From IMG/VR virus record IMGVR_UViG_3300031957_001682, positions 32,001-96,000 of that record: a stretch of 64,000 bases of DNA; one strand, given 5' to 3'. The notes under the pieces were generated by a model. That model saw nothing but the letters and a program-made list of their open reading frames with translations, had not been told where the DNA came from and searched no databases. This DNA comes from a virus. A program made the position numbers and the translations under genes. Positions 1 through 64,000 of the stretch are shown here, in pieces (positions within the stretch are counted from its first letter, which is position 1; the number at the start of each line of letters is the position of its first letter).

Positions 1-843
1 CGCCTCCGGCCCATCCTCACCAATCATGGCGAGCGTAGGCTTGTTGACGATACCACCCTTAGCAAGTGCTGGAATACTCCAAGAAGTTAAATCAAAACCT
101 ACAGTCATGGGGTCAAGACCCGGTAAATCAATTGTTTTACTGAAATTGATTGATGCAAACATAGAATTGATTAAGGAAATAATACCGTTAATACCCGCTT
201 TCATTCCTTCTATGAGGAAGTCACCGATACCAAGAAATGCACCCCCAATATCCTCAACAAGCCCTGTCCAAAAATCGAGTGTAAAAAGTTCGGGGATGGA
301 GGGTAAAGAGTCCCAAATGTTGCTTATTTTGGTGCTAAAGAAATCATAGATACCTTGTACTTTTAGTATGGCTTCGTCTTTCAAACCACCAAAAAAATCT
401 TTGATAATCTGCAATTTTGTCTTAACAGGTGTAATAAAATTGTTGTTAATGTAAGCCTTGATTAGTGTCCACTTCTCAATAACACTTTCTTTGAATCCAG
501 TAAACCATTCTTTTAGTGTACCCCATTTTTCTTTAATCGGGTCAACGACATTATCACTGATAAAATCCTTGATACCCTGCCATTTTTCTTGTATGGGGGT
601 GACAACATTATCATTGATGAAGTCCTTGATACCCTGCCATTTTTCAATAACGGTTTCTTTAAATCCAGTCCACCATTCTTTGATTTCGCCAAGTTTTTCT
701 TTAAGTGGTTTGATAAATTTGTCACTTACAAATTGCTTAAGGGCGGTCCACATTTTCATTGCTGTTTGTCCTATGGCTGTAAAGGCTGGCCCAATGGCAT
801 TGACCATCGTTGACATAGAAGCGAGGGTCGCTACGAGTGTCAT
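1..843 (-). CDS. Tail tape-measure protein (runs off the left edge; not in the ORF track)
   Basis: ATG at 843 overlaps the stop of the upstream ORF and the frame is open to base 1. It has Trp-periodic amphipathic repeats (EKWQGIKDFI x2, EKWGTLKEWF, EKWTLIKAYI) and the typical TMP motif IPALAKGGIVNKPTLAMIGEDGPEA. It lies directly after the chaperone pair. Confidence 0.8.
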   Translation of the reverse strand, partial: MTLVATLASMSTMVNAIGPAFTAIGQTAMKMWTALKQFVSDKFIKPLKEKLGEIKEWWTGFKETVIEKWQGIKDFINDNVVTPIQEKWQGIKDFISDNVVDPIKEKWGTLKEWFTGFKESVIEKWTLIKAYINNNFITPVKTKLQIIKDFFGGLKDEAILKVQGIYDFFSTKISNIWDSLPSIPELFTLDFWTGLVEDIGGAFLGIGDFLIEGMKAGINGIISLINSMFASINFSKTIDLPGLDPMTVGFDLTSWSIPALAKGGIVNKPTLAMIGEDGPEA

Positions 844-1124
844 TCAGTACCCTCCCAATCTAAAAACGAGTAATCCAAACTTACCATTTCCCTGTCACCC
901 GCCTTCGCCTGTTGTTTGCTATGTTCGGTTTTCTTTTTGTCTTCTTCGGTTGCAACCATCGCCCATACGAGTGATTGCTTGAATAAGTGAGGTGGCATTG
1001 AGTACACTTCAAGCAAAGAAATTGAGTAGTGTTTAGCGATGGTATAAGCCCAAAGTTCAACTTGAGATGTTAAATCACTTTCACTGTCAATTTTATCTTT
1101 GCTTAGAAACTTTTGCACCCTCAC
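840..1124 (-). CDS. Tail assembly chaperone, downstream (-1 frame) part
   Basis: Position between the chaperone and TMP; lies in the -1 frame relative to 1121..1495; helical W-x-x-A-x-H-Y...EVYSMP pattern like gpT-type proteins. Confidence 0.6.
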   Translation of the reverse strand: MRVQKFLSKDKIDSESDLTSQVELWAYTIAKHYSISLLEVYSMPPHLFKQSLVWAMVATEEDKKKTEHSKQQAKAGDREMVSLDYSFLDWEGTE

Positions 1125-1495
1125 TTTGTCGGCTTCGTAAACCCCCCTTGCAAAGCCTCCGCCATGTCGTTAGGTTGCGGTAGCACTTTCGAGAGTTGCT
1201 CACCGACATAGCCCTTGAGTGACAGCATTTCTTCTGTAGTCAAGGATGGATTGGTTTTAGTGACCCAATGGGTAAATGCAAATTGCCAGTAGCCTTTCAA
1301 GTTCAATGCTACATCCCCGTTTGCTACGAGGAACATTTCTTGAGCGGCGGCTTGAATGTCAAGGAAAGAGATTTCACGAACCCAAACTTCGATGATTGCA
1401 CTTTCGTCATCGGGGTCAACCCGAATCTTGTGCTTGGTCACATCGTCATTCTTCAATAATAGGCTCTTGTTCATCACTACTTGTTGTTTGGTCAT
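1121..1495 (-). CDS. Tail assembly chaperone (gpG-like)
   Basis: 124 aa, sits between tail tube and TMP, ends in a G6 run (CAA GGG GGG TTT). Confidence 0.6.
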   Translation of the reverse strand: MTKQQVVMNKSLLLKNDDVTKHKIRVDPDDESAIIEVWVREISFLDIQAAAQEMFLVANGDVALNLKGYWQFAFTHWVTKTNPSLTTEEMLSLKGYVGEQLSKVLPQPNDMAEALQGGFTKPTK

Positions 1496-1934
1496 CTATT
1501 GCACTTCCATTGGCTACAGCCACCTCTTCGGTGGGGGCATCCGGCGTTTCTTCGGGGGCTACCTCTTCGGTAGGGCCGTCAGTCACACCCTCGTCGTTTT
1601 GCTTAAGTCGGAGAACTATCTCGGCTTTTGTACCGTAAACGGGCAAGCCTCGTTCTTTGCATAGTTCTCGCAGTTCAGCGACGGTTAGGGAATCGTATTG
1701 TACTTCATCAACGATGAAAGGGGATGGTGCGTCTTCTTGCACCAGTGGATTGATTTCTTCTTCAACGGGTTTACTATTGAGGTTAAACAAGTTGATAGCG
1801 ATAGCGGCGTGAATGGTGTGGTTTGAAGCACAGTCGATGTCTGTTTCCACTATGTCAAGACCGTTTGCCTTAATCACCCACTTGGCATATCCAACTGGTC
1901 CGAGGCGGCGGTATTGTTGTAGTGATTGCTTCAT
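1446..1934 (-). CDS. SAP-domain protein
   Basis: YDSLTVAELRELCKERGLPVYGTKAEIVLRL matches the SAP helix-extension-helix consensus; acidic tail. Confidence 0.75.
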   Translation of the reverse strand: MKQSLQQYRRLGPVGYAKWVIKANGLDIVETDIDCASNHTIHAAIAINLFNLNSKPVEEEINPLVQEDAPSPFIVDEVQYDSLTVAELRELCKERGLPVYGTKAEIVLRLKQNDEGVTDGPTEEVAPEETPDAPTEEVAVANGSAIDDQTTSSDEQEPIIEE

Positions 1935-1943
1935 ATTTTCACC

Positions 1944-4124
1944 TCAATACTTTGCGATAGTATCACGAGCCAAGACTTTGATAGCCTTTGGCATAATTTT
2001 CAGTGTGGATTTTACCACACCTTTGTCTTCGGGAATTTGAAGTGGTGCTTCAATAATGTAGTAATCATCAATCAAAAGCACCATTTTTTCGGTGTGTGCG
2101 TCTGCTGTACTACCCATTTTATTCTTTTCAAAAATGATACGAATTTGATTGGTTGTTGAGTTGTTTTCACCGTGTACACTGAACTCCGTTCCTGTACGCA
2201 TTTTGTGGTAAAACAACGGGTCATCCACTGCAATTTCCATTGTCATTTCATACGAAGTTTGACCTTCAACCATGAGGTTTGCGTTTCTCGCACCAGCAAA
2301 TGGTACTTGGTCCGTTGATGCTGATGCTGATTGATACTGTCCATTGATGGTATGGAATGCTTGCATACCTGTTTGTCCGGTTAATGAGAAGTTCATCACT
2401 TGAGCAACCTGTTGTCCAGCCAAAGTAATGCTACCGTTGTAAAACATAAACGGTTTCTGCGTTCCCTTACCAATACCCGATTCAAGACGCTTTGCTTCAG
2501 TGCTGGCAGTATCATCAAACATGCGATGTGCGCCATATCTTGTCAACGGTGTGGCTTCTAAACGACCAGTATCGGTGTAGCAAAGAGCCGCATTGAAGTT
2601 GACTGAAAGGCGTAGTGCCGCATCGTTGTCAGTTGTCATGGTAAAGTCAGTGACCTTACAGCCACGGAACACACGAGTCAATTCCTTTGAGTCATTAACT
2701 CCACCATCGGTACTACCAGCATTTGAGTCAATATCTCGGCGGCGTTGTGATACTTCAAGAGCAAATGATGGTTGGGTGGTGCGAGAGAAAAGAAGATGTG
2801 AAACAGAATCAGTAATGGTATTATCAGTGCCAACTGCTACAGGGTTTGTATCAGCATCACCGATAATTCGTACTTCAACTACTCTTCCCGAATCGTGAGC
2901 ATATTTCAAGGGTTCATCCAAGTACACAACATGGTCGCCTGTGTTCTCCGAAACTCCGATTACTCTTCGGATTTCATTTGTTTGCGCTAAATCAAAATCA
3001 AAGTCAGTAAGTGTTCCATCCCATTCAGCCGAGCCTGTTTCCGGCTCATGGTCGCTTACAATAGGAACTTCTGTAGGGTCTTGAATTTCAATGTAAGTGC
3101 CTACAGCAACTTGAGCATCGTGAGCGTTGAGAACAATGTGTGATTGACCAGCAAAAGAAGCCGAGCCAAGAGAAAGTGTCACATCACTGGCAAGTGAAGT
3201 TTGAAGTTTGCTTAACAATTCATGTCCAAGACAGTATTTGAGCCAGCGAGCAGAATGCATAGCGACTTCAAATGAGCCACCTTCGTTGGTAAGTTTGCCG
3301 GGAACTTGCACGCTTACATCACGACCAAGCCCTACAACATGGAACCGCTTCAAGTCCACCTTAGTTTCGGGTAGGGTGAGGGCCGTAGCAATACCCAAGA
3401 ACTGGTCTGTTTTGACTGATTCAGTACCCGGTAAGGCTACTGTGGCTTGAGTCATTGCTATATCCATTGGTGGTGTTTTGTAAGGTAAAATTTCTAACAC
3501 ATTGCCCGCTCCCATAGTGACCATATCATCTGTTATCATTGCGGGTGTAATTTGTAAAGAACAACCGTTATTTTCAACAATGGTAAAAATACGCCCATTG
3601 CTTGCTAAGTCACCCGAATCAACATCATCAGCCCCGCTTCCACCCGAAGTGGTCCAAATAAGTTGAGAGCCAACAAGCATATTTTTTGGGTACTTTAAAT
3701 TAGTTGCTGAAAAAGTTAATGTTTGGTTGCTATTTGTAGCAGTAGTAGCAACTGAAACAGTAATTACAGTAGCACTGTTAATTTTTGTCACTATGCTATT
3801 TGAACCAATACCTGTTCCGGTCACTACCATACCCACTCTTACAAGAGCAGTTGAGTCCATAGTGATGTGTTTTACACTGGATGTAGTACCGTCGCTTAAA
3901 CCGGATGTATGGTTGGTATCGCATGTATTATCGGTAAATGTAATTGCCTCTTGAAAAAGAGTAGTGTTTACTTCTGCTTTAAATGCCAAAGTGGTGATAT
4001 TATTACTCGATACTACAGTTAGCCCCACATCGGAGTTTGCATCCGTACCAATTCTTATTCGCATACCCGCTTCCGGTGCAAATGATACTTCTGCTAAATC
4101 GCCCTTGTACACTGTGCTTGGCAT
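1944..4124 (-). CDS. Major tail tube protein with inserted beta-rich domains
   Basis: Position upstream of the chaperones; tube-like segments (LKRFHVVGLGRDVSVQVPGK, RVFRGCKVTDFTM, YEMTMEI); Thr/Ser/Val-rich insertions; ~726 aa. Confidence 0.7.
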   Translation of the reverse strand: MPSTVYKGDLAEVSFAPEAGMRIRIGTDANSDVGLTVVSSNNITTLAFKAEVNTTLFQEAITFTDNTCDTNHTSGLSDGTTSSVKHITMDSTALVRVGMVVTGTGIGSNSIVTKINSATVITVSVATTATNSNQTLTFSATNLKYPKNMLVGSQLIWTTSGGSGADDVDSGDLASNGRIFTIVENNGCSLQITPAMITDDMVTMGAGNVLEILPYKTPPMDIAMTQATVALPGTESVKTDQFLGIATALTLPETKVDLKRFHVVGLGRDVSVQVPGKLTNEGGSFEVAMHSARWLKYCLGHELLSKLQTSLASDVTLSLGSASFAGQSHIVLNAHDAQVAVGTYIEIQDPTEVPIVSDHEPETGSAEWDGTLTDFDFDLAQTNEIRRVIGVSENTGDHVVYLDEPLKYAHDSGRVVEVRIIGDADTNPVAVGTDNTITDSVSHLLFSRTTQPSFALEVSQRRRDIDSNAGSTDGGVNDSKELTRVFRGCKVTDFTMTTDNDAALRLSVNFNAALCYTDTGRLEATPLTRYGAHRMFDDTASTEAKRLESGIGKGTQKPFMFYNGSITLAGQQVAQVMNFSLTGQTGMQAFHTINGQYQSASASTDQVPFAGARNANLMVEGQTSYEMTMEIAVDDPLFYHKMRTGTEFSVHGENNSTTNQIRIIFEKNKMGSTADAHTEKMVLLIDDYYIIEAPLQIPEDKGVVKSTLKIMPKAIKVLARDTIAKY

Positions 4125-4134
4125 GTTAATCAAC

Positions 4135-4587
4135 TCATGGTATTGCTTCTGCGAGTATTACTACTTCAACTTGGAATGTCATACGGAATAATTGCTTGCT
4201 ACGGTCGGAAAGGTCGGTGCGGGTCTTGAAAACTAAGCGGTCAAAACTTACCCCATCCCCCTTTCTTTTCGAGTGAATCAGCCTTCGCACTTCGTTCTCA
4301 AGTGCTTGCAGATGCTTCCTCCCCTTAACAGTTCGCATATCAACCGTGATATTTATACGAGAAGTGACGAAATCATAGAACAATTCCGGTGCTTCTTCGT
4401 TGTGTGCGGTTTCATAGCACATGATATAATCATGGCGTTGTAAATCAATACGCTTTCCTCTTTCCGGCGATGTGGAAGCAATATCAATTACTATAGGGCG
4501 TATATTGCTGGTATTTCCCCGATTCCAGTCAGTTTGAAACAGGTTGATGATAACATCAAGTGATTCAGTCCAAGTTGCAACCATCAA
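4135..4587 (-). CDS. Putative tail terminator/tail-completion protein
   Basis: 150 aa, immediately upstream of the tube gene; alpha/beta pattern ending FRMTFQVEV. Confidence 0.5.
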   Translation of the reverse strand: MMVATWTESLDVIINLFQTDWNRGNTSNIRPIVIDIASTSPERGKRIDLQRHDYIMCYETAHNEEAPELFYDFVTSRINITVDMRTVKGRKHLQALENEVRRLIHSKRKGDGVSFDRLVFKTRTDLSDRSKQLFRMTFQVEVVILAEAIP

Positions 4588-4955
4588 ATACCACCACTTA
4601 TTTTGTCGCTAAGTTCTTTGAAGTTTAAAGGAATAATAAAACCATCTTTGAATTGCAAATTGTGTTCCACCATCTTCGGATTCTGCCGTAGCATAGCATC
4701 ATCGGTGGCTTTGAAGAGTTTTTCCATCTCTTCATCAGTGGCTTGTTTTTTACTTGAAGTGTTAAAATATGCACCATCTTTTTGTTGTAAACCTTGAGCA
4801 GTAGCCTCAATATCCATCATTCGCTCACGAAAATCTTTGGGTTCTTGAGTGAACTCTTCACGCATTTGCTTTTGCAATTGCTTGTCTTTAATGTACATTT
4901 CAGTAATTCCAGTATGAAAGTAATTACCTTGTTCTGTGAACTCTCGGACACTCAC
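4584..4955 (-). CDS. Hypothetical neck-region protein
   Basis: Translationally coupled ORF in the morphogenesis operon. Confidence 0.5.
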   Translation of the reverse strand: MSVREFTEQGNYFHTGITEMYIKDKQLQKQMREEFTQEPKDFRERMMDIEATAQGLQQKDGAYFNTSSKKQATDEEMEKLFKATDDAMLRQNPKMVEHNLQFKDGFIIPLNFKELSDKISGGI

Positions 4956-6514
4956 TCAAACACCACCATTTCGACATACTTTGGTAGGGTTCGGTCGATT
5001 TCGGCTTGATACAACTGCACCTTGCTCGCAAGGTCAATGTTCTGTGTACCTTCGGGAATAAGCACCGAGCGGTCGTCAGCCATCAATAATTCAATGGCAA
5101 CCATCTTGGTACATACATCTTCAATGGCTTTCTCAAGGTATCTTTCACCGTAGATATAACTGGTTTTGATAGCGTTCCATTCAAAGAACGGGTAGGAGTT
5201 GTTGAAGTAAACAATCCCCATTTCGTGGTCAAGCCACCAATCACGGAGTCGGCCACTGTCACCACTGCTTGAGCCGCCTTGTAGGTCAACCAAGAGTGAT
5301 TGTTGGGTGATAGCCCCTGTAATTGCTCCTAAACTACCGGTGACAGCCACGCATCCTGTGAAGGAGGTAGCCGTCTTGCCTGTGTATCGGAACACATCAC
5401 CACTGGCATCAATAGCAACACCAGCGTTTACGAATCCTTCTGTTGATGCTACATTGATAGTTGTACTGTCAAGGCTTGTGAATGTAGTGCTGTTGGTCTG
5501 TGTTTGGTCAATAGCAATAGTTGATGAATTGGTGACCATACTACACACCTCACCAGCCTTTACACCCCTCATGCTGGTGACTTTGACCACACCTGTACCG
5601 TAATCAGCGTTGGCAGTAGCCAAAAACTCATTATGAATAGCGATATTTGATGTAGAGCCTTCAAGTGTAAATGTTGGTGAAAACTCAACAGCCGCTTTGC
5701 TTACACGGTCTTCCTTGTTTATGAGGTCAGCAAAGTTTTGCGCTACCGTAGCGGCATCAAAGTCGTCACGCCACTGGCCTGTACCAGTGCCTTGAGCAAG
5801 AGTAGCAACACTTCCATTACCGGGTGAAAAGTACACTGCGGCTGAACTAAGCGAAGACACATCCTCAAACTTTACACGGGCTTCTGCCGCACCAATTTCA
5901 CGATAGTCAGCACCTTGCCATAGTTCAAGGCGAAGAATTTGCTGTACATTCCTAAAAAGAAGGGGTGCAGTACCGACATAATCCGTATAGTATCGTCGTC
6001 GGTATGGCTTGTAGGTATCGAAATTAATGTACTCGGCTGATACCAAATAAGGTCGCCAAGCGTTGCGAGTAAGATTGTCGATGCGGTCTTGCATCTTAAG
6101 AATAACATGGTCCACTTTGGCCTTCGTCATTCCACGAGTGCGGCCATCGGTAAACGATGCTTGGTTTTGCACATAGGTGTTGTCAGCCACTTGATAATCA
6201 GCCGCCGTAATACTACCACTAAAAGCCAGTTTTACACCGCTGGCTGAACTGGTGATAGCAGTAATGACTTTTTCAAAACCCATAGGGTCTGCATCGGAGT
6301 AAATTAAAAGTGTGTCACCAACACTGTAGCCGTTGTTTCGATAGTCGCCACCAGTGATAAAAACACCATCAGTAGCACTGTCGGCACTTACGAGGACAGC
6401 CTCGCTTGGTCCAATATCGAGTAGGTCAGCGACTTTTTGGGCGGTGGTGTACACTACAGCAGACGGGTCAAGTGGGCGGGTTTCCGCCTCACCGGGACTG
6501 AACACTACTGGCAT
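4952..6514 (-). CDS. Putative head-tail adaptor with insertion domains
   Basis: N-terminal YTTAQKVADLL, central QDRIDNLTRNAW and C-terminal YIYG...IEDVCTKMVAIELL, as in gp15/gp6-type adaptors; position after the capsid block. Confidence 0.6.
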   Translation of the reverse strand: MPVVFSPGEAETRPLDPSAVVYTTAQKVADLLDIGPSEAVLVSADSATDGVFITGGDYRNNGYSVGDTLLIYSDADPMGFEKVITAITSSASGVKLAFSGSITAADYQVADNTYVQNQASFTDGRTRGMTKAKVDHVILKMQDRIDNLTRNAWRPYLVSAEYINFDTYKPYRRRYYTDYVGTAPLLFRNVQQILRLELWQGADYREIGAAEARVKFEDVSSLSSAAVYFSPGNGSVATLAQGTGTGQWRDDFDAATVAQNFADLINKEDRVSKAAVEFSPTFTLEGSTSNIAIHNEFLATANADYGTGVVKVTSMRGVKAGEVCSMVTNSSTIAIDQTQTNSTTFTSLDSTTINVASTEGFVNAGVAIDASGDVFRYTGKTATSFTGCVAVTGSLGAITGAITQQSLLVDLQGGSSSGDSGRLRDWWLDHEMGIVYFNNSYPFFEWNAIKTSYIYGERYLEKAIEDVCTKMVAIELLMADDRSVLIPEGTQNIDLASKVQLYQAEIDRTLPKYVEMVVFE

Positions 6515-6531
6515 ACATTACCCTCCCTCAT

Positions 6532-7368
6532 TCAATAGCCTAAATCCTGTGAATAGTCGGGGTTATTACGAGCATTTTCCGTCATTTCTTCGAGAGAATT
6601 AAACCCACCAGTTGGGAACATTTCTGCCGGGAAACGAAGTCTTGGTGGTTGGCCTTCGCTTTGTATCATCATTTGTGCTGGACAGTTCGCATTCATACAA
6701 ACCATTTTTCCTTCACCGGGGTGAACTTCTTCCAACTTTCCTTGACAAACTTTACAATTTGAAGCAACAACATTATGCCTCGCTCGCACTTCTTCGGGAA
6801 TCTCCACACCCGCTACCGAAGGATAGCCAAATTTCAAAATATCCCAAGCATCACGCATAGGAACTTGGCGAGAGGTCATGATGCGGCGCATGTGTTCAGC
6901 CTCGGCATCGGGGTTGAACTCTTCTTCGGGCGGCATACCATCACGGAGTTTACCTTCACTGTCAAACAAATTAGGCATTCGTTTTTTATCAGCATCTATG
7001 TCTTCTTGGCTTTCATTAGGCGTTGTACCTTCTTTCATAGCCTGTTCTAATTCTTCTTGTCTTAGTGCGAAGTCTGCCTCCGCTTCACCGCTATAATCGG
7101 GTTCACTCAACGAACTTTCCAAGTTTTGCCCCTCAAAGGGTACTCTTTCGTTCATGAACTTGAGTCCGTGTTCCTCCGGGTTCGCTACAGCGTCGTACAT
7201 GAGTTTGTCACGGGCTTGAGTAAACTGTTCACCTGCGGCATCACCACCAGCACCACGAAGTTCGTTAGCGACTTTTTTGTTTGCCCACCGTTGAAGGCGA
7301 ACTTCTTCACCATCTGCGGTAAGCACCTTTTGTCGGTGGGGTTGCATTGCTTTAATCAAAATCTTCAT
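6532..7368 (-). CDS. Putative internal head protein with cargo tag and Zn ribbon
   Basis: N-terminal MKILIK-A; internal VPMRDAWDILK followed by CKVC...CMNANC. Confidence 0.55.
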   Translation of the reverse strand: MKILIKAMQPHRQKVLTADGEEVRLQRWANKKVANELRGAGGDAAGEQFTQARDKLMYDAVANPEEHGLKFMNERVPFEGQNLESSLSEPDYSGEAEADFALRQEELEQAMKEGTTPNESQEDIDADKKRMPNLFDSEGKLRDGMPPEEEFNPDAEAEHMRRIMTSRQVPMRDAWDILKFGYPSVAGVEIPEEVRARHNVVASNCKVCQGKLEEVHPGEGKMVCMNANCPAQMMIQSEGQPPRLRFPAEMFPTGGFNSLEEMTENARNNPDYSQDLGY

Positions 7369-7377
7369 AGTATCACA

Positions 7378-7563
7378 TCAGTATTGTGGTTCAAAACCGG
7401 GTTGTTGCATCGCCGCCCTACAATGAGGACATGCGTTATGGGCGTTGCGGCCCATACCTGCGGGTGCATCAAAATGACCGCCGCAATTCTTACATTCAAA
7501 ACCGACTATTTCATCTTCACGGGCTTTCAAAACTTTCCATGCCTCATTCATTGCATTCTTCAT
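7378..7563 (-). CDS. Small Zn-ribbon protein with cargo tag
   Basis: MKNAMNEAWKVLK-A then CKNC...CPHC. Confidence 0.6.
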   Translation of the reverse strand: MKNAMNEAWKVLKAREDEIVGFECKNCGGHFDAPAGMGRNAHNACPHCRAAMQQPGFEPQY

Positions 7564-7567
7564 AGTA

Positions 7568-7867
7568 TCACATTCTGTTCTTTTCGTCACGACTTGCTAA
7601 GTTGTATTCCATTGGTTTGTCACAACTACCACAAGTGGCTCTCCACATAAAATGAAGGAAGCCACAGTGTGTACAGCGTGTACCCGAACCTATGTTCAGC
7701 ACATCACCGATATTACGATTACGGTTGCGTTGTGAAGATGTAATACCCTTGAGGGGGTTTTGCTCGTCAGTCACAGCGGCAATGCTGTACTCACTATCGT
7801 TCTTGACACCTTGCTTACTCGACCGCACCATGTCGCTAAGGTCGAGAGTTCTTGCATCAAATCCCAT
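7568..7867 (-). CDS. Small Zn-ribbon protein
   Basis: CTHCG...CGSC; GAGGTGA RBS upstream. Confidence 0.6.
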   Translation of the reverse strand: MGFDARTLDLSDMVRSSKQGVKNDSEYSIAAVTDEQNPLKGITSSQRNRNRNIGDVLNIGSGTRCTHCGFLHFMWRATCGSCDKPMEYNLASRDEKNRM

Positions 7868-7878
7868 ACCTACTCACC

Positions 7879-8082
7879 TCAAGCGAGTTGGTATGTCACC
7901 ATGACAAAGATATTTCCCAATACAGGGAATACTTCGGTATCAATCACAGAACTCGTACTGCTTGAATCAGCAACCGCTTGAATGAGGTCTTCAACTGCCG
8001 CCGCCCATGTAGCCGCCGCATTTACCTCTTTAGGCGAGAAAGGGCCGAAGCACTTTACGCCAATCTTGGTTAGTGATGCCAT
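7879..8082 (-). CDS. Small virion-module protein
   Basis: GAGGTGA RBS; in operon after the capsid gene. Confidence 0.55.
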   Translation of the reverse strand: MASLTKIGVKCFGPFSPKEVNAAATWAAAVEDLIQAVADSSSTSSVIDTEVFPVLGNIFVMVTYQLA

Positions 8083-8093
8083 CGTTAGTCACC

Positions 8094-8420
8094 TCAAGAG
8101 CGGCGACCAATTGCGATGAATGTACCTGCTTTGACAGGGAAACCACCGTTGCCAGCGGCAATGAGTAGGGAAGTACCGTTGATAAGACACAAGTTGTTGA
8201 AGTGAACATCTTGTGCATCAGCCGCACCGCCTGTGTCAGTGATTCCCACTGCTGAAAGCGCACCAGTACCGTTAGTGCCAGCAAAGTCAATGCTTGCGAG
8301 TTGAGAACTCAAATCAATAGTGAGTGTTCCTGTGTCACCTGCGGTATAACTACCTGTGATAATCATTCGGTCACCGAAAACGGTTGGTCTTGGGTCAATT
8401 GTTGCTGTGCTTGCCGCCAT
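8094..8420 (-). CDS. Putative capsid decoration/minor structural protein
   Basis: Gly/Thr/Ala-rich beta protein just downstream of the capsid gene. Confidence 0.5.
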   Translation of the reverse strand: MAASTATIDPRPTVFGDRMIITGSYTAGDTGTLTIDLSSQLASIDFAGTNGTGALSAVGITDTGGAADAQDVHFNNLCLINGTSLLIAAGNGGFPVKAGTFIAIGRRS

Positions 8421-8800
8421 TATTGTTCATCTCCTGTTGTTTCTTCGCTGGGTTCAACTTCACTTAAAGATTCCTCAACCGGTGTAGGGTTCAAATGTTC
8501 CTCAACCAGTTTGAGTGCGGCTGTCTTTGTGAGATAGCCAGCACCCATAGGTACTTCTTGTGCTTTTAGCCAAGCAAGAATGTCTTTGCGACTCCAACCC
8601 GTGTCGGGCAAGCCGTCATTGTCTGCATCTATGGTAATACCATTATCACCTTCAATCAAGAAGCGTGATGCGGGTAGTGTGTGTCGCCACTCGTCAAGCC
8701 AATGTTGACTTACTTCAACAACTTCACCACGAGTCCACATACCCATTGTATGTCGCATTGGGCGTTCAAAGAACGGTCCTAAAAAGGTCACAGTAGGCAT
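8420..8800 (-). CDS. Hypothetical protein with a C-terminal HeH-like motif
   Basis: WSRKDILAWLKAQEV...TKTAALKLV resembles a helix-extension-helix; GAGGTG RBS. Confidence 0.5.
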   Translation of the reverse strand: MPTVTFLGPFFERPMRHTMGMWTRGEVVEVSQHWLDEWRHTLPASRFLIEGDNGITIDADNDGLPDTGWSRKDILAWLKAQEVPMGAGYLTKTAALKLVEEHLNPTPVEESLSEVEPSEETTGDEQ

Positions 8801-8810
8801 TTAGCCCACC

Positions 8811-9440
8811 TCAAACAACGAGCATCATCAAGACGACTGATTCAGTGCCACCGCTCACATTCTTCAAGATGAGTGGTGTTCGCTTGTAAAGTTCTGTGTT
8901 GTCGTTGGTTTGCACTGGTGTGTTGCCAGTGAGTGTAATCGAAGTTGCTGTGAGTTCCTTGATAGTACCAAGATGCGCCCCCTCAAGAGTGGTGATAACA
9001 TCACCAGCACTGAATTGAGTGGTTGCATCAACAGTATCAACGGTAGCGACACTTTGACTTGTCAAAAAGTGTGAGCCATCGTTAATCAAAACACCTGTTG
9101 CAACGGATTGCATCATCAATGGGTCGAGTGAAGCACTGTCACCCAACCATTGGCAACTTGTGTGAACAATGTCACTGCAAGAACCGGAAAGGGTAAGAGT
9201 TGCGTTGTCAGTAGCGTTTGACCACTTAGCGACAATCAATCGTGGGTTGTGAACTTGGCCGGAACCATCGGAGTTCGATGCTTGGAAACCGGTAATGCTA
9301 CCGGGGTATGTTCCGTTAAAGCCGTCAAGCCACTTTGTTTTGTCTTGGTCAACACCGCCCTGCAAGGGTAGGTCCATCATTACATGGATTTCGCCCGCAG
9401 ATGGTGTGTATGTCAAATTTCGGTATGTAATTGCTGCCAT
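8811..9440 (-). CDS. Putative capsid-associated structural protein
   Basis: Thr-rich beta protein directly after the major capsid gene; GGAGATGA RBS. Confidence 0.5.
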   Translation of the reverse strand: MAAITYRNLTYTPSAGEIHVMMDLPLQGGVDQDKTKWLDGFNGTYPGSITGFQASNSDGSGQVHNPRLIVAKWSNATDNATLTLSGSCSDIVHTSCQWLGDSASLDPLMMQSVATGVLINDGSHFLTSQSVATVDTVDATTQFSAGDVITTLEGAHLGTIKELTATSITLTGNTPVQTNDNTELYKRTPLILKNVSGGTESVVLMMLVV

Positions 9441-9476
9441 ATTATGTCATCTCCATTATTTTTTTCTCATCCACCA

Positions 9477-10577
9477 TCACTTAAGGTCACGAATTGAAGC
9501 GTGTCCTCCGAAGAAAGTCGTCCATAGTTCTCCCATAGTTCGGTACATTCCTTCTTGTCCAAGACGGTTGATTGCGAATGGGTCACCAGTTTCAATACCA
9601 CTCTCGAAGTATTGGGTCGGGATAGCGGTTGAGAAGTACAAGTAGTCCGTATCAAGGAAGTACATGCGGCTCAAGGTGTCTGCTTGAACATCCTTAGATG
9701 GGATGATTGGGACACCGTTGTAGGTAGCGACGATGAATCCGGCTTCGATACCGGGAACACCCTTCACACCGTTGTAGGTAGGAGTGATTCGCTTCTCTTC
9801 CATGAATCGCTGTTGCGACTGTAGGAGTTGTTGAAGGCGCATCAAAGTGTCATATCCTGTAAGGATGACCTTTGGGTTGCCACCACGAGTCCAGCACTTT
9901 TGGAAGATGGTGTCCAAGTGGTCGAGGGAAAGAGTTCGGTCAGTACCGGAGTTCTCATCGTGTTCTGCAAGGGACCAAGAGTTTGCACTTCGGTCGATTG
10001 AGTAAATGTCTTCGTTAGCGGAAGCAGATGCACCGGTTGTGATTCGGTCAAGTGACTCGAAATCGTTGCCAGCGGCGGTAGCCTTGTCAACAAGAAGCAT
10101 CTTGTTGATATGCTCGGCGTGGTGCTTACCCATTTCTTCCTTGAGGATTGAGCGAATGTCGCCCAGTCCGTCATCCTTGTCAGCAAGGAACATTGCGGTT
10201 TCGCTCATGTCGAAGGTGTGAACCACAGTCTTCGGCTTTGCGGCAATGTGTTGGAAGGTAGGCTTGGTGGTGTCCGGTAGGGTTGCGTTTTCTGCAACAC
10301 CGCCGCCAACAGTAAACGAAGGTCGTGCAGTGATGACTCGCCATCCACTGCGTTCCCACGGTCGCTTTGGTAGGATTGAAAAGGCGTTGAACTCTTGGTT
10401 CAATTGGGACCAAACTTTGCGACCATAAATCGCTTGGTAAGTACCAGCAGTTGTGGACAGCATAGGGCTGTCAGCCTTGAGCAACTCACTACCGGAGTAG
10501 GAATAGCCCATTGCGTTCCCTGCGCCGTAGTAGTATCGTTCCATGTCAGTTACGCTTCGGATATAATCTCGTGCCAT
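9477..10577 (-). CDS. Major capsid protein (HK97 fold)
   Basis: ~366 aa directly after the protease/scaffold; GGVAENATLPDT E-loop pattern, YNGVPIIPS, MYFLDTDYL; strongly biased codons; candidate cleavage SELLK34/A35. Confidence 0.88.
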   Translation of the reverse strand: MARDYIRSVTDMERYYYGAGNAMGYSYSGSELLKADSPMLSTTAGTYQAIYGRKVWSQLNQEFNAFSILPKRPWERSGWRVITARPSFTVGGGVAENATLPDTTKPTFQHIAAKPKTVVHTFDMSETAMFLADKDDGLGDIRSILKEEMGKHHAEHINKMLLVDKATAAGNDFESLDRITTGASASANEDIYSIDRSANSWSLAEHDENSGTDRTLSLDHLDTIFQKCWTRGGNPKVILTGYDTLMRLQQLLQSQQRFMEEKRITPTYNGVKGVPGIEAGFIVATYNGVPIIPSKDVQADTLSRMYFLDTDYLYFSTAIPTQYFESGIETGDPFAINRLGQEGMYRTMGELWTTFFGGHASIRDLK

Positions 10578-10608
10578 ATATTTCACTCTCCATTATTTTT
10601 TTTGTTTT

Positions 10609-11508
10609 TCAAGCCCCTCGTGTTACCGATGCGGCGAGATTGTGTACTTCATCCCAAGACATGTTGCCCAAGTCTTGTGTGGATGGGACTTCAACATTAG
10701 ATGTGGAAGCCGACTTTTGAATTGATGTGCCGGAAATGGCGATGTTGTCAATTCGCTCACTTAGAGCGTTGATGGACTTCATCACTTCATTGATTGGGGC
10801 ACGAGCATCGAACTCGGCTTTTTCAGCCTCATGCTTTGCGATTGCCATTTCTTTGCTCAATCGGTTAGAGAATTGAGATTCAAGGTCACCACGGAATCCT
10901 TGTTCCAATGCGGCGGCTTTGTACACTTCGTATGCGGCTTCAATATCACTTGAAGAAACATTGCTGTGGTTAAGGTAGCCCTTGCTCATCGAAACAGGTC
11001 CGAGTGCGCCGGATGGGGTCTTACCACCGGATGAGGTGATAGCGTTAATTGCACCAGTGGAAGGTGAACCGTTTTCTTGTCCACGGCCACGGACTTGACC
11101 AGCAAAGTAGTCAGCACCGTCAACAGCGTCGGGATTGTCAAAGCCACCAAGTTGTGCCTTCTCCAAGTTGTCGAAGTGAGAGCGTGCTTGCATTGTGTCA
11201 ACACCAGCAGATTTGAGGGTGTCTTCCATCCAGTTCAAGTATTCAGCGGTGATTACATCGCTGTATTCACTCTTTGCGTAGTTCATCTTATCATCATCAT
11301 TAGTCATAGGTTCATCATCCTTTTTGTCTTCGTCTTTTTTGTCAGCGAATGGGTTTTTAGATTCTTTCTTTTCCTCTTTGGGGTCGGAATCATCTTTTTT
11401 GTCGTTCATGTGTTCTTTGAGGCCGGGGGGCATTTCGCCTTTTTCCATTGCGTCAAGTCGGGCTTCGAGTCTGCTCATAACATTGTTTAAGTCATTTTCT
11501 GTGGTCAT
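10609..11508 (-). CDS. Probable nested in-frame scaffolding protein
   Basis: AAGGAGG-ACACCAAC-ATG inside the protease gene, right after the end of the protease domain. Confidence 0.5.
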   Translation of the reverse strand: MTTENDLNNVMSRLEARLDAMEKGEMPPGLKEHMNDKKDDSDPKEEKKESKNPFADKKDEDKKDDEPMTNDDDKMNYAKSEYSDVITAEYLNWMEDTLKSAGVDTMQARSHFDNLEKAQLGGFDNPDAVDGADYFAGQVRGRGQENGSPSTGAINAITSSGGKTPSGALGPVSMSKGYLNHSNVSSSDIEAAYEVYKAAALEQGFRGDLESQFSNRLSKEMAIAKHEAEKAEFDARAPINEVMKSINALSERIDNIAISGTSIQKSASTSNVEVPSTQDLGNMSWDEVHNLAASVTRGA

Positions 11509-12024
11509 GTTGGTGTCCTCCTTTAGAATGCGAAATTGTGCTTCGGGGTTAATTCCTTTTTCACAAATCGTAATCTCATGTAGTTCCATCTTACTAATTT
11601 CTTGGTAATCTCCATGTTCTCCATCGGACTTTCGCACTCTTTTGAACGCTTGTCCTCCAATGGAAAATCCTTGCAAATTACCCTTACGGATTTCTGCGGC
11701 CACTTCACGAGCCTTTTCAATGTCGTTGCGAAGTGAAACAACCACAAACATACCAGTATCGTCAACTTCGGATTTCCACATCCTTCCGTTTGAGTCAACA
11801 TAGGAGTCAATAACTTCTCCCACTTGAATGTTAGAGTGAGCGAGTTGCACATTGCGGAACTTGTCACTCTTCATAAATCCGCCAAAAGCATCCTTTAGTG
11901 CTGAACGGGTAATGAGGTCGCCTTGCTTGTCCACCAGTTCAACTGATGCGTAGCCAGCGATAACCATGTCGGAACTGCCCTTGATGAGAGCAATGCCGGA
12001 GGTAGGTCGCTTGAGGGACAACAT
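10609..12024 (-). CDS. Prohead protease fused to a C-terminal scaffold
   Basis: HK97-type protease motifs (IAGYASVELVDKQGD, QLAHSN, LQGFSIGG, LHEITICEKGINPEA) followed by a charged coiled-coil region; GGAGG RBS before ATG 12024. Confidence 0.85.
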   Translation of the reverse strand: MLSLKRPTSGIALIKGSSDMVIAGYASVELVDKQGDLITRSALKDAFGGFMKSDKFRNVQLAHSNIQVGEVIDSYVDSNGRMWKSEVDDTGMFVVVSLRNDIEKAREVAAEIRKGNLQGFSIGGQAFKRVRKSDGEHGDYQEISKMELHEITICEKGINPEAQFRILKEDTNMTTENDLNNVMSRLEARLDAMEKGEMPPGLKEHMNDKKDDSDPKEEKKESKNPFADKKDEDKKDDEPMTNDDDKMNYAKSEYSDVITAEYLNWMEDTLKSAGVDTMQARSHFDNLEKAQLGGFDNPDAVDGADYFAGQVRGRGQENGSPSTGAINAITSSGGKTPSGALGPVSMSKGYLNHSNVSSSDIEAAYEVYKAAALEQGFRGDLESQFSNRLSKEMAIAKHEAEKAEFDARAPINEVMKSINALSERIDNIAISGTSIQKSASTSNVEVPSTQDLGNMSWDEVHNLAASVTRGA

Positions 12025-12064
12025 TACCCTCCGATTCATTGTCATGGTATATAGAATGATACTA

Positions 12065-15000
12065 TTACACTGAAAGAGTTGGAGTATCGTTTTCATCGTC
12101 ATAAACGATGGACTCGTCTTCATCGGTCTTCATTTCAATGTGTTTTATTGGCTTTTTCTTTTTTTCTGCGGAATCGGGTTTTATTTCCCCTTCATCCGGT
12201 CTTTTCTTTCCGTCATAATCCGGTAAGTTGCTTTCTTCGGTTAATTTTGTAGGACCGCTTGGAGATTCTATAGGTGTAGCCATATCAATTCCTAAGCCTC
12301 TCGGTCCAGTCCAAGTCAATTTTTCTTTAGCAAGTTGGTCTAAAGCCCTACTGATTACTTCAAGTGCCTTTTTTGTTGAAGGTTTAAGCAAACGATTGTC
12401 GTCTTTTTCATCCAACACCCCTGCCGATTGCTCATCTTGTTTTTTACGACTCGGTACATCTTTTTCATCCATTTCTAACTTCATAAGATGACCTTCAATC
12501 ATCAATGGAGCAACGGTATGCCAATACGGGTGAAGACTTTCTGCTAATGTAATTGAGTAATTTGACTTTCTCAAATCACCCAAAGCGGAAGAAGGTGTGT
12601 GTAAATACCAATTTTCTCCAATTCTTTCAACTTGATATGTCACTGTGTCGATATTTTTCAAAATTACTTGAATAGTATTGTTGTGATATTCTAAATCGTG
12701 TGGTATGAGTATAGGTGAAAATGATTTTGTAAGTAAGTCGAGGGATTCTGTGCTGGCCGCACCTTCACCTTCACCTTCACTTTCTATTTGTCCCACTTGT
12801 ACATTGTACACATCTCGACTTTTTCTTCGTTTTTTAGAAACACCAGTGATAGTTGCTCGAACAATATCGCCAACTTTGAATGCCTTTTGTTGATTGTGTG
12901 CTGTTCCTACATCCATGTAAAATTTGTTTTTATGTGTCACAGCCCGGTTGCCCAATGATTCACCATCAAGAATTGGACCAGCACCAAGTTGGTATGAGAA
13001 TGGACCATTACCCTTACGGTTAAGGATAATAAAATTGAAGTCACGAGTTTTACGCAGTAATAACCACTTTGGATGACGACGCTCTCCTTTCATGTATGTA
13101 GATTTGTTGTCACGCAGAAGTACAACTTTATGTTCATTCTGCAAAATTTTAACAGCATCTTCAAGTCCTTCTTCATCAGTCATTTTAGTGTCATGCGGGC
13201 CGGGAATAATGACATTTTCATGGCTATCAAACTGCCCTCTTAGCACTTTCATGCGTTCATGCATCAACATTTCACTCACATTAGTATCATCATAATTGAT
13301 AATGTCGATGATGTTCAAATCTTTTTCACCTACAATACCATCAATAACAAAATTATTGTCATTTAGTTCTGCAAGGCTTTCTTTGAAGGCTTTCTTCAAT
13401 CCTACTTTACGGCCATTCTCGTCGTAAGTGGTAATTTCATTGTCTTTTTGTACGATAATAACACGCTTACCATCGTACCATTTACTTACAACCCAAGAAC
13501 CACTGAACCCTCTTAAGTGTTCAAGGTCGCTTAAATCAAAGATACGATGCATGGGTCGTACAGGTGGAACCCATTCAGCATCACTACTCTTTGTTAAAAG
13601 AACATCCGGGTTCAAAAGAGAAGCAATATATTCTCCCATCTCCCCCAAAGCAATACGGTCTTCTGCTGTTTCGTAAGTTAATGGATTCATTGCTAAAGCC
13701 GGTGATGTGGCATTTTGTACTGGTATGCTTTCTAAACTTTGAAGCACTTGACTACCTACTTCTTTCCCGTGTAAACCAGTAATTGCATCTTGCCATGTAT
13801 TTTGAAACAACTTTGGTTCAGTAAAAGTTCCGACTATGGGTTCACCATCACTTGAAAAATCAATTCCAAATGTTGATTGTTGAGGATTAGCCACTGAATG
13901 TACTACACCGGCTCCGGTGTGTGTTGGAATAATACCATAGGTATCGGGGTTTATTCCACCTACAGGTACAGGTTCTTCATTAAAACCAACAGACAGTGTG
14001 GTTTTTTCTTGAGGTGCTATATTATCAATGTTAATTTGATTTTGATTCAAGGCAACAATACTATCAAGTCGGTTTTTTGAAGCACGAGTCTTGTATTTTT
14101 TCTCCCCCGAACCAACACCAAAACGATTGTGAATGTCAAATTGCTTACCACCAGCATCAAAGAACGATAAACCAGCAGGTGACATAAGTGAGTCATCGGC
14201 TACAGTGCGTACAACATTGCTTGTAATACTGTGAACTGGGTGTTGCTTCCATTTTTCGTGTTTTGGTTGTGCGTTTTCCATTGCAGTGTGGAAGCCTTCT
14301 TTTACACTGTCTTGTAAAAATTCATCATCACCAGCAAGGTGATGCAAAAAGAAATCATCATCAAATTTACCGCTTTCCATAAGTTGGCCCACGGTACTCA
14401 CATGCAAGGGTTGGTTTGTATTGTTAGATTCGTCAATTATTCGTTGAACATGTGAAGCCATGCGGTTTTTTTGTTCTGTGGTTTTTGGAGTAAGACCAAG
14501 ACCTTCTAAAACTTCATCGGTGTTCATAGTACCGTCAACGGTAAAAATTTCGTCACCTTGCAGGTGTTCGGTTATTTTTGGATGTACACCCTTTTGTCGT
14601 TGGGGTACTTTTTCAGTTGTATTACCAAAACGGTATGCTTGAGTTTTGATACCGTGTACATCATGCGGTACTATACCCAACATTCTTTCAGCCTCAAACA
14701 TCAGTCGATTGTGATTTGCAAGGAACTGTTGAGGGTCTGTTTTTGCTAATTCTTCACTAAAGTGATTTGGGTCATGTTCCAATACACGAGGTAGTAAAAA
14801 TTGTGCGGCTTGAAATACAGACTCACGGCTTGCTTTGAGTAAGTTATTGAAAACTTTAGCATCTGCCTCAACAGGATTGGTTTTACCAAGTGCCCTCTTT
14901 GCGGCTTTACCTTGTAGTTGATTAAGTTCAACTGTGAGTTCTTGTATTTCATTCATAATGCGCTTTGCCCCTTCGGGACTAAACTCTCCTTGTGCCGCAG

Positions 15001-18000
15001 GGTCATAGAGTGTTGATTGAAGTTTTTCAATTTCTGTACGAATATCTTCTTCTCTTTGAACAGAAGGGTACATACCACCCATTGATAACGCTCTATGAAT
15101 AGTGTGAGCATCAAATGGTAGTAGATTACCTTCCTTATCAAGAGTTTTAATTTTACTCTTGCCAGTCAAACTTTCTTTTATGTTTTCTTTTCTTTTTTCT
15201 TGTGCCAGTTCATAACGGTGGTTTGTCAGCCAGTTATGTAAACCTTCAATGTCGCCAGTATTGAGTGCTACATCTTGTTGAGTAAGAGCATCCTTAAGTT
15301 GTTGAAATTCTATGTTATTTTCATCGTCATCAATATCCCCATGAAGGTGATTAAAAACTTCGGTTGCTGAATTGTTGTTCAATTTTGCTAATGCAGTTAA
15401 AATCCTCATATTTTTAGCATCATCGGCGTTTCTAATGTACCGCTTAGTATGTGTAAACGATGGTTGTGTTTGCCCCATTCCTTGAAAATCTATGAAATCG
15501 TCATGGTCAGCACCATAAGTGACAGGTACATTTCCATCTTTTAATGCCTTGAGTTGTTCTATTGAAGTTTTGTTGGGTGCATGGGGTGAATTACTTCGAC
15601 CGAGCATAGTTTTGAGGTAATGTAGTTTTCTTTTCTTTGCTAATATAGGCGTATCACCGCTATGTGATGAATATGCTTGTTCGGGATGAGTAGTTTTCAT
15701 AGCGTTAGATGTAATGGATGGATGGAAATACCGTGTTTTAAATTTCTTCCTTTCTGCACTGTTCATATTCCTTATTGCATATTCTGTTTGAGGTGAAAGC
15801 GTTGTTTTATGAAGAGTCCAGTTATGTTTTTCACCTGCTAATGTTTTTGTAAATACATTGGCTGGTGAAAATATGTTTTCCAACAAAGTGCGTTTATCAC
15901 CTTTATCGAACTTTTTTGTGACCGGGTTCCAAGTACCAACAGGATTTGCTTTTCCAGTACCAAAATGTAATCCCAATGACATATTTTCGGGGTTTACATT
16001 TAATGGTTCATACTGTTTTGAACCTGTCATCGTATTAGTGTGCGGTATAGTTTCAAACATTGAAGAAAACTCCGGCATAGTATCGTCTTCCTTTATGCTT
16101 GAAGTTTGTACTGGTTTTTGACCTTCACCGGTAAAGGGGTTAAAAGGCTCATCAGCATCTATGGAAGCAGGTAATAGTTCATCGAGTGTTGATTGCATTC
16201 CGGGCGATAAACTGTGAATTATTTCGTTGTAAGCAGAATGAGTCATACCTGCTCCACCACCTACATCAAAACCTTGACTCCAAAATTTAGCCGGTCCTAC
16301 GGTGAAATTACCATTACCACCAAGTTGCCAGTGTTTGGGTACATCTTCATCGGGATGAGGGCCATGTGGGGATTGAAGGAAAGTAAGGTGTTCCCTCATT
16401 TCCTTTCCTCTTGATGCGATATTACCGCTTAATTTTGCTTCTTCTTCCATATTTTCTATGTCTTCTAATGGTATAATAGGACCATCCATGTTTCCGTAAA
16501 TAGGGTGTTTTAACAGTGGTTTACGGGTTTTAGGGTCATAACCGGCAAGGAAAAGAATATCTTCCATTGACATAAATGTTTCATGTGGACCTTGCATGAT
16601 ACTTTTCTTTTTTGGTCGATGGTTTCTTGATGATGCCCATAGACCCTTTACTCCATCTTTTGTTTCAAGAGGGTAAGATTCCGCCATGTCATTTTTGTCA
16701 AGATTCAATTTTGGTAAGAAACTGAATGGTTTACCTACCCACTCACCGTTTTGGTCTTCTTCGATACCATGAGCATCATGCAACGCTTCAATGATATAAT
16801 CAGCAATAGAACCAGTTGCTTCTTTTTTATCATCTAAAAGTTGGTATGTATGTACGCCTTCACCAAAGGCATTTTGCAAAAATCTGTTATTACCTTGACT
16901 ATAATCTTCCATACTTTCCATACGATGATGTGCATTAGCACCTCTATGTTCATCACCTCGTGTAGCCCAATTTAACTCCGGTGTACGACGAATTAAGTTA
17001 TTCCAAGCAATGCGAGCAGAAGGTATTGTTTCACCGTTAGGTAATTTTAGAAGAGGGCTTTTATCAAGACCACCTTCTTCATGTATTCGACGCATAACTG
17101 CTGTACGCTCAACAGGGTTTAGCCATTCAAGACCATACATGTACCCCTCATGACCAAGTGCTGATGGGTGTTTATCACCATTTTCATCAACAACATAACC
17201 GTCACTTACCCATTGCTTGGCTCTTGCTTCAAAATGAGCAACTCGCAAGCGATTCTCATTTTCTTCTGCCGAACGACCCTCGGAAAGATTTGCCTCATTC
17301 ATTTTGATAGCATCAATGTTATTTCGTTTCCATCGTTGATAATCTCGTTGATACAAGTCATCTTGATGAGAAACATTGCTACCATTTACTCGGATTGGTC
17401 CTAAAAGTGTTTTTTTGTTGTGACCAAAAATAAGTGGACTTTTGACCTTTTCAAGTTCATCGTGTAGTAAACCTTCCATTCGTGCTTCTTCTTTTGAGTG
17501 TCCGTTGAAAATGTGACTTCTAAACTTCTCAACAAAAGCCGGATAACCACTTGTGGAATTAGTATGCAATAAAGGATAAACGGAAGAATGGAATGGAAAA
17601 TGCATTTTTGTGTAGGGTGAGCCGGGTTCGGGGGTAAAAGAAGGCCATACAGCATGAGAATGCATTATGTCTTTTGCACCACGCAGACCTTTATTCCAAA
17701 TATGATTTGTAGGTTCATTGTAAATTTCTTGACGACCAAGAAGCATACCCGGTCCTTCTGCTACTCCCGCTTGGGTATTTACCGTAGCAATATCTTGACT
17801 TGCTATTTTTTCTCGTTGTGCGTCATCTTTGACAATCATTTCAGCACTGTATTTCAAAGTACGAAGAGTGTCATCGGTAGGTGCTTTTTCTAAAGACTCC
17901 CACGCTATAATGTATTCTGCGGCATTAAAGGCTAAATCCTTACCATCGGCTAATGACAAAAGAAAGTCATCTTTTACAATGTTGAAATTTTCTGCCACCA

Positions 18001-18001
18001 T
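12065..18001 (-). CDS. 1978-aa head-module protein with a C-terminal degenerate ATP-dependent DNA ligase-like domain
   Basis: WVVSKWYDGKR (motif I-like), FVIDGIV (motif III-like), LRDNKSTYMKGERRHPKWLLLRK (motif V-like), then an OB-like region; located between portal and protease. Confidence 0.65.
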   Translation of the reverse strand: MVAENFNIVKDDFLLSLADGKDLAFNAAEYIIAWESLEKAPTDDTLRTLKYSAEMIVKDDAQREKIASQDIATVNTQAGVAEGPGMLLGRQEIYNEPTNHIWNKGLRGAKDIMHSHAVWPSFTPEPGSPYTKMHFPFHSSVYPLLHTNSTSGYPAFVEKFRSHIFNGHSKEEARMEGLLHDELEKVKSPLIFGHNKKTLLGPIRVNGSNVSHQDDLYQRDYQRWKRNNIDAIKMNEANLSEGRSAEENENRLRVAHFEARAKQWVSDGYVVDENGDKHPSALGHEGYMYGLEWLNPVERTAVMRRIHEEGGLDKSPLLKLPNGETIPSARIAWNNLIRRTPELNWATRGDEHRGANAHHRMESMEDYSQGNNRFLQNAFGEGVHTYQLLDDKKEATGSIADYIIEALHDAHGIEEDQNGEWVGKPFSFLPKLNLDKNDMAESYPLETKDGVKGLWASSRNHRPKKKSIMQGPHETFMSMEDILFLAGYDPKTRKPLLKHPIYGNMDGPIIPLEDIENMEEEAKLSGNIASRGKEMREHLTFLQSPHGPHPDEDVPKHWQLGGNGNFTVGPAKFWSQGFDVGGGAGMTHSAYNEIIHSLSPGMQSTLDELLPASIDADEPFNPFTGEGQKPVQTSSIKEDDTMPEFSSMFETIPHTNTMTGSKQYEPLNVNPENMSLGLHFGTGKANPVGTWNPVTKKFDKGDKRTLLENIFSPANVFTKTLAGEKHNWTLHKTTLSPQTEYAIRNMNSAERKKFKTRYFHPSITSNAMKTTHPEQAYSSHSGDTPILAKKRKLHYLKTMLGRSNSPHAPNKTSIEQLKALKDGNVPVTYGADHDDFIDFQGMGQTQPSFTHTKRYIRNADDAKNMRILTALAKLNNNSATEVFNHLHGDIDDDENNIEFQQLKDALTQQDVALNTGDIEGLHNWLTNHRYELAQEKRKENIKESLTGKSKIKTLDKEGNLLPFDAHTIHRALSMGGMYPSVQREEDIRTEIEKLQSTLYDPAAQGEFSPEGAKRIMNEIQELTVELNQLQGKAAKRALGKTNPVEADAKVFNNLLKASRESVFQAAQFLLPRVLEHDPNHFSEELAKTDPQQFLANHNRLMFEAERMLGIVPHDVHGIKTQAYRFGNTTEKVPQRQKGVHPKITEHLQGDEIFTVDGTMNTDEVLEGLGLTPKTTEQKNRMASHVQRIIDESNNTNQPLHVSTVGQLMESGKFDDDFFLHHLAGDDEFLQDSVKEGFHTAMENAQPKHEKWKQHPVHSITSNVVRTVADDSLMSPAGLSFFDAGGKQFDIHNRFGVGSGEKKYKTRASKNRLDSIVALNQNQINIDNIAPQEKTTLSVGFNEEPVPVGGINPDTYGIIPTHTGAGVVHSVANPQQSTFGIDFSSDGEPIVGTFTEPKLFQNTWQDAITGLHGKEVGSQVLQSLESIPVQNATSPALAMNPLTYETAEDRIALGEMGEYIASLLNPDVLLTKSSDAEWVPPVRPMHRIFDLSDLEHLRGFSGSWVVSKWYDGKRVIIVQKDNEITTYDENGRKVGLKKAFKESLAELNDNNFVIDGIVGEKDLNIIDIINYDDTNVSEMLMHERMKVLRGQFDSHENVIIPGPHDTKMTDEEGLEDAVKILQNEHKVVLLRDNKSTYMKGERRHPKWLLLRKTRDFNFIILNRKGNGPFSYQLGAGPILDGESLGNRAVTHKNKFYMDVGTAHNQQKAFKVGDIVRATITGVSKKRRKSRDVYNVQVGQIESEGEGEGAASTESLDLLTKSFSPILIPHDLEYHNNTIQVILKNIDTVTYQVERIGENWYLHTPSSALGDLRKSNYSITLAESLHPYWHTVAPLMIEGHLMKLEMDEKDVPSRKKQDEQSAGVLDEKDDNRLLKPSTKKALEVISRALDQLAKEKLTWTGPRGLGIDMATPIESPSGPTKLTEESNLPDYDGKKRPDEGEIKPDSAEKKKKPIKHIEMKTDEDESIVYDDENDTPTLSV

Positions 18002-18013
18002 AATTTCACCGCC

Positions 18014-18181
18014 TCATTGTAGCGGTTGAAATTTAGGACAAGCAAAAATATCCATACCGGGATGTAATTTACAACCTTCTCGTGGATTACCCCCACAAGT
18101 TAGGCAAGTCATTGGTTTACCCTGCTCGACTTCTTCACGAACTGCCGCTTTGGGTGACTTGATTACCATGATGTAAGCCAT
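18014..18181 (-). CDS. Small Cys-rich protein (55 aa, not in the ORF track)
   Basis: MAYIMVIKSP...CLTCGG...CKLH...CPKF; fills the gap in the operon. Confidence 0.5.
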   Translation of the reverse strand: MAYIMVIKSPKAAVREEVEQGKPMTCLTCGGNPREGCKLHPGMDIFACPKFQPLQ

Positions 18182-18190
18182 GTGACCACA

Positions 18191-18646
18191 TCACTCGCCT
18201 TGATTATCTTCTCGCTCAACACCAGTACCAACATGTGGGTTCATACGACCGCCAAGTTTACCCAAGTCAACTTTTTTGTCATGCTTGTCACGCTTTGGTT
18301 TACCATCTTCATATTCAATGGTGTTGCCATTTGTGGTGTAGTAAGCGGTTTTGGTTTGCCCACCGGATTCGGTGACCAAGTGAGGGTTCACATCGGTGAT
18401 TTTTTCTTTTGGAAGTGGCTTTGGGTTTTTGATTGCGGCTTTTGCCATCTTTCCACCACAACCCATTTTCATGCAACCCATCTTGTTCATTTTAGAACCG
18501 CACTTAGGACAGTCTTTACACTTACAAGGTTTTTTTCCACAGTCACACTTGCCTTTTTCAAGAAGACCTAAACGATTGTTCATTTCTTCTGCTTTTTCAA
18601 GTATCTGCTTAACTTCATAACTTATTGCTTCAAATCTTGGCTTCAT
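18191..18646 (-). CDS. Lys/Cys-rich protein
   Basis: KCDCGKKPCKCKDCPKCG...MGCMKMGCGG metallothionein-like stretch; GAGGTG RBS. Confidence 0.6.
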   Translation of the reverse strand: MKPRFEAISYEVKQILEKAEEMNNRLGLLEKGKCDCGKKPCKCKDCPKCGSKMNKMGCMKMGCGGKMAKAAIKNPKPLPKEKITDVNPHLVTESGGQTKTAYYTTNGNTIEYEDGKPKRDKHDKKVDLGKLGGRMNPHVGTGVEREDNQGE

Positions 18647-18648
18647 AC

Positions 18649-18984
18649 TTACACCTCGGTTTCTTTTGCTGATTGTGCCATTTCATGAATATCTTCCCAC
18701 GACATATTGTGGAACTCTTCATTTGTTTGCGGCACAGAAGAGTTTACACCTTTCATAATTGAATCATCATTCATGTCATTACGAAAAGCATCGCCAGTGA
18801 CATTTTCAGTAAATGGTGTTGTTGCTTTCACCATGCCCATTTTTTTCAACATAATAGTTGGATTGTTAATCATCTTACGAAGGCGCATGTTTTCTTGCTT
18901 GAGTGATTCAAGGTCGCTGTCCATGCTTTCCATCTTTGTAATTAAAACACCCATCAATCGTTCCGCATCCGATTGTTCAGTCAT
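18649..18984 (-). CDS. Coiled-coil protein sharing the scaffold C-terminal motif
   Basis: Ends VPQTNEEFHNMSWEDIHEMA, like the scaffold end VPSTQDLGNMSWDEVHNLA; GAGGTGA RBS. Confidence 0.6.
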   Translation of the reverse strand: MTEQSDAERLMGVLITKMESMDSDLESLKQENMRLRKMINNPTIMLKKMGMVKATTPFTENVTGDAFRNDMNDDSIMKGVNSSVPQTNEEFHNMSWEDIHEMAQSAKETEV

Positions 18985-18994
18985 TTAAATCACC

Positions 18995-19351
18995 TCATTG
19001 AGAGTGTCGGCCAAAGGTTCCGGTGACACGGGTATAGTTTGATGGTCGAACTCCGTTTGAAACAGTACCAGTAAGTCGTTGTCCTTGAAGGGATTGAGCC
19101 GAAGCAGGTCGATTATCGAACTTCATAACAGGTGCGCCACCAGCGTAAATATCGTTAGGACCAATAGTAAGACCACTTTCAGCCTTAGCAATAGCGGCAG
19201 ACAAATCTTCCGAAAGATAGTCTGCTACCTTACGCAATTCATTCAATTGTTGCTTTGCTAAGTTAGCATCACCATCTGTCAAAGCACTAATGAATGCTTT
19301 TTGATGTTGTTCCATCTTTCTTGCCATTGGGTCCATTTTGATTAAATCCAT
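18995..19351 (-). CDS. Hypothetical head-module protein
   Basis: Helical N-half beginning MDLIK-M; directly after the portal. Confidence 0.55.
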   Translation of the reverse strand: MDLIKMDPMARKMEQHQKAFISALTDGDANLAKQQLNELRKVADYLSEDLSAAIAKAESGLTIGPNDIYAGGAPVMKFDNRPASAQSLQGQRLTGTVSNGVRPSNYTRVTGTFGRHSQ

Positions 19352-19394
19352 GTTCAGCCCTACCTTATCCCATGTTGTTGCTCTTTAAGAGTCT

Positions 19395-21182
19395 TTATGC
19401 ACCTTTGAAATTTCTTGCATTCAAAAGAGCATTGCTATTCTGTTGCCCAATAGAGGGTTGTGGACCTCTTTGTTGCACACTTGTTATTGGAGAGCCACTA
19501 CCAGCCGATGTACGGCGTTGTGGAGCGGCTGGTCCTCGATTACGGATTCCCATACCTTGACCGCCGGGTTGTGGTGGCGGCATCGGCATACCACCCATTG
19601 GCATACCCGGAGGCATACCTCGCATCATTGGTGCGCCACCCATTGGCATACCCATTGGCATACCCGGTGGTGGCATTCCTCCACCCGGCATAGGTGGTGG
19701 CATTCCTCCACCCGGAGGTGCGCCACCCGGAGGTGCGCCACCCGGAGGTGCGGCAGGTTGTGGTGGAGGCTTACGATACACAAACCGAATATCGCTACTC
19801 GACTCTCCATCAACCAAGTCGGCTACAAAGCCAAGTTGAGTCATTCGCTGTGCTACATTGAGTTCTTGCTCATCACGGCGTAGTCGAGTAATTTCATCTT
19901 CTTCTTCGTTTGGATAAAGAGTGAGTTTCCAATCATGAACCCCCATTTCTTTCAGCATCTTAGGGAATAAAACATCAGTGTAAATTTTTTGTCCAAATTC
20001 AACAGCACGATTTGTGACAAGAATTTGCATACCTTCATTACTCAAGCCACCCGACTTACCGCTATCAACCATGAATACACTTGAAACACCAAAGTAAGCC
20101 GCAATACGATTACGAATTTCATCCCGAACTGCAATGTACTGCATTTCTTCAAGAGTGTCCATAAATTTAATCCAATTCACACCACCACGGCCAGTTTGAC
20201 TTTCAATACCGACCTTTGGAATATAATGCGGGTCACGCTCCATTTTTTCATCAACAGACTTCCAAAATGATTTCATTGACTCAAGGTTATCAGTCGTGAC
20301 TGAAATAATACCCTTTGGCATTCTTCGCTTTTGATAAGCAGTGTACATGTAGTTATCCATCGCTGTAAGTGTCATTGCTTGTCGCCACATTGTATTAACT
20401 GGTGAACGACCGTACAATTTAGATGGATTGTATTTACTCAAGTGAAGAACTTCACCTTCAATGAAATACTGTGTTTTACCACTACCAGCCATATTGACAT
20501 AGTGAACATCATGTAAGTCCATTCCGCATGTTTCACAGGTATCACTTTCGCTGTGTGTTTTTACTTGGTCCCTGTGTATTCTGCAAACTTTGTATCGCCC
20601 ACCACGGACACCACGCTTATCAGCAACAATACGCATAAAGATGGGGTCACCCCGAATCATTTCTTTAACACGGAAAAATGCAACTTCTTTTGATTCCGGG
20701 TCAATGTAGTATTCTTTTACCAAAATTAAGAATGCATCATCAACAATGTTTAGGTCGTTTTCAACTTCATTAAGAATGTGAATGAATGCTTGGTCCATGC
20801 TATTGTTTTGATTTAACAACCATTTGACATAGGTAATTTCATCATGGTCGGGGTCACGCACCGGACCCTCGCAAACATTACAAACTTGAACTTCGTGTTG
20901 GTATTCTTCACCACAGTCAGTGCATTTTTTATGAAAACGCTTTTCAAAATAGTGTCCTCTTCGGAACATTTCTTGTCGAATTTTTGAAAGAACCGTTCTT
21001 AAAATCAAACACTCGGTACTTACTGCATAAAGCGCAGGTATGGTAATACCCTGTGCCATGACTGGTTCTTGAATACCACTTGTCCAAAGTGGCATGGTTG
21101 GAGTTGGAGATTGCTTACGCTTGAATGGTTTTCCAAGCGCACCCAAAAATCGGCTTATTCTGCTATCGTCATCTGCCATCAA
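19395..21182 (-). CDS. Portal protein
   Basis: DLNIVDDAFL, EVLHLSKYNPSKLYGRSP, IAAYFGVSSVF motifs typical of HK97/SPP1-like portals; two Zn-ribbon insertions; Pro/Gly/Met-rich tail. Confidence 0.85.
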   Translation of the reverse strand: MMADDDSRISRFLGALGKPFKRKQSPTPTMPLWTSGIQEPVMAQGITIPALYAVSTECLILRTVLSKIRQEMFRRGHYFEKRFHKKCTDCGEEYQHEVQVCNVCEGPVRDPDHDEITYVKWLLNQNNSMDQAFIHILNEVENDLNIVDDAFLILVKEYYIDPESKEVAFFRVKEMIRGDPIFMRIVADKRGVRGGRYKVCRIHRDQVKTHSESDTCETCGMDLHDVHYVNMAGSGKTQYFIEGEVLHLSKYNPSKLYGRSPVNTMWRQAMTLTAMDNYMYTAYQKRRMPKGIISVTTDNLESMKSFWKSVDEKMERDPHYIPKVGIESQTGRGGVNWIKFMDTLEEMQYIAVRDEIRNRIAAYFGVSSVFMVDSGKSGGLSNEGMQILVTNRAVEFGQKIYTDVLFPKMLKEMGVHDWKLTLYPNEEEDEITRLRRDEQELNVAQRMTQLGFVADLVDGESSSDIRFVYRKPPPQPAAPPGGAPPGGAPPGGGMPPPMPGGGMPPPGMPMGMPMGGAPMMRGMPPGMPMGGMPMPPPQPGGQGMGIRNRGPAAPQRRTSAGSGSPITSVQQRGPQPSIGQQNSNALLNARNFKGA

Positions 21183-22477
21183 AGTCCCTCCGCATATCCA
21201 CCTATGGTATCAGCATCCAAGCCCCACTTAGTCAAGAGGTTGTCGGCCTTCTTTTTATCATCTTTCCAATTACTGAAAGTGACAAGTTTTTGTAATTCGT
21301 TTTTTCTCATTTTATCTTTAGAGTCAATAAAAGTCAAAACAGCCTTTGCTTGCAATGATTTCATTTTCAAGTGAGGTAAGATTCCTTTGAGTAATTGTCG
21401 TAAATCATCCTTTGATTGAAAAACCAATCTGTGAAGACTCCGATTACTGTTTTTATGAATTTTTTGATTCAAAACTAAGCGACCACAACCAAGGGCTTTG
21501 TGTAAGTTTTCACAGTGGTCTTTACCCCTTTCTCCTGTAGCAACAAATGTTGCTCTTGGCTCACCTCTTTCGCTAATAAAAATACTTCCATCAGCATCAA
21601 GAAAACCAGCCGCATACGCCCAAATATCCTTGATAATTAAACCATCAGTGCCCATTTTTAAAAATTGTCCACGAGTCGGTGAACGATAAATGTCGAGTTC
21701 TTCGCCGTACATTTTGATAAGCATACCAAGTTTACTGGGAGTAATGGACTTGTTTAAGACACCAACACCACGACGCACAATCTCACGGCTACTTAATTCA
21801 CCGCTTTTTTCTAATTGCGTCGAAGCAAACTCTAAAGTTGTTTTATCGTCTTTTGAAATAGAATCAATTTGATGCAAAGTTTTTCTCCACATCTTTTGAG
21901 CATCTTTACGCATTTGCATTGCGTCAACCCAATTTTCTTGTTCATCAGTACCCCAATCATCAAGTTCGTTTAGCATTGAAAGTACAGAAGTAGCCTTCAA
22001 AAACATTTGACATGCTTGTTGTAAACCGGTACTTCTTGACTCACCAAACTTTCGCAGTGATTTTAGTGAGCGGTCATTTATTCCCATGTATCGTATGGTG
22101 TCTTGCAAACCGTCACTCCAAGTTAAATTATTGATTGTTGCTTCAACTTCCATTGCTTTAATAGTTCTCACATCATCAATAATAGCATCAATCATATCTC
22201 GATTACTTTTGTCGTTTCTACGCATTTTTCGACACATACGAATAATTGAGTCGGCATCTTTACCGTATGTAGCCTCAAGCCACCCATCACCATTTTTTGG
22301 AAAACCGTATGATTTTATGTCTTCTTTGATAAACAAAGACGACTCCTTGACTACAGGGATTTGTTTATTGTAAAAATGTGGATGTTGTGCTAATGTGTTA
22401 AACACGCTTTTGGTGAAATCATCGCCATTAATTTGTGGAGTATCATACTCATCACCGACAATTGCACTACCCCACAT
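21179..22477 (-). CDS. LAGLIDADG-domain protein with a long N-terminal extension
   Basis: WAYAAGFLDADGSIFI motif and ILPHLKMKSLQA C-terminal pattern; translationally coupled to the portal. Confidence 0.8.
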   Translation of the reverse strand: MWGSAIVGDEYDTPQINGDDFTKSVFNTLAQHPHFYNKQIPVVKESSLFIKEDIKSYGFPKNGDGWLEATYGKDADSIIRMCRKMRRNDKSNRDMIDAIIDDVRTIKAMEVEATINNLTWSDGLQDTIRYMGINDRSLKSLRKFGESRSTGLQQACQMFLKATSVLSMLNELDDWGTDEQENWVDAMQMRKDAQKMWRKTLHQIDSISKDDKTTLEFASTQLEKSGELSSREIVRRGVGVLNKSITPSKLGMLIKMYGEELDIYRSPTRGQFLKMGTDGLIIKDIWAYAAGFLDADGSIFISERGEPRATFVATGERGKDHCENLHKALGCGRLVLNQKIHKNSNRSLHRLVFQSKDDLRQLLKGILPHLKMKSLQAKAVLTFIDSKDKMRKNELQKLVTFSNWKDDKKKADNLLTKWGLDADTIGGYAEGL

Positions 22478-22502
22478 ATTGGCTACCTCATTGTCCTATC
22501 AT

Positions 22503-23237
22503 TTAGAGATTCCTATGATGTTGAAACACAGGAATTTTAGTATCTCCATGACCCATTTGACGAAGGGCTTCCATACGATGACCACCTTCTTGCATTCCAG
22601 TGTAATTATTATTGTTAAAACTTAACTCCGGCATACCTATTGGCATCCCTGCTTTTATTCCCTCTATGATTCGAGCGATGTTTTCACGGCTTCCTCCTTG
22701 TGAGGTAAACTGGCGACCATCCCATCTGTATTCAGCATCTCTTCCCCCTACGGGTGGTTCATTGTGTTCTTCTGCACCTTGTCCTACAATGTCAAAATAA
22801 TCATTCGGTGTCATTTGAGTAATTTTATCATTTTTACCATAAGCATAAGGTTGACCACCAATCACGGGTTCGGAGAAATCCATATTGTAAGCCATTCGTA
22901 CACCCGGTATATCAGTATCAACAATAGGTGCTTTGACTAAGACGCTCTTGACAATTGTAGGTTTACCGCCTACGCCTTGTTTTTTTGCACGCTTGCGTTT
23001 GGTAGCGGCTTGCTTTTGACCCTCGGACATTGAGCCGCTGGTCTTAGGTGTTTTACTTGATACTTTGACGGAAGGACGACACTTTGGATAACCCTTGCTT
23101 GATTTACTTGCTTTAGAACGCCCACATGGTGGGTGCTTGCCGTCTTTGTCTTTGCGTGACACATCAACCCACTTTTCTTTGAACCAACGGTTCAAATCCT
23201 TAACGATGAGAACATCGTAGCAGGTACATCGAGTCAT
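22503..23237 (-). CDS. Two-module protein: basic WFKEKW/CGR/YPKCRP domain plus ParB/Srx-like domain
   Basis: LNRWFKEKWVD..CGR..YPKCRP is a known small phage domain type; C-terminal P-x-L...EGGHRMEAL...IPV resembles ParB-N; modules are separated by IVKSVLVK-A. Confidence 0.55.
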   Translation of the reverse strand: MTRCTCYDVLIVKDLNRWFKEKWVDVSRKDKDGKHPPCGRSKASKSSKGYPKCRPSVKVSSKTPKTSGSMSEGQKQAATKRKRAKKQGVGGKPTIVKSVLVKAPIVDTDIPGVRMAYNMDFSEPVIGGQPYAYGKNDKITQMTPNDYFDIVGQGAEEHNEPPVGGRDAEYRWDGRQFTSQGGSRENIARIIEGIKAGMPIGMPELSFNNNNYTGMQEGGHRMEALRQMGHGDTKIPVFQHHRNL

Positions 23238-23402
23238 TCAAAGTACACCGACCATTTTCTTAATGTCTTTTTGCTTGTCAATAAGAGCGTAACAGGGACA
23301 CTTCGGAGAAGAAGCAGAACACTGCATAACACCTTTAATCATGCAAACACATGGTGTTTTTTCGGTTCCACCACAGCAACAAGATTTTCTTTTAAGTTTC
23401 AT
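23238..23402 (-). CDS. Small Cys-rich protein (54 aa, not in the ORF track)
   Basis: MKLKRKSCCCGG..PCVC..QC..KCPC; coupled to both neighbours. Confidence 0.5.
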   Translation of the reverse strand: MKLKRKSCCCGGTEKTPCVCMIKGVMQCSASSPKCPCYALIDKQKDIKKMVGVL

Positions 23403-23590
23403 TTTTTCTTCCCCTTCTTCTTACCTTTGAACTTACCTTTGCAATATTGAACAGCCCATCCATTTGCATAGGCTGATGGGTAAACATCGAACTTGCGCTT
23501 TGCCGCCGCTTTACCAGCGGGACACAGTTTCTTTTCTAATGCATCCCACGCTGTTGTCATTCCGACACAGTGACCGCAATAGCAACTCAT
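23399..23590 (-). CDS. Small basic protein (YPSAYANGW family)
   Basis: AKRKFDVYPSAYANGWAVQYCK motif common in phage head modules; preceded by MTTAWDALEK. Confidence 0.6.
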   Translation of the reverse strand: MSCYCGHCVGMTTAWDALEKKLCPAGKAAAKRKFDVYPSAYANGWAVQYCKGKFKGKKKGKKK

Positions 23591-23591
23591 A

Positions 23592-24068
23592 TCAATCACT
23601 TCTTTGCGTAAAAGGATTTGGTGGGTCACTAAAATCTAAGACTCTTTCTTTAGCATGTTGCGGAGGGGGTGCTTGTGGCATCGTACTTCGAGTCATCTGT
23701 CTTTGTTGAGCGAAAGATGCTGGATTGATTGTACCGCCGGGCGTTGAAGGTGTGGTAGGTACATCATCACCAAGTTCCGGTGATTTAGTTTCATTCTTTT
23801 CTGCATTAGGGTCATTTACATTTCCCATTTGCATACGGGCTTGTTGATGTTCTTCTCTCCCTGCTCGCATTCGTGCAATAGGAGTTGAAAATGGTTTACC
23901 TGTTTTATCAGTTTCTTTCATCTTCAAAAATTTCCAAGCGTCACCCATTGGGATTGCTTTCTTTTTGCTGTCCGGGTCTGCTGTTTTTTCCGGCGACTTA
24001 GGCGGCTTACCACCAAGTGCAATTACAACAACCATGCCTTTCTTTTTCTTTTTATCGTCTTCTTTCAT
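23592..24068 (-). CDS. Hypothetical protein with internal cargo tag
   Basis: IPMGDAWKFLK-M after a short basic N-terminus. Confidence 0.55.
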   Translation of the reverse strand: MKEDDKKKKKGMVVVIALGGKPPKSPEKTADPDSKKKAIPMGDAWKFLKMKETDKTGKPFSTPIARMRAGREEHQQARMQMGNVNDPNAEKNETKSPELGDDVPTTPSTPGGTINPASFAQQRQMTRSTMPQAPPPQHAKERVLDFSDPPNPFTQRSD

Positions 24069-25555
24069 GGTACTAACCATCCGTCGCCAGTTCCTTTATT
24101 TCGATGTGGCATACCACCGATGTACTCATCGAGTCCCGGTAGTATGTCATCGAGTAGTTGCACTGAACCTTTGAACTCTTTTGTTCCCCAGTTCGCTAAA
24201 GCAAGTGCCATTGCCAAGTCATCGTGAGTACCGACCGATTCAAGTCGCCCATTCTTTTGCATACCGAATCGGTTCAATTCTTCTTCTAATTTGTGAGTGA
24301 ATGTACGACTTCGCTCATCACCATACGGCAATTGAATGTGTCCTTGTTCAAAAGCCATAAGCAAAGACATGAACATACTTTCTTTGCGCTGGCGTGTTGT
24401 CATAAAAGTACGAATAGGAATATCGTTTCTCATGTCTTGAAGTTCAGCGGCAAACATTCGCTGGAAGTTGTTTCCTTCAAGTTCAATCAAATCCGGCTGG
24501 AAGCGATTGTTAAGAGTGAGAATGTGTTTTTTCTGTGCTAATCCACCAAGTCCTTTTTCGTGAACGATACCGACAATTTGCTTTATGTTTTCACCGGGTG
24601 GTGTACGAAGCACAAGCATGGCTGTGTAGTCAGCGTTCTTATCCGAAGCAATCGCTGTGTCCCATCCAATGAAGTGCTGTCCGAACACACCAGCGGGATT
24701 ACCTTCTTCGTCGTATTCGGTATCAGCCCTGTCAAGTAATACCAGTTCATTGTTGCGAGCCTCATTTAGAATTGTAGCAGGGAACATACTCGCAACATCG
24801 TGAATAGGTTCACACAAATACTCACGGCTGAATTGGATAGCGGGCATGGACATACGCCGTTGCTCAAGTGCCTCAAGATTCCACCGTTCCGGCCAAAGCG
24901 CATTACCTTCCCCATCAATAGCAGGGTATGTTTCGACACGGAATGTTTCTTTTTGCTCAAGTTCTGCGTACAAATCGTTGTACGAAAACGGTGTACCGAC
25001 CATCATCAAACGAGAAGAGTGGTGCAGAACAGGCAAAAGAACACCATAGAACCAGTCAGCGGCACGCTGTAGTTCTCCACCTGTAGTACCCCAAAGAATA
25101 TCGTCGCAAACGACCACATCGGGGTGGAAACCACGGGTAGCACCACCAACGGACTTAGCCATCAATCGGCTACCGTTAGTGAACTCAAAGTACGACTTAG
25201 CCCACGGTCGGCCACCTTCGGGCTTGAGGTGTCGAAGAATATCGGATGATTCAATGTTGTTGCGAATAAATCGCATGTGTTCAAGCGTCTGTTCAAGAGA
25301 GTGAGAAAAAATCATGATGTGTGTACCGGGTTTGAAAGCGGCAATCCAAAGAGCATAGGCCATGAACAAAGTGGATTTACCGTGGTCACGACTCGCTTTA
25401 ACACAGTAGTATCGGTGTTCGTTCAATCCTGTTTCCCAAGACTCGTGGTGATGACTGTAATGAAAGCCCAAAATTTCTGTAAAGAAATACTTGAATGACT
25501 TGGCCGACATTTTGCTATCCATCTCGTGGATAAACGCATTCATGTCCTCTCCCAT
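24065..25555 (-). CDS. terL: Terminase large subunit
   Basis: Walker A ASRDHGKST, Walker B VVVCDD, motif III VGTP, nuclease IGWDTA and HDDLAMALALA. Confidence 0.93.
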   Translation of the reverse strand: MGEDMNAFIHEMDSKMSAKSFKYFFTEILGFHYSHHHESWETGLNEHRYYCVKASRDHGKSTLFMAYALWIAAFKPGTHIMIFSHSLEQTLEHMRFIRNNIESSDILRHLKPEGGRPWAKSYFEFTNGSRLMAKSVGGATRGFHPDVVVCDDILWGTTGGELQRAADWFYGVLLPVLHHSSRLMMVGTPFSYNDLYAELEQKETFRVETYPAIDGEGNALWPERWNLEALEQRRMSMPAIQFSREYLCEPIHDVASMFPATILNEARNNELVLLDRADTEYDEEGNPAGVFGQHFIGWDTAIASDKNADYTAMLVLRTPPGENIKQIVGIVHEKGLGGLAQKKHILTLNNRFQPDLIELEGNNFQRMFAAELQDMRNDIPIRTFMTTRQRKESMFMSLLMAFEQGHIQLPYGDERSRTFTHKLEEELNRFGMQKNGRLESVGTHDDLAMALALANWGTKEFKGSVQLLDDILPGLDEYIGGMPHRNKGTGDGWLVP

Positions 25556-25559
25556 TGTA

Positions 25560-26390
25560 TCACCGTGTCTTAATATACATGAAAGCGGCGAGTTCACCAA
25601 TTTCATTTGGTGTCATTTTGTAAAGATTATCGGGTCCGAGTAAGTCGAATAACATTCCATTAAACGCTTTGGTGGGCATCAATACAGGTCTTGGTTGTCC
25701 GGTCACGGGGTCTATGGATGCTTGATACTGCGCCATCCCCGATGGATTCATTTGTTGTTGAACGGTACTTGCCATATTTGACTGATTCAATACATTGGGA
25801 GGTAGTGGTGGATTCATTTGTTGTTCAACGGTACTTGCCATATCTTGCTGATTCAATACATTGGGAGGTAATGGCACAGCAGGTGCGGCAGTTGCGGCAG
25901 GTTGGGGTAATGCAGGTATGGGTGCGGCAGGTGCAGATGCTACAGGTGCAGGTACGGATGGTGAAGTTGATACATTTACAAGACCAGTGGATGAAGGTAA
26001 TGGTACTCCACCTTCATTTGCCGCCATACCCGGAGCGGGTAATGGGATAGAATTGGGTTTAACCCCGACATGAGAATTTCCTTCAATTTGTCTTGCTGTG
26101 AATGCCCCTGTTGGGTCAAGTCCTTGATAGGTGTACCCTGCTCCAAGTGGAGCGGCTATGTTGCCACCTTGCATTGCATCAGCGGTGCTTAAAGCAGTAG
26201 CCCCTAAAGCCGCACCTTTACCAGCAAGTCCAGCAAGTCCAACCAATCGACCTGTTCTGCTAACTTTGGAACCGGGTTTTGTACCACGACCACGAACCGC
26301 ATTGAACAAATCCATTGCCGAAGGACTACCTTGACCCACTGTTTGAAATTGAGTCACATCTGCTTTTACCAAAACTTTGTTGCTCACCAT
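25560..26390 (-). CDS. Pro/Ala/Gln-rich putative internal virion protein
   Basis: N-terminal VLVK-A, Gly/Ala hydrophobic segment LVGLAGLAGKGAALGATAL, 22-aa duplicated repeat. Confidence 0.55.
   Translation of the reverse strand: MVSNKVLVKADVTQFQTVGQGSPSAMDLFNAVRGRGTKPGSKVSRTGRLVGLAGLAGKGAALGATALSTADAMQGGNIAAPLGAGYTYQGLDPTGAFTARQIEGNSHVGVKPNSIPLPAPGMAANEGGVPLPSSTGLVNVSTSPSVPAPVASAPAAPIPALPQPAATAAPAVPLPPNVLNQQDMASTVEQQMNPPLPPNVLNQSNMASTVQQQMNPSGMAQYQASIDPVTGQPRPVLMPTKAFNGMLFDLLGPDNLYKMTPNEIGELAAFMYIKTR
25744..25870. repeat. Tandem duplication with a 66-bp period
   Basis: ggattcatttgttgtt(g/c)aacggtacttgccatat...gattcaatacattgggaggta at 25744 and 25810; encodes PLPPNVLNQxxMASTVxQQMNP x2. Confidence 0.9.
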
Positions 26391-26391
26391 A

Positions 26392-28593
26392 TCACCCCAT
26401 GTTTGTTTTTATGACTTTGATAATCTTAGCATCAACATTGTAGGACTTAGCGATGTTGTGCCAATCTCCCATTGTTTGATTGATTGTCACGACCTCACTT
26501 GCGGTTAGCCCGACATGTTTCGCCAGTGCGTGTGGATTGTTAAGATTACTGTTAATTTTAATCCCCTCGAATCCGGCTTCTTCTTGTTGCATTCGCTCTA
26601 ATGCTTTCATCACTCGGTCCATTACCGGTAGGTGTGCATCTTCGCTTCTTAGGTACTGGTCAAGTAATTGCTGTCTTGGGTCGGAAAGTGATTGTTGCGC
26701 CCTTCTTTCAATCGGTGTTAAAAATTCATCCGGTGCTGGACTTGCTCGACCTCCACCACCAGCAACCATCATTTCTCTAAATTGCTGTGGTGTTTGATTT
26801 GCAATCTGTGGTCTAACTTGCTGGAACCGTGGGTCAAGAGGCGTAGCCGGTGGGCCTTGTGGTCTTACCGCTACAGGAGGAAGAGGTGCCGCACCGGAGG
26901 GAGGTGGTGAAGAAACCGGAACCTGCGAAAGAGCGGAAGCAGGGGATTCCGGTGCGACTGTATCACCACTTGGGCGAATTGGCATGGCTGTACTTTCTGC
27001 AAAGTCTTCCATAGGGTGTAGGTATGCATCCATGTGAGGGTCGAGTGTGGCATCAACTCCTTCTTCGGGATAATCTAAAAATTGCATATTTTTTGCTGGT
27101 TCTGTTTTTATGTCACCAATGGGCATTTTTACTGGCAAACCCTGTGATTCTGCTTGGTGGTCGGCTAATGCTTCGATAATACCACGAAAACGCTCGACTT
27201 GACCCATAAGCCGCTCATCGTATCGTACACCAAATGCGTTTAACTGCTCACTGTCAATTGAATGATTACTCAAATTACTTCGCTCGGAGTCATCATCACT
27301 TAGACCGGACCTGTGAGCGAGTGCCATAAGACGGGCGGCAGTGGTGTCTTTTCCTTTGCTACCACCCCTACCGGGTTTGAAATGACGACTTTGTTCATCA
27401 TAGGACAAACCTTCTTCTCCTTCACCATAGATACCCATGAGGCTATTGAAATGCTTGTTAAAATCACCTTGACCCGGCCTACCAAACAAATACATCATTG
27501 CTGGTACATTTGCCATATCTTGAATTAAACTTCTTCGTAGTTCACTATCTTGAAGAATGACACGAAGTGGGCGTTGAATCATTTCGGGACTCGCTAAAGT
27601 GCCCACATTGATTGTAGCGGGTACATCGGGAATTGCATCTATGTTGCCCAAAGCGTTTGTAATGGCCCTTTCAGCCATTTGATATAATCCATTTTTGTGT
27701 TCCCAACTACCTTTTTTTCCGGCTTTTTGTCCACTTGCTTTTGTGTTAGGATAAAAGAAAATGTCCGGTAGGTGGTGAGTAGTTGATTCAGTGTGTACCG
27801 CAGTTTGTTCACTGAAATAATCATCGGGTGCCCTTGACATGTGTTGTGTGCTTATTTGATTCGGATGTTCTTGATATGAAGCATCAACTCGACCTTTAGG
27901 TGCTGTTTCACGAGCGTAAATGTAAGGTCTTTTTACAAAAGTTAAATCCGATGATACTTCAAATGGAACTCCATGTTCTCTTTCAAGAATTTGACCAAGT
28001 TCGTGATTAAAAGGAATAGAATATGATTCAATAAAACGACCCATTGGGGTATAGTTTTTGTCACCGGGGGTGAAATTTTTGTTAGTGTAAGTGGTAATCA
28101 AAGAACCATTTTTGGTTTTTGTTGGGCGTTCGGAGTGGCCTTCTGTGCTGTCACCCGGAGGTAGCATTCCAGCCCTAATTTTTCTCCACGCCATGTTGTC
28201 AAAAGGTGGTAATGCGTGCATTCCATTATTCTTATCATCATCACCTTTGTGACTTGTATGGTTTTGATTAAACAATTGAATTGCTTTGTTAATCAAATCG
28301 ACAGGATGTGCTTTGATACCATGTTTTTCTAAAAACCACCCTAAGCGTGTAGCCGCCGCATCAATACCGTGTTGATAACTTCCCATTGGTGTGTTGTAGT
28401 GTAGTTCACCGTGGTCACCCGGAGCAAACTCACCTTCAAGAATTTCTCCTTGAGCATGTGCAAAGGCGGGTACATCTTCTTCTGTAGGTGGTCGAAACGC
28501 TGTTGCCGGTGGGTTGCGAATCATTGCCGCACCCTGTGGGGTAAAATGCTTCATTCCCCATGCTTTAATCAATGGAAAACGAACAGGTATCAT
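26392..28593 (-). CDS. Large hypothetical protein (putative internal virion protein)
   Basis: 733 aa; N-terminal FPLIK-A; Pro-rich linker; C-terminal HTH-like segment. Confidence 0.6.
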   Translation of the reverse strand: MIPVRFPLIKAWGMKHFTPQGAAMIRNPPATAFRPPTEEDVPAFAHAQGEILEGEFAPGDHGELHYNTPMGSYQHGIDAAATRLGWFLEKHGIKAHPVDLINKAIQLFNQNHTSHKGDDDKNNGMHALPPFDNMAWRKIRAGMLPPGDSTEGHSERPTKTKNGSLITTYTNKNFTPGDKNYTPMGRFIESYSIPFNHELGQILEREHGVPFEVSSDLTFVKRPYIYARETAPKGRVDASYQEHPNQISTQHMSRAPDDYFSEQTAVHTESTTHHLPDIFFYPNTKASGQKAGKKGSWEHKNGLYQMAERAITNALGNIDAIPDVPATINVGTLASPEMIQRPLRVILQDSELRRSLIQDMANVPAMMYLFGRPGQGDFNKHFNSLMGIYGEGEEGLSYDEQSRHFKPGRGGSKGKDTTAARLMALAHRSGLSDDDSERSNLSNHSIDSEQLNAFGVRYDERLMGQVERFRGIIEALADHQAESQGLPVKMPIGDIKTEPAKNMQFLDYPEEGVDATLDPHMDAYLHPMEDFAESTAMPIRPSGDTVAPESPASALSQVPVSSPPPSGAAPLPPVAVRPQGPPATPLDPRFQQVRPQIANQTPQQFREMMVAGGGGRASPAPDEFLTPIERRAQQSLSDPRQQLLDQYLRSEDAHLPVMDRVMKALERMQQEEAGFEGIKINSNLNNPHALAKHVGLTASEVVTINQTMGDWHNIAKSYNVDAKIIKVIKTNMG

Positions 28594-30257
28594 CCCATGT
28601 GCCCCCGCTTTGAAGTAAGATAACCAGCGGGGTCAAGTCCTAAACGACTTGAATTGGTTTCAAGATTTTGAGTAGGACCGTCATTCTTCTCATCTTCATC
28701 TTCATTCTGTTGCACACCGGCTGGATGCGCTGGCACTGCCCCTTCTTCAAAAGCCGACGCTGTACCCGCTTTTTTCATATTGGCTTTTTTTCTTTGAAGT
28801 TCAATTAACTGCCTCATCAATTGAAGCATTTCAACACGATTAGCGTGACGATTACCTTTGAGTAAATCACTTTCAGTACGCTCTTCACTCATCATCATTG
28901 TTGACGATGGTGCTGGCATACTCGGAACGCTACTCATCGGTGGAGCCATCTGTGGCATTTGTGGCATGGCTGGCACACGAGGCATACGAGGCACACGAGG
29001 CATACGAGGGCGGCGCATTCTTCGGAGAGAAGGCTGTCGCATTTGTCCCGATTGACCCGGTAATAGACCAGTTAAACGCCCAGCACCAGTTGGTCCAGCA
29101 GTAAACGACCTTGCGCTGTGACGAGCGTGTGGAGAATATGTGTTGCGAACACCACCAAGAATTTTTTGTGATTCTTGCTGGCCCATGTATTGACGGTATT
29201 TTTGTGGGTCTTTACTCATGGGTTGCTTAGTCGCAATACCACGGTGACTCATTTCAACAGACAAGTGAGGCTTCATCAAACCTGTTTTCTTTCCACCCTT
29301 GATACCACGCATTCTTGCTTTAAATCGCTTCATGGTTGCACCAACACCACCGCTTTGCCCACCCGGTGGTTTCTTGAATTGTCCAGTTGAAGGGCGGAAC
29401 TCTCTTCGTTTTTCACGGCGACGACGAGCCTCTATTGTACCCATTGTGTCACGCTTAAGTAGTGTACTCCAAGCATCAGCCATTGGTTCACTCATGGTAA
29501 AACTTGTTTCATCATTAAACGGTACATCAGTAAAATCACGATATTTACCTTCTATATCATCAAACGGAGGTTGTGCATCATCAACTTGAAAATTATGTAA
29601 ATCATATAATTTCTCAAAAAAATCTTCACGAGATGTAGCACTTGCTAAGTGGTTTATGTCGGGTTGTTGGAAATCATCTGCAAGACCCTCATACAAATGG
29701 GGGTTATCTATCTGTTCTTGAATCCAATTATACCATTCGGGGTGAACATCATTACGATTTGGCATTTTGTAATCGTGTTTGTATTGATTTTCACCGGGAT
29801 GAACCGTAGGTTCTTCTTTCAACAATGTACTCCAAGCACCATCCATCGGCTCGCCTGTTCTTACGGCTGAATTACCCGTACCCATCGCTGAACCTGTACC
29901 TGTCTTTGCACCTGTGGCTAAATCGAGTAAATGTCCACGACTACCAGCCGGTCCACCTTGAAGCCCTATCTCACGCTCATCATCACGCTTGTTACCGTCA
30001 TCAAGACCGGGTTCTGTTTCCAATCCCGCCCCTTGACCTAACCCTTGAGATGGTTTAATTTTGATGTGTTTGATTTCTTTGGCCTTTTTCTTAGCCTCTT
30101 CTTCTTTGAGTTTTTTTGCTTCTGCCCGCTTTTCATTATCTTCGGGTGAAGTAGGGTTGTATTTACCCTCATCTTCATTAGCAGAAGAATACATGTGAGA
30201 TGATTCACTACGGGGTGCATACATGCGTGTGTCCGAACCTCGACCCATAACCATCAT
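28590..30257 (-). CDS. Modular low-complexity protein with two cargo tags
   Basis: GEPMDGAWSTLLK-E and SEPMADAWSTLLK-R flank an acidic ~110-aa insert; followed by an Arg/Lys-rich region and (R/M/P) repeats. Confidence 0.6.
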   Translation of the reverse strand: MMVMGRGSDTRMYAPRSESSHMYSSANEDEGKYNPTSPEDNEKRAEAKKLKEEEAKKKAKEIKHIKIKPSQGLGQGAGLETEPGLDDGNKRDDEREIGLQGGPAGSRGHLLDLATGAKTGTGSAMGTGNSAVRTGEPMDGAWSTLLKEEPTVHPGENQYKHDYKMPNRNDVHPEWYNWIQEQIDNPHLYEGLADDFQQPDINHLASATSREDFFEKLYDLHNFQVDDAQPPFDDIEGKYRDFTDVPFNDETSFTMSEPMADAWSTLLKRDTMGTIEARRRREKRREFRPSTGQFKKPPGGQSGGVGATMKRFKARMRGIKGGKKTGLMKPHLSVEMSHRGIATKQPMSKDPQKYRQYMGQQESQKILGGVRNTYSPHARHSARSFTAGPTGAGRLTGLLPGQSGQMRQPSLRRMRRPRMPRVPRMPRVPAMPQMPQMAPPMSSVPSMPAPSSTMMMSEERTESDLLKGNRHANRVEMLQLMRQLIELQRKKANMKKAGTASAFEEGAVPAHPAGVQQNEDEDEKNDGPTQNLETNSSRLGLDPAGYLTSKRGHMG

Positions 30258-30934
30258 TCCACCCCCATGTTTGCTTCAAGTTGCTTTTTAATTCGAGTCC
30301 ATGTTTCCGGGCTTTCTTTACTTAATTCGATTGACAACACATTGATTGTTTGATTAATTTGTTGTCCGTCGCTTTGTGCGCCCCATTGGTCTTGGAACCG
30401 AAGTAGGTCTTTGACTGTTTCTCGCACTTCTTTATGCAATATAACAGCATCCCTTACGAAGCCATCTTCGTGTACACTCCCCTCATCAAGTAATTCGGAA
30501 AGTTTATGATTTAATTTTTGAGCGTTTGAGCGTAGTAATTCAATTTCTCGACCTGCTGTAAGTGCTACTTCTAACGCCGCTGTTTTTTGCACCAGCGGTT
30601 GAAAGTGATTTTTCATGTGACTATACACTACACTTTCACTTATTTCAAGAGCCGTAGCAATGGCATCAGTAGTTCCTCCATTGTTAAAATACTCAAATTC
30701 GTATTCAGCCCGATTAGGTGAAGCACATACAGGGCAAGATGGATTTGCCGCCATGTGGTATTCACCCATGTGATTACGATAATGACGGTCAGCGGTATTG
30801 GCTCGCCATCCCATGTTTTTATCCATTTCTTTAGGTGTGATGTGACCTTGTAAGAGTTGTTCTTCTAACTCATCACGGTCTTCATGAATGCACATTCGGC
30901 AAGAGCGTTTGACAACTTTATCACCGCCCTCCAT
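30254..30934 (-). CDS. Putative terminase small subunit / tandem Zn-HTH DNA-binding protein
   Basis: Two repeats of CxxC-x3-R..E...G...I/M...H-x2-NH followed by a coiled coil; heads the operon leading to terL. Confidence 0.5.
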   Translation of the reverse strand: MEGGDKVVKRSCRMCIHEDRDELEEQLLQGHITPKEMDKNMGWRANTADRHYRNHMGEYHMAANPSCPVCASPNRAEYEFEYFNNGGTTDAIATALEISESVVYSHMKNHFQPLVQKTAALEVALTAGREIELLRSNAQKLNHKLSELLDEGSVHEDGFVRDAVILHKEVRETVKDLLRFQDQWGAQSDGQQINQTINVLSIELSKESPETWTRIKKQLEANMGVE

Positions 30935-30967
30935 GACAGTGCTACGAGTTGCCTTTAGAAAACTGTT

Positions 30968-31285
30968 ATGGTAAATGTAGTGTTCGCAAAAAACATGTGG
31001 AGGGTAAAAAGAGTAGCAGGTGTGCCGCTTAACAAAGAAAGTATTCGTAGCCTTACACAAGCCGCTAAGGATGTTGTAAAAGGTGAATACGCACCTACAA
31101 ATTTAGTGAAAGAAAGACTTCGTATATGTGGCACTTGTCCTCACGGTGGTACAAAATGCTCACTTTGTGGTTGTTTTTTGAAGTCTAAAACAGCATTGCT
31201 TAACTCGCAATGCCCAATACACAAATGGCCGTCAGCGAGTGATACGGGAATAAACACCAGTGAGCATAAGGAAACTACCAAATAA
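30968..31285 (+). CDS. Small Cys-rich phage protein
   Basis: ERLRICGTCP...CSLCGCFLKSK...CPIHKW pattern common in phages. Confidence 0.65.
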   Translation: MVNVVFAKNMWRVKRVAGVPLNKESIRSLTQAAKDVVKGEYAPTNLVKERLRICGTCPHGGTKCSLCGCFLKSKTALLNSQCPIHKWPSASDTGINTSEHKETTK

Positions 31286-31483
31286 TCCTACAAGGTAATA
31301 AGAAACGCTGGCTGAATCCATTGTTCCTCCTTTAAAAATTAAAATCATAAGCATAGTCACAATAATAGAAATTAGTTGCACCATTACCATATCAATTATA
31401 ATGCTTCGATTTGGATTTAACATATCGAGTGTAGTAGCGGCAAAGGAAGTTGGAATGTACCCTGTATAATCATATTCTTTCAT
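31232..31483 (-). CDS. Small 2-TM membrane protein
   Basis: Two hydrophobic helices; GAGGTGA RBS. Confidence 0.7.
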   Translation of the reverse strand: MKEYDYTGYIPTSFAATTLDMLNPNRSIIIDMVMVQLISIIVTMLMILIFKGGTMDSASVSYYLVGLFGSFLMLTGVYSRITR

Positions 31484-31487
31484 AATA

Positions 31488-32111
31488 TCACCTCATACCA
31501 ATAAAACTGCGACCAAGACTACCAAGCCCTCCGCCGACTTTTTCCATTACACCTTCATTAGCAAGAGCCGCTGAAAGCGCACCACCCATCATAGACTGTT
31601 GAGCGAAAGTTGACAGTTGTTGTTGTTCCATTTCTGTTTGACTTACTTTCTGTGTAGCGGCGGCTTGAAGATTGGTAAATTGTCCCGTCACATTTTCTGC
31701 GCTCATAGTTTGCAAATTTGATGGAAGTGAAGTCACATCCATTTTCATTGTACCACTTTCTTCGTCAATAGTAAAAGTAGCATTACGAAGAACTTCAAGA
31801 ACACTGAAACTCACAAGGTTGCTAAACATTTCAACAAGAGTTCCCATTTGTGGGCTGGCAACATATCGCTCAATAGGAGTAATACCTCGTAAAAGCATAA
31901 TTTGAATTTCAAGTTCACTTGGAGGTGCTACCGGTTGTTGAGTAAATTGATTTTGTTGACCACCAAACATTCCTTGCATAATAGGGGCTTGACTCACACC
32001 CATCATTTGCTGATTAGCCCACGGATTTTGTTGTGTTGCGGGTGCGCCTAAATTCAAAGCACCGTTATTCATTGGTGTCGCACTTCCGCCTAATCCCAAC
32101 ATCTCACTCAC
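31488..32111 (-). CDS. Hypothetical Gln/Met-rich protein
   Basis: Coupled ORF; C-terminal amphipathic Gly-rich helix. Confidence 0.65.
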   Translation of the reverse strand: MSEMLGLGGSATPMNNGALNLGAPATQQNPWANQQMMGVSQAPIMQGMFGGQQNQFTQQPVAPPSELEIQIMLLRGITPIERYVASPQMGTLVEMFSNLVSFSVLEVLRNATFTIDEESGTMKMDVTSLPSNLQTMSAENVTGQFTNLQAAATQKVSQTEMEQQQLSTFAQQSMMGGALSAALANEGVMEKVGGGLGSLGRSFIGMR

Positions 32112-33057
32112 CTACCCCAATACTTTCTTGCTCAAGAGGGTTTTGATTGACTACTTGGGCTACTTGTTGTTGTACAAGTGCTTGAAAAGCCGGTGTTGCT
32201 TGTTGTTCTAACGCTAATTCATGTTGAAATATACGCAAATCAAAAGAAACCGTAGTAATGTCATTTTCTCCTGTAATTGGGTTGGTGTAATGATTCACAT
32301 TGATGCCTTTTGTTTTGCGAGAATCTTTTTCCAGTTCAGCAAAAAAAGGCTCATATTTTTTCAACATAGTAGGAGTAGGGTCTTTTTTGGTGACAGCCGA
32401 AACAGGAACAGTCACAATTGATACACCCTGCTTGACTCTATCTCGTAGTCGTTTTGGATTTGATTCGTTAATGCGGTCTTCTTCTGCTTCCCACTTAACG
32501 AGTAAATGGTATAGATGCATGTGTTCGGGGCAATAAGTTCCTCTCATTTTACGACCACTGGTGACTCGCTCTAAAGCCACAAACGCTTCCGGCTCACCTG
32601 TCACTGGATTTTGCCAATACATTTCCCAAAGACTTCGCCCTGTATCTTCATCGCAAATCTTAGCGTACAAATTATCATATTGAATTAAAGTAGCACAATC
32701 ACACCCATCGACTACACACACACTTGTTTGTTTATTGTAGTGGTATTTTCTTCCAAATACCCATCGTAAAGGATTTAAAAGCCCTCGCTTTGAGGGTGTA
32801 AGAAGTTTGTACGCTTGCTTAATATCTTTTTTTCTTGCTTTTTGTGGGTCGGGATGACGACTTGGGTAAAAATTAACTTTAGGAACTTGCAAATTATTTT
32901 GACTTGCAACTTTTTGCATTGCGCCTTGTGCTGTTGCTTGTTCCATTAAAGCGGCATACGAAAGAGTATCATTACCCTGTTGACTTAACGCCATTAAATG
33001 TGCTTGGTTTACACTACCGAGATTTGCTTGGTTTTGTTGACTAAACTGTGGTATCAT
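32104..33057 (-). CDS. Hypothetical protein with probable Zn site
   Basis: CVVDGCDC...YCPEH; amphipathic LLNPLRWVFG segment. Confidence 0.65.
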   Translation of the reverse strand: MIPQFSQQNQANLGSVNQAHLMALSQQGNDTLSYAALMEQATAQGAMQKVASQNNLQVPKVNFYPSRHPDPQKARKKDIKQAYKLLTPSKRGLLNPLRWVFGRKYHYNKQTSVCVVDGCDCATLIQYDNLYAKICDEDTGRSLWEMYWQNPVTGEPEAFVALERVTSGRKMRGTYCPEHMHLYHLLVKWEAEEDRINESNPKRLRDRVKQGVSIVTVPVSAVTKKDPTPTMLKKYEPFFAELEKDSRKTKGINVNHYTNPITGENDITTVSFDLRIFQHELALEQQATPAFQALVQQQVAQVVNQNPLEQESIGVGE

Positions 33058-33236
33058 TGTTTTTCACCTTTGTACATTTTAAGATAAAAACCATTTTGTA
33101 AGTCACCGCAAAGTTCCCATTTGATTTTATCACCTGCTGATAATTCTAATAATTCTGCCATTACCGCTGGTATGACGGTTCTAACACATTTACTTTTTTT
33201 ATTCACGGCAATTACAGTTGTAGTTTTGTTTAACAT
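33054..33236 (-). CDS. AbrB/MazE-like swapped-hairpin DNA-binding protein
   Basis: RTVIPAVMAELLELSAGDKIKW matches the archaeal AbrB-like pattern. Confidence 0.7.
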   Translation of the reverse strand: MLNKTTTVIAVNKKSKCVRTVIPAVMAELLELSAGDKIKWELCGDLQNGFYLKMYKGEKQ

Positions 33237-33245
33237 ATTTTTCCC

Positions 33246-33962
33246 TCAAGTTGTTAATAAGTCAATCATGGTTTCTTCCACATTCCATCCTATTCGTGTA
33301 GCCATAAAAGACCTGCGAGTAGGTATGTTTGCTTTTTGAAGTCGAATTAAATCATCTCGAAATGCATCAAAGATTTTGTGTTCACCAATGCGGTTTTGTT
33401 GCCAAAGCATAGCGGCATTTTCATCAAAAAATCGGTCGGCTTTGTTAGCCACAAGCATAACTAAACGAGGTGCGTACTTTTTACCCTTCCAACGACTTTT
33501 GAAGTTTCTATACCGATATGAGCGATTGATTAAACTATCAACAAGATACTTGAAGCCAGCAATTTGTTGCAATGCTTCTTCACCACCTTTTATTGCCCTG
33601 TCATCAAAAACAAATAAAACGGCTTCAACTTGTCTTCCTACCATATCGTCAATCCAAAGATTCCAAAACCGTTCTTGTCCTCCTACATCGGATGAATACA
33701 CCACTCGCTTTTGTCCTTTCCAAGAAATGCGTTTACGAGTTGCTTTAGGCATCATGTATCGACCAAGTAATTTCATGTGTGAAGTTCGCTCTTCATCACT
33801 TATTTCTTCCATTTCACCCGGAGTTGTCATGTATCGGTCAAGTGTAGTTTTACCTACCATTGCCGCTCCATAGACACCTACTTTTCTTGGTCGCCAAGAG
33901 TTGTATAACATTTGACCATAAAGAGCCGCACCTACAAGTGCTGAACCTGCTGGGTCAACCAT
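33246..33962 (-). CDS. Ras-superfamily small GTPase (Arf/Rab-like)
   Basis: G1 GAAMVGKTT, G2 Thr (ERTS), G3 DVGGQERFWNLW, AVLFVFD, G4 ANKAD, G5-like MATRIGWNVEE; N-terminal hydrophobic helix. Confidence 0.85.
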   Translation of the reverse strand: MVDPAGSALVGAALYGQMLYNSWRPRKVGVYGAAMVGKTTLDRYMTTPGEMEEISDEERTSHMKLLGRYMMPKATRKRISWKGQKRVVYSSDVGGQERFWNLWIDDMVGRQVEAVLFVFDDRAIKGGEEALQQIAGFKYLVDSLINRSYRYRNFKSRWKGKKYAPRLVMLVANKADRFFDENAAMLWQQNRIGEHKIFDAFRDDLIRLQKANIPTRRSFMATRIGWNVEETMIDLLTT

Positions 33963-34215
33963 TTAACTTCCCCCATATCCAATCTGCAAGATTTTGTACT
34001 TTTTTCCAAACCCATTCAACGGTGTTTTCCCAAAAAGATTCACCTGTGGTTAGTTCCCATAGACTGATTATCAATGCAGTAATAAAACAAAAAAAGACTG
34101 TTCTTATCCAACCGATTCCTTTTTCGTAATATGTGTCAAGAGTGTTTTGAGTGTGCATTGCACGAAGTGTGGCCTCGGTTGAATCATCAGTAGGGGTTTT
34201 GAAGATACGACCCAT
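33955..34215 (-). CDS. Single-TM membrane protein
   Basis: WIRTVFFCFITALIISLW plus a Trp-rich amphipathic C-terminus; overlaps the GTPase start. Confidence 0.7.
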   Translation of the reverse strand: MGRIFKTPTDDSTEATLRAMHTQNTLDTYYEKGIGWIRTVFFCFITALIISLWELTTGESFWENTVEWVWKKVQNLADWIWGKLNG

Positions 34216-34224
34216 TTAACCAAC

Positions 34225-34755
34225 TCACTTTTTCTTTTCTTCTTCTTCTTTTATACCAAGATTAATTGGTTGTTTTACTTCTGCTTCATGATTTGGAATA
34301 CCCGGATTAAATTTTTCAGCGTCATGCTGTGAAATTAACGACTGTGAACCACCCGGTACACCCCAACTTGGAGGCATTTTACCGGGGTTCATTTCCATCC
34401 AGCGCAATTCTTGTTCAAGTTGTGCTTCTTGCATACGCATTTCCATATCATTGCGTCGATTATCAAAACTAAGTTGCATTTGGCGGTATCGGTCTTGCCT
34501 ACTCTTCTCAACTTGTGTTGTTCGTACTCTTTCTTGCATGTTTTGTTCAAAAAACATCTTAAAAAAGTAATATGCAATACCTTGAACAAAAAATGCCGCC
34601 ATAGCATAAGTAAAACCATTTAACATTGGTGTATCGCTAATTAACCATAATTCTGCATCAAAAACACCAATTGCGATACCTACTAATGCCGATTGAGCCA
34701 AAATTAGCCCCATAAGTCGTATTTCTGCGTCCGAGTCTTGCCTGTTGCCTTGCAT
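34225..34755 (-). CDS. 2-TM membrane protein with cytoplasmic coiled coil
   Basis: Two hydrophobic helices then a Gln/Glu/Arg/Met coiled coil; BRE/TATA-like GCGAAATGCTTATA ~30 nt upstream on the minus strand. Confidence 0.7.
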   Translation of the reverse strand: MQGNRQDSDAEIRLMGLILAQSALVGIAIGVFDAELWLISDTPMLNGFTYAMAAFFVQGIAYYFFKMFFEQNMQERVRTTQVEKSRQDRYRQMQLSFDNRRNDMEMRMQEAQLEQELRWMEMNPGKMPPSWGVPGGSQSLISQHDAEKFNPGIPNHEAEVKQPINLGIKEEEEKKK

Positions 34756-34802
34756 GTTGCTCGTTATTGGTCAATTTGGAAGCCAATATAAGCATTTCGC
34801 TA

Positions 34803-34935
34803 TAATTGTCATCATTGTCATAATACCATTCAAAATAATGAGTAGTATTACTATATATTTAGTGTAGGGGGGTGAAAATGACAAACATTAGTCAATTTGT
34901 TGACTACGATGATGACAATTATGACAATTGACAAT
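34803..34935. repeat. Non-coding TGACA/TGTCA inverted-repeat element, copy A
   Basis: attgtcatcattgtcataat ... AT-rich core ... aatgacaa, gtcaatttgttgac, atgacaattatgacaattgacaat. Confidence 0.7.
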
Positions 34936-37670
34936 CAAAGTAAGGTTCCTTTGTCCTTGAAATGCCTCGCTCGGTTGGTATGAGGGTCTTCGGGAACAAT
35001 AGTGTGCTGGCTGGTGTGGCTCATGTCCGGTCCACCCTGTCCCATAATGTGTCGTTGTCGGCGTTCACGGTTAAGTTCCTCTCGATACTTCACACGCTCC
35101 GGGCTGGACTCGTACTTCTTGTCGTACTCCAACTTATGCCGCTTGGCTTCGGGGCTTACACGCTCTTTAAGTAATCGCATAGCAATCTCCATTGGTTCGC
35201 CTTGCTGTATCATTTGCGGTTGTTGAGATTGTAAATGATTCCAATACTCATAGGTATCGGGTCTATGTTGTAGCATTTCATTAACCCCCGTTTGATTTGA
35301 TTGGTCCGATTGATGTGCACCATATTCATGAGCATACACTCTTGCTTGATTAGCCAACGCAACTCTTTGTTTTTCAGCATCCATTTCGGCTTGGTTTGTA
35401 GGTTTGGTCTTTAATCTTTGTAAAAAAGAGGCTCCTTGCATATCTGTAGGATATTCGGGTTTTACTTGAGATTGTAATGGCCCATGTTGTTGTTCTGCCC
35501 ATTCATTTATTTCGGGGTTAATTAGACTGTGCGTATATTCATGCCCAAGAGTGTTTGCTAATCCTTGTATAGATTCATCACTGTCGTTTATACCACGCAC
35601 ATCAGCCCCAATAAAATCCCCATTTGATTGAAGTCGTGGTTGAGAGCCACCGGTTGTGTAATCACCTTTATTTTGAATTTCTTGCACAGTATTTTTATCC
35701 ACTCCACTCATTCGATTCATAGTTTGATTGCGAGGTATTGATAGCAATGCTTCATTGCTAATATCGGCAGGTGTATAAAATCCCTGCATACCTTCTTCGT
35801 CATCACCAATATAGAACTCTTTGAGCAAACGCATAGCAATATCCATTGGTTCGCCTTGCTGTATCATTTGCGGCTGTTGTACTTGCGGCTGTTGTACTTG
35901 CGGCTGTTGTACTTGCGGCTGTTGTACTTGCGGCTGTTGTAATGGTAATTGTTGTTGATTTGGGTCTGTTGGTTGTACAACTGGGTTAGGTTGCATGTAT
36001 TGAGCCATTCGTTGATTATAGTCATCCGTAATTTGTTCACGATTTTTCCCCCATCTCATTCTGTATGGCTCTTTAGGTCTAACTTCACCTCTTTGATTTG
36101 TTTGTTGAAGATTGGGTGTATCAATTTCTGTATTTTCTCTTTGTGCTATTTGCCCTCCTATTGATAAAGCGGGTTGTGACATGGCTGTATTTATCTCATT
36201 TTGGTTATTTGTTCTCGCATGTGCTGTGTTTTCTAATACTGAATTTGTAATGGGTGTATTGGTTAAAAATTGTCTTGGTATATTTCCACCGTAATGTGTT
36301 GCATCACTAAAATCAACTGTTTGTCCTTGCGCTGTTTTAAAATTATGACTTGGGCCTATGAAATTTGGATGGTTTTGGTCGAAAGCGGCTTGTCTTATTG
36401 CTAATAATTTAGGTTTGGAGTGTGTACCTCCACCATGATGACCCACACTTCTATCAATTGCATAACTAAGTGCTTCCGAAGGATTTGTACTCATGGTGCG
36501 GTAATTATCACTATGTGTTTTTAAACCATCTCCACCCATTATTTTTCTTGCATCATCACCCGTAGTTCCGTGATAAGCAACTACAGGGCCGTAAGGTGAA
36601 GGAAAGTCTTCATGATGCTCGCCTAAATTAGTTTGATATTTAAGCAACCGCATAGCGAGGTCCATTGGTTCGCTTCTATAGAATTGTGTTGGGTTTTTTA
36701 ATGCACCCGGAATTGCAGTTAATTGGTCATCGAGTAATTGCATTTGTTCGGGCGAAGTATGTGTTTCATCTAATTCTGCTACACGCCCCGATGGTCCCAT
36801 AGTTCGTTCCCATTGTTGAAAAGTACCATGTAATGGGTCCATACCCCCACCTATGTTTCCTGTTAAATCGTTGAGGTTTTCTGTTATAGAAGAAATTACT
36901 TTTCCATCCGGTCCTATTTTTGTTGGTACAATATCTTGGAATGATTTTATACCATAGGCTCTTGCTGTTTGTGGGTCAATTAAAGCACCCGGAATTTCAG
37001 CATCCATTATCATTTGGGCAAGTTCACGAGCACGATGACGCTGTGCTCCTTCCAGTCCTATTCTTGATGGAGGGGCATCTTTACTTCTTGGTAAAAACAT
37101 ACTTGCGGCTCTTTGAAGGTCATAAAGCATAAATGGGTTTTTGTTAAGTCGGCGTACACTGTCTTCTTCTAAATCACCATAAATGATTCCTTCGGGGTCT
37201 TGATTTTTACCGTATCTTTCCGGTGTACTTTCAAAACCATACAAATTTAAAGGCCATGCTCTTTTACTTTCGGGTACATCAACAAATTCGCTACCTTGTC
37301 TTGGTGTTAAACCCATTGCATGACTCGGAAAAACAAACCTTCCTCCAAGTGGCTCATCAGTCATTATGGTTTCAAGTGGTAGTTCTTCCCCTCGACCCAT
37401 TTCTAAATTATGGTCCCTAAAACTTGTATTTTCACGATTGGCAAGTTTTCTTGCTAAATGTAAATTTTTACTTGGGTGGTATTTACTGGTATTTTGTGCA
37501 GAAGTTAATCTAAGTGACCTATTTGGAGAGTATCTTTGGTGAAAACCAGCCATAAGTTCATCGAATTTTCGCTCATTATACTCACGAATAATTTCATCCC
37601 AACGCTCATTTTGGTTTTTAAGAAGGAGGAAAGCCTGTTCCATTGGCTCTAACTCTCTACGCATACGCAC
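34935..37670 (-). CDS. Four-module polyprotein (unknown / ART-like / zincin-like / HNH-like), each module preceded by a cargo tag
   Basis: EPMEQAFLLLK, EPMDLAMRLLK, EPMDIAMRLLK, EPMEIAMRLLK; modules carry YHGT..ST...A.SYA..GNIP, HEYTH...HEYGAH, and DMSH...EDPHTNRAR. Confidence 0.75.
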   Translation of the reverse strand: MRMRRELEPMEQAFLLLKNQNERWDEIIREYNERKFDELMAGFHQRYSPNRSLRLTSAQNTSKYHPSKNLHLARKLANRENTSFRDHNLEMGRGEELPLETIMTDEPLGGRFVFPSHAMGLTPRQGSEFVDVPESKRAWPLNLYGFESTPERYGKNQDPEGIIYGDLEEDSVRRLNKNPFMLYDLQRAASMFLPRSKDAPPSRIGLEGAQRHRARELAQMIMDAEIPGALIDPQTARAYGIKSFQDIVPTKIGPDGKVISSITENLNDLTGNIGGGMDPLHGTFQQWERTMGPSGRVAELDETHTSPEQMQLLDDQLTAIPGALKNPTQFYRSEPMDLAMRLLKYQTNLGEHHEDFPSPYGPVVAYHGTTGDDARKIMGGDGLKTHSDNYRTMSTNPSEALSYAIDRSVGHHGGGTHSKPKLLAIRQAAFDQNHPNFIGPSHNFKTAQGQTVDFSDATHYGGNIPRQFLTNTPITNSVLENTAHARTNNQNEINTAMSQPALSIGGQIAQRENTEIDTPNLQQTNQRGEVRPKEPYRMRWGKNREQITDDYNQRMAQYMQPNPVVQPTDPNQQQLPLQQPQVQQPQVQQPQVQQPQVQQPQMIQQGEPMDIAMRLLKEFYIGDDEEGMQGFYTPADISNEALLSIPRNQTMNRMSGVDKNTVQEIQNKGDYTTGGSQPRLQSNGDFIGADVRGINDSDESIQGLANTLGHEYTHSLINPEINEWAEQQHGPLQSQVKPEYPTDMQGASFLQRLKTKPTNQAEMDAEKQRVALANQARVYAHEYGAHQSDQSNQTGVNEMLQHRPDTYEYWNHLQSQQPQMIQQGEPMEIAMRLLKERVSPEAKRHKLEYDKKYESSPERVKYREELNRERRQRHIMGQGGPDMSHTSQHTIVPEDPHTNRARHFKDKGTLL
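35176..35879. repeat. 50-bp direct repeats (35176-35225 and 35830-35879) bracketing the zincin module
   Basis: cgcatagcaat(c/a)tccattggttcgccttgctgtatcatttgcgg(t/c)tgttg, 2 mismatches. Confidence 0.9.
35868..35940. repeat. 15-bp tandem repeat, about 5 copies (QQPQV linker)
   Basis: ttgcggctgttgtac repeated. Confidence 0.9.
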
Positions 37671-37723
37671 CAGTTGGTGGTAAAAAGCGATACCATTTAG
37701 AATGCTCGCCCGCTACGAGAGTC

Positions 37724-39241
37724 ATGGGCCGACATGTTGCTGTGCGTAAAGCACCTACTCCGGCTGATGCTGGGGGTGCAGTTGCAGGTCGAGCCGCCGG
37801 AGGCGGTATAGGTAGTGCCATAGGTGGTGTTTTAGGTTCTATTATCCCCGGTGCTGGCACTGCGGCTGGTGCTTCTGCTGGTGGTGCAGTTGGTGGTGCA
37901 GTTGGTGGTGCAGTTGGAAAAGTTGGTGCTAAGAAAATTGCTGTTGGAGCCGCTGAAATGGCACAAAATCAAGCCAATGCTCAAGCCGCTCAATCACAAC
38001 AAACCATGCAGAATAACATTCAAAGCGCAAAGGACACGGCTCAACAAGCCAAAGACCAAGCCGGTATCGAAAAGGCTTGGAAGTTTCCAGCAAGAATGAT
38101 GCACCCGGAATTTAAATCATATCGGGATAGCATTATTGAGCGGGCTAAAAAAGCACCTCGACAAGATGAAGATTTTCGTCAAAACCAGCATTGGAATGAA
38201 CGCATGGGTCATAAAGAAGGCAGACCCCAAGAGGCTCGCTACATTCCAAACCAACACTTTGAACATGAAGATGAAGTACACAACATTACTCCATTTCAAG
38301 TTGCTTATGCTACATTGCAACACATGAAAGAAAATAGGTTAATTGATGAAGACAATCACGATGCTGTAGCATTGCGGGAATTACTTCATACTGACCAACC
38401 ACACCCCGACCCTAATCAAATGGAAAGTGGTATGGCTCACATATTTTCTCCTGTAATGGATATTAGGACTATGAGGGGTAAATCAGCACACGCTCAACCA
38501 TTTATTGACCCAAAGGGTGCAAAAACACAGCATATTTACGCACAAGATGTAGTAAAACCCGATAATCTTTCATATTCATCACAAGAAAAAATTGCTGTGC
38601 GACCAAAATCAATTGTAAATGAATATATGCCCGGTAAAAGAGCAAAACCAAGTGAAGAAGAACTTATTGACAGTTTTATTGACACTCCGGCAAGTAAATT
38701 ACAAAGAAATTTTGGTATTGAAGACAATAGACTTGCAGGGCAAGAATATATTGCTCAAAGAAAATATGAAAAAGAACAAGCCAAACAACAAGCGGCTCAA
38801 CAGGCTCAACAAGAAGCACAGGCTAAAGAAGAACAATTTCAACAACAACCAATAACAGTAAATGATATGGGCGGTGTGTACTTTGTCACAGACCCCGCTT
38901 ACGGTTATAATGGTGAAATGATGGATTATCAACAATTAGTTCAAGGTGGGTATGACAAATATCTTAACAATGATAACAAAAGTGAACCAATGGACTTAGC
39001 GTGGCAAATGTTGTTTAAAGCGGGTGTTGAAGTTCACCACGATGAACCACTGCCGCAAGAGTTTACTCAAGACATTACTACACTTGACCGTCAACACAAA
39101 ATGGTTCCAACAGAAAACGGCACTATGATTGACAATATCAGCCCACACATGCTCCGTACCATTGAACTAATGGCGCAAAATCACAAAGATGATGATACTT
39201 TCACACCTAAACCATTTAAAATGCCTACAACTTTTCATTGA
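37724..39241 (+). CDS. Modular protein with N-terminal glycine zipper and internal cargo tag
   Basis: VAVRK-A; GGGIGSAIGGVLGSIIPGAGTAAGASAGGAVGGAVGG; SEPMDLAWQMLFK-A at 38984-39019. Confidence 0.65.
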   Translation: MGRHVAVRKAPTPADAGGAVAGRAAGGGIGSAIGGVLGSIIPGAGTAAGASAGGAVGGAVGGAVGKVGAKKIAVGAAEMAQNQANAQAAQSQQTMQNNIQSAKDTAQQAKDQAGIEKAWKFPARMMHPEFKSYRDSIIERAKKAPRQDEDFRQNQHWNERMGHKEGRPQEARYIPNQHFEHEDEVHNITPFQVAYATLQHMKENRLIDEDNHDAVALRELLHTDQPHPDPNQMESGMAHIFSPVMDIRTMRGKSAHAQPFIDPKGAKTQHIYAQDVVKPDNLSYSSQEKIAVRPKSIVNEYMPGKRAKPSEEELIDSFIDTPASKLQRNFGIEDNRLAGQEYIAQRKYEKEQAKQQAAQQAQQEAQAKEEQFQQQPITVNDMGGVYFVTDPAYGYNGEMMDYQQLVQGGYDKYLNNDNKSEPMDLAWQMLFKAGVEVHHDEPLPQEFTQDITTLDRQHKMVPTENGTMIDNISPHMLRTIELMAQNHKDDDTFTPKPFKMPTTFH

Positions 39242-39307
39242 GGGATAGTATGGAATGGCGTTATTGGGCTGATGCTGTACTTGCTGTTTGTTTAATTCCT
39301 ATTTTAC

Positions 39308-40153
39308 TCATTGCAATAACGGTACTTTATGTTCCTTTTCGTTTAATGCAATTTGTTGTGCGATAGTTGATGCAACTTTAAGTGTGTCAATGCACACACC
39401 GGTTTCAAAACCCCATACATTAAGATGCAATACCAGTGTTTCGGTTGACAAGTTTGCTCCACTATTGTCAACAAACGGACAACCGCCGAGTCCACCGATG
39501 CTTGAGTCAAACTCACGAACACCAGCCATAAGACCCGCACGAATTAGTTGCAATGCTTTTTCTTCGTCACCTTTGTGATGTAAATGCAATGCGGGAGTCA
39601 TACCTTCGAGTATAGCCATCTCGGACCACAAATGTACCTCTTCTCTTGTTCCTACCCCCACTGTATCAGCAAACACTACAGTATTGCCAAACATTTTTGC
39701 ATCTTTAATGCACGATTGCATGGTTAATGGGGAAACTTGACCACTGAATGGACTACCAAACGCCATGCTGATGTACACACGCACATTTTCCTTTGGTGTT
39801 TTATCCAAGAATGTTTTGTACATCAACACAAGTTCACTTCGGGTTTTTCGCATGTTTTTCATGTTGAAGGTTTCACACGGGCTAATGACTATGTTGATTT
39901 TTTTAGCACCAACAGCAATGGCTCGGTCAAAACCACGCTTGTTCATGACAAGCGCACCGCCACGCTGATACACTTTTTCAGCATCAGCCATTTGCGGCAC
40001 AAGTTTTGGGTGTGCAAAACTAACTTCTTCAATTTCTGTCAAGCCAGCGTCGTATAATGCATCAATAAGTTCGGTTTTTTTAGAAGTGGGTATTGGAAAT
40101 TTAAGTGATTGCAAACCGTCACGAGGGCCAACCTCGTACACGGTCACTTTCAT
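39308..40153 (-). CDS. hmgL: Hydroxymethylglutaryl-CoA lyase (auxiliary metabolic gene)
   Basis: EVGPRDGLQ, SFAHPKLVPQMADA, ADTVGVG, HLH, GGLGGCPF...GANLSTE (DRE-TIM metallolyase with catalytic Cys). Confidence 0.9.
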   Translation of the reverse strand: MKVTVYEVGPRDGLQSLKFPIPTSKKTELIDALYDAGLTEIEEVSFAHPKLVPQMADAEKVYQRGGALVMNKRGFDRAIAVGAKKINIVISPCETFNMKNMRKTRSELVLMYKTFLDKTPKENVRVYISMAFGSPFSGQVSPLTMQSCIKDAKMFGNTVVFADTVGVGTREEVHLWSEMAILEGMTPALHLHHKGDEEKALQLIRAGLMAGVREFDSSIGGLGGCPFVDNSGANLSTETLVLHLNVWGFETGVCIDTLKVASTIAQQIALNEKEHKVPLLQ

Positions 40154-40350
40154 TCAATTCCCTTCCTCATACCGTTCCAGCACCCTTCTTCCAATTCTTC
40201 TTTAGTAGAAAAGTAAATTACATCACTACCGAGGTCATCAAATAAAAACCATACAAAAGCAAAACCCGCAATAAAAGCAAGTCCAAAAAAAAGCCACAAA
40301 CTCATGTTGTAAGACAGTGCGGTGTAGAAATTAAACCTTTCGCTAATCAC
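40150..40350 (-). CDS. Small single-TM protein
   Basis: LWLFFGLAFIAGFAFVWFLF; coupled to neighbours. Confidence 0.55.
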   Translation of the reverse strand: MISERFNFYTALSYNMSLWLFFGLAFIAGFAFVWFLFDDLGSDVIYFSTKEELEEGCWNGMRKGIE

Positions 40351-41291
40351 TGTCCACCAATAAATGGCGAAGTGCTTCTTGCGGCTCGGCCTTGCATACG
40401 AGGTGTGACTCTTGGCTCATCCATTTGTCCACGCTTGTTTTGACGAGGACTTCCTCTTAAGTTTGTTGAAGCAATGTTATGTGCCGCTGGATTGTTTTCA
40501 TGAAGTGGTTCATTTTCATATTCACTCTCTACATCGTCATCATACATTTGATTTAGGTCAAAAATACTTCCGCCCTCATCGTATGTTCTATCGACTATAT
40601 CCGGCTTACCCGCTTTACGACCTGCGCCAGCGGCCCAATCATGCAAACTATTTTGTAAGTGTTGAGTTGTAACGGGTTTTTGAGTGAATGGGTTTTCAAA
40701 TGGGCCTAATCGGTTTAAATGACCTACATACTCGTCATGCCAATCGGGGTCATGTGAGGCCATTTCATTACTTATGTCATCACTACCAACAGGAGGTCTG
40801 CCGGAACTTCCAGCCCGGCCTTCGTTTGGGGCTGGACCCCTGCCGCCAATTGAACGACTCATAGGCATACCTGTTTCATCCATTTCCGGCATACCCATTG
40901 CATCCATTTCATCGGCTTCGGGTTGTTGACCCATGCGGGCAAGAGTTTGTCGGTCAAGGTCGTCTTGTAATCTTTCAAAGTGACTTTCTTCACCTTCATG
41001 ACCCATAGCGTTAATGAGTTGGTCCTCTATTTCCTTTTGATTGAGCCTTTGGTTATCTAAAAATGCCATAGCGTCAGCCATACTGTTAATATGTGGAGTT
41101 TGAGTACCCGCCATTTCAATTTCATTTAATGCATGTTTTTGTCTGCTTGCGGCATCAACACGCCTATCAGTCAAATCTTGTGGACTCAAACTTCTTGCAG
41201 GGTTATCGCCGTCTATGGTTGGTGGGGGTAAATTTAGTTCGTGACCACGCTGTTTCAATAGCATCCACGCTTGATTAAAAGGGGCGACCAT
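40347..41291 (-). CDS. Acidic, largely disordered protein with N-terminal cargo tag
   Basis: Starts MVAPFNQAWMLLK-Q. Confidence 0.65.
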   Translation of the reverse strand: MVAPFNQAWMLLKQRGHELNLPPPTIDGDNPARSLSPQDLTDRRVDAASRQKHALNEIEMAGTQTPHINSMADAMAFLDNQRLNQKEIEDQLINAMGHEGEESHFERLQDDLDRQTLARMGQQPEADEMDAMGMPEMDETGMPMSRSIGGRGPAPNEGRAGSSGRPPVGSDDISNEMASHDPDWHDEYVGHLNRLGPFENPFTQKPVTTQHLQNSLHDWAAGAGRKAGKPDIVDRTYDEGGSIFDLNQMYDDDVESEYENEPLHENNPAAHNIASTNLRGSPRQNKRGQMDEPRVTPRMQGRAARSTSPFIGGQ

Positions 41292-41400
41292 GTTAATCGC
41301 AGGTAAATCAAATACTTAACGATTAAGAAACATTTGATTATTCAATGTGATATAAGACCACGAAATAAACACAACCACTAAAAGGGCCAATGCTAATGCG

Positions 41401-42429
41401 TCACTGCGGGTTATTTCCTTGCCTTTCATAAAAACCTTGATTATTATAATATCCGTCGTACAACGGAGGGGATTCATTTTCAAAATTTGGGTCAAATCTT
41501 TGTTGCTTGGTATTTCTTGCCATTGGTTGTGTGGTATCATACTTCGCCGTTTCCGCTATATGACCTTGACCTCGCCTAATTTTAAGTCTGTCTTGTTCGG
41601 CTAACTCATCCATGTTTCTTGCTTGATTTTTTTGATTGACGATAGGAATTGCACCGTAATCTTGTCTGTTTAATCCACTACGCTGTCCTCGTGCATCAAG
41701 GAACTGTGGTACATCTTGCCGTTGATAACCAAGTGCTTGATGATGACTACCATCATCTTCTGTAAGGTGGTCACCTTTAATATTCGCTGGTAAATTTTGC
41801 ATAAATTTACGATGGAATGGGTCGGATTGGTAGTTTCGTTCGTTTGATACTATTGGAATACCTGCTCCAATTAAGGCTTGCATTAAATTCCTGTACATAT
41901 TTTGTCTTCGATATGGTTCCGGTGTACTACCGTAAAAATCATGGATTTGTGGGTTGTATTTATCTCCACCATGTCCCGATATTTGTGAAAGCACTTCACC
42001 TTCATCATTTACAAGTGAAAAATCTTTCTTACCACGATTATTATCACGAGGTGATATCTCAATTCGGGAGGGAACAGCCTCACGACGATTACTTTCACGA
42101 CCCATTCTCGCATTTAATTTTCGCTGTTCCGATACCTTTGGGTCACGATTTATACTACCATCGTTTTCAAATGTGGTTTGAAATGGCTGGTTTTTGGGCC
42201 ACGGGTAATCGGGATTTTTCTTAGTCATCATTCCAGCGAGTATTCGTTCTGCTGATTCTTCAATTAGTTCATCATACCTTTCATCAGTCATCCAGTGCGG
42301 TTGTGGATTTGCGCCTCTTGCCAACTCATACGCTTTATGTTGCAATTGAAGATTGATTTCTTCCACCAGTGTTAGCGGGTACGGCTCATTTTTCAACAAA
42401 GCCCATGCAGAATTGAATGGACCTTCCAT
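41401..42429 (-). CDS. Cargo-tagged protein with GNAT-like acetyltransferase domain
   Basis: Starts MEGPFNSAWALLK-N; contains HDFYGSTPEPYRRQNMYRNLMQAL (acetyl-CoA-binding motif A-like). Confidence 0.55.
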   Translation of the reverse strand: MEGPFNSAWALLKNEPYPLTLVEEINLQLQHKAYELARGANPQPHWMTDERYDELIEESAERILAGMMTKKNPDYPWPKNQPFQTTFENDGSINRDPKVSEQRKLNARMGRESNRREAVPSRIEISPRDNNRGKKDFSLVNDEGEVLSQISGHGGDKYNPQIHDFYGSTPEPYRRQNMYRNLMQALIGAGIPIVSNERNYQSDPFHRKFMQNLPANIKGDHLTEDDGSHHQALGYQRQDVPQFLDARGQRSGLNRQDYGAIPIVNQKNQARNMDELAEQDRLKIRRGQGHIAETAKYDTTQPMARNTKQQRFDPNFENESPPLYDGYYNNQGFYERQGNNPQ

Positions 42430-42469
42430 AGCAGTGCTATGACTTACCTGTATAAAAAATCCGCTTTCA

Positions 42470-42890
42470 AATTTTTTTTTATAAAACGCCGTGTGTGGTT
42501 AAAAGAAGTGCTATGGGAGGTGCTATGGGTATTTCTCCTTCTAAGGGGGGTGCTATGGGGGTGTGCTATGGCCGCAGTACCCCGTTCTATAGACCGCACC
42601 CCGTTGCTGTGCTATGGTACAGGGCGGGTGGCACAGGGGCGGGCGGGCGTGTGTCGCTTCCCTTCTATAGACCGCCCCATTGCGGGCCTGTATGCGGGGG
42701 CGCATAGCGTTCTATAGATACCGATGTACAACTCGCACGCCCCCTTGCCTAACCCGCCATAGCCTAACCCGCCGCTTGGCGCACCCCCATGAATAGCGGC
42801 CCTTGACCCAACCCATATAGGTGCGGTTGCACCTATCCATTACCTGCGCTATGTGCTGTGCGCTATGGGGAGTCGAATCGAGGTACTGAA
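42470..42890. repeat. GC-rich non-coding strand-switch region with iterated motifs (candidate genome end/pac/origin)
   Basis: GTGCTATGG at 42508, 42520, 42550, 42563, 42609; GCGCTATG at 42846, 42860; TTCTATAGA at 42585, 42663, 42710; T9 tract at 42472. Confidence 0.65.
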
Positions 42891-42892
42891 TG

Positions 42893-42928
42893 GCAATTGC
42901 ATATAAAGGACTAAAGAAACGGGAGTTG
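42893..42928 (+). promoter_or_regulatory. Early promoter copy 1 (TATAAAGGACTAAAGAAAC)
   Basis: TATAAA at 42902, ATG 27 nt later; same motif recurs 7 more times. Confidence 0.7.
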
Positions 42929-43798
42929 ATGCCACAAGTTACCGATGCCATTGCCCAGCCTGCCTATGACCGAACCGCCGCTCGTGGTACACAGTTCACC
43001 CCTGTGTTCCGAGCCATTGGAGCCTTCCTTGACTCCACTGCCAAGCGTGTGTCCCTGCCCGTCAAGTTCGACGCTCAAGGCGTGATTGACTTCACCTCCA
43101 CGCCGGACACCAAAGCCGGTGATGACCCCACCGCTTGGGTTCCAGCCGCTTCGACCTTCGTGACCTACACTCGTGCCGAGATGCGTACTCACATGAACAC
43201 CGTTGTTGCCATGTGCTTCAAGCACGCACCATCCACTGCGTTCACGAGCAAGGTTCCCGACCGGTCCTCGTATACCTACGCTGACCTCGTTGCCATCCTC
43301 TCCCACGACTACACCGTGAGCAAGGGTGATAACAAGGGCCAAGTTCGCAACCTCGTTGCCCACACAGGAGCCTCCGCTCGCAGTGCCATCAACCGCACCA
43401 TCAAGGCCGGTGTCGTTGAGTTGGCCGTCGTTGAAGGCACTGCTTGGATGGCCGAGGGAGTCGTTGACAAACAAGGCAACCCCACTCCGTTCACCTCCGA
43501 GAAGAAGGCTCGCAAAGCCCACGCTCGACAGGCTCACAAGGACTCCGGTGCTGACGGCGAGTGGTACTCCGACGCTGACCGCAAGGCGGCGTACCTCAAG
43601 AACGCCGTTGTCGCCAAGTTCGACCCCGCTGGCATTGCCTCCGCAGTGAGCATCTATGCCATGTCCCACATCCAAGTGCGACAACTCGCCAAGAAAGCGG
43701 GCGCACCAGCCGATGTGTCCACCGGTGCAGGTGCAACACAGCGTTGCATTGCATGGTTCGAGGCTGACTTGGCTCGCCTCGACCTCGCCAATGCTTGA
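42929..43798 (+). CDS. First early gene, unknown function, strongly codon-biased
   Basis: Start re-placed at ATG 42929 by promoter spacing; C/G-ending codon bias; Ala/Lys/Thr-rich. Confidence 0.75.
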   Translation: MPQVTDAIAQPAYDRTAARGTQFTPVFRAIGAFLDSTAKRVSLPVKFDAQGVIDFTSTPDTKAGDDPTAWVPAASTFVTYTRAEMRTHMNTVVAMCFKHAPSTAFTSKVPDRSSYTYADLVAILSHDYTVSKGDNKGQVRNLVAHTGASARSAINRTIKAGVVELAVVEGTAWMAEGVVDKQGNPTPFTSEKKARKAHARQAHKDSGADGEWYSDADRKAAYLKNAVVAKFDPAGIASAVSIYAMSHIQVRQLAKKAGAPADVSTGAGATQRCIAWFEADLARLDLANA

Positions 43799-43828
43799 GC
43801 CGGTCACCGTCGTTGACTGACGCTCCCT

Positions 43829-43907
43829 CTCACCCCCGCAGGGGGTGAGTTCCCCTCACGGGGTCGCCGCCCTCACCCCCGCTTCGGCGGAGGTGGGGGC
43901 TTTTTTT
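43829..43907 (+). terminator. Three tandem GC hairpins ending in a cUUCGg stem-loop plus T7
   Basis: ctcaccccc-gca-gggggtgag (43829-43849); cccc-tcac-gggg; gccctcacccccgc-ttcg-gcggaggtgggggc-ttttttt (43869-43907). Confidence 0.8.
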
Positions 43908-44214
43908 ATTTCGATTTCCCCATAGCGTGTGCGCTGGGGGTTCCAGCGACCTCACTGCGCCTGTACGATTCGACAGCCTTGTTCGCATCGTCGCTTCCAC
44001 CCATATAGGTTGGACTCTTCACGGCTCTCATGCGTTTCCGCCTGTGCTGAAAATGATTTCTTGTAGTGCGAGCGAGAGCCAAACCCAGACCGCTGTGGTA
44101 TAACGGGCGGGCGATGACCTGCTTCTTCCATCTCATGCAGTAGTAAGTTATCACTTACTCACTTTCCTATACAAGTGGAAGCATGATGAGTGCTAAAGTA
44201 AAACCAACCATCCC

Positions 44215-44390
44215 CATGTTTGTCATGTTTCTCATCACTCATGTCACCGTTTTGACAATCGTACAATACTCACTACTCATAGTACCTTACTCTCTATTAT
44301 TATAATGAGTGTAGGTATAGTGTAAATGACAATCGTATCGTTCGTCAAATGTTTGACATGGGTATTGACATACATGACAATTATGACACG
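44215..44390. repeat. Non-coding TGACA/TGTCA element, copy B
   Basis: tgacaatcgta x2, aatgacaa (44325), gtcaaatgtttgac (44344), atgacaattatgaca (44374); same motif order as 34803-34935. Confidence 0.7.
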
Positions 44391-44417
44391 CATTACTTGA
44401 TGATGAAAACGATGGAC

Positions 44418-44459
44418 TGAAAGCCAATCTTATTTAAAGGACTAAAGAAACGGAAACTG
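44418..44459 (+). promoter_or_regulatory. Early promoter copy 2
   Basis: ctgaaagccaat-ctta-TTTAAAGGACTAAAGAAACGG, ATG 27 nt after TTTAAA. Confidence 0.7.
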
Positions 44460-44708
44460 ATGAAGCCAATCAATCAACAAACCTTAACCCCAACAAATGC
44501 GTTGGGTGCAGACATAAACCCAACAGTTGTCACATGGTCGTGGGAATCACGCATCGTGGACCGCTACGGTATGCCCACTGATGAAACCAAGACTTACCAC
44601 TCCGAGTTCACGGTCATGAACTCGCTCGACCTTGAGTGTATCATTGAAGTCCTCAACAGTCCACACACCGGAACCACCTGTGTATCAGTCGTGGAGGTGA
44701 CAGCATGA
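44460..44708 (+). CDS. Hypothetical protein
   Basis: Follows the promoter; ends VEVTA (RBS of next gene). Confidence 0.65.
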   Translation: MKPINQQTLTPTNALGADINPTVVTWSWESRIVDRYGMPTDETKTYHSEFTVMNSLDLECIIEVLNSPHTGTTCVSVVEVTA

Positions 44709-44995
44709 CCATGACATTGAGATACTTCCGTGTGACATTCTATCACCAAGACTTCCACATCGCAACCACCATCAACAACCTCAACATGGGCATTGATGAG
44801 AACACAGATGTAACAAAGGCTCAAGCCATCTATGACATTCGTTATGTGGCAAGCATCAAGTTGCGTGACAACCTTCCTTTCGTTGGGTTGGGTGGCATGG
44901 GTGACTGGTTCATCAAGCACGCAAAGGCAATCACCATTGATGAACTCAAAGGCGATGGCACAAACAACTGGGTCAAGACCGAGGTGGTTGCATGA
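44705..44995 (+). CDS. Hypothetical protein
   Basis: GGAGGTGA RBS, ATGA coupling. Confidence 0.65.
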   Translation: MTMTLRYFRVTFYHQDFHIATTINNLNMGIDENTDVTKAQAIYDIRYVASIKLRDNLPFVGLGGMGDWFIKHAKAITIDELKGDGTNNWVKTEVVA

Positions 44996-45147
44996 GCATC
45001 AGCACATGGGCCATGAAGAACGGACTGATTCAATGTATGGGATGCAAAGGCTACGACCAGTCGCATCACATGACATGGTATCACAACAAGAAGTACGGCA
45101 CTGCCTTTCCATATTGCACAATAGAATGCCACCAAAACGATGACTGA
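44992..45147 (+). CDS. Small Zn-finger-like protein (51 aa, not in the ORF track)
   Basis: GAGGTG RBS; CMGC...YCTIEC. Confidence 0.5.
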   Translation: MSISTWAMKNGLIQCMGCKGYDQSHHMTWYHNKKYGTAFPYCTIECHQNDD

Positions 45148-45154
45148 ATACCGA

Positions 45155-45183
45155 ACTGATATAAAGAACAAAAGAAACAGGAG
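45155..45183 (+). promoter_or_regulatory. Early promoter copy 3
   Basis: tgaTATAAAGAACAAAAGAAAC, ATG 24 nt after TATAAA. Confidence 0.7.
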
Positions 45184-47523
45184 ATGAATACCATGACCAA
45201 CCAAACACCAAACCCCAAAGCCCAACCCGTCAGCCAAAAGTATGACGGCATGAACAAATTCAAGAAGATGAAAAGTGTTGATGCTCTCTATGCACCCTAC
45301 TGGGACGACCTTGCCGCCGTCAAGATTGATTTGATTGCCGACCCCGAAGAGCGCAGACAGGCTTGCCACACTGCTTACAATTCTTTGTCGGACCATGATG
45401 TGTTCGTGCGTGCTTGCCCTCTTGCACCACGCCCCGGCGTGCTTGAGTCCTCAAGAGCATTGGACATAAGCGAAGTCATCACCATCGTTGACCGCATCAC
45501 TATGACGATGCTTGGACCGGACCCCGACCCTACCAATCCTATGTACGAGCATGGTTTGTGTGACCCCTATGGTTGCATCATGCTCATGCCTTACCTCGAT
45601 GCTACTGCTTCCTGTGTGGTAGCACCCTACTCCTATGTCACTGTTGGTGAAGGCAACGCTGGTGTGACCTCACCTCATGGTGGCTTCCAAATTGTCATGG
45701 ACTTGAGCCAAAGCGCAGAACAATACTCACGGGAGGCACTTGAGAATATGGGAATTGACCCAGCCAAGATTGAACTTGAGTTCGTTCACCGTGTTCACGA
45801 TGGTGACTTGAATGCAAAGGTACGCTCAAGCACAAAGAAGTCAAACCATTGGGGCAACACACGCATCGTGCAACTGCGTGGTGCAGAAGATGGACACAAG
45901 CCTATCCGTTCTCCACCTCACCCGTTTGAAATCAGTGGCTTCGTACAAGGTGGTACAATCACAGTCAAAGAAGTGCTTACACTTGTGGATGGTAGTGATG
46001 AAGAACTCGCTCGACTCGAAGAATATTTGCGTGGCCGTGACCTTGATGGTGTCGTCGTTGCACACCCCGATGGTAGTCCACTCTCCCACCATGCAGGGCA
46101 GTGTACTAAGTGGGGAGTCACTTACATCAACAGTGACAAGCCAAAGGTCGGTGACACATGGGTTGAGGTTGACGGATGGGTTATTGATGACCCCACCATC
46201 GAGCCTCAACCATTCAACCAGTACCATTGGCGTGAGTCCTTTGACCGAGGGCTTGCTGTTGGTATGACCAAGTTCTCTCGACAGTACGGTTGGTTGTCTA
46301 ACCACTTCCATCAGTTCCTCGGTGGCGCAGTGATGAGAAGTCCACAAGACACAGCCTACCTTGCTGGTGTCTTTGCTGGCTACCTTCCCAATGCTATCCT
46401 CTCCGTGTCCTTCGGTGAGTTGCGCTACATGAATCGAATCAAGTCCAACACACTCCCTATCAACAACATCACATTCATGGCCTTGTCCGATGGCATCGGT
46501 ATTGAGGAAGTGTACACACAGACTCGTCGTTCATACTACCGGAAGATGGAAGACAAACCACTCACCATCCACTCCCTACTTGGGCAACTACAGTGGTGCG
46601 CCGAGATGTACAGCACAGGCTGGGAAGGCAGTGGCTACGGTGGCAAGAACACCTATGGCAATGCTACCAACAAGGGTGTTGCTATCGTTGAGGGCATCAT
46701 CAAGTACGGTGCTGACCCCAGTGAAGATAACTTCCGAGCCTTGCTTGGCCTTGTCAATGAGGGTGAGAACATCGTACACAACAATGGTTTCTTCTTGGAT
46801 AAGTACATCAGCAAGCGTGCCTTTGACATTGGTACAAACCCCAAAGAACTTTCAGCATTCTATCCCGATGACTTCTTTGCTGTGTACGGTGCGGCATCAC
46901 ACGCTTACCAATACATCAACGGCTTCAAGTCCGTTGACAAGACTGACACCACCCTCATCACGAACTTTGCTCTTAACAGCAAGGGTGCTAACAATGTCCA
47001 CAAGCAAATGGAACAACCCATCATGGCTGTGGATGATTCCCCGTTCACTACATTCAATACACCAAAGTATGTTCAATACATTCACGGCCACAACAGCAAA
47101 TACAGTGGTGACAACCCCGACAAGTTCGTCCCATGTGGTTCCCTTCACTGTGGAAAGTGCAAGCAGGTTGCACTCGACAAGATTAGCGCAGATGCACAAG
47201 CGATGATTCAACTACCACTACCAAGCAACCAACCGCAGTACGACATGAACTTGCCACTCGATATTGAAGTGTCCTATGTCCTTCCCGAATACATCGAGGG
47301 ACACAGTGGCTTACTACTCACCATCTTCAAGGGTCACTCTTACATTGAGCAGGTCATTCCCAACATCATGTCCTTCCTCAATGAAGCACACGAGCATGAC
47401 CTACAAGACAATGCCTCCAAGATAGCACAGCAATTGGTGAAGCACTATGCTTCATACATATACAACGCTCCACTTGACTTCAAGGTGAAGTTGATGCAAG
47501 CATACACAGGTGAAGAAGAATGA
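45184..47523 (+). CDS. PEP-utilising enzyme-like dikinase (ATP-grasp plus swivelling phospho-His domain plus novel C-terminal domain)
   Basis: VFVRAC..RPGVLES, LMPYLDA, IELEFV, IVQLRG (PPDK/PEP synthase ATP-grasp motifs); VVAHPDGSPLSHHAGQCTKWGV (GGxTSHxAxxAR-like His motif). Confidence 0.65.
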   Translation: MNTMTNQTPNPKAQPVSQKYDGMNKFKKMKSVDALYAPYWDDLAAVKIDLIADPEERRQACHTAYNSLSDHDVFVRACPLAPRPGVLESSRALDISEVITIVDRITMTMLGPDPDPTNPMYEHGLCDPYGCIMLMPYLDATASCVVAPYSYVTVGEGNAGVTSPHGGFQIVMDLSQSAEQYSREALENMGIDPAKIELEFVHRVHDGDLNAKVRSSTKKSNHWGNTRIVQLRGAEDGHKPIRSPPHPFEISGFVQGGTITVKEVLTLVDGSDEELARLEEYLRGRDLDGVVVAHPDGSPLSHHAGQCTKWGVTYINSDKPKVGDTWVEVDGWVIDDPTIEPQPFNQYHWRESFDRGLAVGMTKFSRQYGWLSNHFHQFLGGAVMRSPQDTAYLAGVFAGYLPNAILSVSFGELRYMNRIKSNTLPINNITFMALSDGIGIEEVYTQTRRSYYRKMEDKPLTIHSLLGQLQWCAEMYSTGWEGSGYGGKNTYGNATNKGVAIVEGIIKYGADPSEDNFRALLGLVNEGENIVHNNGFFLDKYISKRAFDIGTNPKELSAFYPDDFFAVYGAASHAYQYINGFKSVDKTDTTLITNFALNSKGANNVHKQMEQPIMAVDDSPFTTFNTPKYVQYIHGHNSKYSGDNPDKFVPCGSLHCGKCKQVALDKISADAQAMIQLPLPSNQPQYDMNLPLDIEVSYVLPEYIEGHSGLLLTIFKGHSYIEQVIPNIMSFLNEAHEHDLQDNASKIAQQLVKHYASYIYNAPLDFKVKLMQAYTGEEE

Positions 47524-48815
47524 GTAGCAAGAAGACACGAAGACAACAACGCAAGAAAAACAAACACACTAATAACAAGGAGATGAACAAGATGACCAAG
47601 AAGATTAAACACACTAAGAAAACAACGCCAGCACTACCGAGCAAGACCAACTGCCACACCGGACAGACATTGATATTCAAAACAGTCGAGGGTATCGAGG
47701 TGTACGCTGGTGGCAAGAACCGACAGGGTGGTTGGCACAAGATGAACCCACTACCTCAATTGGCAATGGGTCCAAGTGAAACGCTTGGTGGTTGGGGCGT
47801 GGGTAGCAAGACCGAAGTACCGGAGGGTTGGTCATGCGAGCAACACCTTGAGGTCGTCACTCCACCACTCATGCTCTCTCTTGACTGGCCGGATTTCAGC
47901 ATCCCAAATGTGAGTAAGTATTTTTGGTACGCTGTCATTGATGACATTCGTGAGCATGGTATCACGAGAATCAGTACGCAGTGTGCTGGTGGTCATGGTC
48001 GCACTGGTGTACAGTTGGCTATCCTCGCATACCTACTTGGCACAGAAGATGAGCGAGCCGCTTGGCCCGACGCTGGTGTGCTGACTGAATGGGTGCGTGA
48101 GCAACACTGTGTTCATGCTGTCGAGGCTAAGTCACAACAGCAGTACATCGCAGATGTATGTGACATTCCACTTGGCGAGAACAAGGTTCACGAATCCACC
48201 TACACCTTCGGAGGCTACACCACCGGAGGCTGGTCGGGAAAAGCAAAGGTGGCTGGGGCCACCGATGGGTATGATGAACCACTGTTTAATTCACCTAACT
48301 ACGGGCGCATCATTGACCAGTACGGTGCAGACTACTGCCCTCACTGTGGGGATGAGCCTCAGTCAATGATTGAGTACGGCGACTTGTGTGGTGCGTGTGG
48401 TAAAGACCCACAAGAGAGTACCTCAACTGACACCACCTCGCTCAAGGAAGAGAGGGTTGAGATTGAACACTGCCCTGCTTGTGACTTCGATGTTATCATT
48501 GACGATGAGTGTACCCACTGTGGGTATGACTTGAAGATTGGGGCATCTAAAGCAGGTGAGGAATGCTTTGACTGCAATAGGAAATCAATGGACCATGATA
48601 CTTTCAGTGGTATTCGATGTGTACCATGTCACACTATTGAACACGCCATCTCCATGAAGACATTGAAGTTGGAAGCCAAGAAGGGTACTTTCAATGTGAA
48701 GTGTTTGGAGTGTAAGAAGTTCGTGCCTTCCAATCTCATTGCTGATACCAAGATAGGTGAAGGCTATGTTTGTTTCAAGTGTAGTGCCGAGCCAAAGAAG
48801 GAGGTGAAGGCATGA
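47520..48815 (+). CDS. Cys-dependent protein-tyrosine phosphatase with four C-terminal Zn ribbons
   Basis: WPD loop (LDWPDFSIP), CX5R (QCAGGHGRTG), Q-loop (VEAKSQ); eight CxxC motifs. Confidence 0.85.
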   Translation: MSSKKTRRQQRKKNKHTNNKEMNKMTKKIKHTKKTTPALPSKTNCHTGQTLIFKTVEGIEVYAGGKNRQGGWHKMNPLPQLAMGPSETLGGWGVGSKTEVPEGWSCEQHLEVVTPPLMLSLDWPDFSIPNVSKYFWYAVIDDIREHGITRISTQCAGGHGRTGVQLAILAYLLGTEDERAAWPDAGVLTEWVREQHCVHAVEAKSQQQYIADVCDIPLGENKVHESTYTFGGYTTGGWSGKAKVAGATDGYDEPLFNSPNYGRIIDQYGADYCPHCGDEPQSMIEYGDLCGACGKDPQESTSTDTTSLKEERVEIEHCPACDFDVIIDDECTHCGYDLKIGASKAGEECFDCNRKSMDHDTFSGIRCVPCHTIEHAISMKTLKLEAKKGTFNVKCLECKKFVPSNLIADTKIGEGYVCFKCSAEPKKEVKA

Positions 48816-49144
48816 ACAGAACATACGAAGACATGAGCAAGGAAGAACTGGTGACACTGGTGACACGATTGGCAAAGCAACACGATGAGTGGAGTGGAAA
48901 AGCATTCAAGTTGTGGGCTGTGATAGATAACAATGCACCAAGTCTTCTGTACATAGCAAATGAAATCTTTAACCCATACCCCAATGAGCCATCAACTTAT
49001 GAACGGGACTTCAAGCATGACGAGAGTGACGAAGCAAAGGAGTTGCGTGAGCAAGTTGAATACTTCAAAGGTTTAGTTGACCACTACAAAGATGAACTAC
49101 TGAAAGCAAAGGATGAATGGCAACCAAAGGAGACGATTGAATGA
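48812..49144 (+). CDS. Hypothetical coiled-coil protein
   Basis: GGAGGTGA RBS, ATGA coupling. Confidence 0.65.
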   Translation: MNRTYEDMSKEELVTLVTRLAKQHDEWSGKAFKLWAVIDNNAPSLLYIANEIFNPYPNEPSTYERDFKHDESDEAKELREQVEYFKGLVDHYKDELLKAKDEWQPKETIE

Positions 49145-51714
49145 ACACCGTCGCAGTACACCGAATGATTCGAGTCTTCACTGGCTACGGCTCACCCGAC
49201 TTGGGTAAGGATGGCGTGGGTCCAAACAAATCCGATTGGTCTTTCTTCTCCGGCGTGGCACATCAAGATGGGATGCAAGACCATCAGTTGCTTGAGGCGG
49301 CTGAACGATTCCACAAGTATCGCAACACACAACTACCATCCATCCTCACTGACGCTGGACTGATTGAACAGAAGGAGCAAGTAAGTTCCTTCTTACTTGA
49401 CATGAAGAAGGAGGGCGAGCGAGGTAAGCGTGAGTATGAAAGGATGCAACAGCAACGAGCCGACAAGTGGGAGCGTGAATCAAATGGTGACCGTGTACTT
49501 AGCAAGTCAATGCTCTCTCGCAAGAATGTATTCGATGACATGGTTGTCGAGGCTATCATGTACGCTCGTGAATGTGATGAGGCTACTGCCAAGCACTACA
49601 TCAAATCATACATGGAGTCATGGCAACCACCATCATCAGTGCGTGTGTCTGTACAGCAAGTCGATGATGTGTGGCGCAACAAGTGGGGCAAGGAGATTAA
49701 GTCTTCACGCATCGCTTTGTCATACACATACAACCCTGCTTTCAATGCGGCCCTCAAGGGTGCGCTGTCATTCCCTCAAGTCAAGTTCGATGGGCGCACT
49801 AAGATGTGGAGCATCATGGATGATGAAGCGGTACTCAACAAAGCAGTGAAGGCGTTGGAAGATGCCGGTGCTTTCTTTGACGACACCCTCACTCAACTAC
49901 GGGGCGACCATACTTTCACTGCTAAACCACAGGGCAAGAAGGTCACTGCTACCACTGCTACCTTGCGTGGTTCATCGGTGGTCTTGCAGTGGCCCTACAT
50001 CAGTGAGCCTCACATTCGTACTGCTGTCATGGGTGCAGTGAAGCAGACACAAGGCCGCAAGTGGAACCCCGACAAGAAGACATGGAGCGTGGCTCTTAGT
50101 GAGGCGGCTCCCCTTATCGACAGGCTTCGTAAGTTAGAACTTACTCAAGCAACTGCGCTGGCACAAGCCATCGAAGTTATCCCCGAAGTTCACACAGTCA
50201 TGGAAGAACGAGCCAACCGTATTGCTATCAGCAGTGCGGCTCGGCTTGATGATACCATGCTCGTGAGTGAGATGCGTAATGCACTGGCTGAACACTTCCC
50301 TGCTGGTCGTGAACTGTACCCCTTCCAATATGTCGGTGTGCAGTTCGCACAACTGGCTGGTGGTCGTTGCCTCATCGGTGACGACATGGGTATTGGCAAG
50401 ACTATCCAAGCCCTTGCTTACATCGCACTGAACCAAGACAAACTACCTGCGCTGGTAGTATGCCCTGCCAATGTCAAGTACAACTGGGCGAAGGAGGTCA
50501 AGGCTTGGCTACCTAACTTGAGTGTGAATGTTATCGAGGGTCGTAGCAAAGGAACCATCGAACCTGCTGACATACACATTTGCAACTACGACATTATGAA
50601 AGGGCGACTCCCTCAACTGTTGACACATGGTATCAACATCGTAGTGTGTGATGAGTCACACTACCTCAAGAATGCTAAGACGCAACGCACTGCGGCTACC
50701 CTTGAGATTGCAGAAGAGAGTGAGTCGGTTCTGTGCTTGAGTGGTACAGCCATCACCAACAGACCGATTGAGTTCTTCACTACACTCAACCTGCTTCGAC
50801 CCAATGAGTTCAGTTCATCCTATCAGTTCGGACAGTCGTACTGTGATGCTCACCACAATGGATGGGCATGGGACTACTCCGGCTCAAGCAACTCCGCCGA
50901 GTTGCACGAGCGCACTCGTGACTTCTGTATTCGCAGACTCAAGAGTGAGGTGCTGACTGAACTACCCGACAAGCAACGCACACTCCACACAGTCAAGCCA
51001 TCCAAGCAACAACTGTCACACTACAACGGTGTGCATCAAGCGTGGCTTGATGAGTGGGCTGGCTACCGTGAAGCATACAATGTACCAGCAGGGTTCGTAC
51101 TGAATATGCTGACCGACCTGCGCCACGAGTGCGGGAAGATGAAGGCGGCATCAGCAGTGGACTACATCATGGAGTACCGAAACATCACAGGCAAACAAAT
51201 CGTTGTCTTCGCACATCACAAGGATGTACTCAAGGCAGTGTACGATGGACTCCAATCACTCAAGGAAGACATACCAAAGACAGCCGCCATCACCGGAGAA
51301 GTAGCCGCCGATATGCGACAGATGCGAGTCGAAGCATTCCAAGCAGGGCACATAGATGTATTGCTGTGCAGTACAGTGGCGGCGAAGGAAGGACTCACTC
51401 TCACTGCGGCAGACACAGTGCTGTTCGTTGAAAGAGAATGGGTTCCAGCATGGGAGGAACAAGCCGAGGACCGTGTGTACCGCATCGGTCAAGACAGTGA
51501 CTCCGTACAGGCAGTGTACCTTACAGTAGCAGGTACGATTGATGAGAAGTTCAACGCTGTCATTGAAGCCAAGCGAGCAGTGGTCAAGGCTGTGCTTGAT
51601 GGTGGAGATGTGGATGAGCGCATGGGTATAGCCAGCGCACTCATCGAAGCGATGATGGATGCAGGTGACCTACCTGCTGACTTCAACAAGAAGCAAAACA
51701 AAACAAGGAACTGA
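49141..51714 (+). CDS. SWI2/SNF2 ATPase with HARP-like domains (SMARCAL1-like annealing helicase)
   Basis: DDMGIGKT, VVCPA, DESH, LSGTAITN, EGLTLTAA, QAEDRVYRIGQ; two HARP-like segments (KFDGRTKMWS, RKWNPDKKTWS). Confidence 0.9.
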   Translation: MNTVAVHRMIRVFTGYGSPDLGKDGVGPNKSDWSFFSGVAHQDGMQDHQLLEAAERFHKYRNTQLPSILTDAGLIEQKEQVSSFLLDMKKEGERGKREYERMQQQRADKWERESNGDRVLSKSMLSRKNVFDDMVVEAIMYARECDEATAKHYIKSYMESWQPPSSVRVSVQQVDDVWRNKWGKEIKSSRIALSYTYNPAFNAALKGALSFPQVKFDGRTKMWSIMDDEAVLNKAVKALEDAGAFFDDTLTQLRGDHTFTAKPQGKKVTATTATLRGSSVVLQWPYISEPHIRTAVMGAVKQTQGRKWNPDKKTWSVALSEAAPLIDRLRKLELTQATALAQAIEVIPEVHTVMEERANRIAISSAARLDDTMLVSEMRNALAEHFPAGRELYPFQYVGVQFAQLAGGRCLIGDDMGIGKTIQALAYIALNQDKLPALVVCPANVKYNWAKEVKAWLPNLSVNVIEGRSKGTIEPADIHICNYDIMKGRLPQLLTHGINIVVCDESHYLKNAKTQRTAATLEIAEESESVLCLSGTAITNRPIEFFTTLNLLRPNEFSSSYQFGQSYCDAHHNGWAWDYSGSSNSAELHERTRDFCIRRLKSEVLTELPDKQRTLHTVKPSKQQLSHYNGVHQAWLDEWAGYREAYNVPAGFVLNMLTDLRHECGKMKAASAVDYIMEYRNITGKQIVVFAHHKDVLKAVYDGLQSLKEDIPKTAAITGEVAADMRQMRVEAFQAGHIDVLLCSTVAAKEGLTLTAADTVLFVEREWVPAWEEQAEDRVYRIGQDSDSVQAVYLTVAGTIDEKFNAVIEAKRAVVKAVLDGGDVDERMGIASALIEAMMDAGDLPADFNKKQNKTRN

Positions 51715-51749
51715 AACCGATTTGGTATAAAGAACAAAAGAAAAAAGAG
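51711..51749 (+). promoter_or_regulatory. Early promoter copy 4
   Basis: ctgaaaccgatttggTATAAAGAACAAAAGAAA, ATG 24 nt after TATAAA. Confidence 0.7.
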
Positions 51750-52208
51750 ATGAGAACTATGGCAATTAATACAGAAGCAATAGAATACAAAACAGAACGA
51801 GAGATTGAAGAAGGCGTACCCATGCTACAAGCAAGGGTGAACGCAGGGAGTGGTACACTTCACCTACAAGGGTGGAGCAATACATTCACTGTGAACAGAA
51901 ATTATGGATGGGCGGCTAAGTTCAATGTCCCTGCTCAACTGACAACATGGCTGGCAAAGCATGAGCCGACTCACACTTCTTTCGCAAGCAGTGAGAGAGT
52001 GTATGTTCGTGGACTGACAGTTAGAGAATTTACGGATGGCATTCAGTTGCACATCTATACGGGTGGTGAAGTGCCGGGTGCAAATTACAACGACACTACA
52101 TTCGTACTGGACATGAACCCAAACAAACCATTGGTTGCGGAGATGCTTGACTTCCTACGAGGCAATGACCTCATCGAAACATTCGATGAAATGAGGTGGA
52201 CACAATGA
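51750..52208 (+). CDS. Hypothetical protein
   Basis: Follows the promoter. Confidence 0.65.
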   Translation: MRTMAINTEAIEYKTEREIEEGVPMLQARVNAGSGTLHLQGWSNTFTVNRNYGWAAKFNVPAQLTTWLAKHEPTHTSFASSERVYVRGLTVREFTDGIQLHIYTGGEVPGANYNDTTFVLDMNPNKPLVAEMLDFLRGNDLIETFDEMRWTQ

Positions 52209-52819
52209 ACCATGCGTTTCAATCGGTAGTTGATGCACTGACCGAGTTGCACGAGTTGATGACCAATGATGTAGTGTCATGGCAAACATGGACTGATGAG
52301 TTCACCACTGCTTATCAGTTTAACAAGAGTGCGGCTGGTCTTCTTGAAGAGAGGATGACAGCAGACTCACCATACCACTCCTTGTGGATAGATGGCTACA
52401 CGGCAGTACATGGTAGCAGTTCGTTCGACGCAGGGTTTTGGATTATGTCTTTCAAACACTTGGCGAAGATATTCGATGTTCCTATGTCATGGATGGCGGC
52501 ACTACGCTTCACTGCTATTGCTGACCCTACCTCCGGTTATCGTTGGGGGTTGAAAGGACTACCATCATTCGTTGATGAAGAGGGGTACTGTAATGAATCA
52601 CTATGGGCATCACACCGTGACGGTGTAGCGGCTGGTCTTATTGAGAACACCGAGTTCCCATTCCTACGCAAGCCCGACGCAGTGGCGATAAGTGACATTG
52701 CTATGAAATCAGCAACGGAGGCGGCGAAGTCACTTGACCTATCGTTGAGTCAATACCTTGAGCATCTCACGGACACGAGCATGGACATGACGCTTCCCGC
52801 ACGAGGTGATGATGAATGA
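52205..52819 (+). CDS. Hypothetical protein
   Basis: GAGGTG RBS, ATGA coupling. Confidence 0.65.
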   Translation: MNHAFQSVVDALTELHELMTNDVVSWQTWTDEFTTAYQFNKSAAGLLEERMTADSPYHSLWIDGYTAVHGSSSFDAGFWIMSFKHLAKIFDVPMSWMAALRFTAIADPTSGYRWGLKGLPSFVDEEGYCNESLWASHRDGVAAGLIENTEFPFLRKPDAVAISDIAMKSATEAAKSLDLSLSQYLEHLTDTSMDMTLPARGDDE

Positions 52820-53289
52820 TGATAGTCACTGATGAGCAGATGAAACAGGATTGGTATGACAACTTGACGAATGCGTATGACCTACAGGCGATTGTTCTTG
52901 CTCATTATGATGCTGGAAGTTTTGGCTTTGCAGACTACGACGAGGCACAGGATAACTTAGCCAGCGAGAACTTCCTCGTGTACACAGACGAAGAGGCTGA
53001 CGAAGCAGTGCGTGATTACATAGAGGAATCAGTATGGGCTTTCACTCCATCGTTCTTACGAGCACATACAGACCACAGGGCAAGAGTCACTGTTGAAGCA
53101 ATTGCGAAACTACAGGAGATGTGTGAGAGTGCAAACGAACCACTCAAGGCGATGATAAAGGACTTCGATGCCTTTGTTGAAGACGCAGTATCATGCGACG
53201 GGCGAGGACATTTCCTTGCTCCATACGACCATGAAGAGAACGAGATTACTTTCAATGGCATAACATACTACATTTACCGGAGGAATTGA
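52816..53289 (+). CDS. Highly acidic phage protein (DGRGHFL-x-xYD family)
   Basis: YTDEEADEA...DGRGHFLAPYDHEE...YYIYRRN; Asp/Glu-rich, possible DNA mimic (inference). Confidence 0.6.
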   Translation: MMIVTDEQMKQDWYDNLTNAYDLQAIVLAHYDAGSFGFADYDEAQDNLASENFLVYTDEEADEAVRDYIEESVWAFTPSFLRAHTDHRARVTVEAIAKLQEMCESANEPLKAMIKDFDAFVEDAVSCDGRGHFLAPYDHEENEITFNGITYYIYRRN

Positions 53290-53358
53290 AATGAGCGTAC
53301 TGAAAATTAGGATTGAAACGGAAGAATACATTTACGAAGAATACTTGGAGGCATAAGA

Positions 53359-53499
53359 ATGAAACTAAGTGAAGCAGAAAACATGGATGATGAAGATTTT
53401 AGAGAATGGTGGATAAATGAAGTGAGTGGTATTCCCAAAGGCGAATTGATTCAACTGTTTATGACTGACGAATGGCAACTCATAGAGGTGGACGCATGA
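53359..53499 (+). CDS. Small acidic protein (46 aa, not in the ORF track)
   Basis: GGAGG RBS; coupled to the next gene. Confidence 0.45.
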   Translation: MKLSEAENMDDEDFREWWINEVSGIPKGELIQLFMTDEWQLIEVDA

Positions 53500-53732
53500 A
53501 ACTAATCATAGGCACAGACCGATACATTATGCTTGAAAGTATTCCCGACCTTGAATGGTATCAAGTGACCGAATCAATTCGATGCCAGCACATCACCGAC
53601 GCAGGTGACATGGTGCGGAGAACACAACGAGGATGGGAGTTTTTCTCATCGCTCACAGATAACAGTCCAAGATATGTGCTACCCAGTAGGGCGGCAATAC
53701 TTGACACACACACGGAAGGTGAAGAAGAATGA
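53496..53732 (+). CDS. Hypothetical protein
   Basis: GAGGTG RBS, ATGA coupling. Confidence 0.6.
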   Translation: MKLIIGTDRYIMLESIPDLEWYQVTESIRCQHITDAGDMVRRTQRGWEFFSSLTDNSPRYVLPSRAAILDTHTEGEEE

Positions 53733-54298
53733 ACAATAAGAAAGGAAAATGGACAGATATAGAAACGAATGCACTGCTACGAATGCGTACTGCTGGTGTT
53801 CCCTACAAGGAAATCGCCAAGCAACTGAATCGTAGCGCACATGCTTGTACACAACAGTACAGCAAGGTGAAAGATACTTTGGCATATCACACCGATAGAA
53901 CAGTTAAGTCACCGGAGGTGCAAAGGAATCACGATATGATAAAGATGTTAGCCAACCCTAAGCAACAACCTTACACCCCATCAGTGCAACCACTATCCAC
54001 AGAACGCAACAACAAGGCATGGACCGGCAAAGAAGACCGACTACTCAAGAGCATGGTAAGACACAAGGCAACCATGCTTCAACTCATGACCGCATTGAAG
54101 CGTACTGAAAAGGCCATTGATTCAAGAATCCGTACTCTTGGTAAGAAAACACGCAAGCCAAGACCTGCTAAGGTTGAAACCACTACGGACATTGGTATCG
54201 AAAATCTCATTGGGTTCATTCGTGGACTCCAAGAAGAGAACAAGCAACTACGAGCCAAGTTGGAAAGCATTCGTGACGCATTGAAAAACAATGACTGA
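53729..54298 (+). CDS. Myb/SANT-like tandem HTH regulator with coiled coil
   Basis: KWTDIETNALL..IAKQLNRS..AC and AWTGKEDRLL..ALKRTEKAI. Confidence 0.7.
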   Translation: MNNKKGKWTDIETNALLRMRTAGVPYKEIAKQLNRSAHACTQQYSKVKDTLAYHTDRTVKSPEVQRNHDMIKMLANPKQQPYTPSVQPLSTERNNKAWTGKEDRLLKSMVRHKATMLQLMTALKRTEKAIDSRIRTLGKKTRKPRPAKVETTTDIGIENLIGFIRGLQEENKQLRAKLESIRDALKNND

Positions 54299-54947
54299 AA
54301 GTGCTTTCAATCACATTCAAAGTAGTGATGTAGCGGGAATATACATGGGGGGTGGCACTGGGGCTTTGCTCCACTACACTCCCTATGGCCGTTTCGTTGA
54401 GAAGCGGGGTAGGAACTCACACCATGTACACAATGAGTGGTGCATGAACAGGTTCCTCGATGCACTCGGAGTGTGTGTCCCACAGGCTACCTTACATCTT
54501 GACACTCACTTGAATTATGTCATGCTCACGGAGTATGAAGAGGGTGCTACTCGCTATCAACCTAAACGGGATGCTGAACAGGTCACGCATGACTTCGTAC
54601 CCCACGCACTAATAGCAAATTGGGATATGCTTGGGCTGGACAATGACAACATACTACGCCGACCCGATGGTAGGCTAACCTATGTTGATGTAGGAGGTTC
54701 GGGTCCGTTCCGAGCAGAAGGGAAACCCAAAGGTGAAATGTTCACAAGTACAGTAGGTGAACTCGATACGCTACGGGACAAGAACCCATACGAATTAGGA
54801 CACATCACCGAACAGGACATAGCGCAATCATTCGATAGGTACGGTGGCGAGGATGCCATGTATGATGCACTGCGACACATACAAGATGGACGGACACGAA
54901 AGATTATGCGACAACGAATACAAGATGTTGCGAGAAGAGTTGCTTGA
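54291..54947 (+). CDS. HipA/PI3-PI4-kinase-like kinase
   Basis: GGGTGA loop, FVEK, NE helix, ANWDMLGLDNDN (catalytic D...N), YVDVGG, FRAEG. Confidence 0.7.
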   Translation: MTESAFNHIQSSDVAGIYMGGGTGALLHYTPYGRFVEKRGRNSHHVHNEWCMNRFLDALGVCVPQATLHLDTHLNYVMLTEYEEGATRYQPKRDAEQVTHDFVPHALIANWDMLGLDNDNILRRPDGRLTYVDVGGSGPFRAEGKPKGEMFTSTVGELDTLRDKNPYELGHITEQDIAQSFDRYGGEDAMYDALRHIQDGRTRKIMRQRIQDVARRVA

Positions 54948-54950
54948 AAA

Positions 54951-54999
54951 AACAACACTGAAAGCAATTTGATATAAAGAGTAAAAGAAACGGTAATTG
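54951..54999 (+). promoter_or_regulatory. Early promoter copy 5
   Basis: aacaacactgaaagcaatttgaTATAAAGAGTAAAAGAAACGG. Confidence 0.75.
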
Positions 55000-55275
55000 A
55001 TGGAATCGAATACCGACACCCCAACCCCCCAAGAGAGCGCAACAGCAGATATGATTGACAGCATGGCTTTGTACAAAGCGATGATGGAACAAGCAATGTT
55101 CATGCGGCCACAACTTACGATGGAACAAGTGGATGAAGTTATCATTCGTACACTGAAAGACTGTGAAGATGAAGATGAAGATGTTGTACTCCGCTTGGAG
55201 TTCCATGCAGATGATGTGCTTGGCTACGGCGACGATGAGTACGCATTCCCAAAGAAGGTGAAGAAGAATGATTGA
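55000..55275 (+). CDS. Acidic hypothetical protein
   Basis: Follows the promoter. Confidence 0.6.
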   Translation: MESNTDTPTPQESATADMIDSMALYKAMMEQAMFMRPQLTMEQVDEVIIRTLKDCEDEDEDVVLRLEFHADDVLGYGDDEYAFPKKVKKND

Positions 55276-55429
55276 CACAGACAAATACGAATACATGGTG
55301 ACACACTTCAAAAGTGGAGAGTCCGATGGGGCATTTGCTACTTACGAAGAAGCAAAGGCTCACTATGATTCACACGATGAAGAATGGCGTGAAGCACATT
55401 ACATTGAGGAAGTGAGAAGAAATGATTGA
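55268..55429 (+). CDS. MIDTDKY-family protein 1 (53 aa, not in the ORF track)
   Basis: Begins MIDTDKYEY; coupled on both sides. Confidence 0.6.
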   Translation: MIDTDKYEYMVTHFKSGESDGAFATYEEAKAHYDSHDEEWREAHYIEEVRRND

Positions 55430-55685
55430 CACAGACAAATACGAAGGAGTCAAAGGCTCTTTGGTGCATATTATTCCACATGAAGTATGGGTGACACTCA
55501 CACCTGCGGCTCAAGCATTGATAGCAGACGCACCACTCCTCCTCGCAGAAGTTAAGCGGTTGCGTGAAAATTTGAAGCGTATTCGTCACACCGTGTTTTA
55601 TGATATTGAAGAGAACTTCACTGACGAACAAGCGTATGACCCTGTGCTTATTGAGATAATGGAAAAGATGAAGGCGGTGTTGTGA
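55422..55685 (+). CDS. MIDTDKY-family protein 2 (Ead/Ea22-like)
   Basis: MIDTDKYEG...LIADAPLLLAEVKRLR. Confidence 0.7.
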   Translation: MIDTDKYEGVKGSLVHIIPHEVWVTLTPAAQALIADAPLLLAEVKRLRENLKRIRHTVFYDIEENFTDEQAYDPVLIEIMEKMKAVL

Positions 55686-56018
55686 ATGATTGACACAGAC
55701 AAATACGAAGGACACACAGAAGGAGTATGGGATTTACATTCGATGGGTGATGGTTGGACAATTGGACAATTGAAAAAGATTGACAGAACTTTGATGCAAG
55801 ACGCACCACTTCTCCTTGAAGAAGTCAAGCGTTTGCATTTGTTAAGCGTTCACTATCGTGAAGTAATTTCAAGAGCAATCGCTACACTACTCTCCAACCC
55901 ACCGGAGGAAATGTTTGAATCATCAAGCCCTACTTTGACTCAAGACACAGGTGACCTTGTAGGATTTTACACACAAGCAATGGGACATGCTATCGGAATT
56001 TTGGAGGGAACAGAATGA
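55686..56018 (+). CDS. MIDTDKY-family protein 3
   Basis: MIDTDKYEGHTEGVW...DAPLLLEEVKRL. Confidence 0.7.
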   Translation: MIDTDKYEGHTEGVWDLHSMGDGWTIGQLKKIDRTLMQDAPLLLEEVKRLHLLSVHYREVISRAIATLLSNPPEEMFESSSPTLTQDTGDLVGFYTQAMGHAIGILEGTE

Positions 56019-56284
56019 TTGACACAGACAAATACAAAGGACACACACCTGCGCCGTGGACAGGAGTTACAATCGACACCATGCGTCAATATCCCGATAG
56101 CCCGACCATGATACTTGCACAAGACGCACCACTACTTCTCGCAGAAGTTAAGCGGTTGCGTAAGTTGCGTAAGCAACTTGAGGATTGTAAGCGACAAATA
56201 CAATTTACTGCTGATTGGATAAGGGATAGAGGCGAGGACACTCATGCAAAAGAGTTGGATGAATTTTTGGAGTGGATGGAATGA
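56015..56284 (+). CDS. MIDTDKY-family protein 4
   Basis: MIDTDKYKGHTPAPW...DAPLLLAEVKRLR. Confidence 0.7.
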   Translation: MIDTDKYKGHTPAPWTGVTIDTMRQYPDSPTMILAQDAPLLLAEVKRLRKLRKQLEDCKRQIQFTADWIRDRGEDTHAKELDEFLEWME

Positions 56285-56658
56285 TTGACACAGACAAATA
56301 CGAAGGACATACAAAAGGACCGTGGTTTCTTAATGAAGAATACGCTTACGAGTTATTCATTTGTGCAGGTGATGTAAGGCATGGTAATGTCGAGTTTGTG
56401 TTGAACAACGCTTCCGTAGATGTAAATGCACAACTGTTAGCAGACGCACCACTACTCTTAGAACATGTCAAGCGTTTGACTAAGACACTTGAACTGATAG
56501 GAAAGAACATGGAGTACGACCCATGGATGCACACTCTCATCAAAGATGTGATAGGCTACGAGAAAGCAGAAGTCAAGCAGTTGCGTGAGCGAGTCGCTAC
56601 ATTGGATTCGCTGATGGAATACATTGCGGAAGATTATGAAGAGAAGGTGATTGAATGA
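56281..56658 (+). CDS. MIDTDKY-family protein 5
   Basis: MIDTDKYEGHTKGPW...NAQLLADAPLLLEHVKRL. Confidence 0.7.
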   Translation: MIDTDKYEGHTKGPWFLNEEYAYELFICAGDVRHGNVEFVLNNASVDVNAQLLADAPLLLEHVKRLTKTLELIGKNMEYDPWMHTLIKDVIGYEKAEVKQLRERVATLDSLMEYIAEDYEEKVIE

Positions 56659-56900
56659 ACGACCATCAAGACAGCGAGAACTTTTCTTACAATCGTACAT
56701 GGGTAGAGATTCAAGACCTACTACATGAAGCCGAGCGCAAACAGAACCAACACCTACTCGCACTACAGAACACACGACTCACGAAGAAACAGAAGGTACA
56801 ACACATGAGGGACTTCAAGGGATTGCAGGGTGTCATCCACGCACTACGCTGGACACTCGGTGACCTACACATGCCTCGTGACAAGGTACTTGGAAAGTAA
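56655..56900 (+). CDS. Hypothetical protein
   Basis: AGGTGA RBS; helical, ends ALRWTLG. Confidence 0.6.
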   Translation: MNDHQDSENFSYNRTWVEIQDLLHEAERKQNQHLLALQNTRLTKKQKVQHMRDFKGLQGVIHALRWTLGDLHMPRDKVLGK

Positions 56901-56901
56901 A

Positions 56902-56945
56902 AACAACACTGAAAGCAATTTGATATAAAGAACAAAAGAAACAGA
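56902..56945 (+). promoter_or_regulatory. Early promoter copy 6
   Basis: aacaacactgaaagcaatttgaTATAAAGAACAAAAGAAAC. Confidence 0.75.
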
Positions 56946-56961
56946 AGATGAAACAAACAAA

Positions 56962-58578
56962 ATGGAGATGAATAACATGGCCCGAAAAATAACATATAGA
57001 GCATACAGAAAAGCAGACACATGGCAAGAGCAAGGATTGATTGGTGATACACTACTGTTCACGGATGATGAGATTGTGACACAACAGGCGATTGGGTACA
57101 CCAAACAACTGTGTGATTATAACTGTCCGATGGACATTGCTGTGGTGTACAGCATGTTGAACCGAGGACAAGGTGCTACACCCACAGCAAGGGAACTACT
57201 CAACGACCATACACGAACCGCATATTACTTTGAGGCGGGACTCGTGGCAGATGGTTGGGTGTACGAACCAACAGAAGAATTGTACACTTGTACACCCACC
57301 GTGGACTTCCCTCAATTGGAATACAGTGAAAGTTCATACGGTAATTTAAGACATTCACCTGCGCTTGACCCTGCTAAGTTGGAAGGGTTCATTGCCAAGA
57401 TACTTGAGAAGAAAGATTTGGCACTCATGAATGCACTTCTTGATGCGTACAATTGGGAAGGTGGTCCGAGGTATACTTTCGCAGGGGCCGCACAAGGTGA
57501 CTACAAAGATTTCTTCTTGTTCAAGCGGGATGGTACAGTCAACAACCAACCATTCCAAGACATGATGAAAGCACAGCGTGATGAAGGTGAAACTGTTCGT
57601 GCATCCACAGTCATTGCACTCATCCAAGAGTATGTACCGTGGGAAATTAACACGAATGATAGGTGTGGTCGTTATGCAGACGAGGAAGAATACTGTACTA
57701 CCCACAACCCGAAGAACTTTTACAACAGGGCTTGGGTGTTTAACCCCAACTCCAATAGGCGGTTGTACACAAACGAGCCTGTGAGTTCATGGGATAATCG
57801 TGGTACTCAAATTGGTAAGAACCACAGTGATACAATGTCGATGGTTAGGTTCAGCGACCACAAGCGACGGCTTATCCAAGAGGTCAATGACAAAGAGGTT
57901 CTCAAGTTAATCAACAAGTCATTGACTCGTATGGCAAAGCGTGGTACTGTTCGTCAAGTATCATCGGGCCGAGGGCGCATGTTCGAGTGGACCGCATGGA
58001 CATGGTTAGAGCGTATTCGTACACGCATCCTTGCTTCCAATGCCAAGCAACGAAAGATTGGGGATGAGGTCAATGGTTGGAAGTACACCACTGGAAGAAC
58101 CATCGAGTCATTCGGTATGGAAATCCACGACCATGATTGGCAACCTGTGGAAGACCTATACTACTGGACAATTGAATGCAGGTTCCCATCGACAGACACA
58201 TGGAATGGGCAAAATGGCCGTATGAATAACCAGCGTTTGATTCTCCCGATTGTCTTCTTTGATGAAGCGTCGGCAGAAGCACACATGAGTCAAATGGAAT
58301 CCTTTTCCATGTACTCACCCACAGAAGTAGGGCTTAACTGTGTACCAACACAACGGCTACTCGACAGTGACTACAATGTGTCTTCTCCCGAACCAACTTG
58401 GTCGGTGAAAAAGATTAGTGTGTCTATGTCCGTTGATGGCACCGCTGTCATTGAAGACTACGATACACCACAAGTCATGTACAAAGCAATGCAGATGGGT
58501 AATACATCCGCTTGGGAAAACATGGCCGAATTGCTTCGTGATGTTCCAAGACGACTTACAAAGTTGGTGACACAATGA
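56962..58578 (+). CDS. Large hypothetical protein
   Basis: 538-aa ORF after the promoter; no motif recognised. Confidence 0.7.
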   Translation: MEMNNMARKITYRAYRKADTWQEQGLIGDTLLFTDDEIVTQQAIGYTKQLCDYNCPMDIAVVYSMLNRGQGATPTARELLNDHTRTAYYFEAGLVADGWVYEPTEELYTCTPTVDFPQLEYSESSYGNLRHSPALDPAKLEGFIAKILEKKDLALMNALLDAYNWEGGPRYTFAGAAQGDYKDFFLFKRDGTVNNQPFQDMMKAQRDEGETVRASTVIALIQEYVPWEINTNDRCGRYADEEEYCTTHNPKNFYNRAWVFNPNSNRRLYTNEPVSSWDNRGTQIGKNHSDTMSMVRFSDHKRRLIQEVNDKEVLKLINKSLTRMAKRGTVRQVSSGRGRMFEWTAWTWLERIRTRILASNAKQRKIGDEVNGWKYTTGRTIESFGMEIHDHDWQPVEDLYYWTIECRFPSTDTWNGQNGRMNNQRLILPIVFFDEASAEAHMSQMESFSMYSPTEVGLNCVPTQRLLDSDYNVSSPEPTWSVKKISVSMSVDGTAVIEDYDTPQVMYKAMQMGNTSAWENMAELLRDVPRRLTKLVTQ

Positions 58579-59039
58579 AGAAGATTAACATGGTATCTCA
58601 CGGTACGAACAAACCATTACCGATTGGTGGTGGTACGCTTACACTGTGTGGGCTTGATGACTTTAGGGACACACTGCGGGGCTACCATGAGGTAGTAACC
58701 CTATGTAAGTGGGAACCTACTTACCCGAAGGGGAGTGAGAACAAAGCGTATCACAGTTATTTTCGTGCCTTCCATGATGATGAATCGAAGTGGCGGGATG
58801 CGATACAACTGGTGGAGGTTTTACTTTCACAGGGAAAGGATGTGTTGCTTCATTGTATTCATGGTCGTGACCGGACTGGTGGGGTAGCGTATGTTGTCCT
58901 TCGTAATACCGGCAAGGACCATCGTGAAACATGTACACTACTCAACAAGATTCGACCACGCATGGCGTTGGAATGGAAAACAATAATGCAAGACCGGCGA
59001 GTGTTCCACGAGAGTTTGATGTGGGGTGAAGAAGAATGA
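58575..59039 (+). CDS. Dual-specificity (Cys) phosphatase
   Basis: VLLHCIHGRDRTG CX5R motif; VVTLC; KIRP. Confidence 0.85.
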   Translation: MKKINMVSHGTNKPLPIGGGTLTLCGLDDFRDTLRGYHEVVTLCKWEPTYPKGSENKAYHSYFRAFHDDESKWRDAIQLVEVLLSQGKDVLLHCIHGRDRTGGVAYVVLRNTGKDHRETCTLLNKIRPRMALEWKTIMQDRRVFHESLMWGEEE

Positions 59040-59212
59040 TTAACACAGACAAATACGAAGGATGCACAGACCAAAGGGCAACCGTGTTTGACAAACATGG
59101 GAGTGGTATCGGTGGGTGGATTGATTGCACCCAACAAAAAGGTAGCAAGTCCATAGACTCAGGCAATTGGTGTCGCGCTTGCTTCAAGTATTACGGAGGC
59201 GAAGAAGAATGA
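59036..59212 (+). CDS. MIDTDKY-family protein 6 (58 aa, not in the ORF track)
   Basis: MINTDKYEGC...WCRAC..GGEEE. Confidence 0.6.
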   Translation: MINTDKYEGCTDQRATVFDKHGSGIGGWIDCTQQKGSKSIDSGNWCRACFKYYGGEEE

Positions 59213-59478
59213 TTGACATAGACAAATACGAGAACCACGACATGATACGAATTGCCAAACAACTGTTGATTGAAGACGCACCACTTATCCTTGAAGAACT
59301 CATCAAATACAAGAAGTTGTATGAATACCGTGTCGCTCGGACCCGTGAAAACTGGGCAGAAATCGAGCGGTTGCGTGAGCAACTAAGGCTTGCGAAAGAA
59401 TGGGTAGCGAATGAACATCTAAATTGTCTTTCCACAATGGACATATTTACAGAATACATAGGAGGCGAAGAAGAATGA
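59209..59478 (+). CDS. MIDTDKY-family protein 7
   Basis: MIDIDKYEN...DAPLILEEL...AEIERLR. Confidence 0.65.
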   Translation: MIDIDKYENHDMIRIAKQLLIEDAPLILEELIKYKKLYEYRVARTRENWAEIERLREQLRLAKEWVANEHLNCLSTMDIFTEYIGGEEE

Positions 59479-59678
59479 TTGACGATGCAGGGCAAGAGAT
59501 TGAATTAGGAATGTGGTATAAATTGTTAGAAGAAAAACAAGACCTGCTCGCAGAAGTTAAGCGGTTGCGCTTTCATTTGGAAAGTGTAGTGGATGAATTA
59601 GCAACTCATCTCGGTGACTACGAGAATGAGATGTATGATTGGGTTAGAAAAATGCACAAGTTATATGGAAGTGATTGA
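59475..59678 (+). CDS. MIDTDKY-related protein 8
   Basis: MIDD...LLAEVKRLR. Confidence 0.6.
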   Translation: MIDDAGQEIELGMWYKLLEEKQDLLAEVKRLRFHLESVVDELATHLGDYENEMYDWVRKMHKLYGSD

Positions 59679-59702
59679 ATGATTGACACAACGGAGAAGA
59701 AT

Positions 59703-59745
59703 AACACTGAAAGCAATTTGATATAAAGAACAAAAGAAAAAAGAA
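59703..59745 (+). promoter_or_regulatory. Early promoter copy 7
   Basis: aacactgaaagcaatttgaTATAAAGAACAAAAGAAA. Confidence 0.75.
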
Positions 59746-60822
59746 ATGAAAGAAAACAAAATGGAGATGAATAATATGGCACACAATATAGCACAAACGA
59801 AAGACGCAGAATGGATGACAGCATGGAGCGGTAGTACACCGTGGCATGGCTTAGGAACACAAACAGAAGGACTGATGACAAGTTATGAGGCGTTAGAAAA
59901 AGCGCATCTAAATTGGCAAGTCGAAAAGATACCACTGATGTACATTGATGGTACGAACGGCTTGGAAGTTGTACCGGAAACCTACGGTGTATTCCGCAAC
60001 GATGGAGAGAAACTTGTACCACTGACACGCAACGGCAAAGCAGTGGGCAAGGTATGGAAGGCGTGGCAGAATGCTGATGCCTTCTCCTACATTGACGACC
60101 TCTTCCAAACACAGGAAGGTAAGATTGAGGTTTGCGGTGCGCTTGGTAATGGTGAGAAGGTATGGGTCTTGGCCCGTATGCCAAACAACATCGTGCTTGG
60201 CGGAGTTGACACAATCAATCAGTTCCTCCTTATCACGAACACTCACGATGGCACAGGTTCACTTGTCATCATGCTCACACCTATCCGTGTGGTATGCCAA
60301 AACACATTGAACATGGCACTCCAACAGGGTAGCGATTTCATTTGGCGAGTACGACACACCGGCAAGAAGGGCGAACACTTGGAGGCTATTCAAAAGGTAT
60401 TCAACCAAGCCAACGAAGCCTTCTTTGCATGGGGTGAGCAAGCGGTTGAACTGCTTGACATTGAGATGACATTGGATGAGGCGAAGGAATACTTCATTGA
60501 TACACTACAACTCAAACGCAACGAAGAAACCGGCGACCTCGCCGCTCGTGGAAAGGGTATGCTCAACAAGTGCGTGGCCCTGCTTGCTGGCGACAACAAC
60601 AAGGTCGGCAACATGGAGGGTACAGCATGGGCCGCTTACAATGCACTGACTGAATACATTGACCACCACGCTACTGAACTACGCAACGGTGACAAGAGCA
60701 TCAAGCGTATGGAGAGCGCACTGTTCGGGCTACTGGCACGACGCAAGCAAGCGGCATGGACCAACGCATTCGAGGACTACTCCGAGGCGGCGGCACTACA
60801 AGCAGTGGTGGTTGAAGAATGA
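59746..60822 (+). CDS. DUF932/DUF945-family (phage/plasmid LGT-associated) protein
   Basis: MAHNI...TPWHGLG, LNWQVEK, GALGNGEKVW, TNTHDGTGS, TPIRVVCQNTL, RHT, GTAWAAYNALTEYIDH. Confidence 0.85.
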   Translation: MKENKMEMNNMAHNIAQTKDAEWMTAWSGSTPWHGLGTQTEGLMTSYEALEKAHLNWQVEKIPLMYIDGTNGLEVVPETYGVFRNDGEKLVPLTRNGKAVGKVWKAWQNADAFSYIDDLFQTQEGKIEVCGALGNGEKVWVLARMPNNIVLGGVDTINQFLLITNTHDGTGSLVIMLTPIRVVCQNTLNMALQQGSDFIWRVRHTGKKGEHLEAIQKVFNQANEAFFAWGEQAVELLDIEMTLDEAKEYFIDTLQLKRNEETGDLAARGKGMLNKCVALLAGDNNKVGNMEGTAWAAYNALTEYIDHHATELRNGDKSIKRMESALFGLLARRKQAAWTNAFEDYSEAAALQAVVVEE

Positions 60823-60950
60823 ATGTAATCAAGAGATGCTGTATGGATTGTATCTATACGCTATTTATTTTAGGTAAAGGGCATGTACCATACGACCACA
60901 TGGTTTGTGATGTATGCAACGAAAGAATGGATTTCACGGAGGAAGAGTGA
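60819..60950 (+). CDS. Small Zn-ribbon protein (43 aa, not in the ORF track)
   Basis: CMDC...CDVC; fills the gap exactly. Confidence 0.45.
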   Translation: MNVIKRCCMDCIYTLFILGKGHVPYDHMVCDVCNERMDFTEEE

Positions 60951-61319
60951 ATGTGGGTGGCATTGACAGAAGGCTGGTTGAGCATCGTTGCTCACCGACA
61001 CAAGCCCGACCACTTACTGGTGCGGGCACGCAACCCTAAGCACATCACTCGTACATTCCGTGATGCGGAGTTGTACATCAATACTGACGCAGACTATCCG
61101 TTTCGTGCTGATGTACCACGAGAAGATGTGATTGAGTTCATGTCCCGTCGCTTGGAACACATGTCCTATGACAACTTCAAGAACACAATCGACAAGCAAG
61201 ACTACGGGTACAGGGAAGTGGCGAATACCGTTTGGACTGCCCTGTATCAGTATGGCATACCTTACCGATTCGACAACTCATCATCATACTTCACAGAAGA
61301 TAGCAGTGATTCGATTTGA
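60951..61319 (+). CDS. Conserved-looking phage hypothetical protein
   Basis: MW...GWLSIV...LLVRAR...DYPFR...YDNFK; GGAGG RBS. Confidence 0.65.
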   Translation: MWVALTEGWLSIVAHRHKPDHLLVRARNPKHITRTFRDAELYINTDADYPFRADVPREDVIEFMSRRLEHMSYDNFKNTIDKQDYGYREVANTVWTALYQYGIPYRFDNSSSYFTEDSSDSI

Positions 61320-61345
61320 TATAAAGAACAAAAGAAACGAGAGTT
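61314..61345 (+). promoter_or_regulatory. Early promoter copy 8
   Basis: atttgaTATAAAGAACAAAAGAAACG. Confidence 0.7.
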
Positions 61346-61353
61346 GAGAAACA

Positions 61354-61641
61354 ATGAAAGAAAAACAAATAGAACAAAACATACGAGAGCAAATGCTTGC
61401 TCTTGAATCACAGATGAAACGACTACAAGAGTGGCGTGACACAGGCTACTCCGCTACGGTGTGTGCTGATGATAAACACGCATGGTTTGATATTGATACA
61501 GTGAAACTGAAAGAAGGTATCAGTGTAGTAAGTCAATGTAAGTGGTGCGGTATTAAGCGACATGTGTATTATGCAATGAACGATTCAATTACTCTTAGCG
61601 ATGAGTGGTCGGATTTTAGAGAAGGCGGTGAAGAAGAATGA
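61354..61641 (+). CDS. Small Zn-binding protein
   Basis: C...HAW...CKWCG. Confidence 0.6.
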   Translation: MKEKQIEQNIREQMLALESQMKRLQEWRDTGYSATVCADDKHAWFDIDTVKLKEGISVVSQCKWCGIKRHVYYAMNDSITLSDEWSDFREGGEEE

Positions 61642-61763
61642 ATGAAGAAGAGTGCGCCATTTGTGCAGACGACTACCATGACAGTGACCAGTACATTTGT
61701 GACGATTGCCACAACGAACTTGAGGCACTACAAGCAGACCAACAAGCATCGAGGTGGGACTGA
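61638..61763 (+). CDS. Small Zn-finger protein (41 aa, not in the ORF track)
   Basis: CAIC...ICDDC; coupled on both sides. Confidence 0.5.
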   Translation: MNEEECAICADDYHDSDQYICDDCHNELEALQADQQASRWD

Positions 61764-61996
61764 TGAAGAAAAACAAGCACGATTGGGAAATCGTCGCACA
61801 CGATTTTCGATGCGATGTCATCATAGTTGATGCCAAATGCACGAAGTGTGGAGCATTACAGTACCTAACGGTGGACCTCGACAACCCCTCCGCATCATGT
61901 TGGCAAAGGTGGCACCCGAAATCGGGCGACACCCACTTTGATACAATTGAAGAGGAAGAGGAATGCACTGTGTCATCAAGGAAGGTGGTAGTATGA
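61763..61996 (+). CDS. Small Zn-binding protein
   Basis: HDW...CTKCG; GAGGTG RBS. Confidence 0.55.
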   Translation: MKKNKHDWEIVAHDFRCDVIIVDAKCTKCGALQYLTVDLDNPSASCWQRWHPKSGDTHFDTIEEEEECTVSSRKVVV

Positions 61997-62592
61997 ACAT
62001 CTTCGTACTTGACACCGACCCTACCGTTGCGGCTCACATGCACTGCGACAAGCATGTGCCCAAGATGGTCGTAGAGGCCGCACAGATGATGGCATCAGCC
62101 TTGCGCCGACATGGTGCGACTGATGAGGACATGCCACTCACCAAAGCGGGTAAGCCCTACAAGGGCGGCTACGCTCACCACCCATGCACAGTGTGGGCTG
62201 GTGACAGTCGTGCTAACTTTTGGTGGCTGGCGACACATGCCCAAGCACTATACTGTGCCTACCAATTGAGGTTCGGCAAGAAACATGCGTGTGCTGACCC
62301 TATTGACCAAATGCAAGCACTCGCAGATAGCATTCCCGAATACACAGGGACCAACCACACTGGACTCACACCATTCGCACTGGCTATGCCCGATGAACAC
62401 CGACCTATGTGGGTTAGTGGGCATAAAGGCATCATGTTCCCCGACGACTATGCCGATAAAAGAATTACTCATGCTTCACATCAAACAGCAGTTAAAGCGT
62501 ACCGTCGCTACTACCATTCCAAGCAGTTCGCCAAGTGGGAGAAGGGTACACCTGCTCCCGATTGGTGGCGAGGCGTGGAGGTGAAGGCGTGA
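61993..62592 (+). CDS. Pyrimidine-dimer DNA glycosylase / endonuclease V-like protein
   Basis: MNIFVLDTDP..AA..HCDKHVPKMVVEAAQM, HHPCTVW, TPFALAMP, AYRRYY. Confidence 0.75.
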   Translation: MNIFVLDTDPTVAAHMHCDKHVPKMVVEAAQMMASALRRHGATDEDMPLTKAGKPYKGGYAHHPCTVWAGDSRANFWWLATHAQALYCAYQLRFGKKHACADPIDQMQALADSIPEYTGTNHTGLTPFALAMPDEHRPMWVSGHKGIMFPDDYADKRITHASHQTAVKAYRRYYHSKQFAKWEKGTPAPDWWRGVEVKA

Positions 62593-64000
62593 GAGATTGG
62601 GAGCATGAAGTCTTGATGTTTATTGACAGAACAGGTAGGGATTTTTCCTATGACTATTTTCTTTGGTTGGCAACTAATGCCGCATGGTGCCCTAAGTGTA
62701 ATAAAGTCAATGATGACGAAGGTGGTCCACATATTGGAAACGATGTGATTTGCGATGAATGCGTGGAGGTGACGGCGTGACCGACGCATACCTATTCAGT
62801 GAATGGCAGTGCGGCAACTGCGGTCGTGGCTTCCCCGACAAGAACGATGCAGAAGAATGTTGTAAGGAGGTGACGGCTTGAAGTGCATACCCAAGATGAA
62901 CAGCCGAGCGTATTCTAATACAAGCCAAGTTGATTGGTTGTTGGACATTGACTGTGATACTTGTAGAAGTCGGACATCAATGTGTAGAGTCAAGGTGACA
63001 ATGGATGAGATGGAAGATTGGATTGCTGAACGAGGCGTGGAGGTGAAGGAGTGAAGTGCAATTGTGACGCTTACCCCTTTCAGCATTACAAATACCCCGA
63101 TGGGCTTTGTGATTCGGTGGGGGAATGTTTGCATGAAGAAGATTGTAAATGCGTGGAGGTGACGGTATGAAACCAAAAGTTGAGATAGAGATGCACAGTG
63201 ATGGTACATTATATGTTTGGATATACCACGATGGTAAGAAATATATGAATTGTTGGTGGGAAGAAGATTGGCAAGAATGGGAGGTGACGGCGTGATGTTG
63301 AAGAAAGATTATGAAGAAATGACGAAGGCTCTTATTGATGAATTGAATAGGATTGACCCGAAAGGACATTACATGAATTGCACAGGGAGTCATTCGTACA
63401 ATGCACACCGACAATATGTTGTTGATAGTGTTAGAAGCATCATGAAATCCTATGGCGTGGAGGTGAAGGAGTGATTTACAAATGCAAAGCAAATCAAAAG
63501 ACTTACACTCGTACTAAGAAAAGGAAGAGTGAGAACTATTGGAATGGTCACTTCACTCATGCTACTTCTTATGGAGTATGTTGGAATTGTGGGCAGGGGT
63601 ATTGTTTGAAGAATGAGGTGAAGGCGTGAAGTACGGAGAACTACTTGAAAATATGCTTGCTGAATCTCGTGGTAAAATCACGGCAAGCGTCCTTGCACGC
63701 TATCGCTACCGTTTAGATGAGAGTGATGGGCCATTCTTGGAAGACCCCGACTGGTGGGGTTCTATGCGGGAAGCAAAACAGTTTGAAGAGGCTTGGGATG
63801 ATGTTGAAGAATGGTTTTGCGGTCAGTGCGGCGTACAATACGATGACATAGATTACAAAGCATTCAAGTCTTGGAAAAAGCGTTTTACTCTCAAGGTAGG
63901 TTGGCACACTGATGGTACATGGTCCCACCCGTGGTGTTTCAAACACAAGGGCAAGAAGTACAATATCCAGTGGCCTTCGCTTGATGCAGAAGTGGAGGTG
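62589..64000 (+). other. Array of eight translationally coupled small genes (62589-62780, 62777-62881, 62878-63054, 63051-63170, 63167-63295, 63292-63474, 63471-63629, 63626->64000), mostly Cys/Zn-rich
   Basis: Each complete gene ends EV(K/T)(A/E/V)-stop through a junction (gcgt)GGAGGTGA(a/c)GG(c/a/t)NTGA in which the start of the next gene overlaps the stop; translated by hand. Confidence 0.7.

Follow-up and report, generated by a model that had tools for sequence, protein, structure and literature searches.

In phage T4, the internal proteins IPI-III and Alt carry a capsid-targeting sequence (CTS) that is removed by the gp21 prohead protease (PMC9026906). In the giant phages phiKZ and SPN3US, the prohead protease cuts many head-internal proteins at a short consensus, and their propeptides are presumed to aid incorporation (PMC5694885, PMC7411985, PMC10052503). 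The closest known counterpart of the tag described below is the T4 CTS, to which it is analogous and not homologous. Encapsulins use cargo-loading peptides that are extended, rich in Gly, Ser and Leu, usually C-terminal and uncleaved. In addition, polyvalent proteins of phages and conjugative elements were reportedly described by Iyer et al. in 2017. They are thought to be delivered with the DNA and then processed, and we know of no common linker motif between their domains.

Magroviruses rank among the most abundant viruses in the surface ocean; to our knowledge none has been cultured, and the majority of their genes lack annotation. The genome analyzed here is a complete, ~108-kb ocean archaeal tailed virus of this type, and "the window" below is the 64,000-nucleotide stretch from position 32,001 to 96,000 of its record (IMGVR_UViG_3300031957_001682); coordinates count from the first letter of the window unless stated otherwise. 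A short helical tag recurs on many of its proteins. We propose that this tag is a portable leader and linker that loads swappable modules into the head, with the S78 prohead protease cutting after its terminal Lys, and we put the probability of this reading at roughly one half.

Results

The tag has the consensus (Phi-x-x-[SG]-E)-P-[MF]-[DE]-x-A-[WMF]-x-x-L-(L)-K and is a helical peptide of 11–17 residues, with [MF](i), A(i+3), W(i+4) and L(i+7) making up the hydrophobic face of the predicted amphipathic helix. The window holds 13 copies in 9 ORFs and the whole 107,632-bp genome 14–15 copies in 10–11 proteins, where 0.2 would be expected. A regular expression returned 14 matches in the whole called proteome, including one look-alike inside the protease fold, while within-protein shuffles averaged 0.22 and never exceeded 3 (2000 trials). 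Scores from a profile built from 67 diverse tags and run on the whole genome split cleanly, with 13 hits at 11–22 bits (E <= 0.006), one borderline hit at 6 bits and the rest at <=4 bits. Outside the window, the region at 9.9–11.5 kb of the genome holds one more full copy and two degenerate ones. The strong copies of the earlier note were all recovered where it had placed them, in frame within long ORFs. Two weaker copies that it had listed, both ending in L-E-K (23534–23563 and the N-terminus of the 1978-aa ORF), scored below noise on the profile and did not survive.

All 10–11 tagged proteins are encoded in the capsid-building arm (22,297 aa), and no copy was found in the replication arm (12,516 aa; 0.64^10 = 0.012), in agreement with the original observation that the early arm has none. 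Four other complete or near-complete relatives of ~100 kb carry 7–11 tags per genome, on one strand and clustered. Literature searches uncovered no description of the tag. Most of the tagged genes adjoin the strand-switch region, and those beside the switch could be early or middle genes instead of late ones.

Among the tags collected, 252 distinct DNA versions encode 192 distinct peptides, and the conserved Pro, Ala, Leu and Lys positions each draw on all of their synonymous codons. Because codons at the conserved residues are fully degenerate, it is the peptide and not the DNA that is under selection, and a DNA-level motif was ruled out on the same grounds. A membrane-anchor helix or secretion signal was also rejected, since hydrophobic segments are missing from the tagged proteins and the Pro, Ala and Lys positions show too much specificity. 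The tag ends in Lys, as had been claimed, and is sharply bounded there. Lys occupies this position in 151 of 155 instances that were chosen without requiring it there, Arg replaces it at most once, and information content drops to background immediately afterwards. Such a constraint might reflect chemistry on the Lys itself, the helix presenting it for an isopeptide cross-link to the shell, for ubiquitin-like (SAMP) conjugation or as a degradation signal. The near-exclusion of Arg would fit, and HK97-fold shells do use Lys in cross-links (Lys169–Asn356 in HK97). However, the neighbourhood of the tags showed no ligase-like or conjugation gene, and a boundary right at the Lys followed by exact module starts better fits a scissile bond, which leaves modification of the Lys very improbable.

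The tagged ORFs of the window, all on the minus strand unless noted, carry the tag at N-termini or domain boundaries, as originally reported. Two N-terminal examples are at 41253–41282 and 42391–42420 (residues 4–13 of ORFs 40347–41291 and 41401–42429, respectively). The high-GC region at 42–44 kb was scanned for tRNAs and tandem repeats, and none were found. Another N-terminal tag (7525–7554) belongs to a 70-aa Zn-ribbon ORF at 7378–7590. In the nearby ORF 6532–7368, the tag (6832–6861, residues 170–179) stands between an acidic N-domain that is conserved and a Zn-ribbon C-terminus that varies; relatives keep the tag, but what comes after the Lys is variable or gives way to a stop codon. Immediately downstream of the large terminase gene, the basic 162-aa ORF 23592–24080 has its tag at 23922–23951 (residues 44–53). 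The only plus-strand gene within the capsid arm, ORF 37643–39241, is tagged at residue 449 (38987–39019, plus strand), and its Gly-rich N-terminal region resembles tape-measure and tail-lysin PHROG families. Apart from tape-measure-like matches to this region, PHROGs yielded two families of unknown function for the window's tagged ORFs. A degenerate junction, P-x-x-x-K-x-x-L-V-K, was found at 22932–22946 in a DUF5872 protein (ORF 22503–23237), and the module that follows it sits behind full tags in other viruses.

Two ORFs carry several tags. ORF 28590–30257 is basic, of low complexity and 555 aa long; its first tag (29817–29849) and second tag (29454–29486) share a 27-nt direct repeat, and its counterparts in relatives have one to three tags with differing inserts between them. 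The most elaborate case is a four-module polyprotein of 911 aa (34935–37670) with one tag before each module (37617–37646, 36639–36668, 35820–35849 and 35166–35195). In order, the modules are an unknown one, an ADP-ribosyltransferase (ART)-like one, a zincin-like one in which HExxH is visible, and a 76-aa module matching phrog_6437; the four are mutually unrelated. The ART assignment rests on weak best fold matches to the Tpt1/KptA and DarT ADP-ribosyltransferases (Foldseek probability 0.85–0.95, E 0.06–0.15). A 63-nt direct repeat with 92% identity (35163–35225 and 35817–35879) brackets the zincin-like module.

Comparison with relatives indicates that modules downstream of the tag are swapped, added or lost and that the tag is retained. 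Downstream domains are thus variable, as had been predicted: even in relatives whose capsid proteins are 80–99% identical, the sequence after the tag differs or is missing. Each of the ART-like, zincin-like, phrog_6437 and '[MA]-P-V-V-D-T' modules is found in two settings, as a stand-alone protein with the tag at its N-terminus or as part of a polyprotein with an internal tag in front of it, and some relatives have arrays of up to 10 consecutive small genes, each N-terminally tagged. Tag and downstream module travel together as a cassette. In two sets of representative ORFs, the tag was N-terminal in 18 and 58 cases, internal in 95 and 33, and C-terminal in 16 and 4, the last being a location that the earlier note had not included. 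It could therefore be asked whether the tag is only a processing site, a recombination joint or both, with no addressing role, as its presence at every polyprotein junction, the repeats that bracket single modules and the varying number of modules between tags among relatives would all suggest. On the other hand, at least 58 stand-alone small proteins have an N-terminal tag of their own and nothing to separate, and a mere polyprotein spacer would not be needed there. DNA identity is not conserved, given the codon degeneracy described above, and a 17-residue helix is far longer than a protease site requires. A joint or cleavage site alone is accordingly an improbable account.

The portability that had been claimed for the tag is borne out by its carriers. 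When the tag is masked, tagged ORFs fall into many unrelated groups that differ in length, composition and Pfam hits. This speaks strongly against a single paralogous family in which the N-terminal helix alone is still recognizable, as do the mid-protein and C-terminal tags and the abrupt end of conservation past the Lys. Some small tagged proteins are true paralogues (the ART-like and '[MA]-P-V-V-D-T' groups), as shared ancestry would have it, but for the tag at large we give that explanation hardly any credence. The tagged proteins are soluble: membrane-like segments were detected in 2 of 215 tagged ORFs versus 9 of 98 untagged genes, and a metabolic HMGL-like gene and a membrane/GTPase operon in the same island are untagged. 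As for the suggested effector domains, a handful of modules resemble effectors (ART-like, HExxH, SLOG, HD, GNAT and Zn fingers) and most modules lack a Pfam match; a Pfam search of 98 and 77 tagged ORFs gave almost no matches.

The S78 prohead protease, with a scaffold-like C-terminal half, is encoded at 10609–12123 on the minus strand, directly upstream of the capsid gene, and matches PF04586 at 1.1e-9 (Peptidase_S78 and S78_2). That a protease of the HK97 type can cut after Lys has a precedent, as HK97 gp5 is matured after Lys103 and its mature chains begin at residue 104. Conserved hydrophobic-hydrophobic-Lys sites flank the S78 domain at both ends (Lys codons at ~11980–11982 and 11521–11523), and a candidate maturation site S-E-L-L-K|A is found at 10476–10490 in the major capsid protein (ORF 9477–10586, minus strand), whose model aligns to encapsulin shells with Z 15–17. 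In the model, the candidate site falls in a low-confidence, disordered linker that joins an N-terminal helix to the HK97 fold; the first HK97-aligned residue follows ~11 residues later. Since the capsid N-terminus of close relatives is fully conserved and hence uninformative, representatives at 50% identity were compared. Among 125 of them, P1 residues are 76% Lys and 12% Arg (88% together), P3 is hydrophobic in 79%, and the site separates a variable leader of 16–108 aa from a conserved A-D-x-P start. Judged from these alignments, the conserved Lys/Arg would be compatible with cleavage after Lys where the mature N-arm begins. The capsid protein family and the protease both conserve a hydrophobic-x-Lys site where leader meets fold. 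The earlier list of N-terminal hydrophobic-hydrophobic-Lys sequences is weakly supported, and most of it cannot be distinguished from chance. Overall density of the pattern is equal in the two arms (0.42 versus 0.40 per 100 aa); only within the first 45 residues do capsid-arm genes show an excess (22/54 versus 10/55, Fisher p = 0.012, a count that includes the tags themselves).

A 111-aa coiled-coil protein (18649–18984, minus strand) is a candidate scaffold. Its W-[DE]-[DE]-[VI]-H motif (18685–18705) is shared with the C-terminus of the protease, where it reads N-M-S-W-D-E-V-H (10642–10662, minus strand). The idea that the tag is a copy of these tails was rejected, as the tag profile misses them even at E = 1000; the resemblance is weak and limited to W-x-acidic-hydrophobic. 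Because scaffold and protease share a different C-terminal motif, the tag is not simply the scaffold's capsid-binding tail.

The tag is specific to these viruses. Two degenerate tag DNA patterns were run against 185,579 prokaryote species genomes, none of which from Poseidoniales gave a hit. One pattern had 0 hits and the other 9, which comprised one magrovirus contig in a 'Parvibaculum' MAG, one probable viral fragment and a remainder near chance expectation. Host mimicry was discarded, the tag variants being absent from these genomes apart from mis-binned virus contigs. The tag is also absent from HVTV-1, despite a syntenic head module and a 37%-identical capsid protein, and since HVTV-1 builds a similar head without it, head assembly as such needs no tag. 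N-terminal sequencing for HVTV-1 is reportedly included in Pietila et al. (2013, J Virol); other halovirus papers contain no statement on processing.

The HVTV-1 comparison would fit another reading, in which the tag docks many viral proteins to one host or viral hub outside the virion. The hub might be a chaperone or unfoldase, a factory for replication or assembly, or a host complex that is subverted during infection, and there would be neither packaging nor cleavage. A hub of this kind would also account for the hydrophobic face at i, i+4 and i+7, which is typical of peptide-in-groove motifs, for the occurrence of tags at N-terminal, internal and C-terminal positions, and for the clustering of tagged genes at the strand switch, a possible site of early genes. 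Yet the tag variants scanned mimic no host motif and the tag is restricted to the capsid arm. Moreover, simple docking makes a near-absolute Lys and a zero-length boundary unnecessary, and the same hydrophobic-x-Lys signature is borne by the capsid protein and protease. We therefore consider a non-virion hub unlikely.

Discussion

If the tag is a head-loading leader and linker, its helix would dock single modules or entire polyproteins to one shared viral partner as the head assembles, with the scaffold/core or the inside of the HK97-fold shell as the most likely candidates. Cutting after the tag Lys by the S78 protease would follow, stripping N-terminal tags and separating polyprotein modules, and the freed cargo inside the head would enter the host with the DNA. 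The CTS serves the T4 internal proteins and Alt in this way.

Several observations run against parts of this scheme. The 16–20 tags at extreme C-termini sit where cutting would release nothing, and the AlphaFold helix overruns the Lys (by ~5 residues, although at pLDDT 55–60). The C-terminal motif common to scaffold and protease differs from the tag, HVTV-1 has its head without the tag, the tagged genes by the strand switch may be early or middle ones, and most cargo is without recognizable function. Literature searches found no metaproteomic paper on a magrovirus.

A wider version can be entertained tentatively: throughout the order, the tag may be a programmable address that ends in the P1 Lys of an HK97-type protease and brings soluble proteins, as a large and fast-shuffling library, into the capsid for release and co-injection, with tag DNA doubling as a recombination joint. 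Under this version, many proteins of the library come from families without known relatives, and the tag DNA would reshuffle modules between single genes and polyproteins.

Should head loading prove true, a virion location and a role in host takeover or anti-defence within the first minutes would follow for at least a tenth of the genes per genome, together with a large, unexplored set of enzymes targeting archaeal cells. The tag could also serve as a natural cargo-loading handle for HK97-fold particles. Being short and having a clear consensus, it makes the loading and cleavage hypothesis directly testable.

Among known systems, encapsulins use a short terminal peptide to address unrelated cargo inside an HK97-fold shell, as is proposed here. 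The tag differs in its predicted helical form, its Pro-[MF]...Ala-Trp core and its mostly N-terminal or internal position. In phiKZ and SPN3US the processing consensus is only three residues ending in Glu, as opposed to a 17-residue helix ending in Lys, and the ejection or inner-body proteins are mostly conserved paralogues instead of a swappable module library. Polyvalent proteins combine unrelated conflict-type domains (ART-like, zincin-like and nuclease-like) in one polypeptide, as the 911-aa polyprotein may do; here, in contrast, the same tag stands at every junction, and the modules are also found as single genes with a tag.

The T4 CTS comes closest. It too is a short leader common to unrelated, polymorphic and non-essential-looking proteins and ends sharply where the cut is presumed. 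An ADP-ribosyltransferase-like enzyme is among the cargo of each system (Alt in T4, the ART-like module here), and cargo loci turn over fast in both. The two have no sequence similarity, and no PHROGs or Pfam match on the tagged proteins counted toward homology. The presumed P1 residue is Lys here versus Glu in T4, the protease is of the HK97-type S78 family instead of the gp21 type, and the host is archaeal. Packaging and cleavage are proven in T4, whereas their magrovirus counterparts are proposed from sequence. If they hold, a T4-style capsid-targeting leader would extend to archaeal viruses and to the HK97-type protease family. The magrovirus tag, moreover, is placed internally in polyproteins and at C-termini as well as in leaders, and that one tag should also join modules into polyproteins is a feature not described for T4.

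A peptide tag confined to the capsid arm

The tagged proteins belong to a complete virus genome of 107,632 bp with a 75-bp terminal repeat, of which the window covers bases 32001–96000. Its minus-strand arm encodes the large terminase (24065–25606, minus), the portal (19395–21182, minus), a fusion of an S78 prohead protease with a scaffold-like half (10609–12123, minus), an SU10/HK97-type major capsid protein (9477–10586, minus) and tail genes. The other arm, on the plus strand, has genes for an SNF2 helicase, a DUF932 protein, a pyrimidine-dimer glycosylase and similar functions. Capsid proteins 80–99% identical to this one are encoded on more than 598 IMG/VR contigs. Among cultured viruses, the haloarchaeal siphoviruses HVTV-1, HCTV-1 and HCTV-5 are closest, with a capsid identity of 35–37% and a syntenic head module. 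This picture agrees with how magroviruses, which infect Marine Group II archaea, have been described (PMC5434244).

All of the strong tag copies listed in the earlier note were found in frame and where it had placed them. A regular expression for the tag matched 14 times in the called proteome, whereas shuffles averaged 0.22 matches and never exceeded 3. A profile built from 67 diverse tags returned 13 matches at 11–22 bits and a further borderline one, with the rest being noise. Two weaker copies proposed in the same note, both ending in L-E-K, went undetected by the profile. Outside the window, at 9.9–11.5 kb of the genome, there is one more full copy together with two degenerate ones. The reported lack of tags in the early arm was borne out: every tagged gene belongs to the capsid arm (22,297 aa), and the replication arm (12,516 aa) has none. 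Four other near-complete genomes of about 100 kb have 7–11 tags each, clustered on a single strand, and a scan for the N-terminal form uncovered arrays of up to 10 consecutive small genes, each starting M-x-(x)-P-F-[DE]-x-A-W-x-L-L-K, on contigs some of which have few other genes in common with this genome. We found no published description of the tag in the literature.

Several other features of the window stand out. Pfam recognized nothing in the 1978-aa reading frame that lies between portal region and protease (12065–18001, minus); the frame is syntenic with HVTV-1 gp115 (a 1313-aa "zeta toxin" protein), and its product may be a giant internal head protein. A 432-aa reading frame flanked by the portal and DUF5872 genes (21179–22477, minus) has no Pfam match at E ≤ 0.001; the LAGLIDADG-like G-F-L-D-A-D-G-S in its C-terminal half suggests a homing-endonuclease domain. 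The region 42400–44000, at the strand-switch point, reaches a GC content of 0.55 versus about 0.42 around it and contains two overlapping reading frames of about 300 aa on opposite strands (42890–43798, plus; 42911–43807, minus); searches of this region for tRNAs, tandem repeats and Pfam domains found none.

Tags move together with the modules behind them

The tag had been proposed to carry exchangeable domains, and the downstream domains are indeed not invariant. Orthologues of ORF 6532–7368 retain the acidic N-terminal domain and the tag, while the part following the Lys varies by virus or is just a stop codon. Those of ORF 28590–30257 contain one to three tags, and the inserts separating the tags differ. 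In the 911-aa polyprotein (34935–37670, minus), four modules are each preceded by a tag. Its ART-like module also occurs as stand-alone proteins of about 250 aa with an N-terminal tag, and in fusions behind a DUF5872 domain via a degenerate P-x-x-x-K junction; all 27 sequences keep the Lys. One of the three copies outside the window likewise precedes an ART-like module. The zincin-like and 76-aa terminal modules behave in the same way, and a module beginning [MA]-P-V-V-D-T starts exactly past the Lys in four different contexts. The mobile unit is the tag plus its downstream module. A 63-nt direct repeat with 92% identity (35163–35225 and 35817–35879), encoding the tag and eight upstream residues, flanks the zincin-like module, and a 27-nt repeat flanks the insert of ORF 28590–30257, indicating that tags double as recombination joints. 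Beside the 63-nt repeat, a run of 15-nt tandem units (35858–35962) encodes a Gln/Pro/Val-rich linker.

The few Pfam matches among tagged proteins were DNA-binding zinc fingers, a zinc ribbon, DUF5872, DUF6321, SLOG, HD and GNAT. The best fold matches of the ART-like module were Tpt1/KptA and DarT, at weak significance. Membrane-like windows were found in 2 of 215 tagged proteins versus 9 of 98 untagged genes; the tagged proteins are soluble. Neighboring genes that are plainly cytoplasmic-metabolic (HMGL-like) or membrane-bound lack the tag. The HMGL-like gene (39308–40153, minus; pyruvate carboxyltransferase/HMG-CoA lyase family, Pfam E 3.4e-19), untagged amid tagged genes, is a candidate auxiliary metabolic gene.

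Conservation of the peptide and its terminal lysine

The logo of 138 distinct instances reads Phi(-9)-x-[TRMA]-[SG]-E-P-[MF]-[DE]-x-A-[WMF]-x-x-L-(L)-K, and its information content falls to background directly past the Lys. Ala and Lys are invariant across the 67-row alignment. Among 155 instances picked solely by matching the motif's N-terminal half, Lys lies 4 or 5 residues past the Trp in 151, with Arg in at most one. AlphaFold models the tag with modest confidence (pLDDT 55–60) as a helix not packed against the following domain, and [MF], Ala, Trp and Leu share one helical face. Across 252 distinct DNA versions, every synonymous codon is used at four conserved residues (Pro, Ala, Leu and Lys), which shows that the peptide is what is under selection and, as far as tested, excludes a DNA-level function.

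In two representative sets, 128 tags were internal, 76 N-terminal and 20 C-terminal. A tag serving purely as a polyprotein spacer does not explain its presence on dozens of stand-alone proteins. Host mimicry is likewise excluded as far as tested, since none of the scanned variants occurred in prokaryote species genomes except on mis-binned viral contigs. One tag-bearing contig, NZQM01000026.1 (16,435 bp, from a "Parvibaculum sp." MAG), is collinear with the window genes at 26–34 kb, with protein identities reaching 73%; it comes from a magrovirus and was mis-binned into the bacterial MAG.

Candidate cleavage sites in the head proteins

Among 125 representatives of the capsid protein at ≤50% identity, 76% have Lys and 12% have Arg at the position aligned to the Lys of S-E-L-L-K|A (window codon 10476–10478). 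A hydrophobic residue occupies P3 in 79%, A-D-x-P follows the site, and the variable leader ahead of it is 16–108 residues long. The capsid model (pLDDT 85.6) has the site within a disordered stretch (residues 21–46), and alignment to the HK97 fold runs from capsid residue ~46, matched to HK97 residue ~120, so that the site falls close to the HK97 maturation site. In the protease, a variable leader precedes a conserved [IL]-x-[LV]-[LI]-K immediately ahead of the fold, and the S78 domain (about residues 49–201) ends with a conserved F-x-I-L-K. Given these sites, and because the prototype S78 protease acts on HK97 gp5, which is cut past Lys103, a hydrophobic-(x)-Lys specificity is plausible for the S78 protease here. 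The earlier note's longer list of N-terminal hydrophobic-hydrophobic-Lys sites proved weak, the overall density of such sites being equal in both arms; at N-termini they are enriched in the capsid arm (22/54 vs 10/55, p = 0.012), with the tags themselves counted in. In HVTV-1 (KC117377.1, 19779–20200), the capsid protein has a basic N-terminal extension of about 70 residues ahead of the conserved N-terminal helix and of an M-S-K|A-D-N site homologous to L-L-K|A-D-S in the window.

Another motif, N-M-[SG]-W-[DE]-[DE]-[VI]-H-x-[LM]-A, is shared by the C-termini of the protease-scaffold and a 111-aa coiled-coil protein (18649–18984), at 10642–10662 and 18685–18705 (both minus), about 10 residues from the protein ends. 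Across relatives it is kept in exactly these two proteins, and it is probably a scaffold/protease tail that binds the shell.

A possible address and release signal

The simplest model fitting all of these observations is the one originally proposed from sequence, in which the tag helix would direct its module to a viral partner as the head assembles, after which the S78 protease would cut past the Lys. If the tag were for docking and nothing else, neither the restriction to Lys at its end nor the zero-length boundary would be accounted for. We put the address-and-cut model at a probability of roughly 0.5, because the scaffold and protease bear a different C-terminal motif and HVTV-1, when inspected for the tag, had none. 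The proposed action would resemble that of the capsid-targeting sequence on the internal proteins and Alt of phage T4 (PMC9026906).

What the first reader, a model, noticed from the sequence alone, without database searches (positions are those of the whole stretch)
31232..34755. Virus-encoded Arf/Rab-like small GTPase in a self-contained membrane-protein operon: candidate egress or membrane-remodelling system
Seven tightly coupled genes share one BRE/TATA-like promoter: 2-TM+coiled-coil, 1-TM, small GTPase, AbrB-like regulator, Zn-site protein, Gln/Met-rich protein and 2-TM protein. The GTPase has G1-G4 and a G5-like motif, with the eukaryote-like G3 context DVGGQERFWNLW (Arf DVGGQ, Rab GQERF) and an N-terminal hydrophobic helix as in Arf/Sar1. 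Small GTPases are unusual in tailed viruses. A small GTPase (ArvA) is known to drive vesicle formation in haloarchaea. No holin/endolysin is recognisable in this window. Inference: a GTPase-controlled lysis, budding or superinfection-exclusion machine for a host without a peptidoglycan wall.
Basis: partly seen in the sequence, partly recalled or inferred. Interest (0 to 1): 0.82.

Follow-up and report, generated by a model that had tools for sequence, protein, structure and literature searches.

The report
Arf-like GTPase membrane cassette, magrovirus
A complete 108-kb tailed virus of the abundant ocean archaea Marine Group II encodes a very divergent Arf-type GTP switch, packed into one gene block with three small membrane proteins and two proteins of unknown fold. 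No paper I could search describes the block, and it is an untested candidate for how such viruses act on, or leave through, the host membrane.

Summary
Seven tightly packed minus-strand genes (31232-34755) sit behind one conserved BRE/TATA-like promoter, and all are under purifying selection. Gene 3 is a real small GTPase with G1-G5 motifs. Its AlphaFold model (pLDDT 87) is closest to Arf/Arl proteins and Asgard ArfR (Z 17-18, against about 15.5 for Rab/Rag), but it misses every curated Arf/Ras model cut-off.

The genome is a magrovirus: its capsid protein matches only archaeal tailed viruses, and it has PolB, a group II chaperonin and an HMG-CoA-lyase-like gene. A relative sits on a 106-kb contig of a Poseidoniales single-cell genome.

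The core order 2TM, 1TM, GTPase, Cys/His protein, Gln/Met-rich protein, 2TM is kept in 80 of 80 loci and in lineages with only 35-40% GTPase identity. The AbrB-like gene is accessory. The profile found no cellular homologue in 200 Poseidoniales genomes, so this is not a recent host capture.

Function is untested. Late action on the host membrane, most likely in release, is my leading inference (about 0.35). No searchable paper describes the cassette. This scan has already flagged the same cassette in at least 30 other genomes.

The parts
34756..34934 (-). Upstream control region. It holds a BRE/TATA-like promoter (GCGAAA-N3-TTATAT, TATA starting at 34791, about 38 nt before the g1 ATG) and five copies of the 7-mer ATGACAA/TTGTCAT arranged as an inverted pair of tandem repeats.
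   Evidence: Sequence read. The motif GAAA-N3-4-TT(T)AT(A/G)xTG(A/G)CC is conserved at the same distance from the g1 start in most of 19 related loci.
34225..34755 (-). g1, 176 aa: a membrane protein with TM 14-32 and a second aromatic hydrophobic stretch at about 47-68, then a basic/acidic long helix and a disordered acidic tail. By the positive-inside rule the C-terminal helix faces the cytoplasm (inference).
   Evidence: Present in 79 of 80 loci in the same position. dN/dS 0.04. A 2-TM counterpart is present in L087 and L088.
33955..34215 (-). g2, 86 aa: a single-pass membrane protein (TM 34-52) with a Trp-rich amphipathic C-terminal tail. Its stop overlaps the GTPase start by 8 nt.
   Evidence: Found in 79 of 80 loci. 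A 1-TM counterpart lies directly before the GTPase in L087, L088 and L089. dN/dS 0.07.
33246..33962 (-). g3, 238 aa: a divergent Arf/Sar/SR-beta-like small GTPase. It has an N-terminal hydrophobic helix (4-23), G1-G5 motifs, a conserved 25-residue insert in the switch I region (invariant R59, T60, H62), and a polybasic insert (146-166, 9 Lys/Arg in 21 residues).
   Evidence: Motifs. Model with pLDDT 87. Foldseek hits are all small GTPases at E about 1e-8. The top 16 VIA-align entries are all Arf family, Z 16.0-17.8. The profile hits Asgard ArfR 8OUN at E 2e-5 and Arl8A at 3e-4. It is the best conserved gene of the block, 64-93% identity.
33054..33236 (-). g4, 60 aa: a possible AbrB/MazE/SpoVT-type swapped-hairpin protein. 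It is an accessory member of the cassette.
   Evidence: Sub-threshold hits only: MazE_antitoxin E 0.03 and AbrB TIGR01439 E 0.06. Found in 45 of 80 loci by tblastn and absent from L087-L089. It has the highest dN/dS of the block, 0.29.
32104..33057 (-). g5, 317 aa: an orphan soluble protein with a Gln-rich N-terminus and tail, a helical core carrying an invariant Cys/His site (C114, C176-P-x-H179, H184), and a C-terminal beta-hairpin domain.
   Evidence: Alignment. Model with pLDDT 73. No fold match: Foldseek best E 0.49, VIA-wide best Z 5.4. No Pfam, PHROG, NCBIfam, PADLOC or PDB hit. It lies downstream of the GTPase in 80 of 80 loci, separated at most by the g4 slot (L054 has about 1 kb between them), and in L087-L089. 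The family has 784 clusters, all unnamed.
31488..32111 (-). g6, 207 aa: an orphan protein with a variable Gln/Asn/Gly/Met-rich N-terminus, a conserved central domain, and a Gly/Ala/Met-rich C-terminal segment.
   Evidence: Alignment. Composition. No hits. Found in 80 of 80 loci. Counterparts in L087, L088 and L089.
31232..31483 (-). g7, 83 aa: a small two-pass membrane protein (TM 32-50 and about 58-78), the last gene of the cassette.
   Evidence: Found in 80 of 80 loci. dN/dS 0.13.
30968..31285 (+). Convergent 105-aa Cys-rich gene (DUF6171-like) that bounds the cassette at its 3' end. It is not part of the cassette.
   Evidence: Pfam DUF6171 at E 1.3e-4, below the cut-off. Conserved on the opposite strand in 42 of 80 loci.

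Best explanation
This is a late-expressed, self-contained cassette that is conserved throughout a large clade of magroviruses, the tailed viruses of Marine Group II/Poseidoniales archaea.

Its centre is a divergent Arf/Sar/SR-beta-type small GTPase. I infer that this protein sits on the cytoplasmic face of the host membrane, held by its N-terminal hydrophobic helix and a polybasic loop. In its GTP state it would organise or gate the three cassette-encoded membrane proteins: g1 (2 TM plus a cytoplasmic long helix), g2 (1 TM plus a Trp-rich tail) and g7 (a small 2-TM protein). The two orphan soluble proteins, g5 (Cys/His site) and g6 (Gln/Met-rich), would act as effector, regulator or scaffold.

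The most likely purpose is timed remodelling or permeabilisation of the host cytoplasmic membrane at the end of infection, so that virions can leave a cell that has no murein wall.

Shown here: gene reality, GTPase fold and motifs, Arf-type affinity, strict synteny, viral and archaeal context, and absence of a host homologue.

Inferred: membrane association, GTP switching, late timing, and the egress role.
For: GTPase identity:
- G1-G5 motifs are conserved across the family.
- The model is confident.
- The nearest structures are Arf family: Arl8b Z 17.8, Arf6 17.7, Arf1 17.5, Asgard GerdArfR1 17.1, against Rab5/Rag at about 15.5.
- The family profile hits Asgard ArfR 8OUN at E 2e-5 and Arl8A at 3e-4.

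Module behaviour:
- Order and orientation are the same in 80 of 80 IMG/VR loci.
- All 32 TerL-selected loci with enough flank carry it 7.8-9.9 kb upstream of TerL.
- The same 2TM, 1TM, GTPase, g5, Q-rich, 2TM order holds at 35-40% GTPase identity.
- In L089 it lies in a different neighbourhood, next to the chaperonin, which shows it moves as a unit.
- Genes overlap or abut, and all are under purifying selection.

Membrane link:
- Three of the six core genes are membrane proteins with the strongest TM scores in the genome.
- The GTPase has a hydrophobic N-terminal helix and an insert with 9 Lys/Arg in 21 residues.

Timing and position:
- It lies on the morphogenesis arm, with its own conserved TATA-type promoter and operator-like repeats, upstream of the packaging genes.

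Need for such a function:
- No holin or endolysin family was recognised in the genes scanned.
- The review PMC10791045 states that the lysis machinery of tailed archaeal viruses is uncharacterised.

Not host-derived.
Against: - No experiment or expression datum bears on function.
- The N-terminal helix is only moderately hydrophobic (no KD-19 window reaches 1.6) and has a low hydrophobic moment (about 0.15). It is therefore neither a clear TM anchor nor a clear amphipathic helix.
- The catalytic-type Gln after G3 is not invariant: it is Glu, His, Ala or Asp in some lineages.
- Holin-like topology is generic. No lysis-category PHROG matches g1, g2 or g7.
- Late position fits an assembly role equally well.
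- The closest cultured relatives (Druskaviridae, e.g. HVTV-1) showed no GTPase match anywhere in their genomes and no such cassette in the 28 kb around TerL, yet the review reports that archaeal head-tailed viruses commonly lyse their hosts. The cassette is therefore not a general requirement for egress of archaeal tailed viruses.
- A few other small TM ORFs exist elsewhere in the genome.
Confidence: 0.35

Rival explanations
1. Membrane-bound assembly or packaging platform. The GTPase and its membrane partners would tether or time prohead assembly or DNA packaging at the cytoplasmic membrane, rather than breach it. Phage T4 initiates proheads on the inner membrane in this way (established knowledge).
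For: The cassette lies inside the morphogenesis arm, between a tagged 911-aa late protein and the HTH/Zn protein g8, 555-aa and 733-aa proteins and TerL. Its distance to TerL is fixed in 32 of 32 loci. An earlier scan note places it between head and neck genes in another lineage (unchecked).
Against: None of the seven proteins carries the PMxxA[WM]xxLK tag that the flanking late proteins carry in multiple copies. HVTV-1, with a related capsid protein, assembles without such a cassette. In L089 the cassette sits beside the chaperonin, not the packaging genes.
Confidence: 0.2
2. Vesicle or compartment formation. This would be an ArvA-like or Arf/Sar-like vesiculation machine that builds intracellular or extracellular membrane structures, such as a replication or assembly compartment or decoy vesicles, in a host that lacks its own Arf-type GTPase.
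For: The G domain is of Arf type. A small GTPase, ArvA, drives vesicle formation in Haloferax (PMC10927574). The Pfam Arf model found nothing in 101 Poseidoniales genomes although it rings in Haloferax volcanii. g5 and g6 have Gln-rich low-complexity ends that could support multivalent assemblies (inference).
Against: The neighbours show no DUF2072 or DUF2073 (ArvC/ArvB) hit. No coat-like fold was found for g5. Tailed viruses are not known to need membrane compartments, apart from some jumbo phages (own knowledge).
Confidence: 0.15
3. Superinfection exclusion or host take-over at the membrane. The cassette would block entry of competing viruses or rewire transport or signalling of the infected cell.
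For: It encodes membrane proteins plus a switch protein, and has a regulated promoter with operator-like repeats.
Against: Exclusion genes are usually variable accessory genes, whereas this block is universal, position-fixed and the best conserved of its neighbourhood. It lies on the late arm. No PADLOC hit.
Confidence: 0.1
4. A soluble regulatory GTPase unrelated to membranes, for example controlling translation, transcription or protein folding. On this reading the adjacency of the membrane genes would have no functional meaning.
For: The N-terminal helix is not a clear membrane element. An AbrB-like gene is often in the block.
Against: The two TM genes directly upstream, the g5 gene downstream and the TM gene at the end are kept down to 35% GTPase identity, with overlapping junctions. 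That is hard to explain without a shared function.
Confidence: 0.08

Closest known systems
Arf-family small GTPases (eukaryotic Arf1/Arf6, Arl1/Arl6/Arl8, Sar1; Asgard archaeal ArfR such as GerdArfR1, PDB 8OUN/8OUM, bioRxiv 10.1101/2024.02.28.582541)
   Same: Same Ras-like G-domain fold. These are the nearest structural neighbours (Z 16-18, rmsd 2.3-2.7 A over about 160 residues). The family profile aligns to 8OUN (E 2e-5) and to Arl8A switch II (DIGGQ...W). G1 ends in GKTT and G5 is of the 'AT' type. A helix precedes strand 1.
   Different: - Only 15-21% identity.
- Below the curated Pfam and NCBIfam cut-offs.
- Ser/Ala instead of Trp before the G3 Asp.
- A 25-residue conserved insert in switch I, and a polybasic insert after helix 3.
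- The N-terminal helix has a low amphipathic moment.
- It is encoded by a tailed archaeal virus, next to membrane proteins that have no Arf-pathway counterpart.
SR-beta (beta subunit of the signal-recognition-particle receptor)
   Same: An Arf-related G domain preceded by an N-terminal hydrophobic membrane anchor. It appears among the structural matches (5ck3_D, Z 15.1).
   Different: It scores lower than Arf/Arl chains. No SRX/longin-type partner was recognised among the neighbours. That SR-beta is an ER protein of eukaryotes is my own knowledge.
ArvA/ArvB/ArvC vesiculation system of Haloferax volcanii (PMC10927574)
   Same: A prokaryotic small GTPase in an operon with small partner proteins, one of them a zinc-type protein, acting on the archaeal membrane.
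   Different: The partners here show no DUF2073 or DUF2072 hit. Three integral membrane proteins are present. It is virus-encoded. Direct sequence comparison with ArvA could not be run because no reference sequence was available.
Holin-based lysis cassettes of tailed bacteriophages
   Same: Small one- and two-pass membrane proteins encoded together on the late arm, upstream of the packaging genes. That this resembles the lambda layout is my own knowledge.
   Different: No endolysin or spanin, and no lysis-category PHROG hit. A GTPase and two large orphan proteins are integral parts, which has no precedent in phage lysis cassettes that I know of.
Virus-encoded Rab GTPase of Acanthamoeba polyphaga mimivirus (PDB 5XC5)
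   Same: A small GTPase encoded by a virus. It appears among the Foldseek matches.
   Different: The mimivirus protein is listed in PDB as a Rab GTPase; that it is a clear Rab homologue of a eukaryotic host is my own knowledge. The magrovirus protein has no detectable host homologue and lies in a dedicated membrane cassette.

Membership tests
Ras-superfamily small GTPase | G1 (GxxxxGK[ST]), G3 (DxxG), G4 (NKxD) and G5 (SAx-type) motifs in canonical order | tested here: met
   GAAMVGKT at 32, DVGG at 92, NKAD at 173, MAT at 220. G1, G3 and G4 residues are invariant in 21 family members.
Ras-superfamily small GTPase | Ras-like alpha/beta G-domain fold | tested here: met
   Model with pLDDT 87 and pTM 0.84. 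Every one of the 49 Foldseek rows listed is a small GTPase, E about 1e-8; the tool counted at least 500 matches at E <= 0.001. VIA-align Z reaches 17.8.
Ras-superfamily small GTPase | Score above the curated cut-off of a family model | tested here: not met
   Best Pfam hit is Roc at 18.0 bits against a cut-off of 27. NCBIfam small_GTP scores 18.5 against 42.5.
Arf family (Arf/Arl/Sar/SR-beta, Asgard ArfR) | Closest structural and profile similarity is to Arf-family members | tested here: met
   The top 16 VIA-align entries are all Arf family (Z 16.0-17.8); Rag and Rab follow at 15.9 or below. The best PDB profile hits are Asgard ArfR 8OUN (2e-5) and Arl8A/Arl8B/Arl10 (3e-4 to 7e-3).
Arf family (Arf/Arl/Sar/SR-beta, Asgard ArfR) | Match to Pfam Arf (PF00025) above the cut-off | tested here: not met
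   No PF00025 hit at E <= 0.1. PF00025 also found nothing in genome G001, which carries a viral copy.
Arf family (Arf/Arl/Sar/SR-beta, Asgard ArfR) | N-terminal amphipathic helix, or a TM anchor in SR-beta, before strand 1 | tested here: inconclusive
   A helix at 4-23 is predicted with pLDDT 56-68 and is hydrophobic across the family. Its moment is only about 0.15 and no window reaches the TM threshold.
Arf family (Arf/Arl/Sar/SR-beta, Asgard ArfR) | Switch II signature: Trp before the G3 Asp (WDxGGQ), and a Trp eleven residues after the Asp | tested here: inconclusive
   The downstream Trp (W103) is invariant and aligns with the Arl8A Trp. The upstream Trp is replaced by Ser, Ala or Arg. The Arf consensus itself is recalled from memory.
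ArvA vesiculating-GTPase system | arvB (DUF2073) and arvC (DUF2072) genes next to the GTPase (PMC10927574) | tested here: not met
   No such Pfam hit for any of the seven proteins at E <= 0.1.
ArvA vesiculating-GTPase system | Sequence affinity to HVO_3014 (ArvA) | not tested
Phage holin/lysis cassette | Small late membrane protein(s) adjacent to a wall- or envelope-degrading enzyme, or a match to a known holin family | tested here: not met
   No lysis-category PHROG or Pfam holin/endolysin hit for g1, g2 or g7 or their neighbours. The PHROG 'tail lysin/endolysin' hits of the 532-aa ORF fall on a Gly-rich low-complexity stretch. Topology alone is compatible.
Magrovirales (context of the cassette) | An HK97-type capsid module related to Druskaviridae, its own PolB replisome and chaperonin, two oppositely transcribed arms, and a Poseidoniales association | tested here: met
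   The capsid protein matches only archaeal tailed viruses (HVTV-1 and HCTV at 35-37%). PolB, an RFC-like gene, ERCC4, a group II chaperonin and an HMGL-like gene are present. The arm layout is shown and agrees with PMC10768690. A relative lies on a 106-kb contig of a Poseidoniales single-cell genome.

The most novel reading that the evidence does not exclude
Magroviruses carry a virus-specific Arf-type GTP switch. Together with three dedicated membrane proteins and two proteins of new fold, it forms a previously unknown egress or membrane-remodelling machine of tailed archaeal viruses. That would be the first identified release system for head-tailed viruses of wall-less archaea, and an Arf-like membrane GTPase system outside eukaryotes and Asgard archaea.
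Probability: 0.28. Interest if true: 0.9.

Novelty: new variant of a known kind. Interest (0 to 1): 0.7.

Why it matters
[quoted passage not shown] Their hosts, Marine Group II archaea, are uncultured. How head-tailed archaeal viruses leave their cells is an acknowledged open question (PMC10791045).

This cassette is universal in the clade sampled, is under strong purifying selection and has no host counterpart. That makes it a concrete, clonable candidate: six proteins that can be tested in Haloferax, Thermococcus or on liposomes.

It also adds a deeply diverged viral branch to the Arf-like GTPases. That bears on how membrane-acting small GTPases spread among archaea, viruses and the ancestors of eukaryotes. 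Two of its proteins (g5, g6) have no recognisable fold or family.

Tried and rejected
- Co-folding of the GTPase with g5 (residues 55-300), GTP and Mg gave no verdict: runs scored 0.36, 0.00 and 0.00. I do not count it either way.
- No RNA holder was listed among the sequencing runs. 20 DNA runs from 11 studies hold the stretch. I did not lay reads.
- The ESM Atlas gave no usable lead for g6 or g5.
- g5 model: Foldseek PDB best E 0.49, VIA-wide best Z 5.4 (generic helical bundles such as connexins).
- PDB profile searches for g5 and g6 gave nothing below E 0.18.
- PADLOC and NCBIfam gave nothing meaningful for any cassette protein.
- A search for longer, fused forms of the GTPase found none, which is weak evidence.
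- tblastn of the GTPase against 50,697 phage records found no match.
I repeated it with the closer alignment A2.
- Apart from the Poseidoniales single-cell contig, the five MAG hits carry alphaproteobacterial (Maricaulis; Parvibaculum, twice), Flavobacteriales and Promethearchaeati labels. Three are 8-16 kb contigs and one is a 101-kb contig. I read them as mis-binned viral DNA.
- The reference magrovirus ON649702 is not in the annotated collection. I therefore could not test whether the cassette anti-correlates with the holin-endolysin system reported for Adrikavirales (PMC11706807).
- g8 compared with HVTV-1 gene 108 (a possible small terminase subunit) showed no similarity.
- The 'tail lysin/endolysin' PHROG hits of ORF 37643-39241 are due to a Gly-rich zipper-like stretch, not a catalytic domain.
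- The bacterial sigma-70 and terminator scan was at chance level.
- A pattern search for a second copy of the g1-type promoter in the window found none above chance.
- I did not build a phylogeny against Arf, Sar, Rab, ArvA or MglA references, because no reference sequences could be fetched by reference.

Full report
**What is there.** The window is bases 32001-96000 of a 107,632-bp IMG/VR virus record with direct terminal repeats, estimated 100% complete. Between 31232 and 34755, seven minus-strand ORFs are packed with gaps of 4-9 nt or overlaps of 4-8 nt. An intergenic region of about 180 nt lies upstream. Downstream lies a conserved gene on the opposite strand (30968-31285, DUF6171-like, found in 42 of 80 related loci).

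Against the nearest relative, all seven genes have dN/dS of 0.04-0.29 with synonymous sites near saturation. So the small ORFs are real genes too.

**The virus and its host.** The genome has a caudoviral morphogenesis arm: an HK97-type capsid protein (SU10_MCP), an S78 prohead protease, a portal and TerL. An oppositely transcribed replication arm carries PolB, an RFC-like clamp loader, an ERCC4 nuclease, an SNF2 helicase and a group II chaperonin. There is also an HMG-CoA-lyase-like gene.

The capsid protein matches only archaeal tailed viruses in a collection of 50,697 phage records. The best matches are the Druskaviridae HVTV-1 and HCTV-1/5 at 35-37% identity. This layout and gene set agree with the published description of Magrovirales (PMC10768690; PMC5332604).

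A distant relative of the cassette lies on a 106,262-bp contig of a single-cell genome labelled Candidatus Poseidoniales. TATA-type promoter motifs sit about 20-40 nt before start codons. An archaeal, Marine Group II host is therefore well supported, though still inferred.

**The GTPase.** g3 (238 aa) carries G1 GAAMVGKT, G3 DVGGQ, G4 NKAD and a G5 MAT. G1, G3 and G4 residues are invariant across 21 family members spanning 32-91% identity.

Curated models barely see it: Pfam Roc scores 18 bits and NCBIfam small_GTP 18.5 bits, both below cut-off. An exhaustive phmmer pass over 1.84 billion representatives returns only 77 proteins, several of them full-length at 35-61% identity. It is therefore a closed family.

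A profile of the family reaches the Asgard Arf GTPase 8OUN (E 2e-5), Arl8A/B and Arl10 (3e-4 to 7e-3) and Rab33B. 8OUN is described in bioRxiv 10.1101/2024.02.28.582541.

The AlphaFold model is confident (pLDDT 87.4, pTM 0.84). Every Foldseek row listed is a small GTPase. On re-alignment, the top 16 entries are all Arf family: Arl8b Z 17.8, Arf6 17.7, Arf1 17.5, GerdArfR1 17.1. Rag, Rab5 and SR-beta follow at 15-16.

Family-specific features are:
- a helix at residues 4-23 before strand 1. It is hydrophobic and rich in Gly, Ala and aromatic residues, but has a low amphipathic moment and is below a TM threshold;
- a conserved 25-residue insert in the switch I region, with invariant R59, T60 and H62;
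- a polybasic insert after helix 3, with 9 Lys/Arg in 21 residues.

The Gln after G3 is common but not invariant. I file it as a divergent Arf-like member of the Ras superfamily, not as a certified Arf-family member.

**The partners.** g1 has one strong TM segment, a second aromatic hydrophobic stretch, and a long charged helix that should face the cytoplasm by the positive-inside rule. g2 is single-pass with a Trp-rich tail. g7 is a small two-pass protein.

g5 has an invariant Cys/His site (C114, C176, H179, H184) and Gln-rich ends. Its model (pLDDT 73) matches no known fold. g6 has a variable Gln/Asn/Met-rich N-terminus, a conserved core and a Gly/Ala/Met-rich tail.

Neither g5 nor g6 has a Pfam, PHROG, NCBIfam, PADLOC, PDB or Atlas lead. 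The g5 family has 784 clusters, none of them named. g4 looks like an AbrB/MazE-type hairpin protein only at sub-threshold E-values, and it is accessory.

**Conservation as a unit.** In 80 IMG/VR loci found through the GTPase (64-93% identity), g1, g2, g3, g5, g6, g7 and the following HTH/Zn protein g8 keep the same order and strand. g1 and g2 are seen in 79 of the 80 loci and the others in all 80. The GTPase is the best conserved of them.

All 32 loci chosen independently through TerL, and having at least 9 kb of upstream flank, carry the cassette 7.8-9.9 kb upstream of TerL. Three deep lineages (L087, L088, L089; 35-40% GTPase identity) keep 2TM/TM, 1TM, GTPase, g5 and the Q-rich protein. L087 and L088 also keep the final 2-TM gene. 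In L089 the block sits next to the chaperonin, in a different neighbourhood.

In HVTV-1, the closest cultured relative by capsid protein, the stretch around TerL holds no such cassette, and no halovirus record matched the GTPase.

**Promoter.** A motif GAAA-N3-4-TT(T)AT(A/G)xTG(A/G)CC lies 30-40 nt before the g1 start in the window and in most related loci. Upstream of it, the window has five copies of ATGACAA/TTGTCAT arranged as inverted tandem pairs. Related viruses have other short tandem repeats in the same place. This suggests a regulated promoter with virus-specific operators. No other promoter of this type was found in the window.

**Not a host capture.** The family profile finds only P-loop-level noise (E > 0.03) in 200 Poseidoniales genomes, apart from the viral contig itself. 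The Pfam Arf model finds nothing in 101 of them, although it rings in 12 of 14 control genomes, including Haloferax volcanii. No fused form was found.

**Function.** Nothing here measures function. The content of the block is three membrane proteins, a GTPase with candidate membrane-binding elements, and two orphan proteins with low-complexity ends. Add its late-arm position with its own promoter, and its universality in the loci sampled. Together these point to a GTP-gated activity at the host membrane late in infection.

No holin, endolysin or other lysis family was recognised in the genes scanned. The apparent lysin hits of ORF 37643-39241 are a Gly-rich artefact. The release machinery of tailed archaeal viruses is unknown (PMC10791045). 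I therefore rank timed membrane disruption for egress first, at about 0.35.

The rivals are a membrane-bound assembly platform (0.2), vesicle or compartment formation (0.15), exclusion or take-over (0.1) and a non-membrane regulator (0.08).

Against the egress reading: related haloviruses lack the cassette, and the review reports that archaeal head-tailed viruses commonly lyse their hosts. Holin-like topology is also generic. The cassette proteins lack the PMxxA[WM]xxLK tag carried by the flanking late proteins, which weakly argues against a role as virion cargo.

**Literature and earlier scan notes.** None of the magrovirus papers I could read mentions a GTPase (PMC5434244, PMC10160649, PMC11706807, PMC5332604, PMC10768690). 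JGI's automatic 'GTPase SAR1 family protein' label on some homologues is the only prior annotation I saw.

This scan has flagged the same cassette in at least 30 other genomes, with similar follow-up verdicts. I reached the identity, synteny and host conclusions independently here.

Noticed in passing
window 30968-31285 (+): A 105-aa Cys-rich ORF (DUF6171-like, E 1.3e-4) lies on the opposite strand between the cassette and g8. It overlaps the 3' end of g7 by 54 nt and is conserved in 42 of 80 related loci. Its function is unknown.
   Followed up: partly
window 34806-34927: Five copies of the 7-mer ATGACAA/TTGTCAT form an inverted pair of tandem repeats (17-nt arms, 94% complementary, 87 nt apart) upstream of the cassette promoter. 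Related viruses carry different short tandem repeats (e.g. TGAATAAAG, TGAACA) at the same place, like virus-specific operators.
   Followed up: partly
window 42906, 45164, 51731, 54977, 56928, 59726, 61324; genome G000 3110 and 99487: Nine near-identical copies of a motif of about 35 nt lie just before plus-strand early or replication genes. On the gene strand it reads ...TTGATATAAAGAACAAAAGAAAC, ending about 6 nt before the ATG where checked (gene at window 45184), with its TATA-like hexamer about 20 nt upstream. It is probably the early promoter, and the spacing would imply near-leaderless transcripts.
   Followed up: partly
window 37643-39241 (+): A 532-aa ORF lies on the opposite strand to its neighbours. 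It has a Gly-rich zipper-like stretch (residues about 40-140) that draws PHROG hits to tail lysins and tape-measure proteins, and a C-terminal PMDLAWQMLFK tag. No catalytic lysin domain was found.
   Followed up: partly
L088 (CACGHY010000002.1, 106,262 bp): A virus-sized contig in a Candidatus Poseidoniales single-cell genome (AG-422-I20) carries a distant copy of the whole cassette. This gives a direct, if single, physical link between this virus group and Poseidoniales cells.
   Followed up: partly
genome G000 11527-30606 (-), just before the window: A single open frame of 6,359 codons lies at the distal end of the late arm, presumably a giant tail or fibre protein. I did not analyse it.
   Followed up: no
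window 34935-37670 and 28590-30257 (-): The late proteins flanking the cassette carry four and two copies of the PMxxA[WM]xxL(L)K tag noted by other first-stage readers. None of the seven cassette proteins carries it.
   Followed up: partly
window 30254-30934 (-): g8 (226 aa from the internal ATG) has two CxxC...H-rich segments, a weak HTH (GerE) hit and a C-terminal helical region, and always follows the cassette. It may be a small terminase subunit or a late regulator. It shows no similarity to HVTV-1 gene 108.
   Followed up: partly

Follow-up and report, generated by a model that had tools for sequence, protein, structure and literature searches.

A recurrent peptide tag separates exchangeable modules in a late gene of a magrovirus-like archaeal virus

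Encapsulins take unrelated cargo proteins into an HK97-fold shell by means of a short conserved cargo-loading peptide, and their cargo sets vary by operon. In phage T4, the prohead protease gp21 cleaves after Glu. The CTS system of this phage places a peptide of about ten residues on otherwise unrelated late proteins (IPI-III and Alt), from which it is removed by gp21, and the cargo departs together with the DNA (PMC5512222, PMC10052503, PMC9026906). Alt, an ADP-ribosyltransferase (ART), is packed into the head and injected along with the DNA (PMC5512222), and prohead proteases elsewhere also cleave after Glu, as at AXE in SPN3US (PMC10052503). Polyvalent proteins carry several unrelated domains per polypeptide and are encoded near packaging genes; ART and zincin-like peptidase themes recur among them, processing by the peptidase has been proposed, and solo domains exist (Iyer, Burroughs, Anand, de Souza and Aravind 2017, PMC5512222). 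Here we report a late gene that resembles each of these systems in part.

The source is a magrovirus-like marine archaeal tailed virus, and its record (IMGVR_UViG_3300031957_001682) is complete, with a length of 107.6 kb and terminal repeats. The window analysed here comprises 64,000 nucleotides (positions 32,001 to 96,000 of the record). The capsid protein is 35-37% identical to capsid proteins of haloarchaeal tailed viruses, and the genes for terminase, portal, S78 protease and capsid are located downstream of the four-module open reading frame (ORF) on the same, late strand. The capsid protein is encoded at 9477-10586 and the S78 protease, which has a long C-terminal extension, at 10609-12123; the virus also encodes a head protein of 1978 aa. 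The open ORF of 911 aa and its Met codons at 37643, 36665, 35846 and 35192 lie where a first-pass annotation had placed them, and the division into four independent tag-led modules that it proposed was confirmed (Table 1). The motifs that it named (AYHGTT, MSTNPSEALSYA, GNIP, HEYTH, HEYGAH, DMSH and HTNRAR) were all located in the translation, and its Gln/Pro linkers are real, with a 15-nt tandem repeat at 35858-35947 encoding (QQPQV)n.

Table 1. Features of the four-module ORF (positions in the window)
Feature	Position	Strand	Residues	Remarks
Whole ORF	34935..37670	(-)	911 aa or 909 aa	start at GTG 37670 (911 aa) or ATG 37664 (909 aa)
Tag 1	37617..37649	(-)	aa 8-18	EPMEQAFLLLK
Module 1 (M1)	36675..37616	(-)	aa 19-332	conserved N-terminal module
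Tag 2 + junction	36639..36674	(-)	aa 333-344	SEPMDLAMRLLK
Module 2 (M2) core	36231..36638	(-)	aa 345-480	
Module 2 tail	35856..36230	(-)	aa 481-605	Gln/Pro-rich, contains the (QQPQV)n 15-nt tandem repeat
Tag 3 + junction	35820..35855	(-)	aa 606-617	GEPMDIAMRLLK; within 63-nt repeat 35817-35879
Module 3 (M3)	35202..35819	(-)	aa 618-823	HExxH cassette
M3 motif HEYTH	35529-35543	(-)		
M3 second motif YAHEYGAH	35313-35336	(-)		
Tag 4 + junction	35166..35201	(-)	aa 824-835	GEPMEIAMRLLK; within 63-nt repeat 35163-35225
Module 4 (M4)	34938..35165	(-)	aa 836-911	constant basic C-terminal module, phrog_6437
M4 DMSH	35016-35027	(-)		on predicted beta-hairpin
M4 helix HTNRARHF	34959-34982	(-)		predicted
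Stop codon of ORF	34935-34937	(-)		

Pfam (E up to 1) gave nothing in the ORF or in ten large relatives (about 10,700 residues together), and NCBIfam and PADLOC gave no matches in the protein or its relatives. Sequence and profile searches of the PDB with the whole protein, M4 and M2 returned nothing or a spurious Gln-rich match, and fold searches with predicted structures, in which M4 was barely sampled, returned nothing specific. Module 1, already unrecognised in the first-pass annotation, matches no known family, and an Atlas search with it gave no usable match. No match to the ORF was found by megablast among 50,697 phage records.

The ORF is matched by 441 representative proteins, and 943 relatives, of 45-401 aa, are known for M4 by itself; a search for related loci with the whole protein as query returned one locus. 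Across 80 loci from IMG/VR, the gene whose last module is M4 occupies a fixed position between the same neighbours (45-92% identical); it ranges in length between 81 and 1226 aa and carries 0-4 tags. The genes downstream form a conserved operon in the IMG/VR loci. Cutting 173 relatives at their tags yielded 426 segments in 120 families, with M4 as the last segment in 125 of 128 cases and the M1 family (F3, 20 members) in first position in 16 of 20. A common base form of 343 aa, M1 - tag - M4, is present on more than 50 contigs, and the full set of M1, M2, M3 and M4 was found in none of 325 relatives. M2 and M3 are cassettes that are inserted in frame between the conserved M1 and M4, each with a 12-residue junction tag of its own. 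Elsewhere both occur as separate genes starting with the tag, and where the M4-ending gene is short, the same interval contains separate tag-started genes. In relatives, M2 mostly stands alone as a gene of about 250 aa with the tag at its start and the same Gln/Pro-rich tail; in relative P0007 it is joined straight to M4 via the same junction. Gain, loss and reordering of modules were all seen among relatives, and no confident continuous fold runs across tag 4 in the predicted structure of M3 and M4. This late-gene locus is fixed in place yet hypervariable, and it differs between otherwise near-identical genomes as would a conflict locus.

M3 is, from its sequence, an HExxH metallopeptidase-like domain. 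The HExxH pattern on which the first-pass annotation had based this assignment is invariant in all M3 relatives (9 of 9 family members and the divergent P0060 and P0103), including members that are only 38-41% identical. The structure model of M3 and M4 is confident only in part; in it the pattern falls within a predicted helix (90-121, pLDDT 68-85), and the HEYTH and YAHEYGAH motifs are each predicted to sit on a long helix (pLDDT 68-90). Candidate third zinc ligands are a Glu six residues past the second His and a conserved (P)AHE on the second helix. Pfam places no peptidase family in M3, and HExxH cassettes of no fewer than five separate families recur among the relatives.

The ART-like assignment of M2 was weakly supported, by a weak but above-null similarity to Tpt1 and an H-Y motif; the catalytic residues of Tpt1 are missing. 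Invariant in M2 are YHGT, STNPSE..Y, RQAAFDQNH and GGN-P-QFLT. H32, which aligns with the His of the Tpt1 HGT motif, and Y55 are invariant in 25 sequences, and M2 has, at the motif level only, the motif pair of the H-Y-(E/D/Q) class (the His of hYHGT and the Tyr of the second motif). PF01885 scored 13.8 bits against M2 (E 0.063, aa 26-64), which is below the Pfam gathering cut-off of 26 bits, and matched only 3 of the 25 family members. The hhalign score of M2 against Tpt1 was 27.6 (probability 10-20%), compared with a maximum of 24.1 in 120 column shuffles. Atlas leads were the PARP and Tox-ART-HYD1 clusters, with scores of 0.88-0.89 that are below the trusted level; a PDB profile search with M2 found nothing, and the AlphaFold2 model built with 25 homologues had a pLDDT of 34. 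M2 is colinear with the C-lobe of Tpt1/KptA to the end of the lobe (YHGT, GL, Y-x-h-S/T...A, P-h-h-L-x-I, (I/V)-P-x-x-(F/Y)-L), whereas the Arg-His-Arg N-terminal lobe has no counterpart and the alignment begins at Tpt1 position 82. The catalytic Arg-His-Arg-Arg tetrad of Tpt1/KptA, of which three residues are in the N-terminal lobe, is not present in M2, and the C-lobe Arg (E. coli R125) faces Asp/Asn. M2 shows weak sequence similarity to the lobe of Tpt1/KptA that has the ART fold and binds NAD, and is probably an NAD-binding ART-fold domain. A true Tpt1 enzyme was rejected on the missing N-lobe and the replacement of E. coli R125 by Asp/Asn.

M4 is the constant part of the protein, and the role of a variable toxin was not borne out. 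Its structure is predicted as two helices followed by a beta-hairpin (strands DMSH and TIVP) and the helix HTNRARHF (pLDDT 54-63), with D56, H59, E68, H71, N73 and H77 invariant. The HNH-like character proposed for it has this predicted beta-beta-alpha arrangement with invariant D/H/E/N/H as its one basis, and at 14 the His-Asn spacing falls below that usual for HNH / His-Me finger domains; by sequence, M4 has no match in Pfam or the PDB. In cyanophages the module occurs again as a small gene, and fusions of M4 to the basic DUF5872 are frequent. Because cyanophages share the M4 family, part of this biology is common to viruses of bacteria and of archaea.

The tag has a consensus of 12 residues, (G/S)-E-P-M-(D/E)-(I/L)-A-(M/F/W)-(R/Q)-L-L-K, and the four copies in the ORF fit (G/S)EPM(D/E)xA(M/F)xLLK. 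No further copy of the strict pattern was found in the six frames of the window, and a looser pattern yielded about ten further copies in other late ORFs. Nearly all tagged ORFs are on the late, structural strand; one lysin-like protein on the other strand also bears the tag. The Met of the tag belongs to the motif, and its use as initiator, with the internal Met codons as separate starts, was rejected; in stand-alone homologues the tag follows 2-6 residues after the start. The tag comes in two forms, as leader and as junction. Internal tags are preceded by G/S in 82% and by Glu in 71% of cases, whereas N-terminal tags lack the upstream G/S or Glu and prefer F and W. This extra (G/S)-Glu, seen in the sequences of internal tags and missing at N-terminal ones, fits a cleavage site. 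Tag 1 is of the junction type despite its near-N-terminal place, and the same tag stands internally in relative P0006, after a Cys-rich cassette. Relatives carry tags at N-terminal, internal and C-terminal positions, and a simple N-terminal leader model leaves the C-terminal tags and the lysin-like protein unexplained. Tags 3 and 4 are predicted to be helical in the model of M3 and M4, and the tag surface has a single polar stripe and is hydrophobic elsewhere.

The modules are probably interchangeable, because related viruses swap modules at the tags. By analogy with T4, we suggest, at what we judge to be nearly an even chance, that the tagged modules are interchangeable cargo that is loaded into the virus head and freed by cutting. 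The helical tag would be an address peptide that docks a protein within the assembling procapsid, and the S78 prohead protease, or else the zincin cassette, would cut at the (G/S)-Glu before each internal tag, releasing the modules. These would exit together with the DNA and have an early effect on the host, in take-over or counter-defence, as do Alt and the internal proteins of T4. Through near-identical DNA of tag plus linker, homologous recombination between close relatives would add or remove a cassette without a change of frame, in line with the 63-nt repeats around M3 and the direct M2-M4 joint of P0007. Cutting before Pro is rare for many proteases, which counts against cleavage at the junction. 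The uniformity of junction-type tags could come partly from shared descent and recombination. It is possible, if somewhat doubtful, that marine archaeal tailed viruses have a plug-and-play cargo system, in which one address peptide loads any bearer into an HK97-type capsid and (G/S)-Glu is the cuttable joint. This joint would be open to the head protease, so that effector cassettes could be strung between the constant M1 and M4 and exchanged between viruses through recombination at the joints.

The same short peptide is found on unrelated late proteins, as in the T4 CTS system, one cargo of which (Alt) is an ART. The archaeal-virus tag differs in that it also stands between modules and at C-terminal ends and has no sequence similarity to the T4 peptide; its virus has an archaeal host and an S78 (HK97-type) rather than a T4-type protease. 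As in polyvalent proteins, at least two unrelated domains share one polypeptide that is encoded with virion and packaging genes, and solo versions exist elsewhere. However, the families of the polyvalent census (MuF, ART-PolyVal, MPTase and others) were not detected by Pfam, NCBIfam or PADLOC in the protein or its relatives (distant homologues may escape such profiles), there is no MuF or portal fusion, the virus is archaeal, and a conserved tag on every module has not been described for polyvalent proteins. Encapsulin peptides have another sequence motif and are usually C-terminal, and encapsulins involve neither a polyprotein nor a DNA-filled capsid.

Other readings concern the tag itself. 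The 63-nt repeats at tags 3 and 4 are 92% identical, and M3 is therefore bracketed by direct repeats, as if the tag were a DNA-level recombination site and its peptide without function. However, 100 distinct tag DNAs encode one peptide, with differences of 0.22 at the first codon position, 0.07 at the second and 0.52 at the third; synonymous sites are free to vary, so selection acts on the peptide itself, and the DNA of tags 2 and 4 is only 63% identical. A DNA-only site is contradicted by these codon-position differences and is barely credible. A selected peptide might also dock to another hub (a viral or host chaperonin, a membrane or egress machine from the neighbouring operon, or a replication factory), giving an intracellular multi-enzyme string or tethered set that is neither packaged nor cut. 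In favour of such a hub, the varied placement of the tag is like that of linear motifs, its surface has the single polar stripe, and chaperonins are encoded by some magroviruses (PMC5434244). This docking role appears unlikely, as nearly all tagged ORFs are on the late strand, the junction-specific (G/S)-Glu is left without a role, and a candidate hub was not identified.

With regard to the modules, the protein might be a non-enzymatic virion protein, internal or scaffold-like, the basic helices of M4 binding packaged DNA and the motifs of M2, M3 and M4 being metal or ligand sites or inactive. The very basic M4, which is kept universally at the locus, recurs as the small cyanophage gene and is often found in DUF5872 fusions, would agree with this, as would the missing Tpt1 residues in M2 and enzyme assignments that lack fold matches. 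We consider it improbable in view of the His, Asp, Glu and Asn residues that even divergent members keep unchanged in each of the three modules, the recurrence of separate HExxH families, and the hypervariable cassettes, which are typical of conflict genes and not of scaffolds. The first-pass annotation compared the ORF to polymorphic toxins, and exchangeable modules with a conserved junction peptide do recall the MuF or Rhs/CdiA kind, with a constant carrier, exchangeable C-terminal toxins and cognate immunity genes. Here, however, the constant module is the C-terminal one, M1 is conserved at the N-terminus and the variable cassettes are internal; a conserved operon without variable immunity genes follows, and Pfam, NCBIfam and PADLOC detected no MuF or known toxin family. 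A toxin of this kind is very unlikely. The statement that no carrier exists except the tag likewise fails: M1 and M4 form a conserved base around the variable cassettes, and a carrier therefore exists besides the tag.

The locus holds more than 100 cassette families without a Pfam match, organised by a single recognisable tag. To our knowledge, nothing is known about host take-over by magrovirus-type viruses, whose hosts include some of the archaea that are most abundant in surface ocean waters. If the plug-and-play reading is true, the tag would give archaeal viruses their first known capsid-targeting signal, would serve in nature as a modular tag for loading cargo, and would provide a short natural peptide for putting foreign proteins into an HK97-type shell. 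If it is an address and cutting label, it would mark all virion-delivered proteins of these uncultured viruses, and their early effectors could be read straight from sequence.

The open reading frame (ORF) has 911 open codons from a GTG, and the public gene call starts at an ATG two codons later. A pattern search in six frames confirmed the division proposed in the first-pass annotation, with an open frame and four 12-residue tags, one at the head of each module. Six-frame matches to the strict tag pattern, EPM(D/E)xA(F/M)(L/R)LLK, number four in the window, all of them inside the ORF; with a looser pattern, about 10 more copies turn up in further ORFs of the 107.6-kb genome, most of them late. 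All sequence motifs reported for the modules were found, and the Gln/Pro linkers were likewise borne out.

The source record is a complete IMG/VR virus (107,632 bp) whose ends carry direct terminal repeats; the window spans its bases 32001-96000. Its major capsid protein is 35-37% identical to those of the haloarchaeal tailed viruses HVTV-1 and HCTV-1/5, and the other relatives of this protein in the phage collection belong to viruses of methanogens. The large terminase, portal, S78 prohead protease and capsid genes lie further on along the strand of the ORF, and the other arm of the genome encodes an SNF2 helicase. This fits the Marine Group II magroviruses described in PMC5434244.

Coordinates of the ORF, its parts and other features of the window
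Feature	Position	Strand	Remarks
ORF	34935-37670	-	GTG at 37670
Tag Met codons	37643, 36665, 35846, 35192	-
Module 1	36675-37616	-
Module 2, core	36231-36638	-
Module 2, Gln/Pro tail	35856-36230	-
Module 3	35202-35819	-
Module 4	34938-35165	-
15-nt units	35858-35947		five units, encoding QQPQV
63-nt repeats	35163-35225, 35817-35879		linker end and tag; 92% identical; bracket module 3
Operon ORFs	34225, 33955, 33246, 32104, 31488, 30254, 28590, 26392
HMGL-like enzyme gene	39308-40153	-	PF00682, E 3e-19
532-aa ORF	37643-39241	+	opposite strand; tag SEPMDLAWQMLFK near residue 448
555-aa protein	28590-30257	-	tags GEPMDGAWSTLLK and SEPMADAWSTLLK, 363 nt apart
Major capsid protein	9477-10586
504-aa protein	10609-12123	-	S78 prohead protease domain at residues 54-205 only
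Other arm	47520-48815, 49141-51714, 59746-60822	+	weak tyrosine-phosphatase-like match (E 9e-4, under cut-off); SNF2 helicase with HARP-like segment; DUF932 protein (E 1e-46)

An exhaustive HMMER search with the ORF returned 441 cluster representatives, most of which match its last 85-90 residues (module 4) only, and a profile of module 4 alone found 943 proteins, 45-401 aa long; TARA and other marine samples contributed many of these. Close relatives have some modules at 74-99% identity and differ in the remainder: protein P0003 consists of module 1, another cassette, module 3 and module 4, P0004 of module 1, two other cassettes and module 4, and P0007 of three other cassettes followed by modules 2 and 4. 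The full set of four modules was found in none of 325 relatives. The simplest form, module 1-tag-module 4 (343 aa; P0192, P0204), has been recorded on over 50 contigs, the longest of 107 kb. Splitting 173 relatives at their tags, which number up to eight per protein, yielded 426 segments that fall into 120 families, of which 86 are singletons, with module 1 as the opening segment in 16 of 20 cases. A Pfam search of ten large relatives (about 9,800 residues) detected no family. The first-pass annotation had likened the ORF to a polymorphic toxin, a reading that is ruled out by the layout: rather than being an exchangeable toxin, the C-terminal module 4 is constant (final segment in 125 of 128 cases) and anchors the locus.

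A pattern scan based on the module 4 alignment retrieved 204 IMG/VR contigs, and 80 loci were compared. With few exceptions, the gene that has module 4 at its end lies directly upstream of one and the same operon, made up of homologues of the operon ORFs (45-92% identity); on its own upstream side is a homologue of the HMGL-like gene at 39308-40153. The length of its product varies between 81 and 1226 aa, and its tags number 0 to 4. Loci L012-L014 match the window at about 91% identity in their flanking genes and share with it only module 4 (99%) and module 1 (33%). The locus is therefore fixed and its content hypervariable. Where the module 4 gene is short, small separate genes occupy the upstream interval, and most of them start with a tag; module 2 is usually such a gene, encoded alone (about 250 aa) and with a tag after 2-3 residues. 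In the 911-aa protein, tag-led genes are therefore fused in frame between modules 1 and 4, and such genes undergo fusion and fission among the relatives. The HMGL-like gene bordering the locus is a metabolic-type gene in the late region, and most of the related viral loci retain it at 39-71% identity.

Across the 80 loci, 312 ORFs carry 403 tags: 166 close to the N-terminus, 220 internal and 17 right at the C-terminal end. The consensus of 317 distinct internal copies is (K/F/I/V)-x-(A/T/K/R)-(S/G)-E-P-M-(D/E)-(I/L)-A-(M/F/W)-(R/Q)-L-L-K, and tags 3 and 4 of the ORF are predicted to be helical. Among 100 distinct DNA versions every synonymous codon is in use, and mean pairwise differences are 0.22, 0.07 and 0.52 at codon positions 1, 2 and 3; selection therefore acts on the peptide. 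The 63-nt repeats provide a route for exchange; recombination between them would add or remove module 3 in frame. In P0007 this junction links module 2 to module 4, and the right-hand junction that follows module 3 recurs in P0003. The DNA of tag 2 is only 63% identical in this comparison, so the repeat is a local side effect of the peptide being shared, not the cause of tag conservation.

N-terminal tags (n = 163) follow M-x-(P/A)-F-x-x-A-W-x-x-L-K, with Trp at the aromatic position in 93% and Glu not among the commonest upstream residues, whereas internal tags (n = 201) read (G/S)-E-P-M-, with W, F or M at that position and G/S (82%), Glu (71%) and Pro (86%) upstream. The 15 C-terminal-end tags compared resemble internal ones. 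Because (G/S)-Glu is missing even from N-terminal tags preceded by at least four residues, it is specific to the joints and looks as a processing site would; other prohead proteases cleave on the C-terminal side of Glu, as after AXE in SPN3US (PMC10052503), and Pro at P1' is awkward for such a site. No paper mentioning the tag was found in a literature search. The 300-residue C-terminal extension of the S78 protease is a candidate tag partner and could be a fused scaffold. The 17 ORFs with C-terminal tags stop 2-8 residues past a junction-type tag (L023:6097-6921, L025:6192, L032:4069, L045:2765 and others), often with the stop overlapped by the next gene, and may mark fission points of former polyproteins or carry genuine C-terminal tags. 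The 532-aa ORF resembles tail-associated lysin/tape-measure segments at residues 41-142 (PHROG E 1e-9 to 5e-5) and has a C-terminal module of about 75 aa after its junction-type tag. The two tags of the 555-aa protein are also of the junction type, and its homologues are split or matched piecewise, which suggests cassette variation there too.

Module 2 had been described as ADP-ribosyltransferase (ART)-like, with a Tpt1/PARP-like pattern. Across 25 sequences its invariant positions include YHGT, G-L, Y55, T-N-P-S-E, Y68, R-Q-A-A-F-D-Q-N-H and G-G-N-x-P-x-Q-F-L-T. The only Pfam match is sub-threshold, Tpt1/KptA (13.8 bits against a cut-off of 26), pairing residues 26-64 with profile positions 99-137; as Tpt1 was picked as the best Pfam match, the honest figure is the database-wide E of 0.063. 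Against a profile of E. coli kptA and eight plasmid-borne homologues, hhalign gave a probability of 10-20% (pairwise E 0.001-0.003, 44 columns) and, at a permissive setting, an alignment colinear to the Tpt1 end. None of 120 column shuffles reached the score of 27.6 (their mean was 13.1, sd 2.8, maximum 24.1), and neither did the reversed profile, at 12.7. Atlas feature matches at 0.88-0.89 are leads only; they include clusters in which PARP is seen in 16% of members and Tox-ART-HYD1 in 71%. In the alignment, module 2 lacks the Tpt1 N-lobe carrying Arg-His-Arg, and the C-lobe Arg aligns to Asp/Asn; it is therefore not Tpt1. The AlphaFold2 model gave no confident fold (pLDDT 34). At most, module 2 may share an NAD-binding ART-type lobe, and we lean towards an ART-type fold.

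The HExxH pattern noted in module 3 held up, being invariant in nine of nine family members and also in P0060 and P0103, which are more distant. About 70 residues later comes a second motif, (Y/F)(A/G)HE(Y/F)GAHQSD, and the relatives contain at least four other HExxH cassette families, several with a (P)AHE-like second motif. Module 1 matched nothing in any library searched or in the Atlas; its family shows 25-38% identity and several strongly kept motifs.

Module 4 matches phrog_6437 (E 8e-16) and small, stand-alone, untagged cyanophage proteins (S-CBS2, S-CBP2, S-CRES1-3, P-SSP6 and others); bacterial viruses of the same habitat therefore share a core element of this archaeal-virus locus. 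The family occurs in cyanophage sipho- and podoviruses (L001:2968-3282, Synechococcus phage S-CBS2 gp045; matches H1-H13). Its invariant residues include D56, S58, H59, T60, E68, H71, N73, R74, A75, R76, H77 and F78. The predicted model has two helices (pLDDT 73-84), followed by a hairpin, with the first strand ending at His59, and a helix with N73 and H77 (pLDDT 54-63), a predicted layout that is, at modest confidence, beta-beta-alpha-metal. The His-Asn spacing is short for a His-Me finger, and searches with module 4 gave no confirming match for one; we put the chances of this assignment at even. Module 4 is often fused to the basic DUF5872 (PF19197). This small, Cys-containing domain often precedes module 2, 3 or 4 (P0010, P0011, P0156, P0177 and many others) with no canonical tag; its end is formed by TIVK, a short hydrophobic-Lys stretch.

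Two known systems come closest as models: the capsid targeting sequence of T4, as on Alt and the internal proteins, and the polyvalent proteins (PMC5512222). The ORF is at most a candidate member of either, and none of the families in the polyvalent-protein census was detectable in it. In the proposed reading, the tag would dock cargo in the procapsid, the joints between modules would be cut, and the modules may travel with the DNA and act early.
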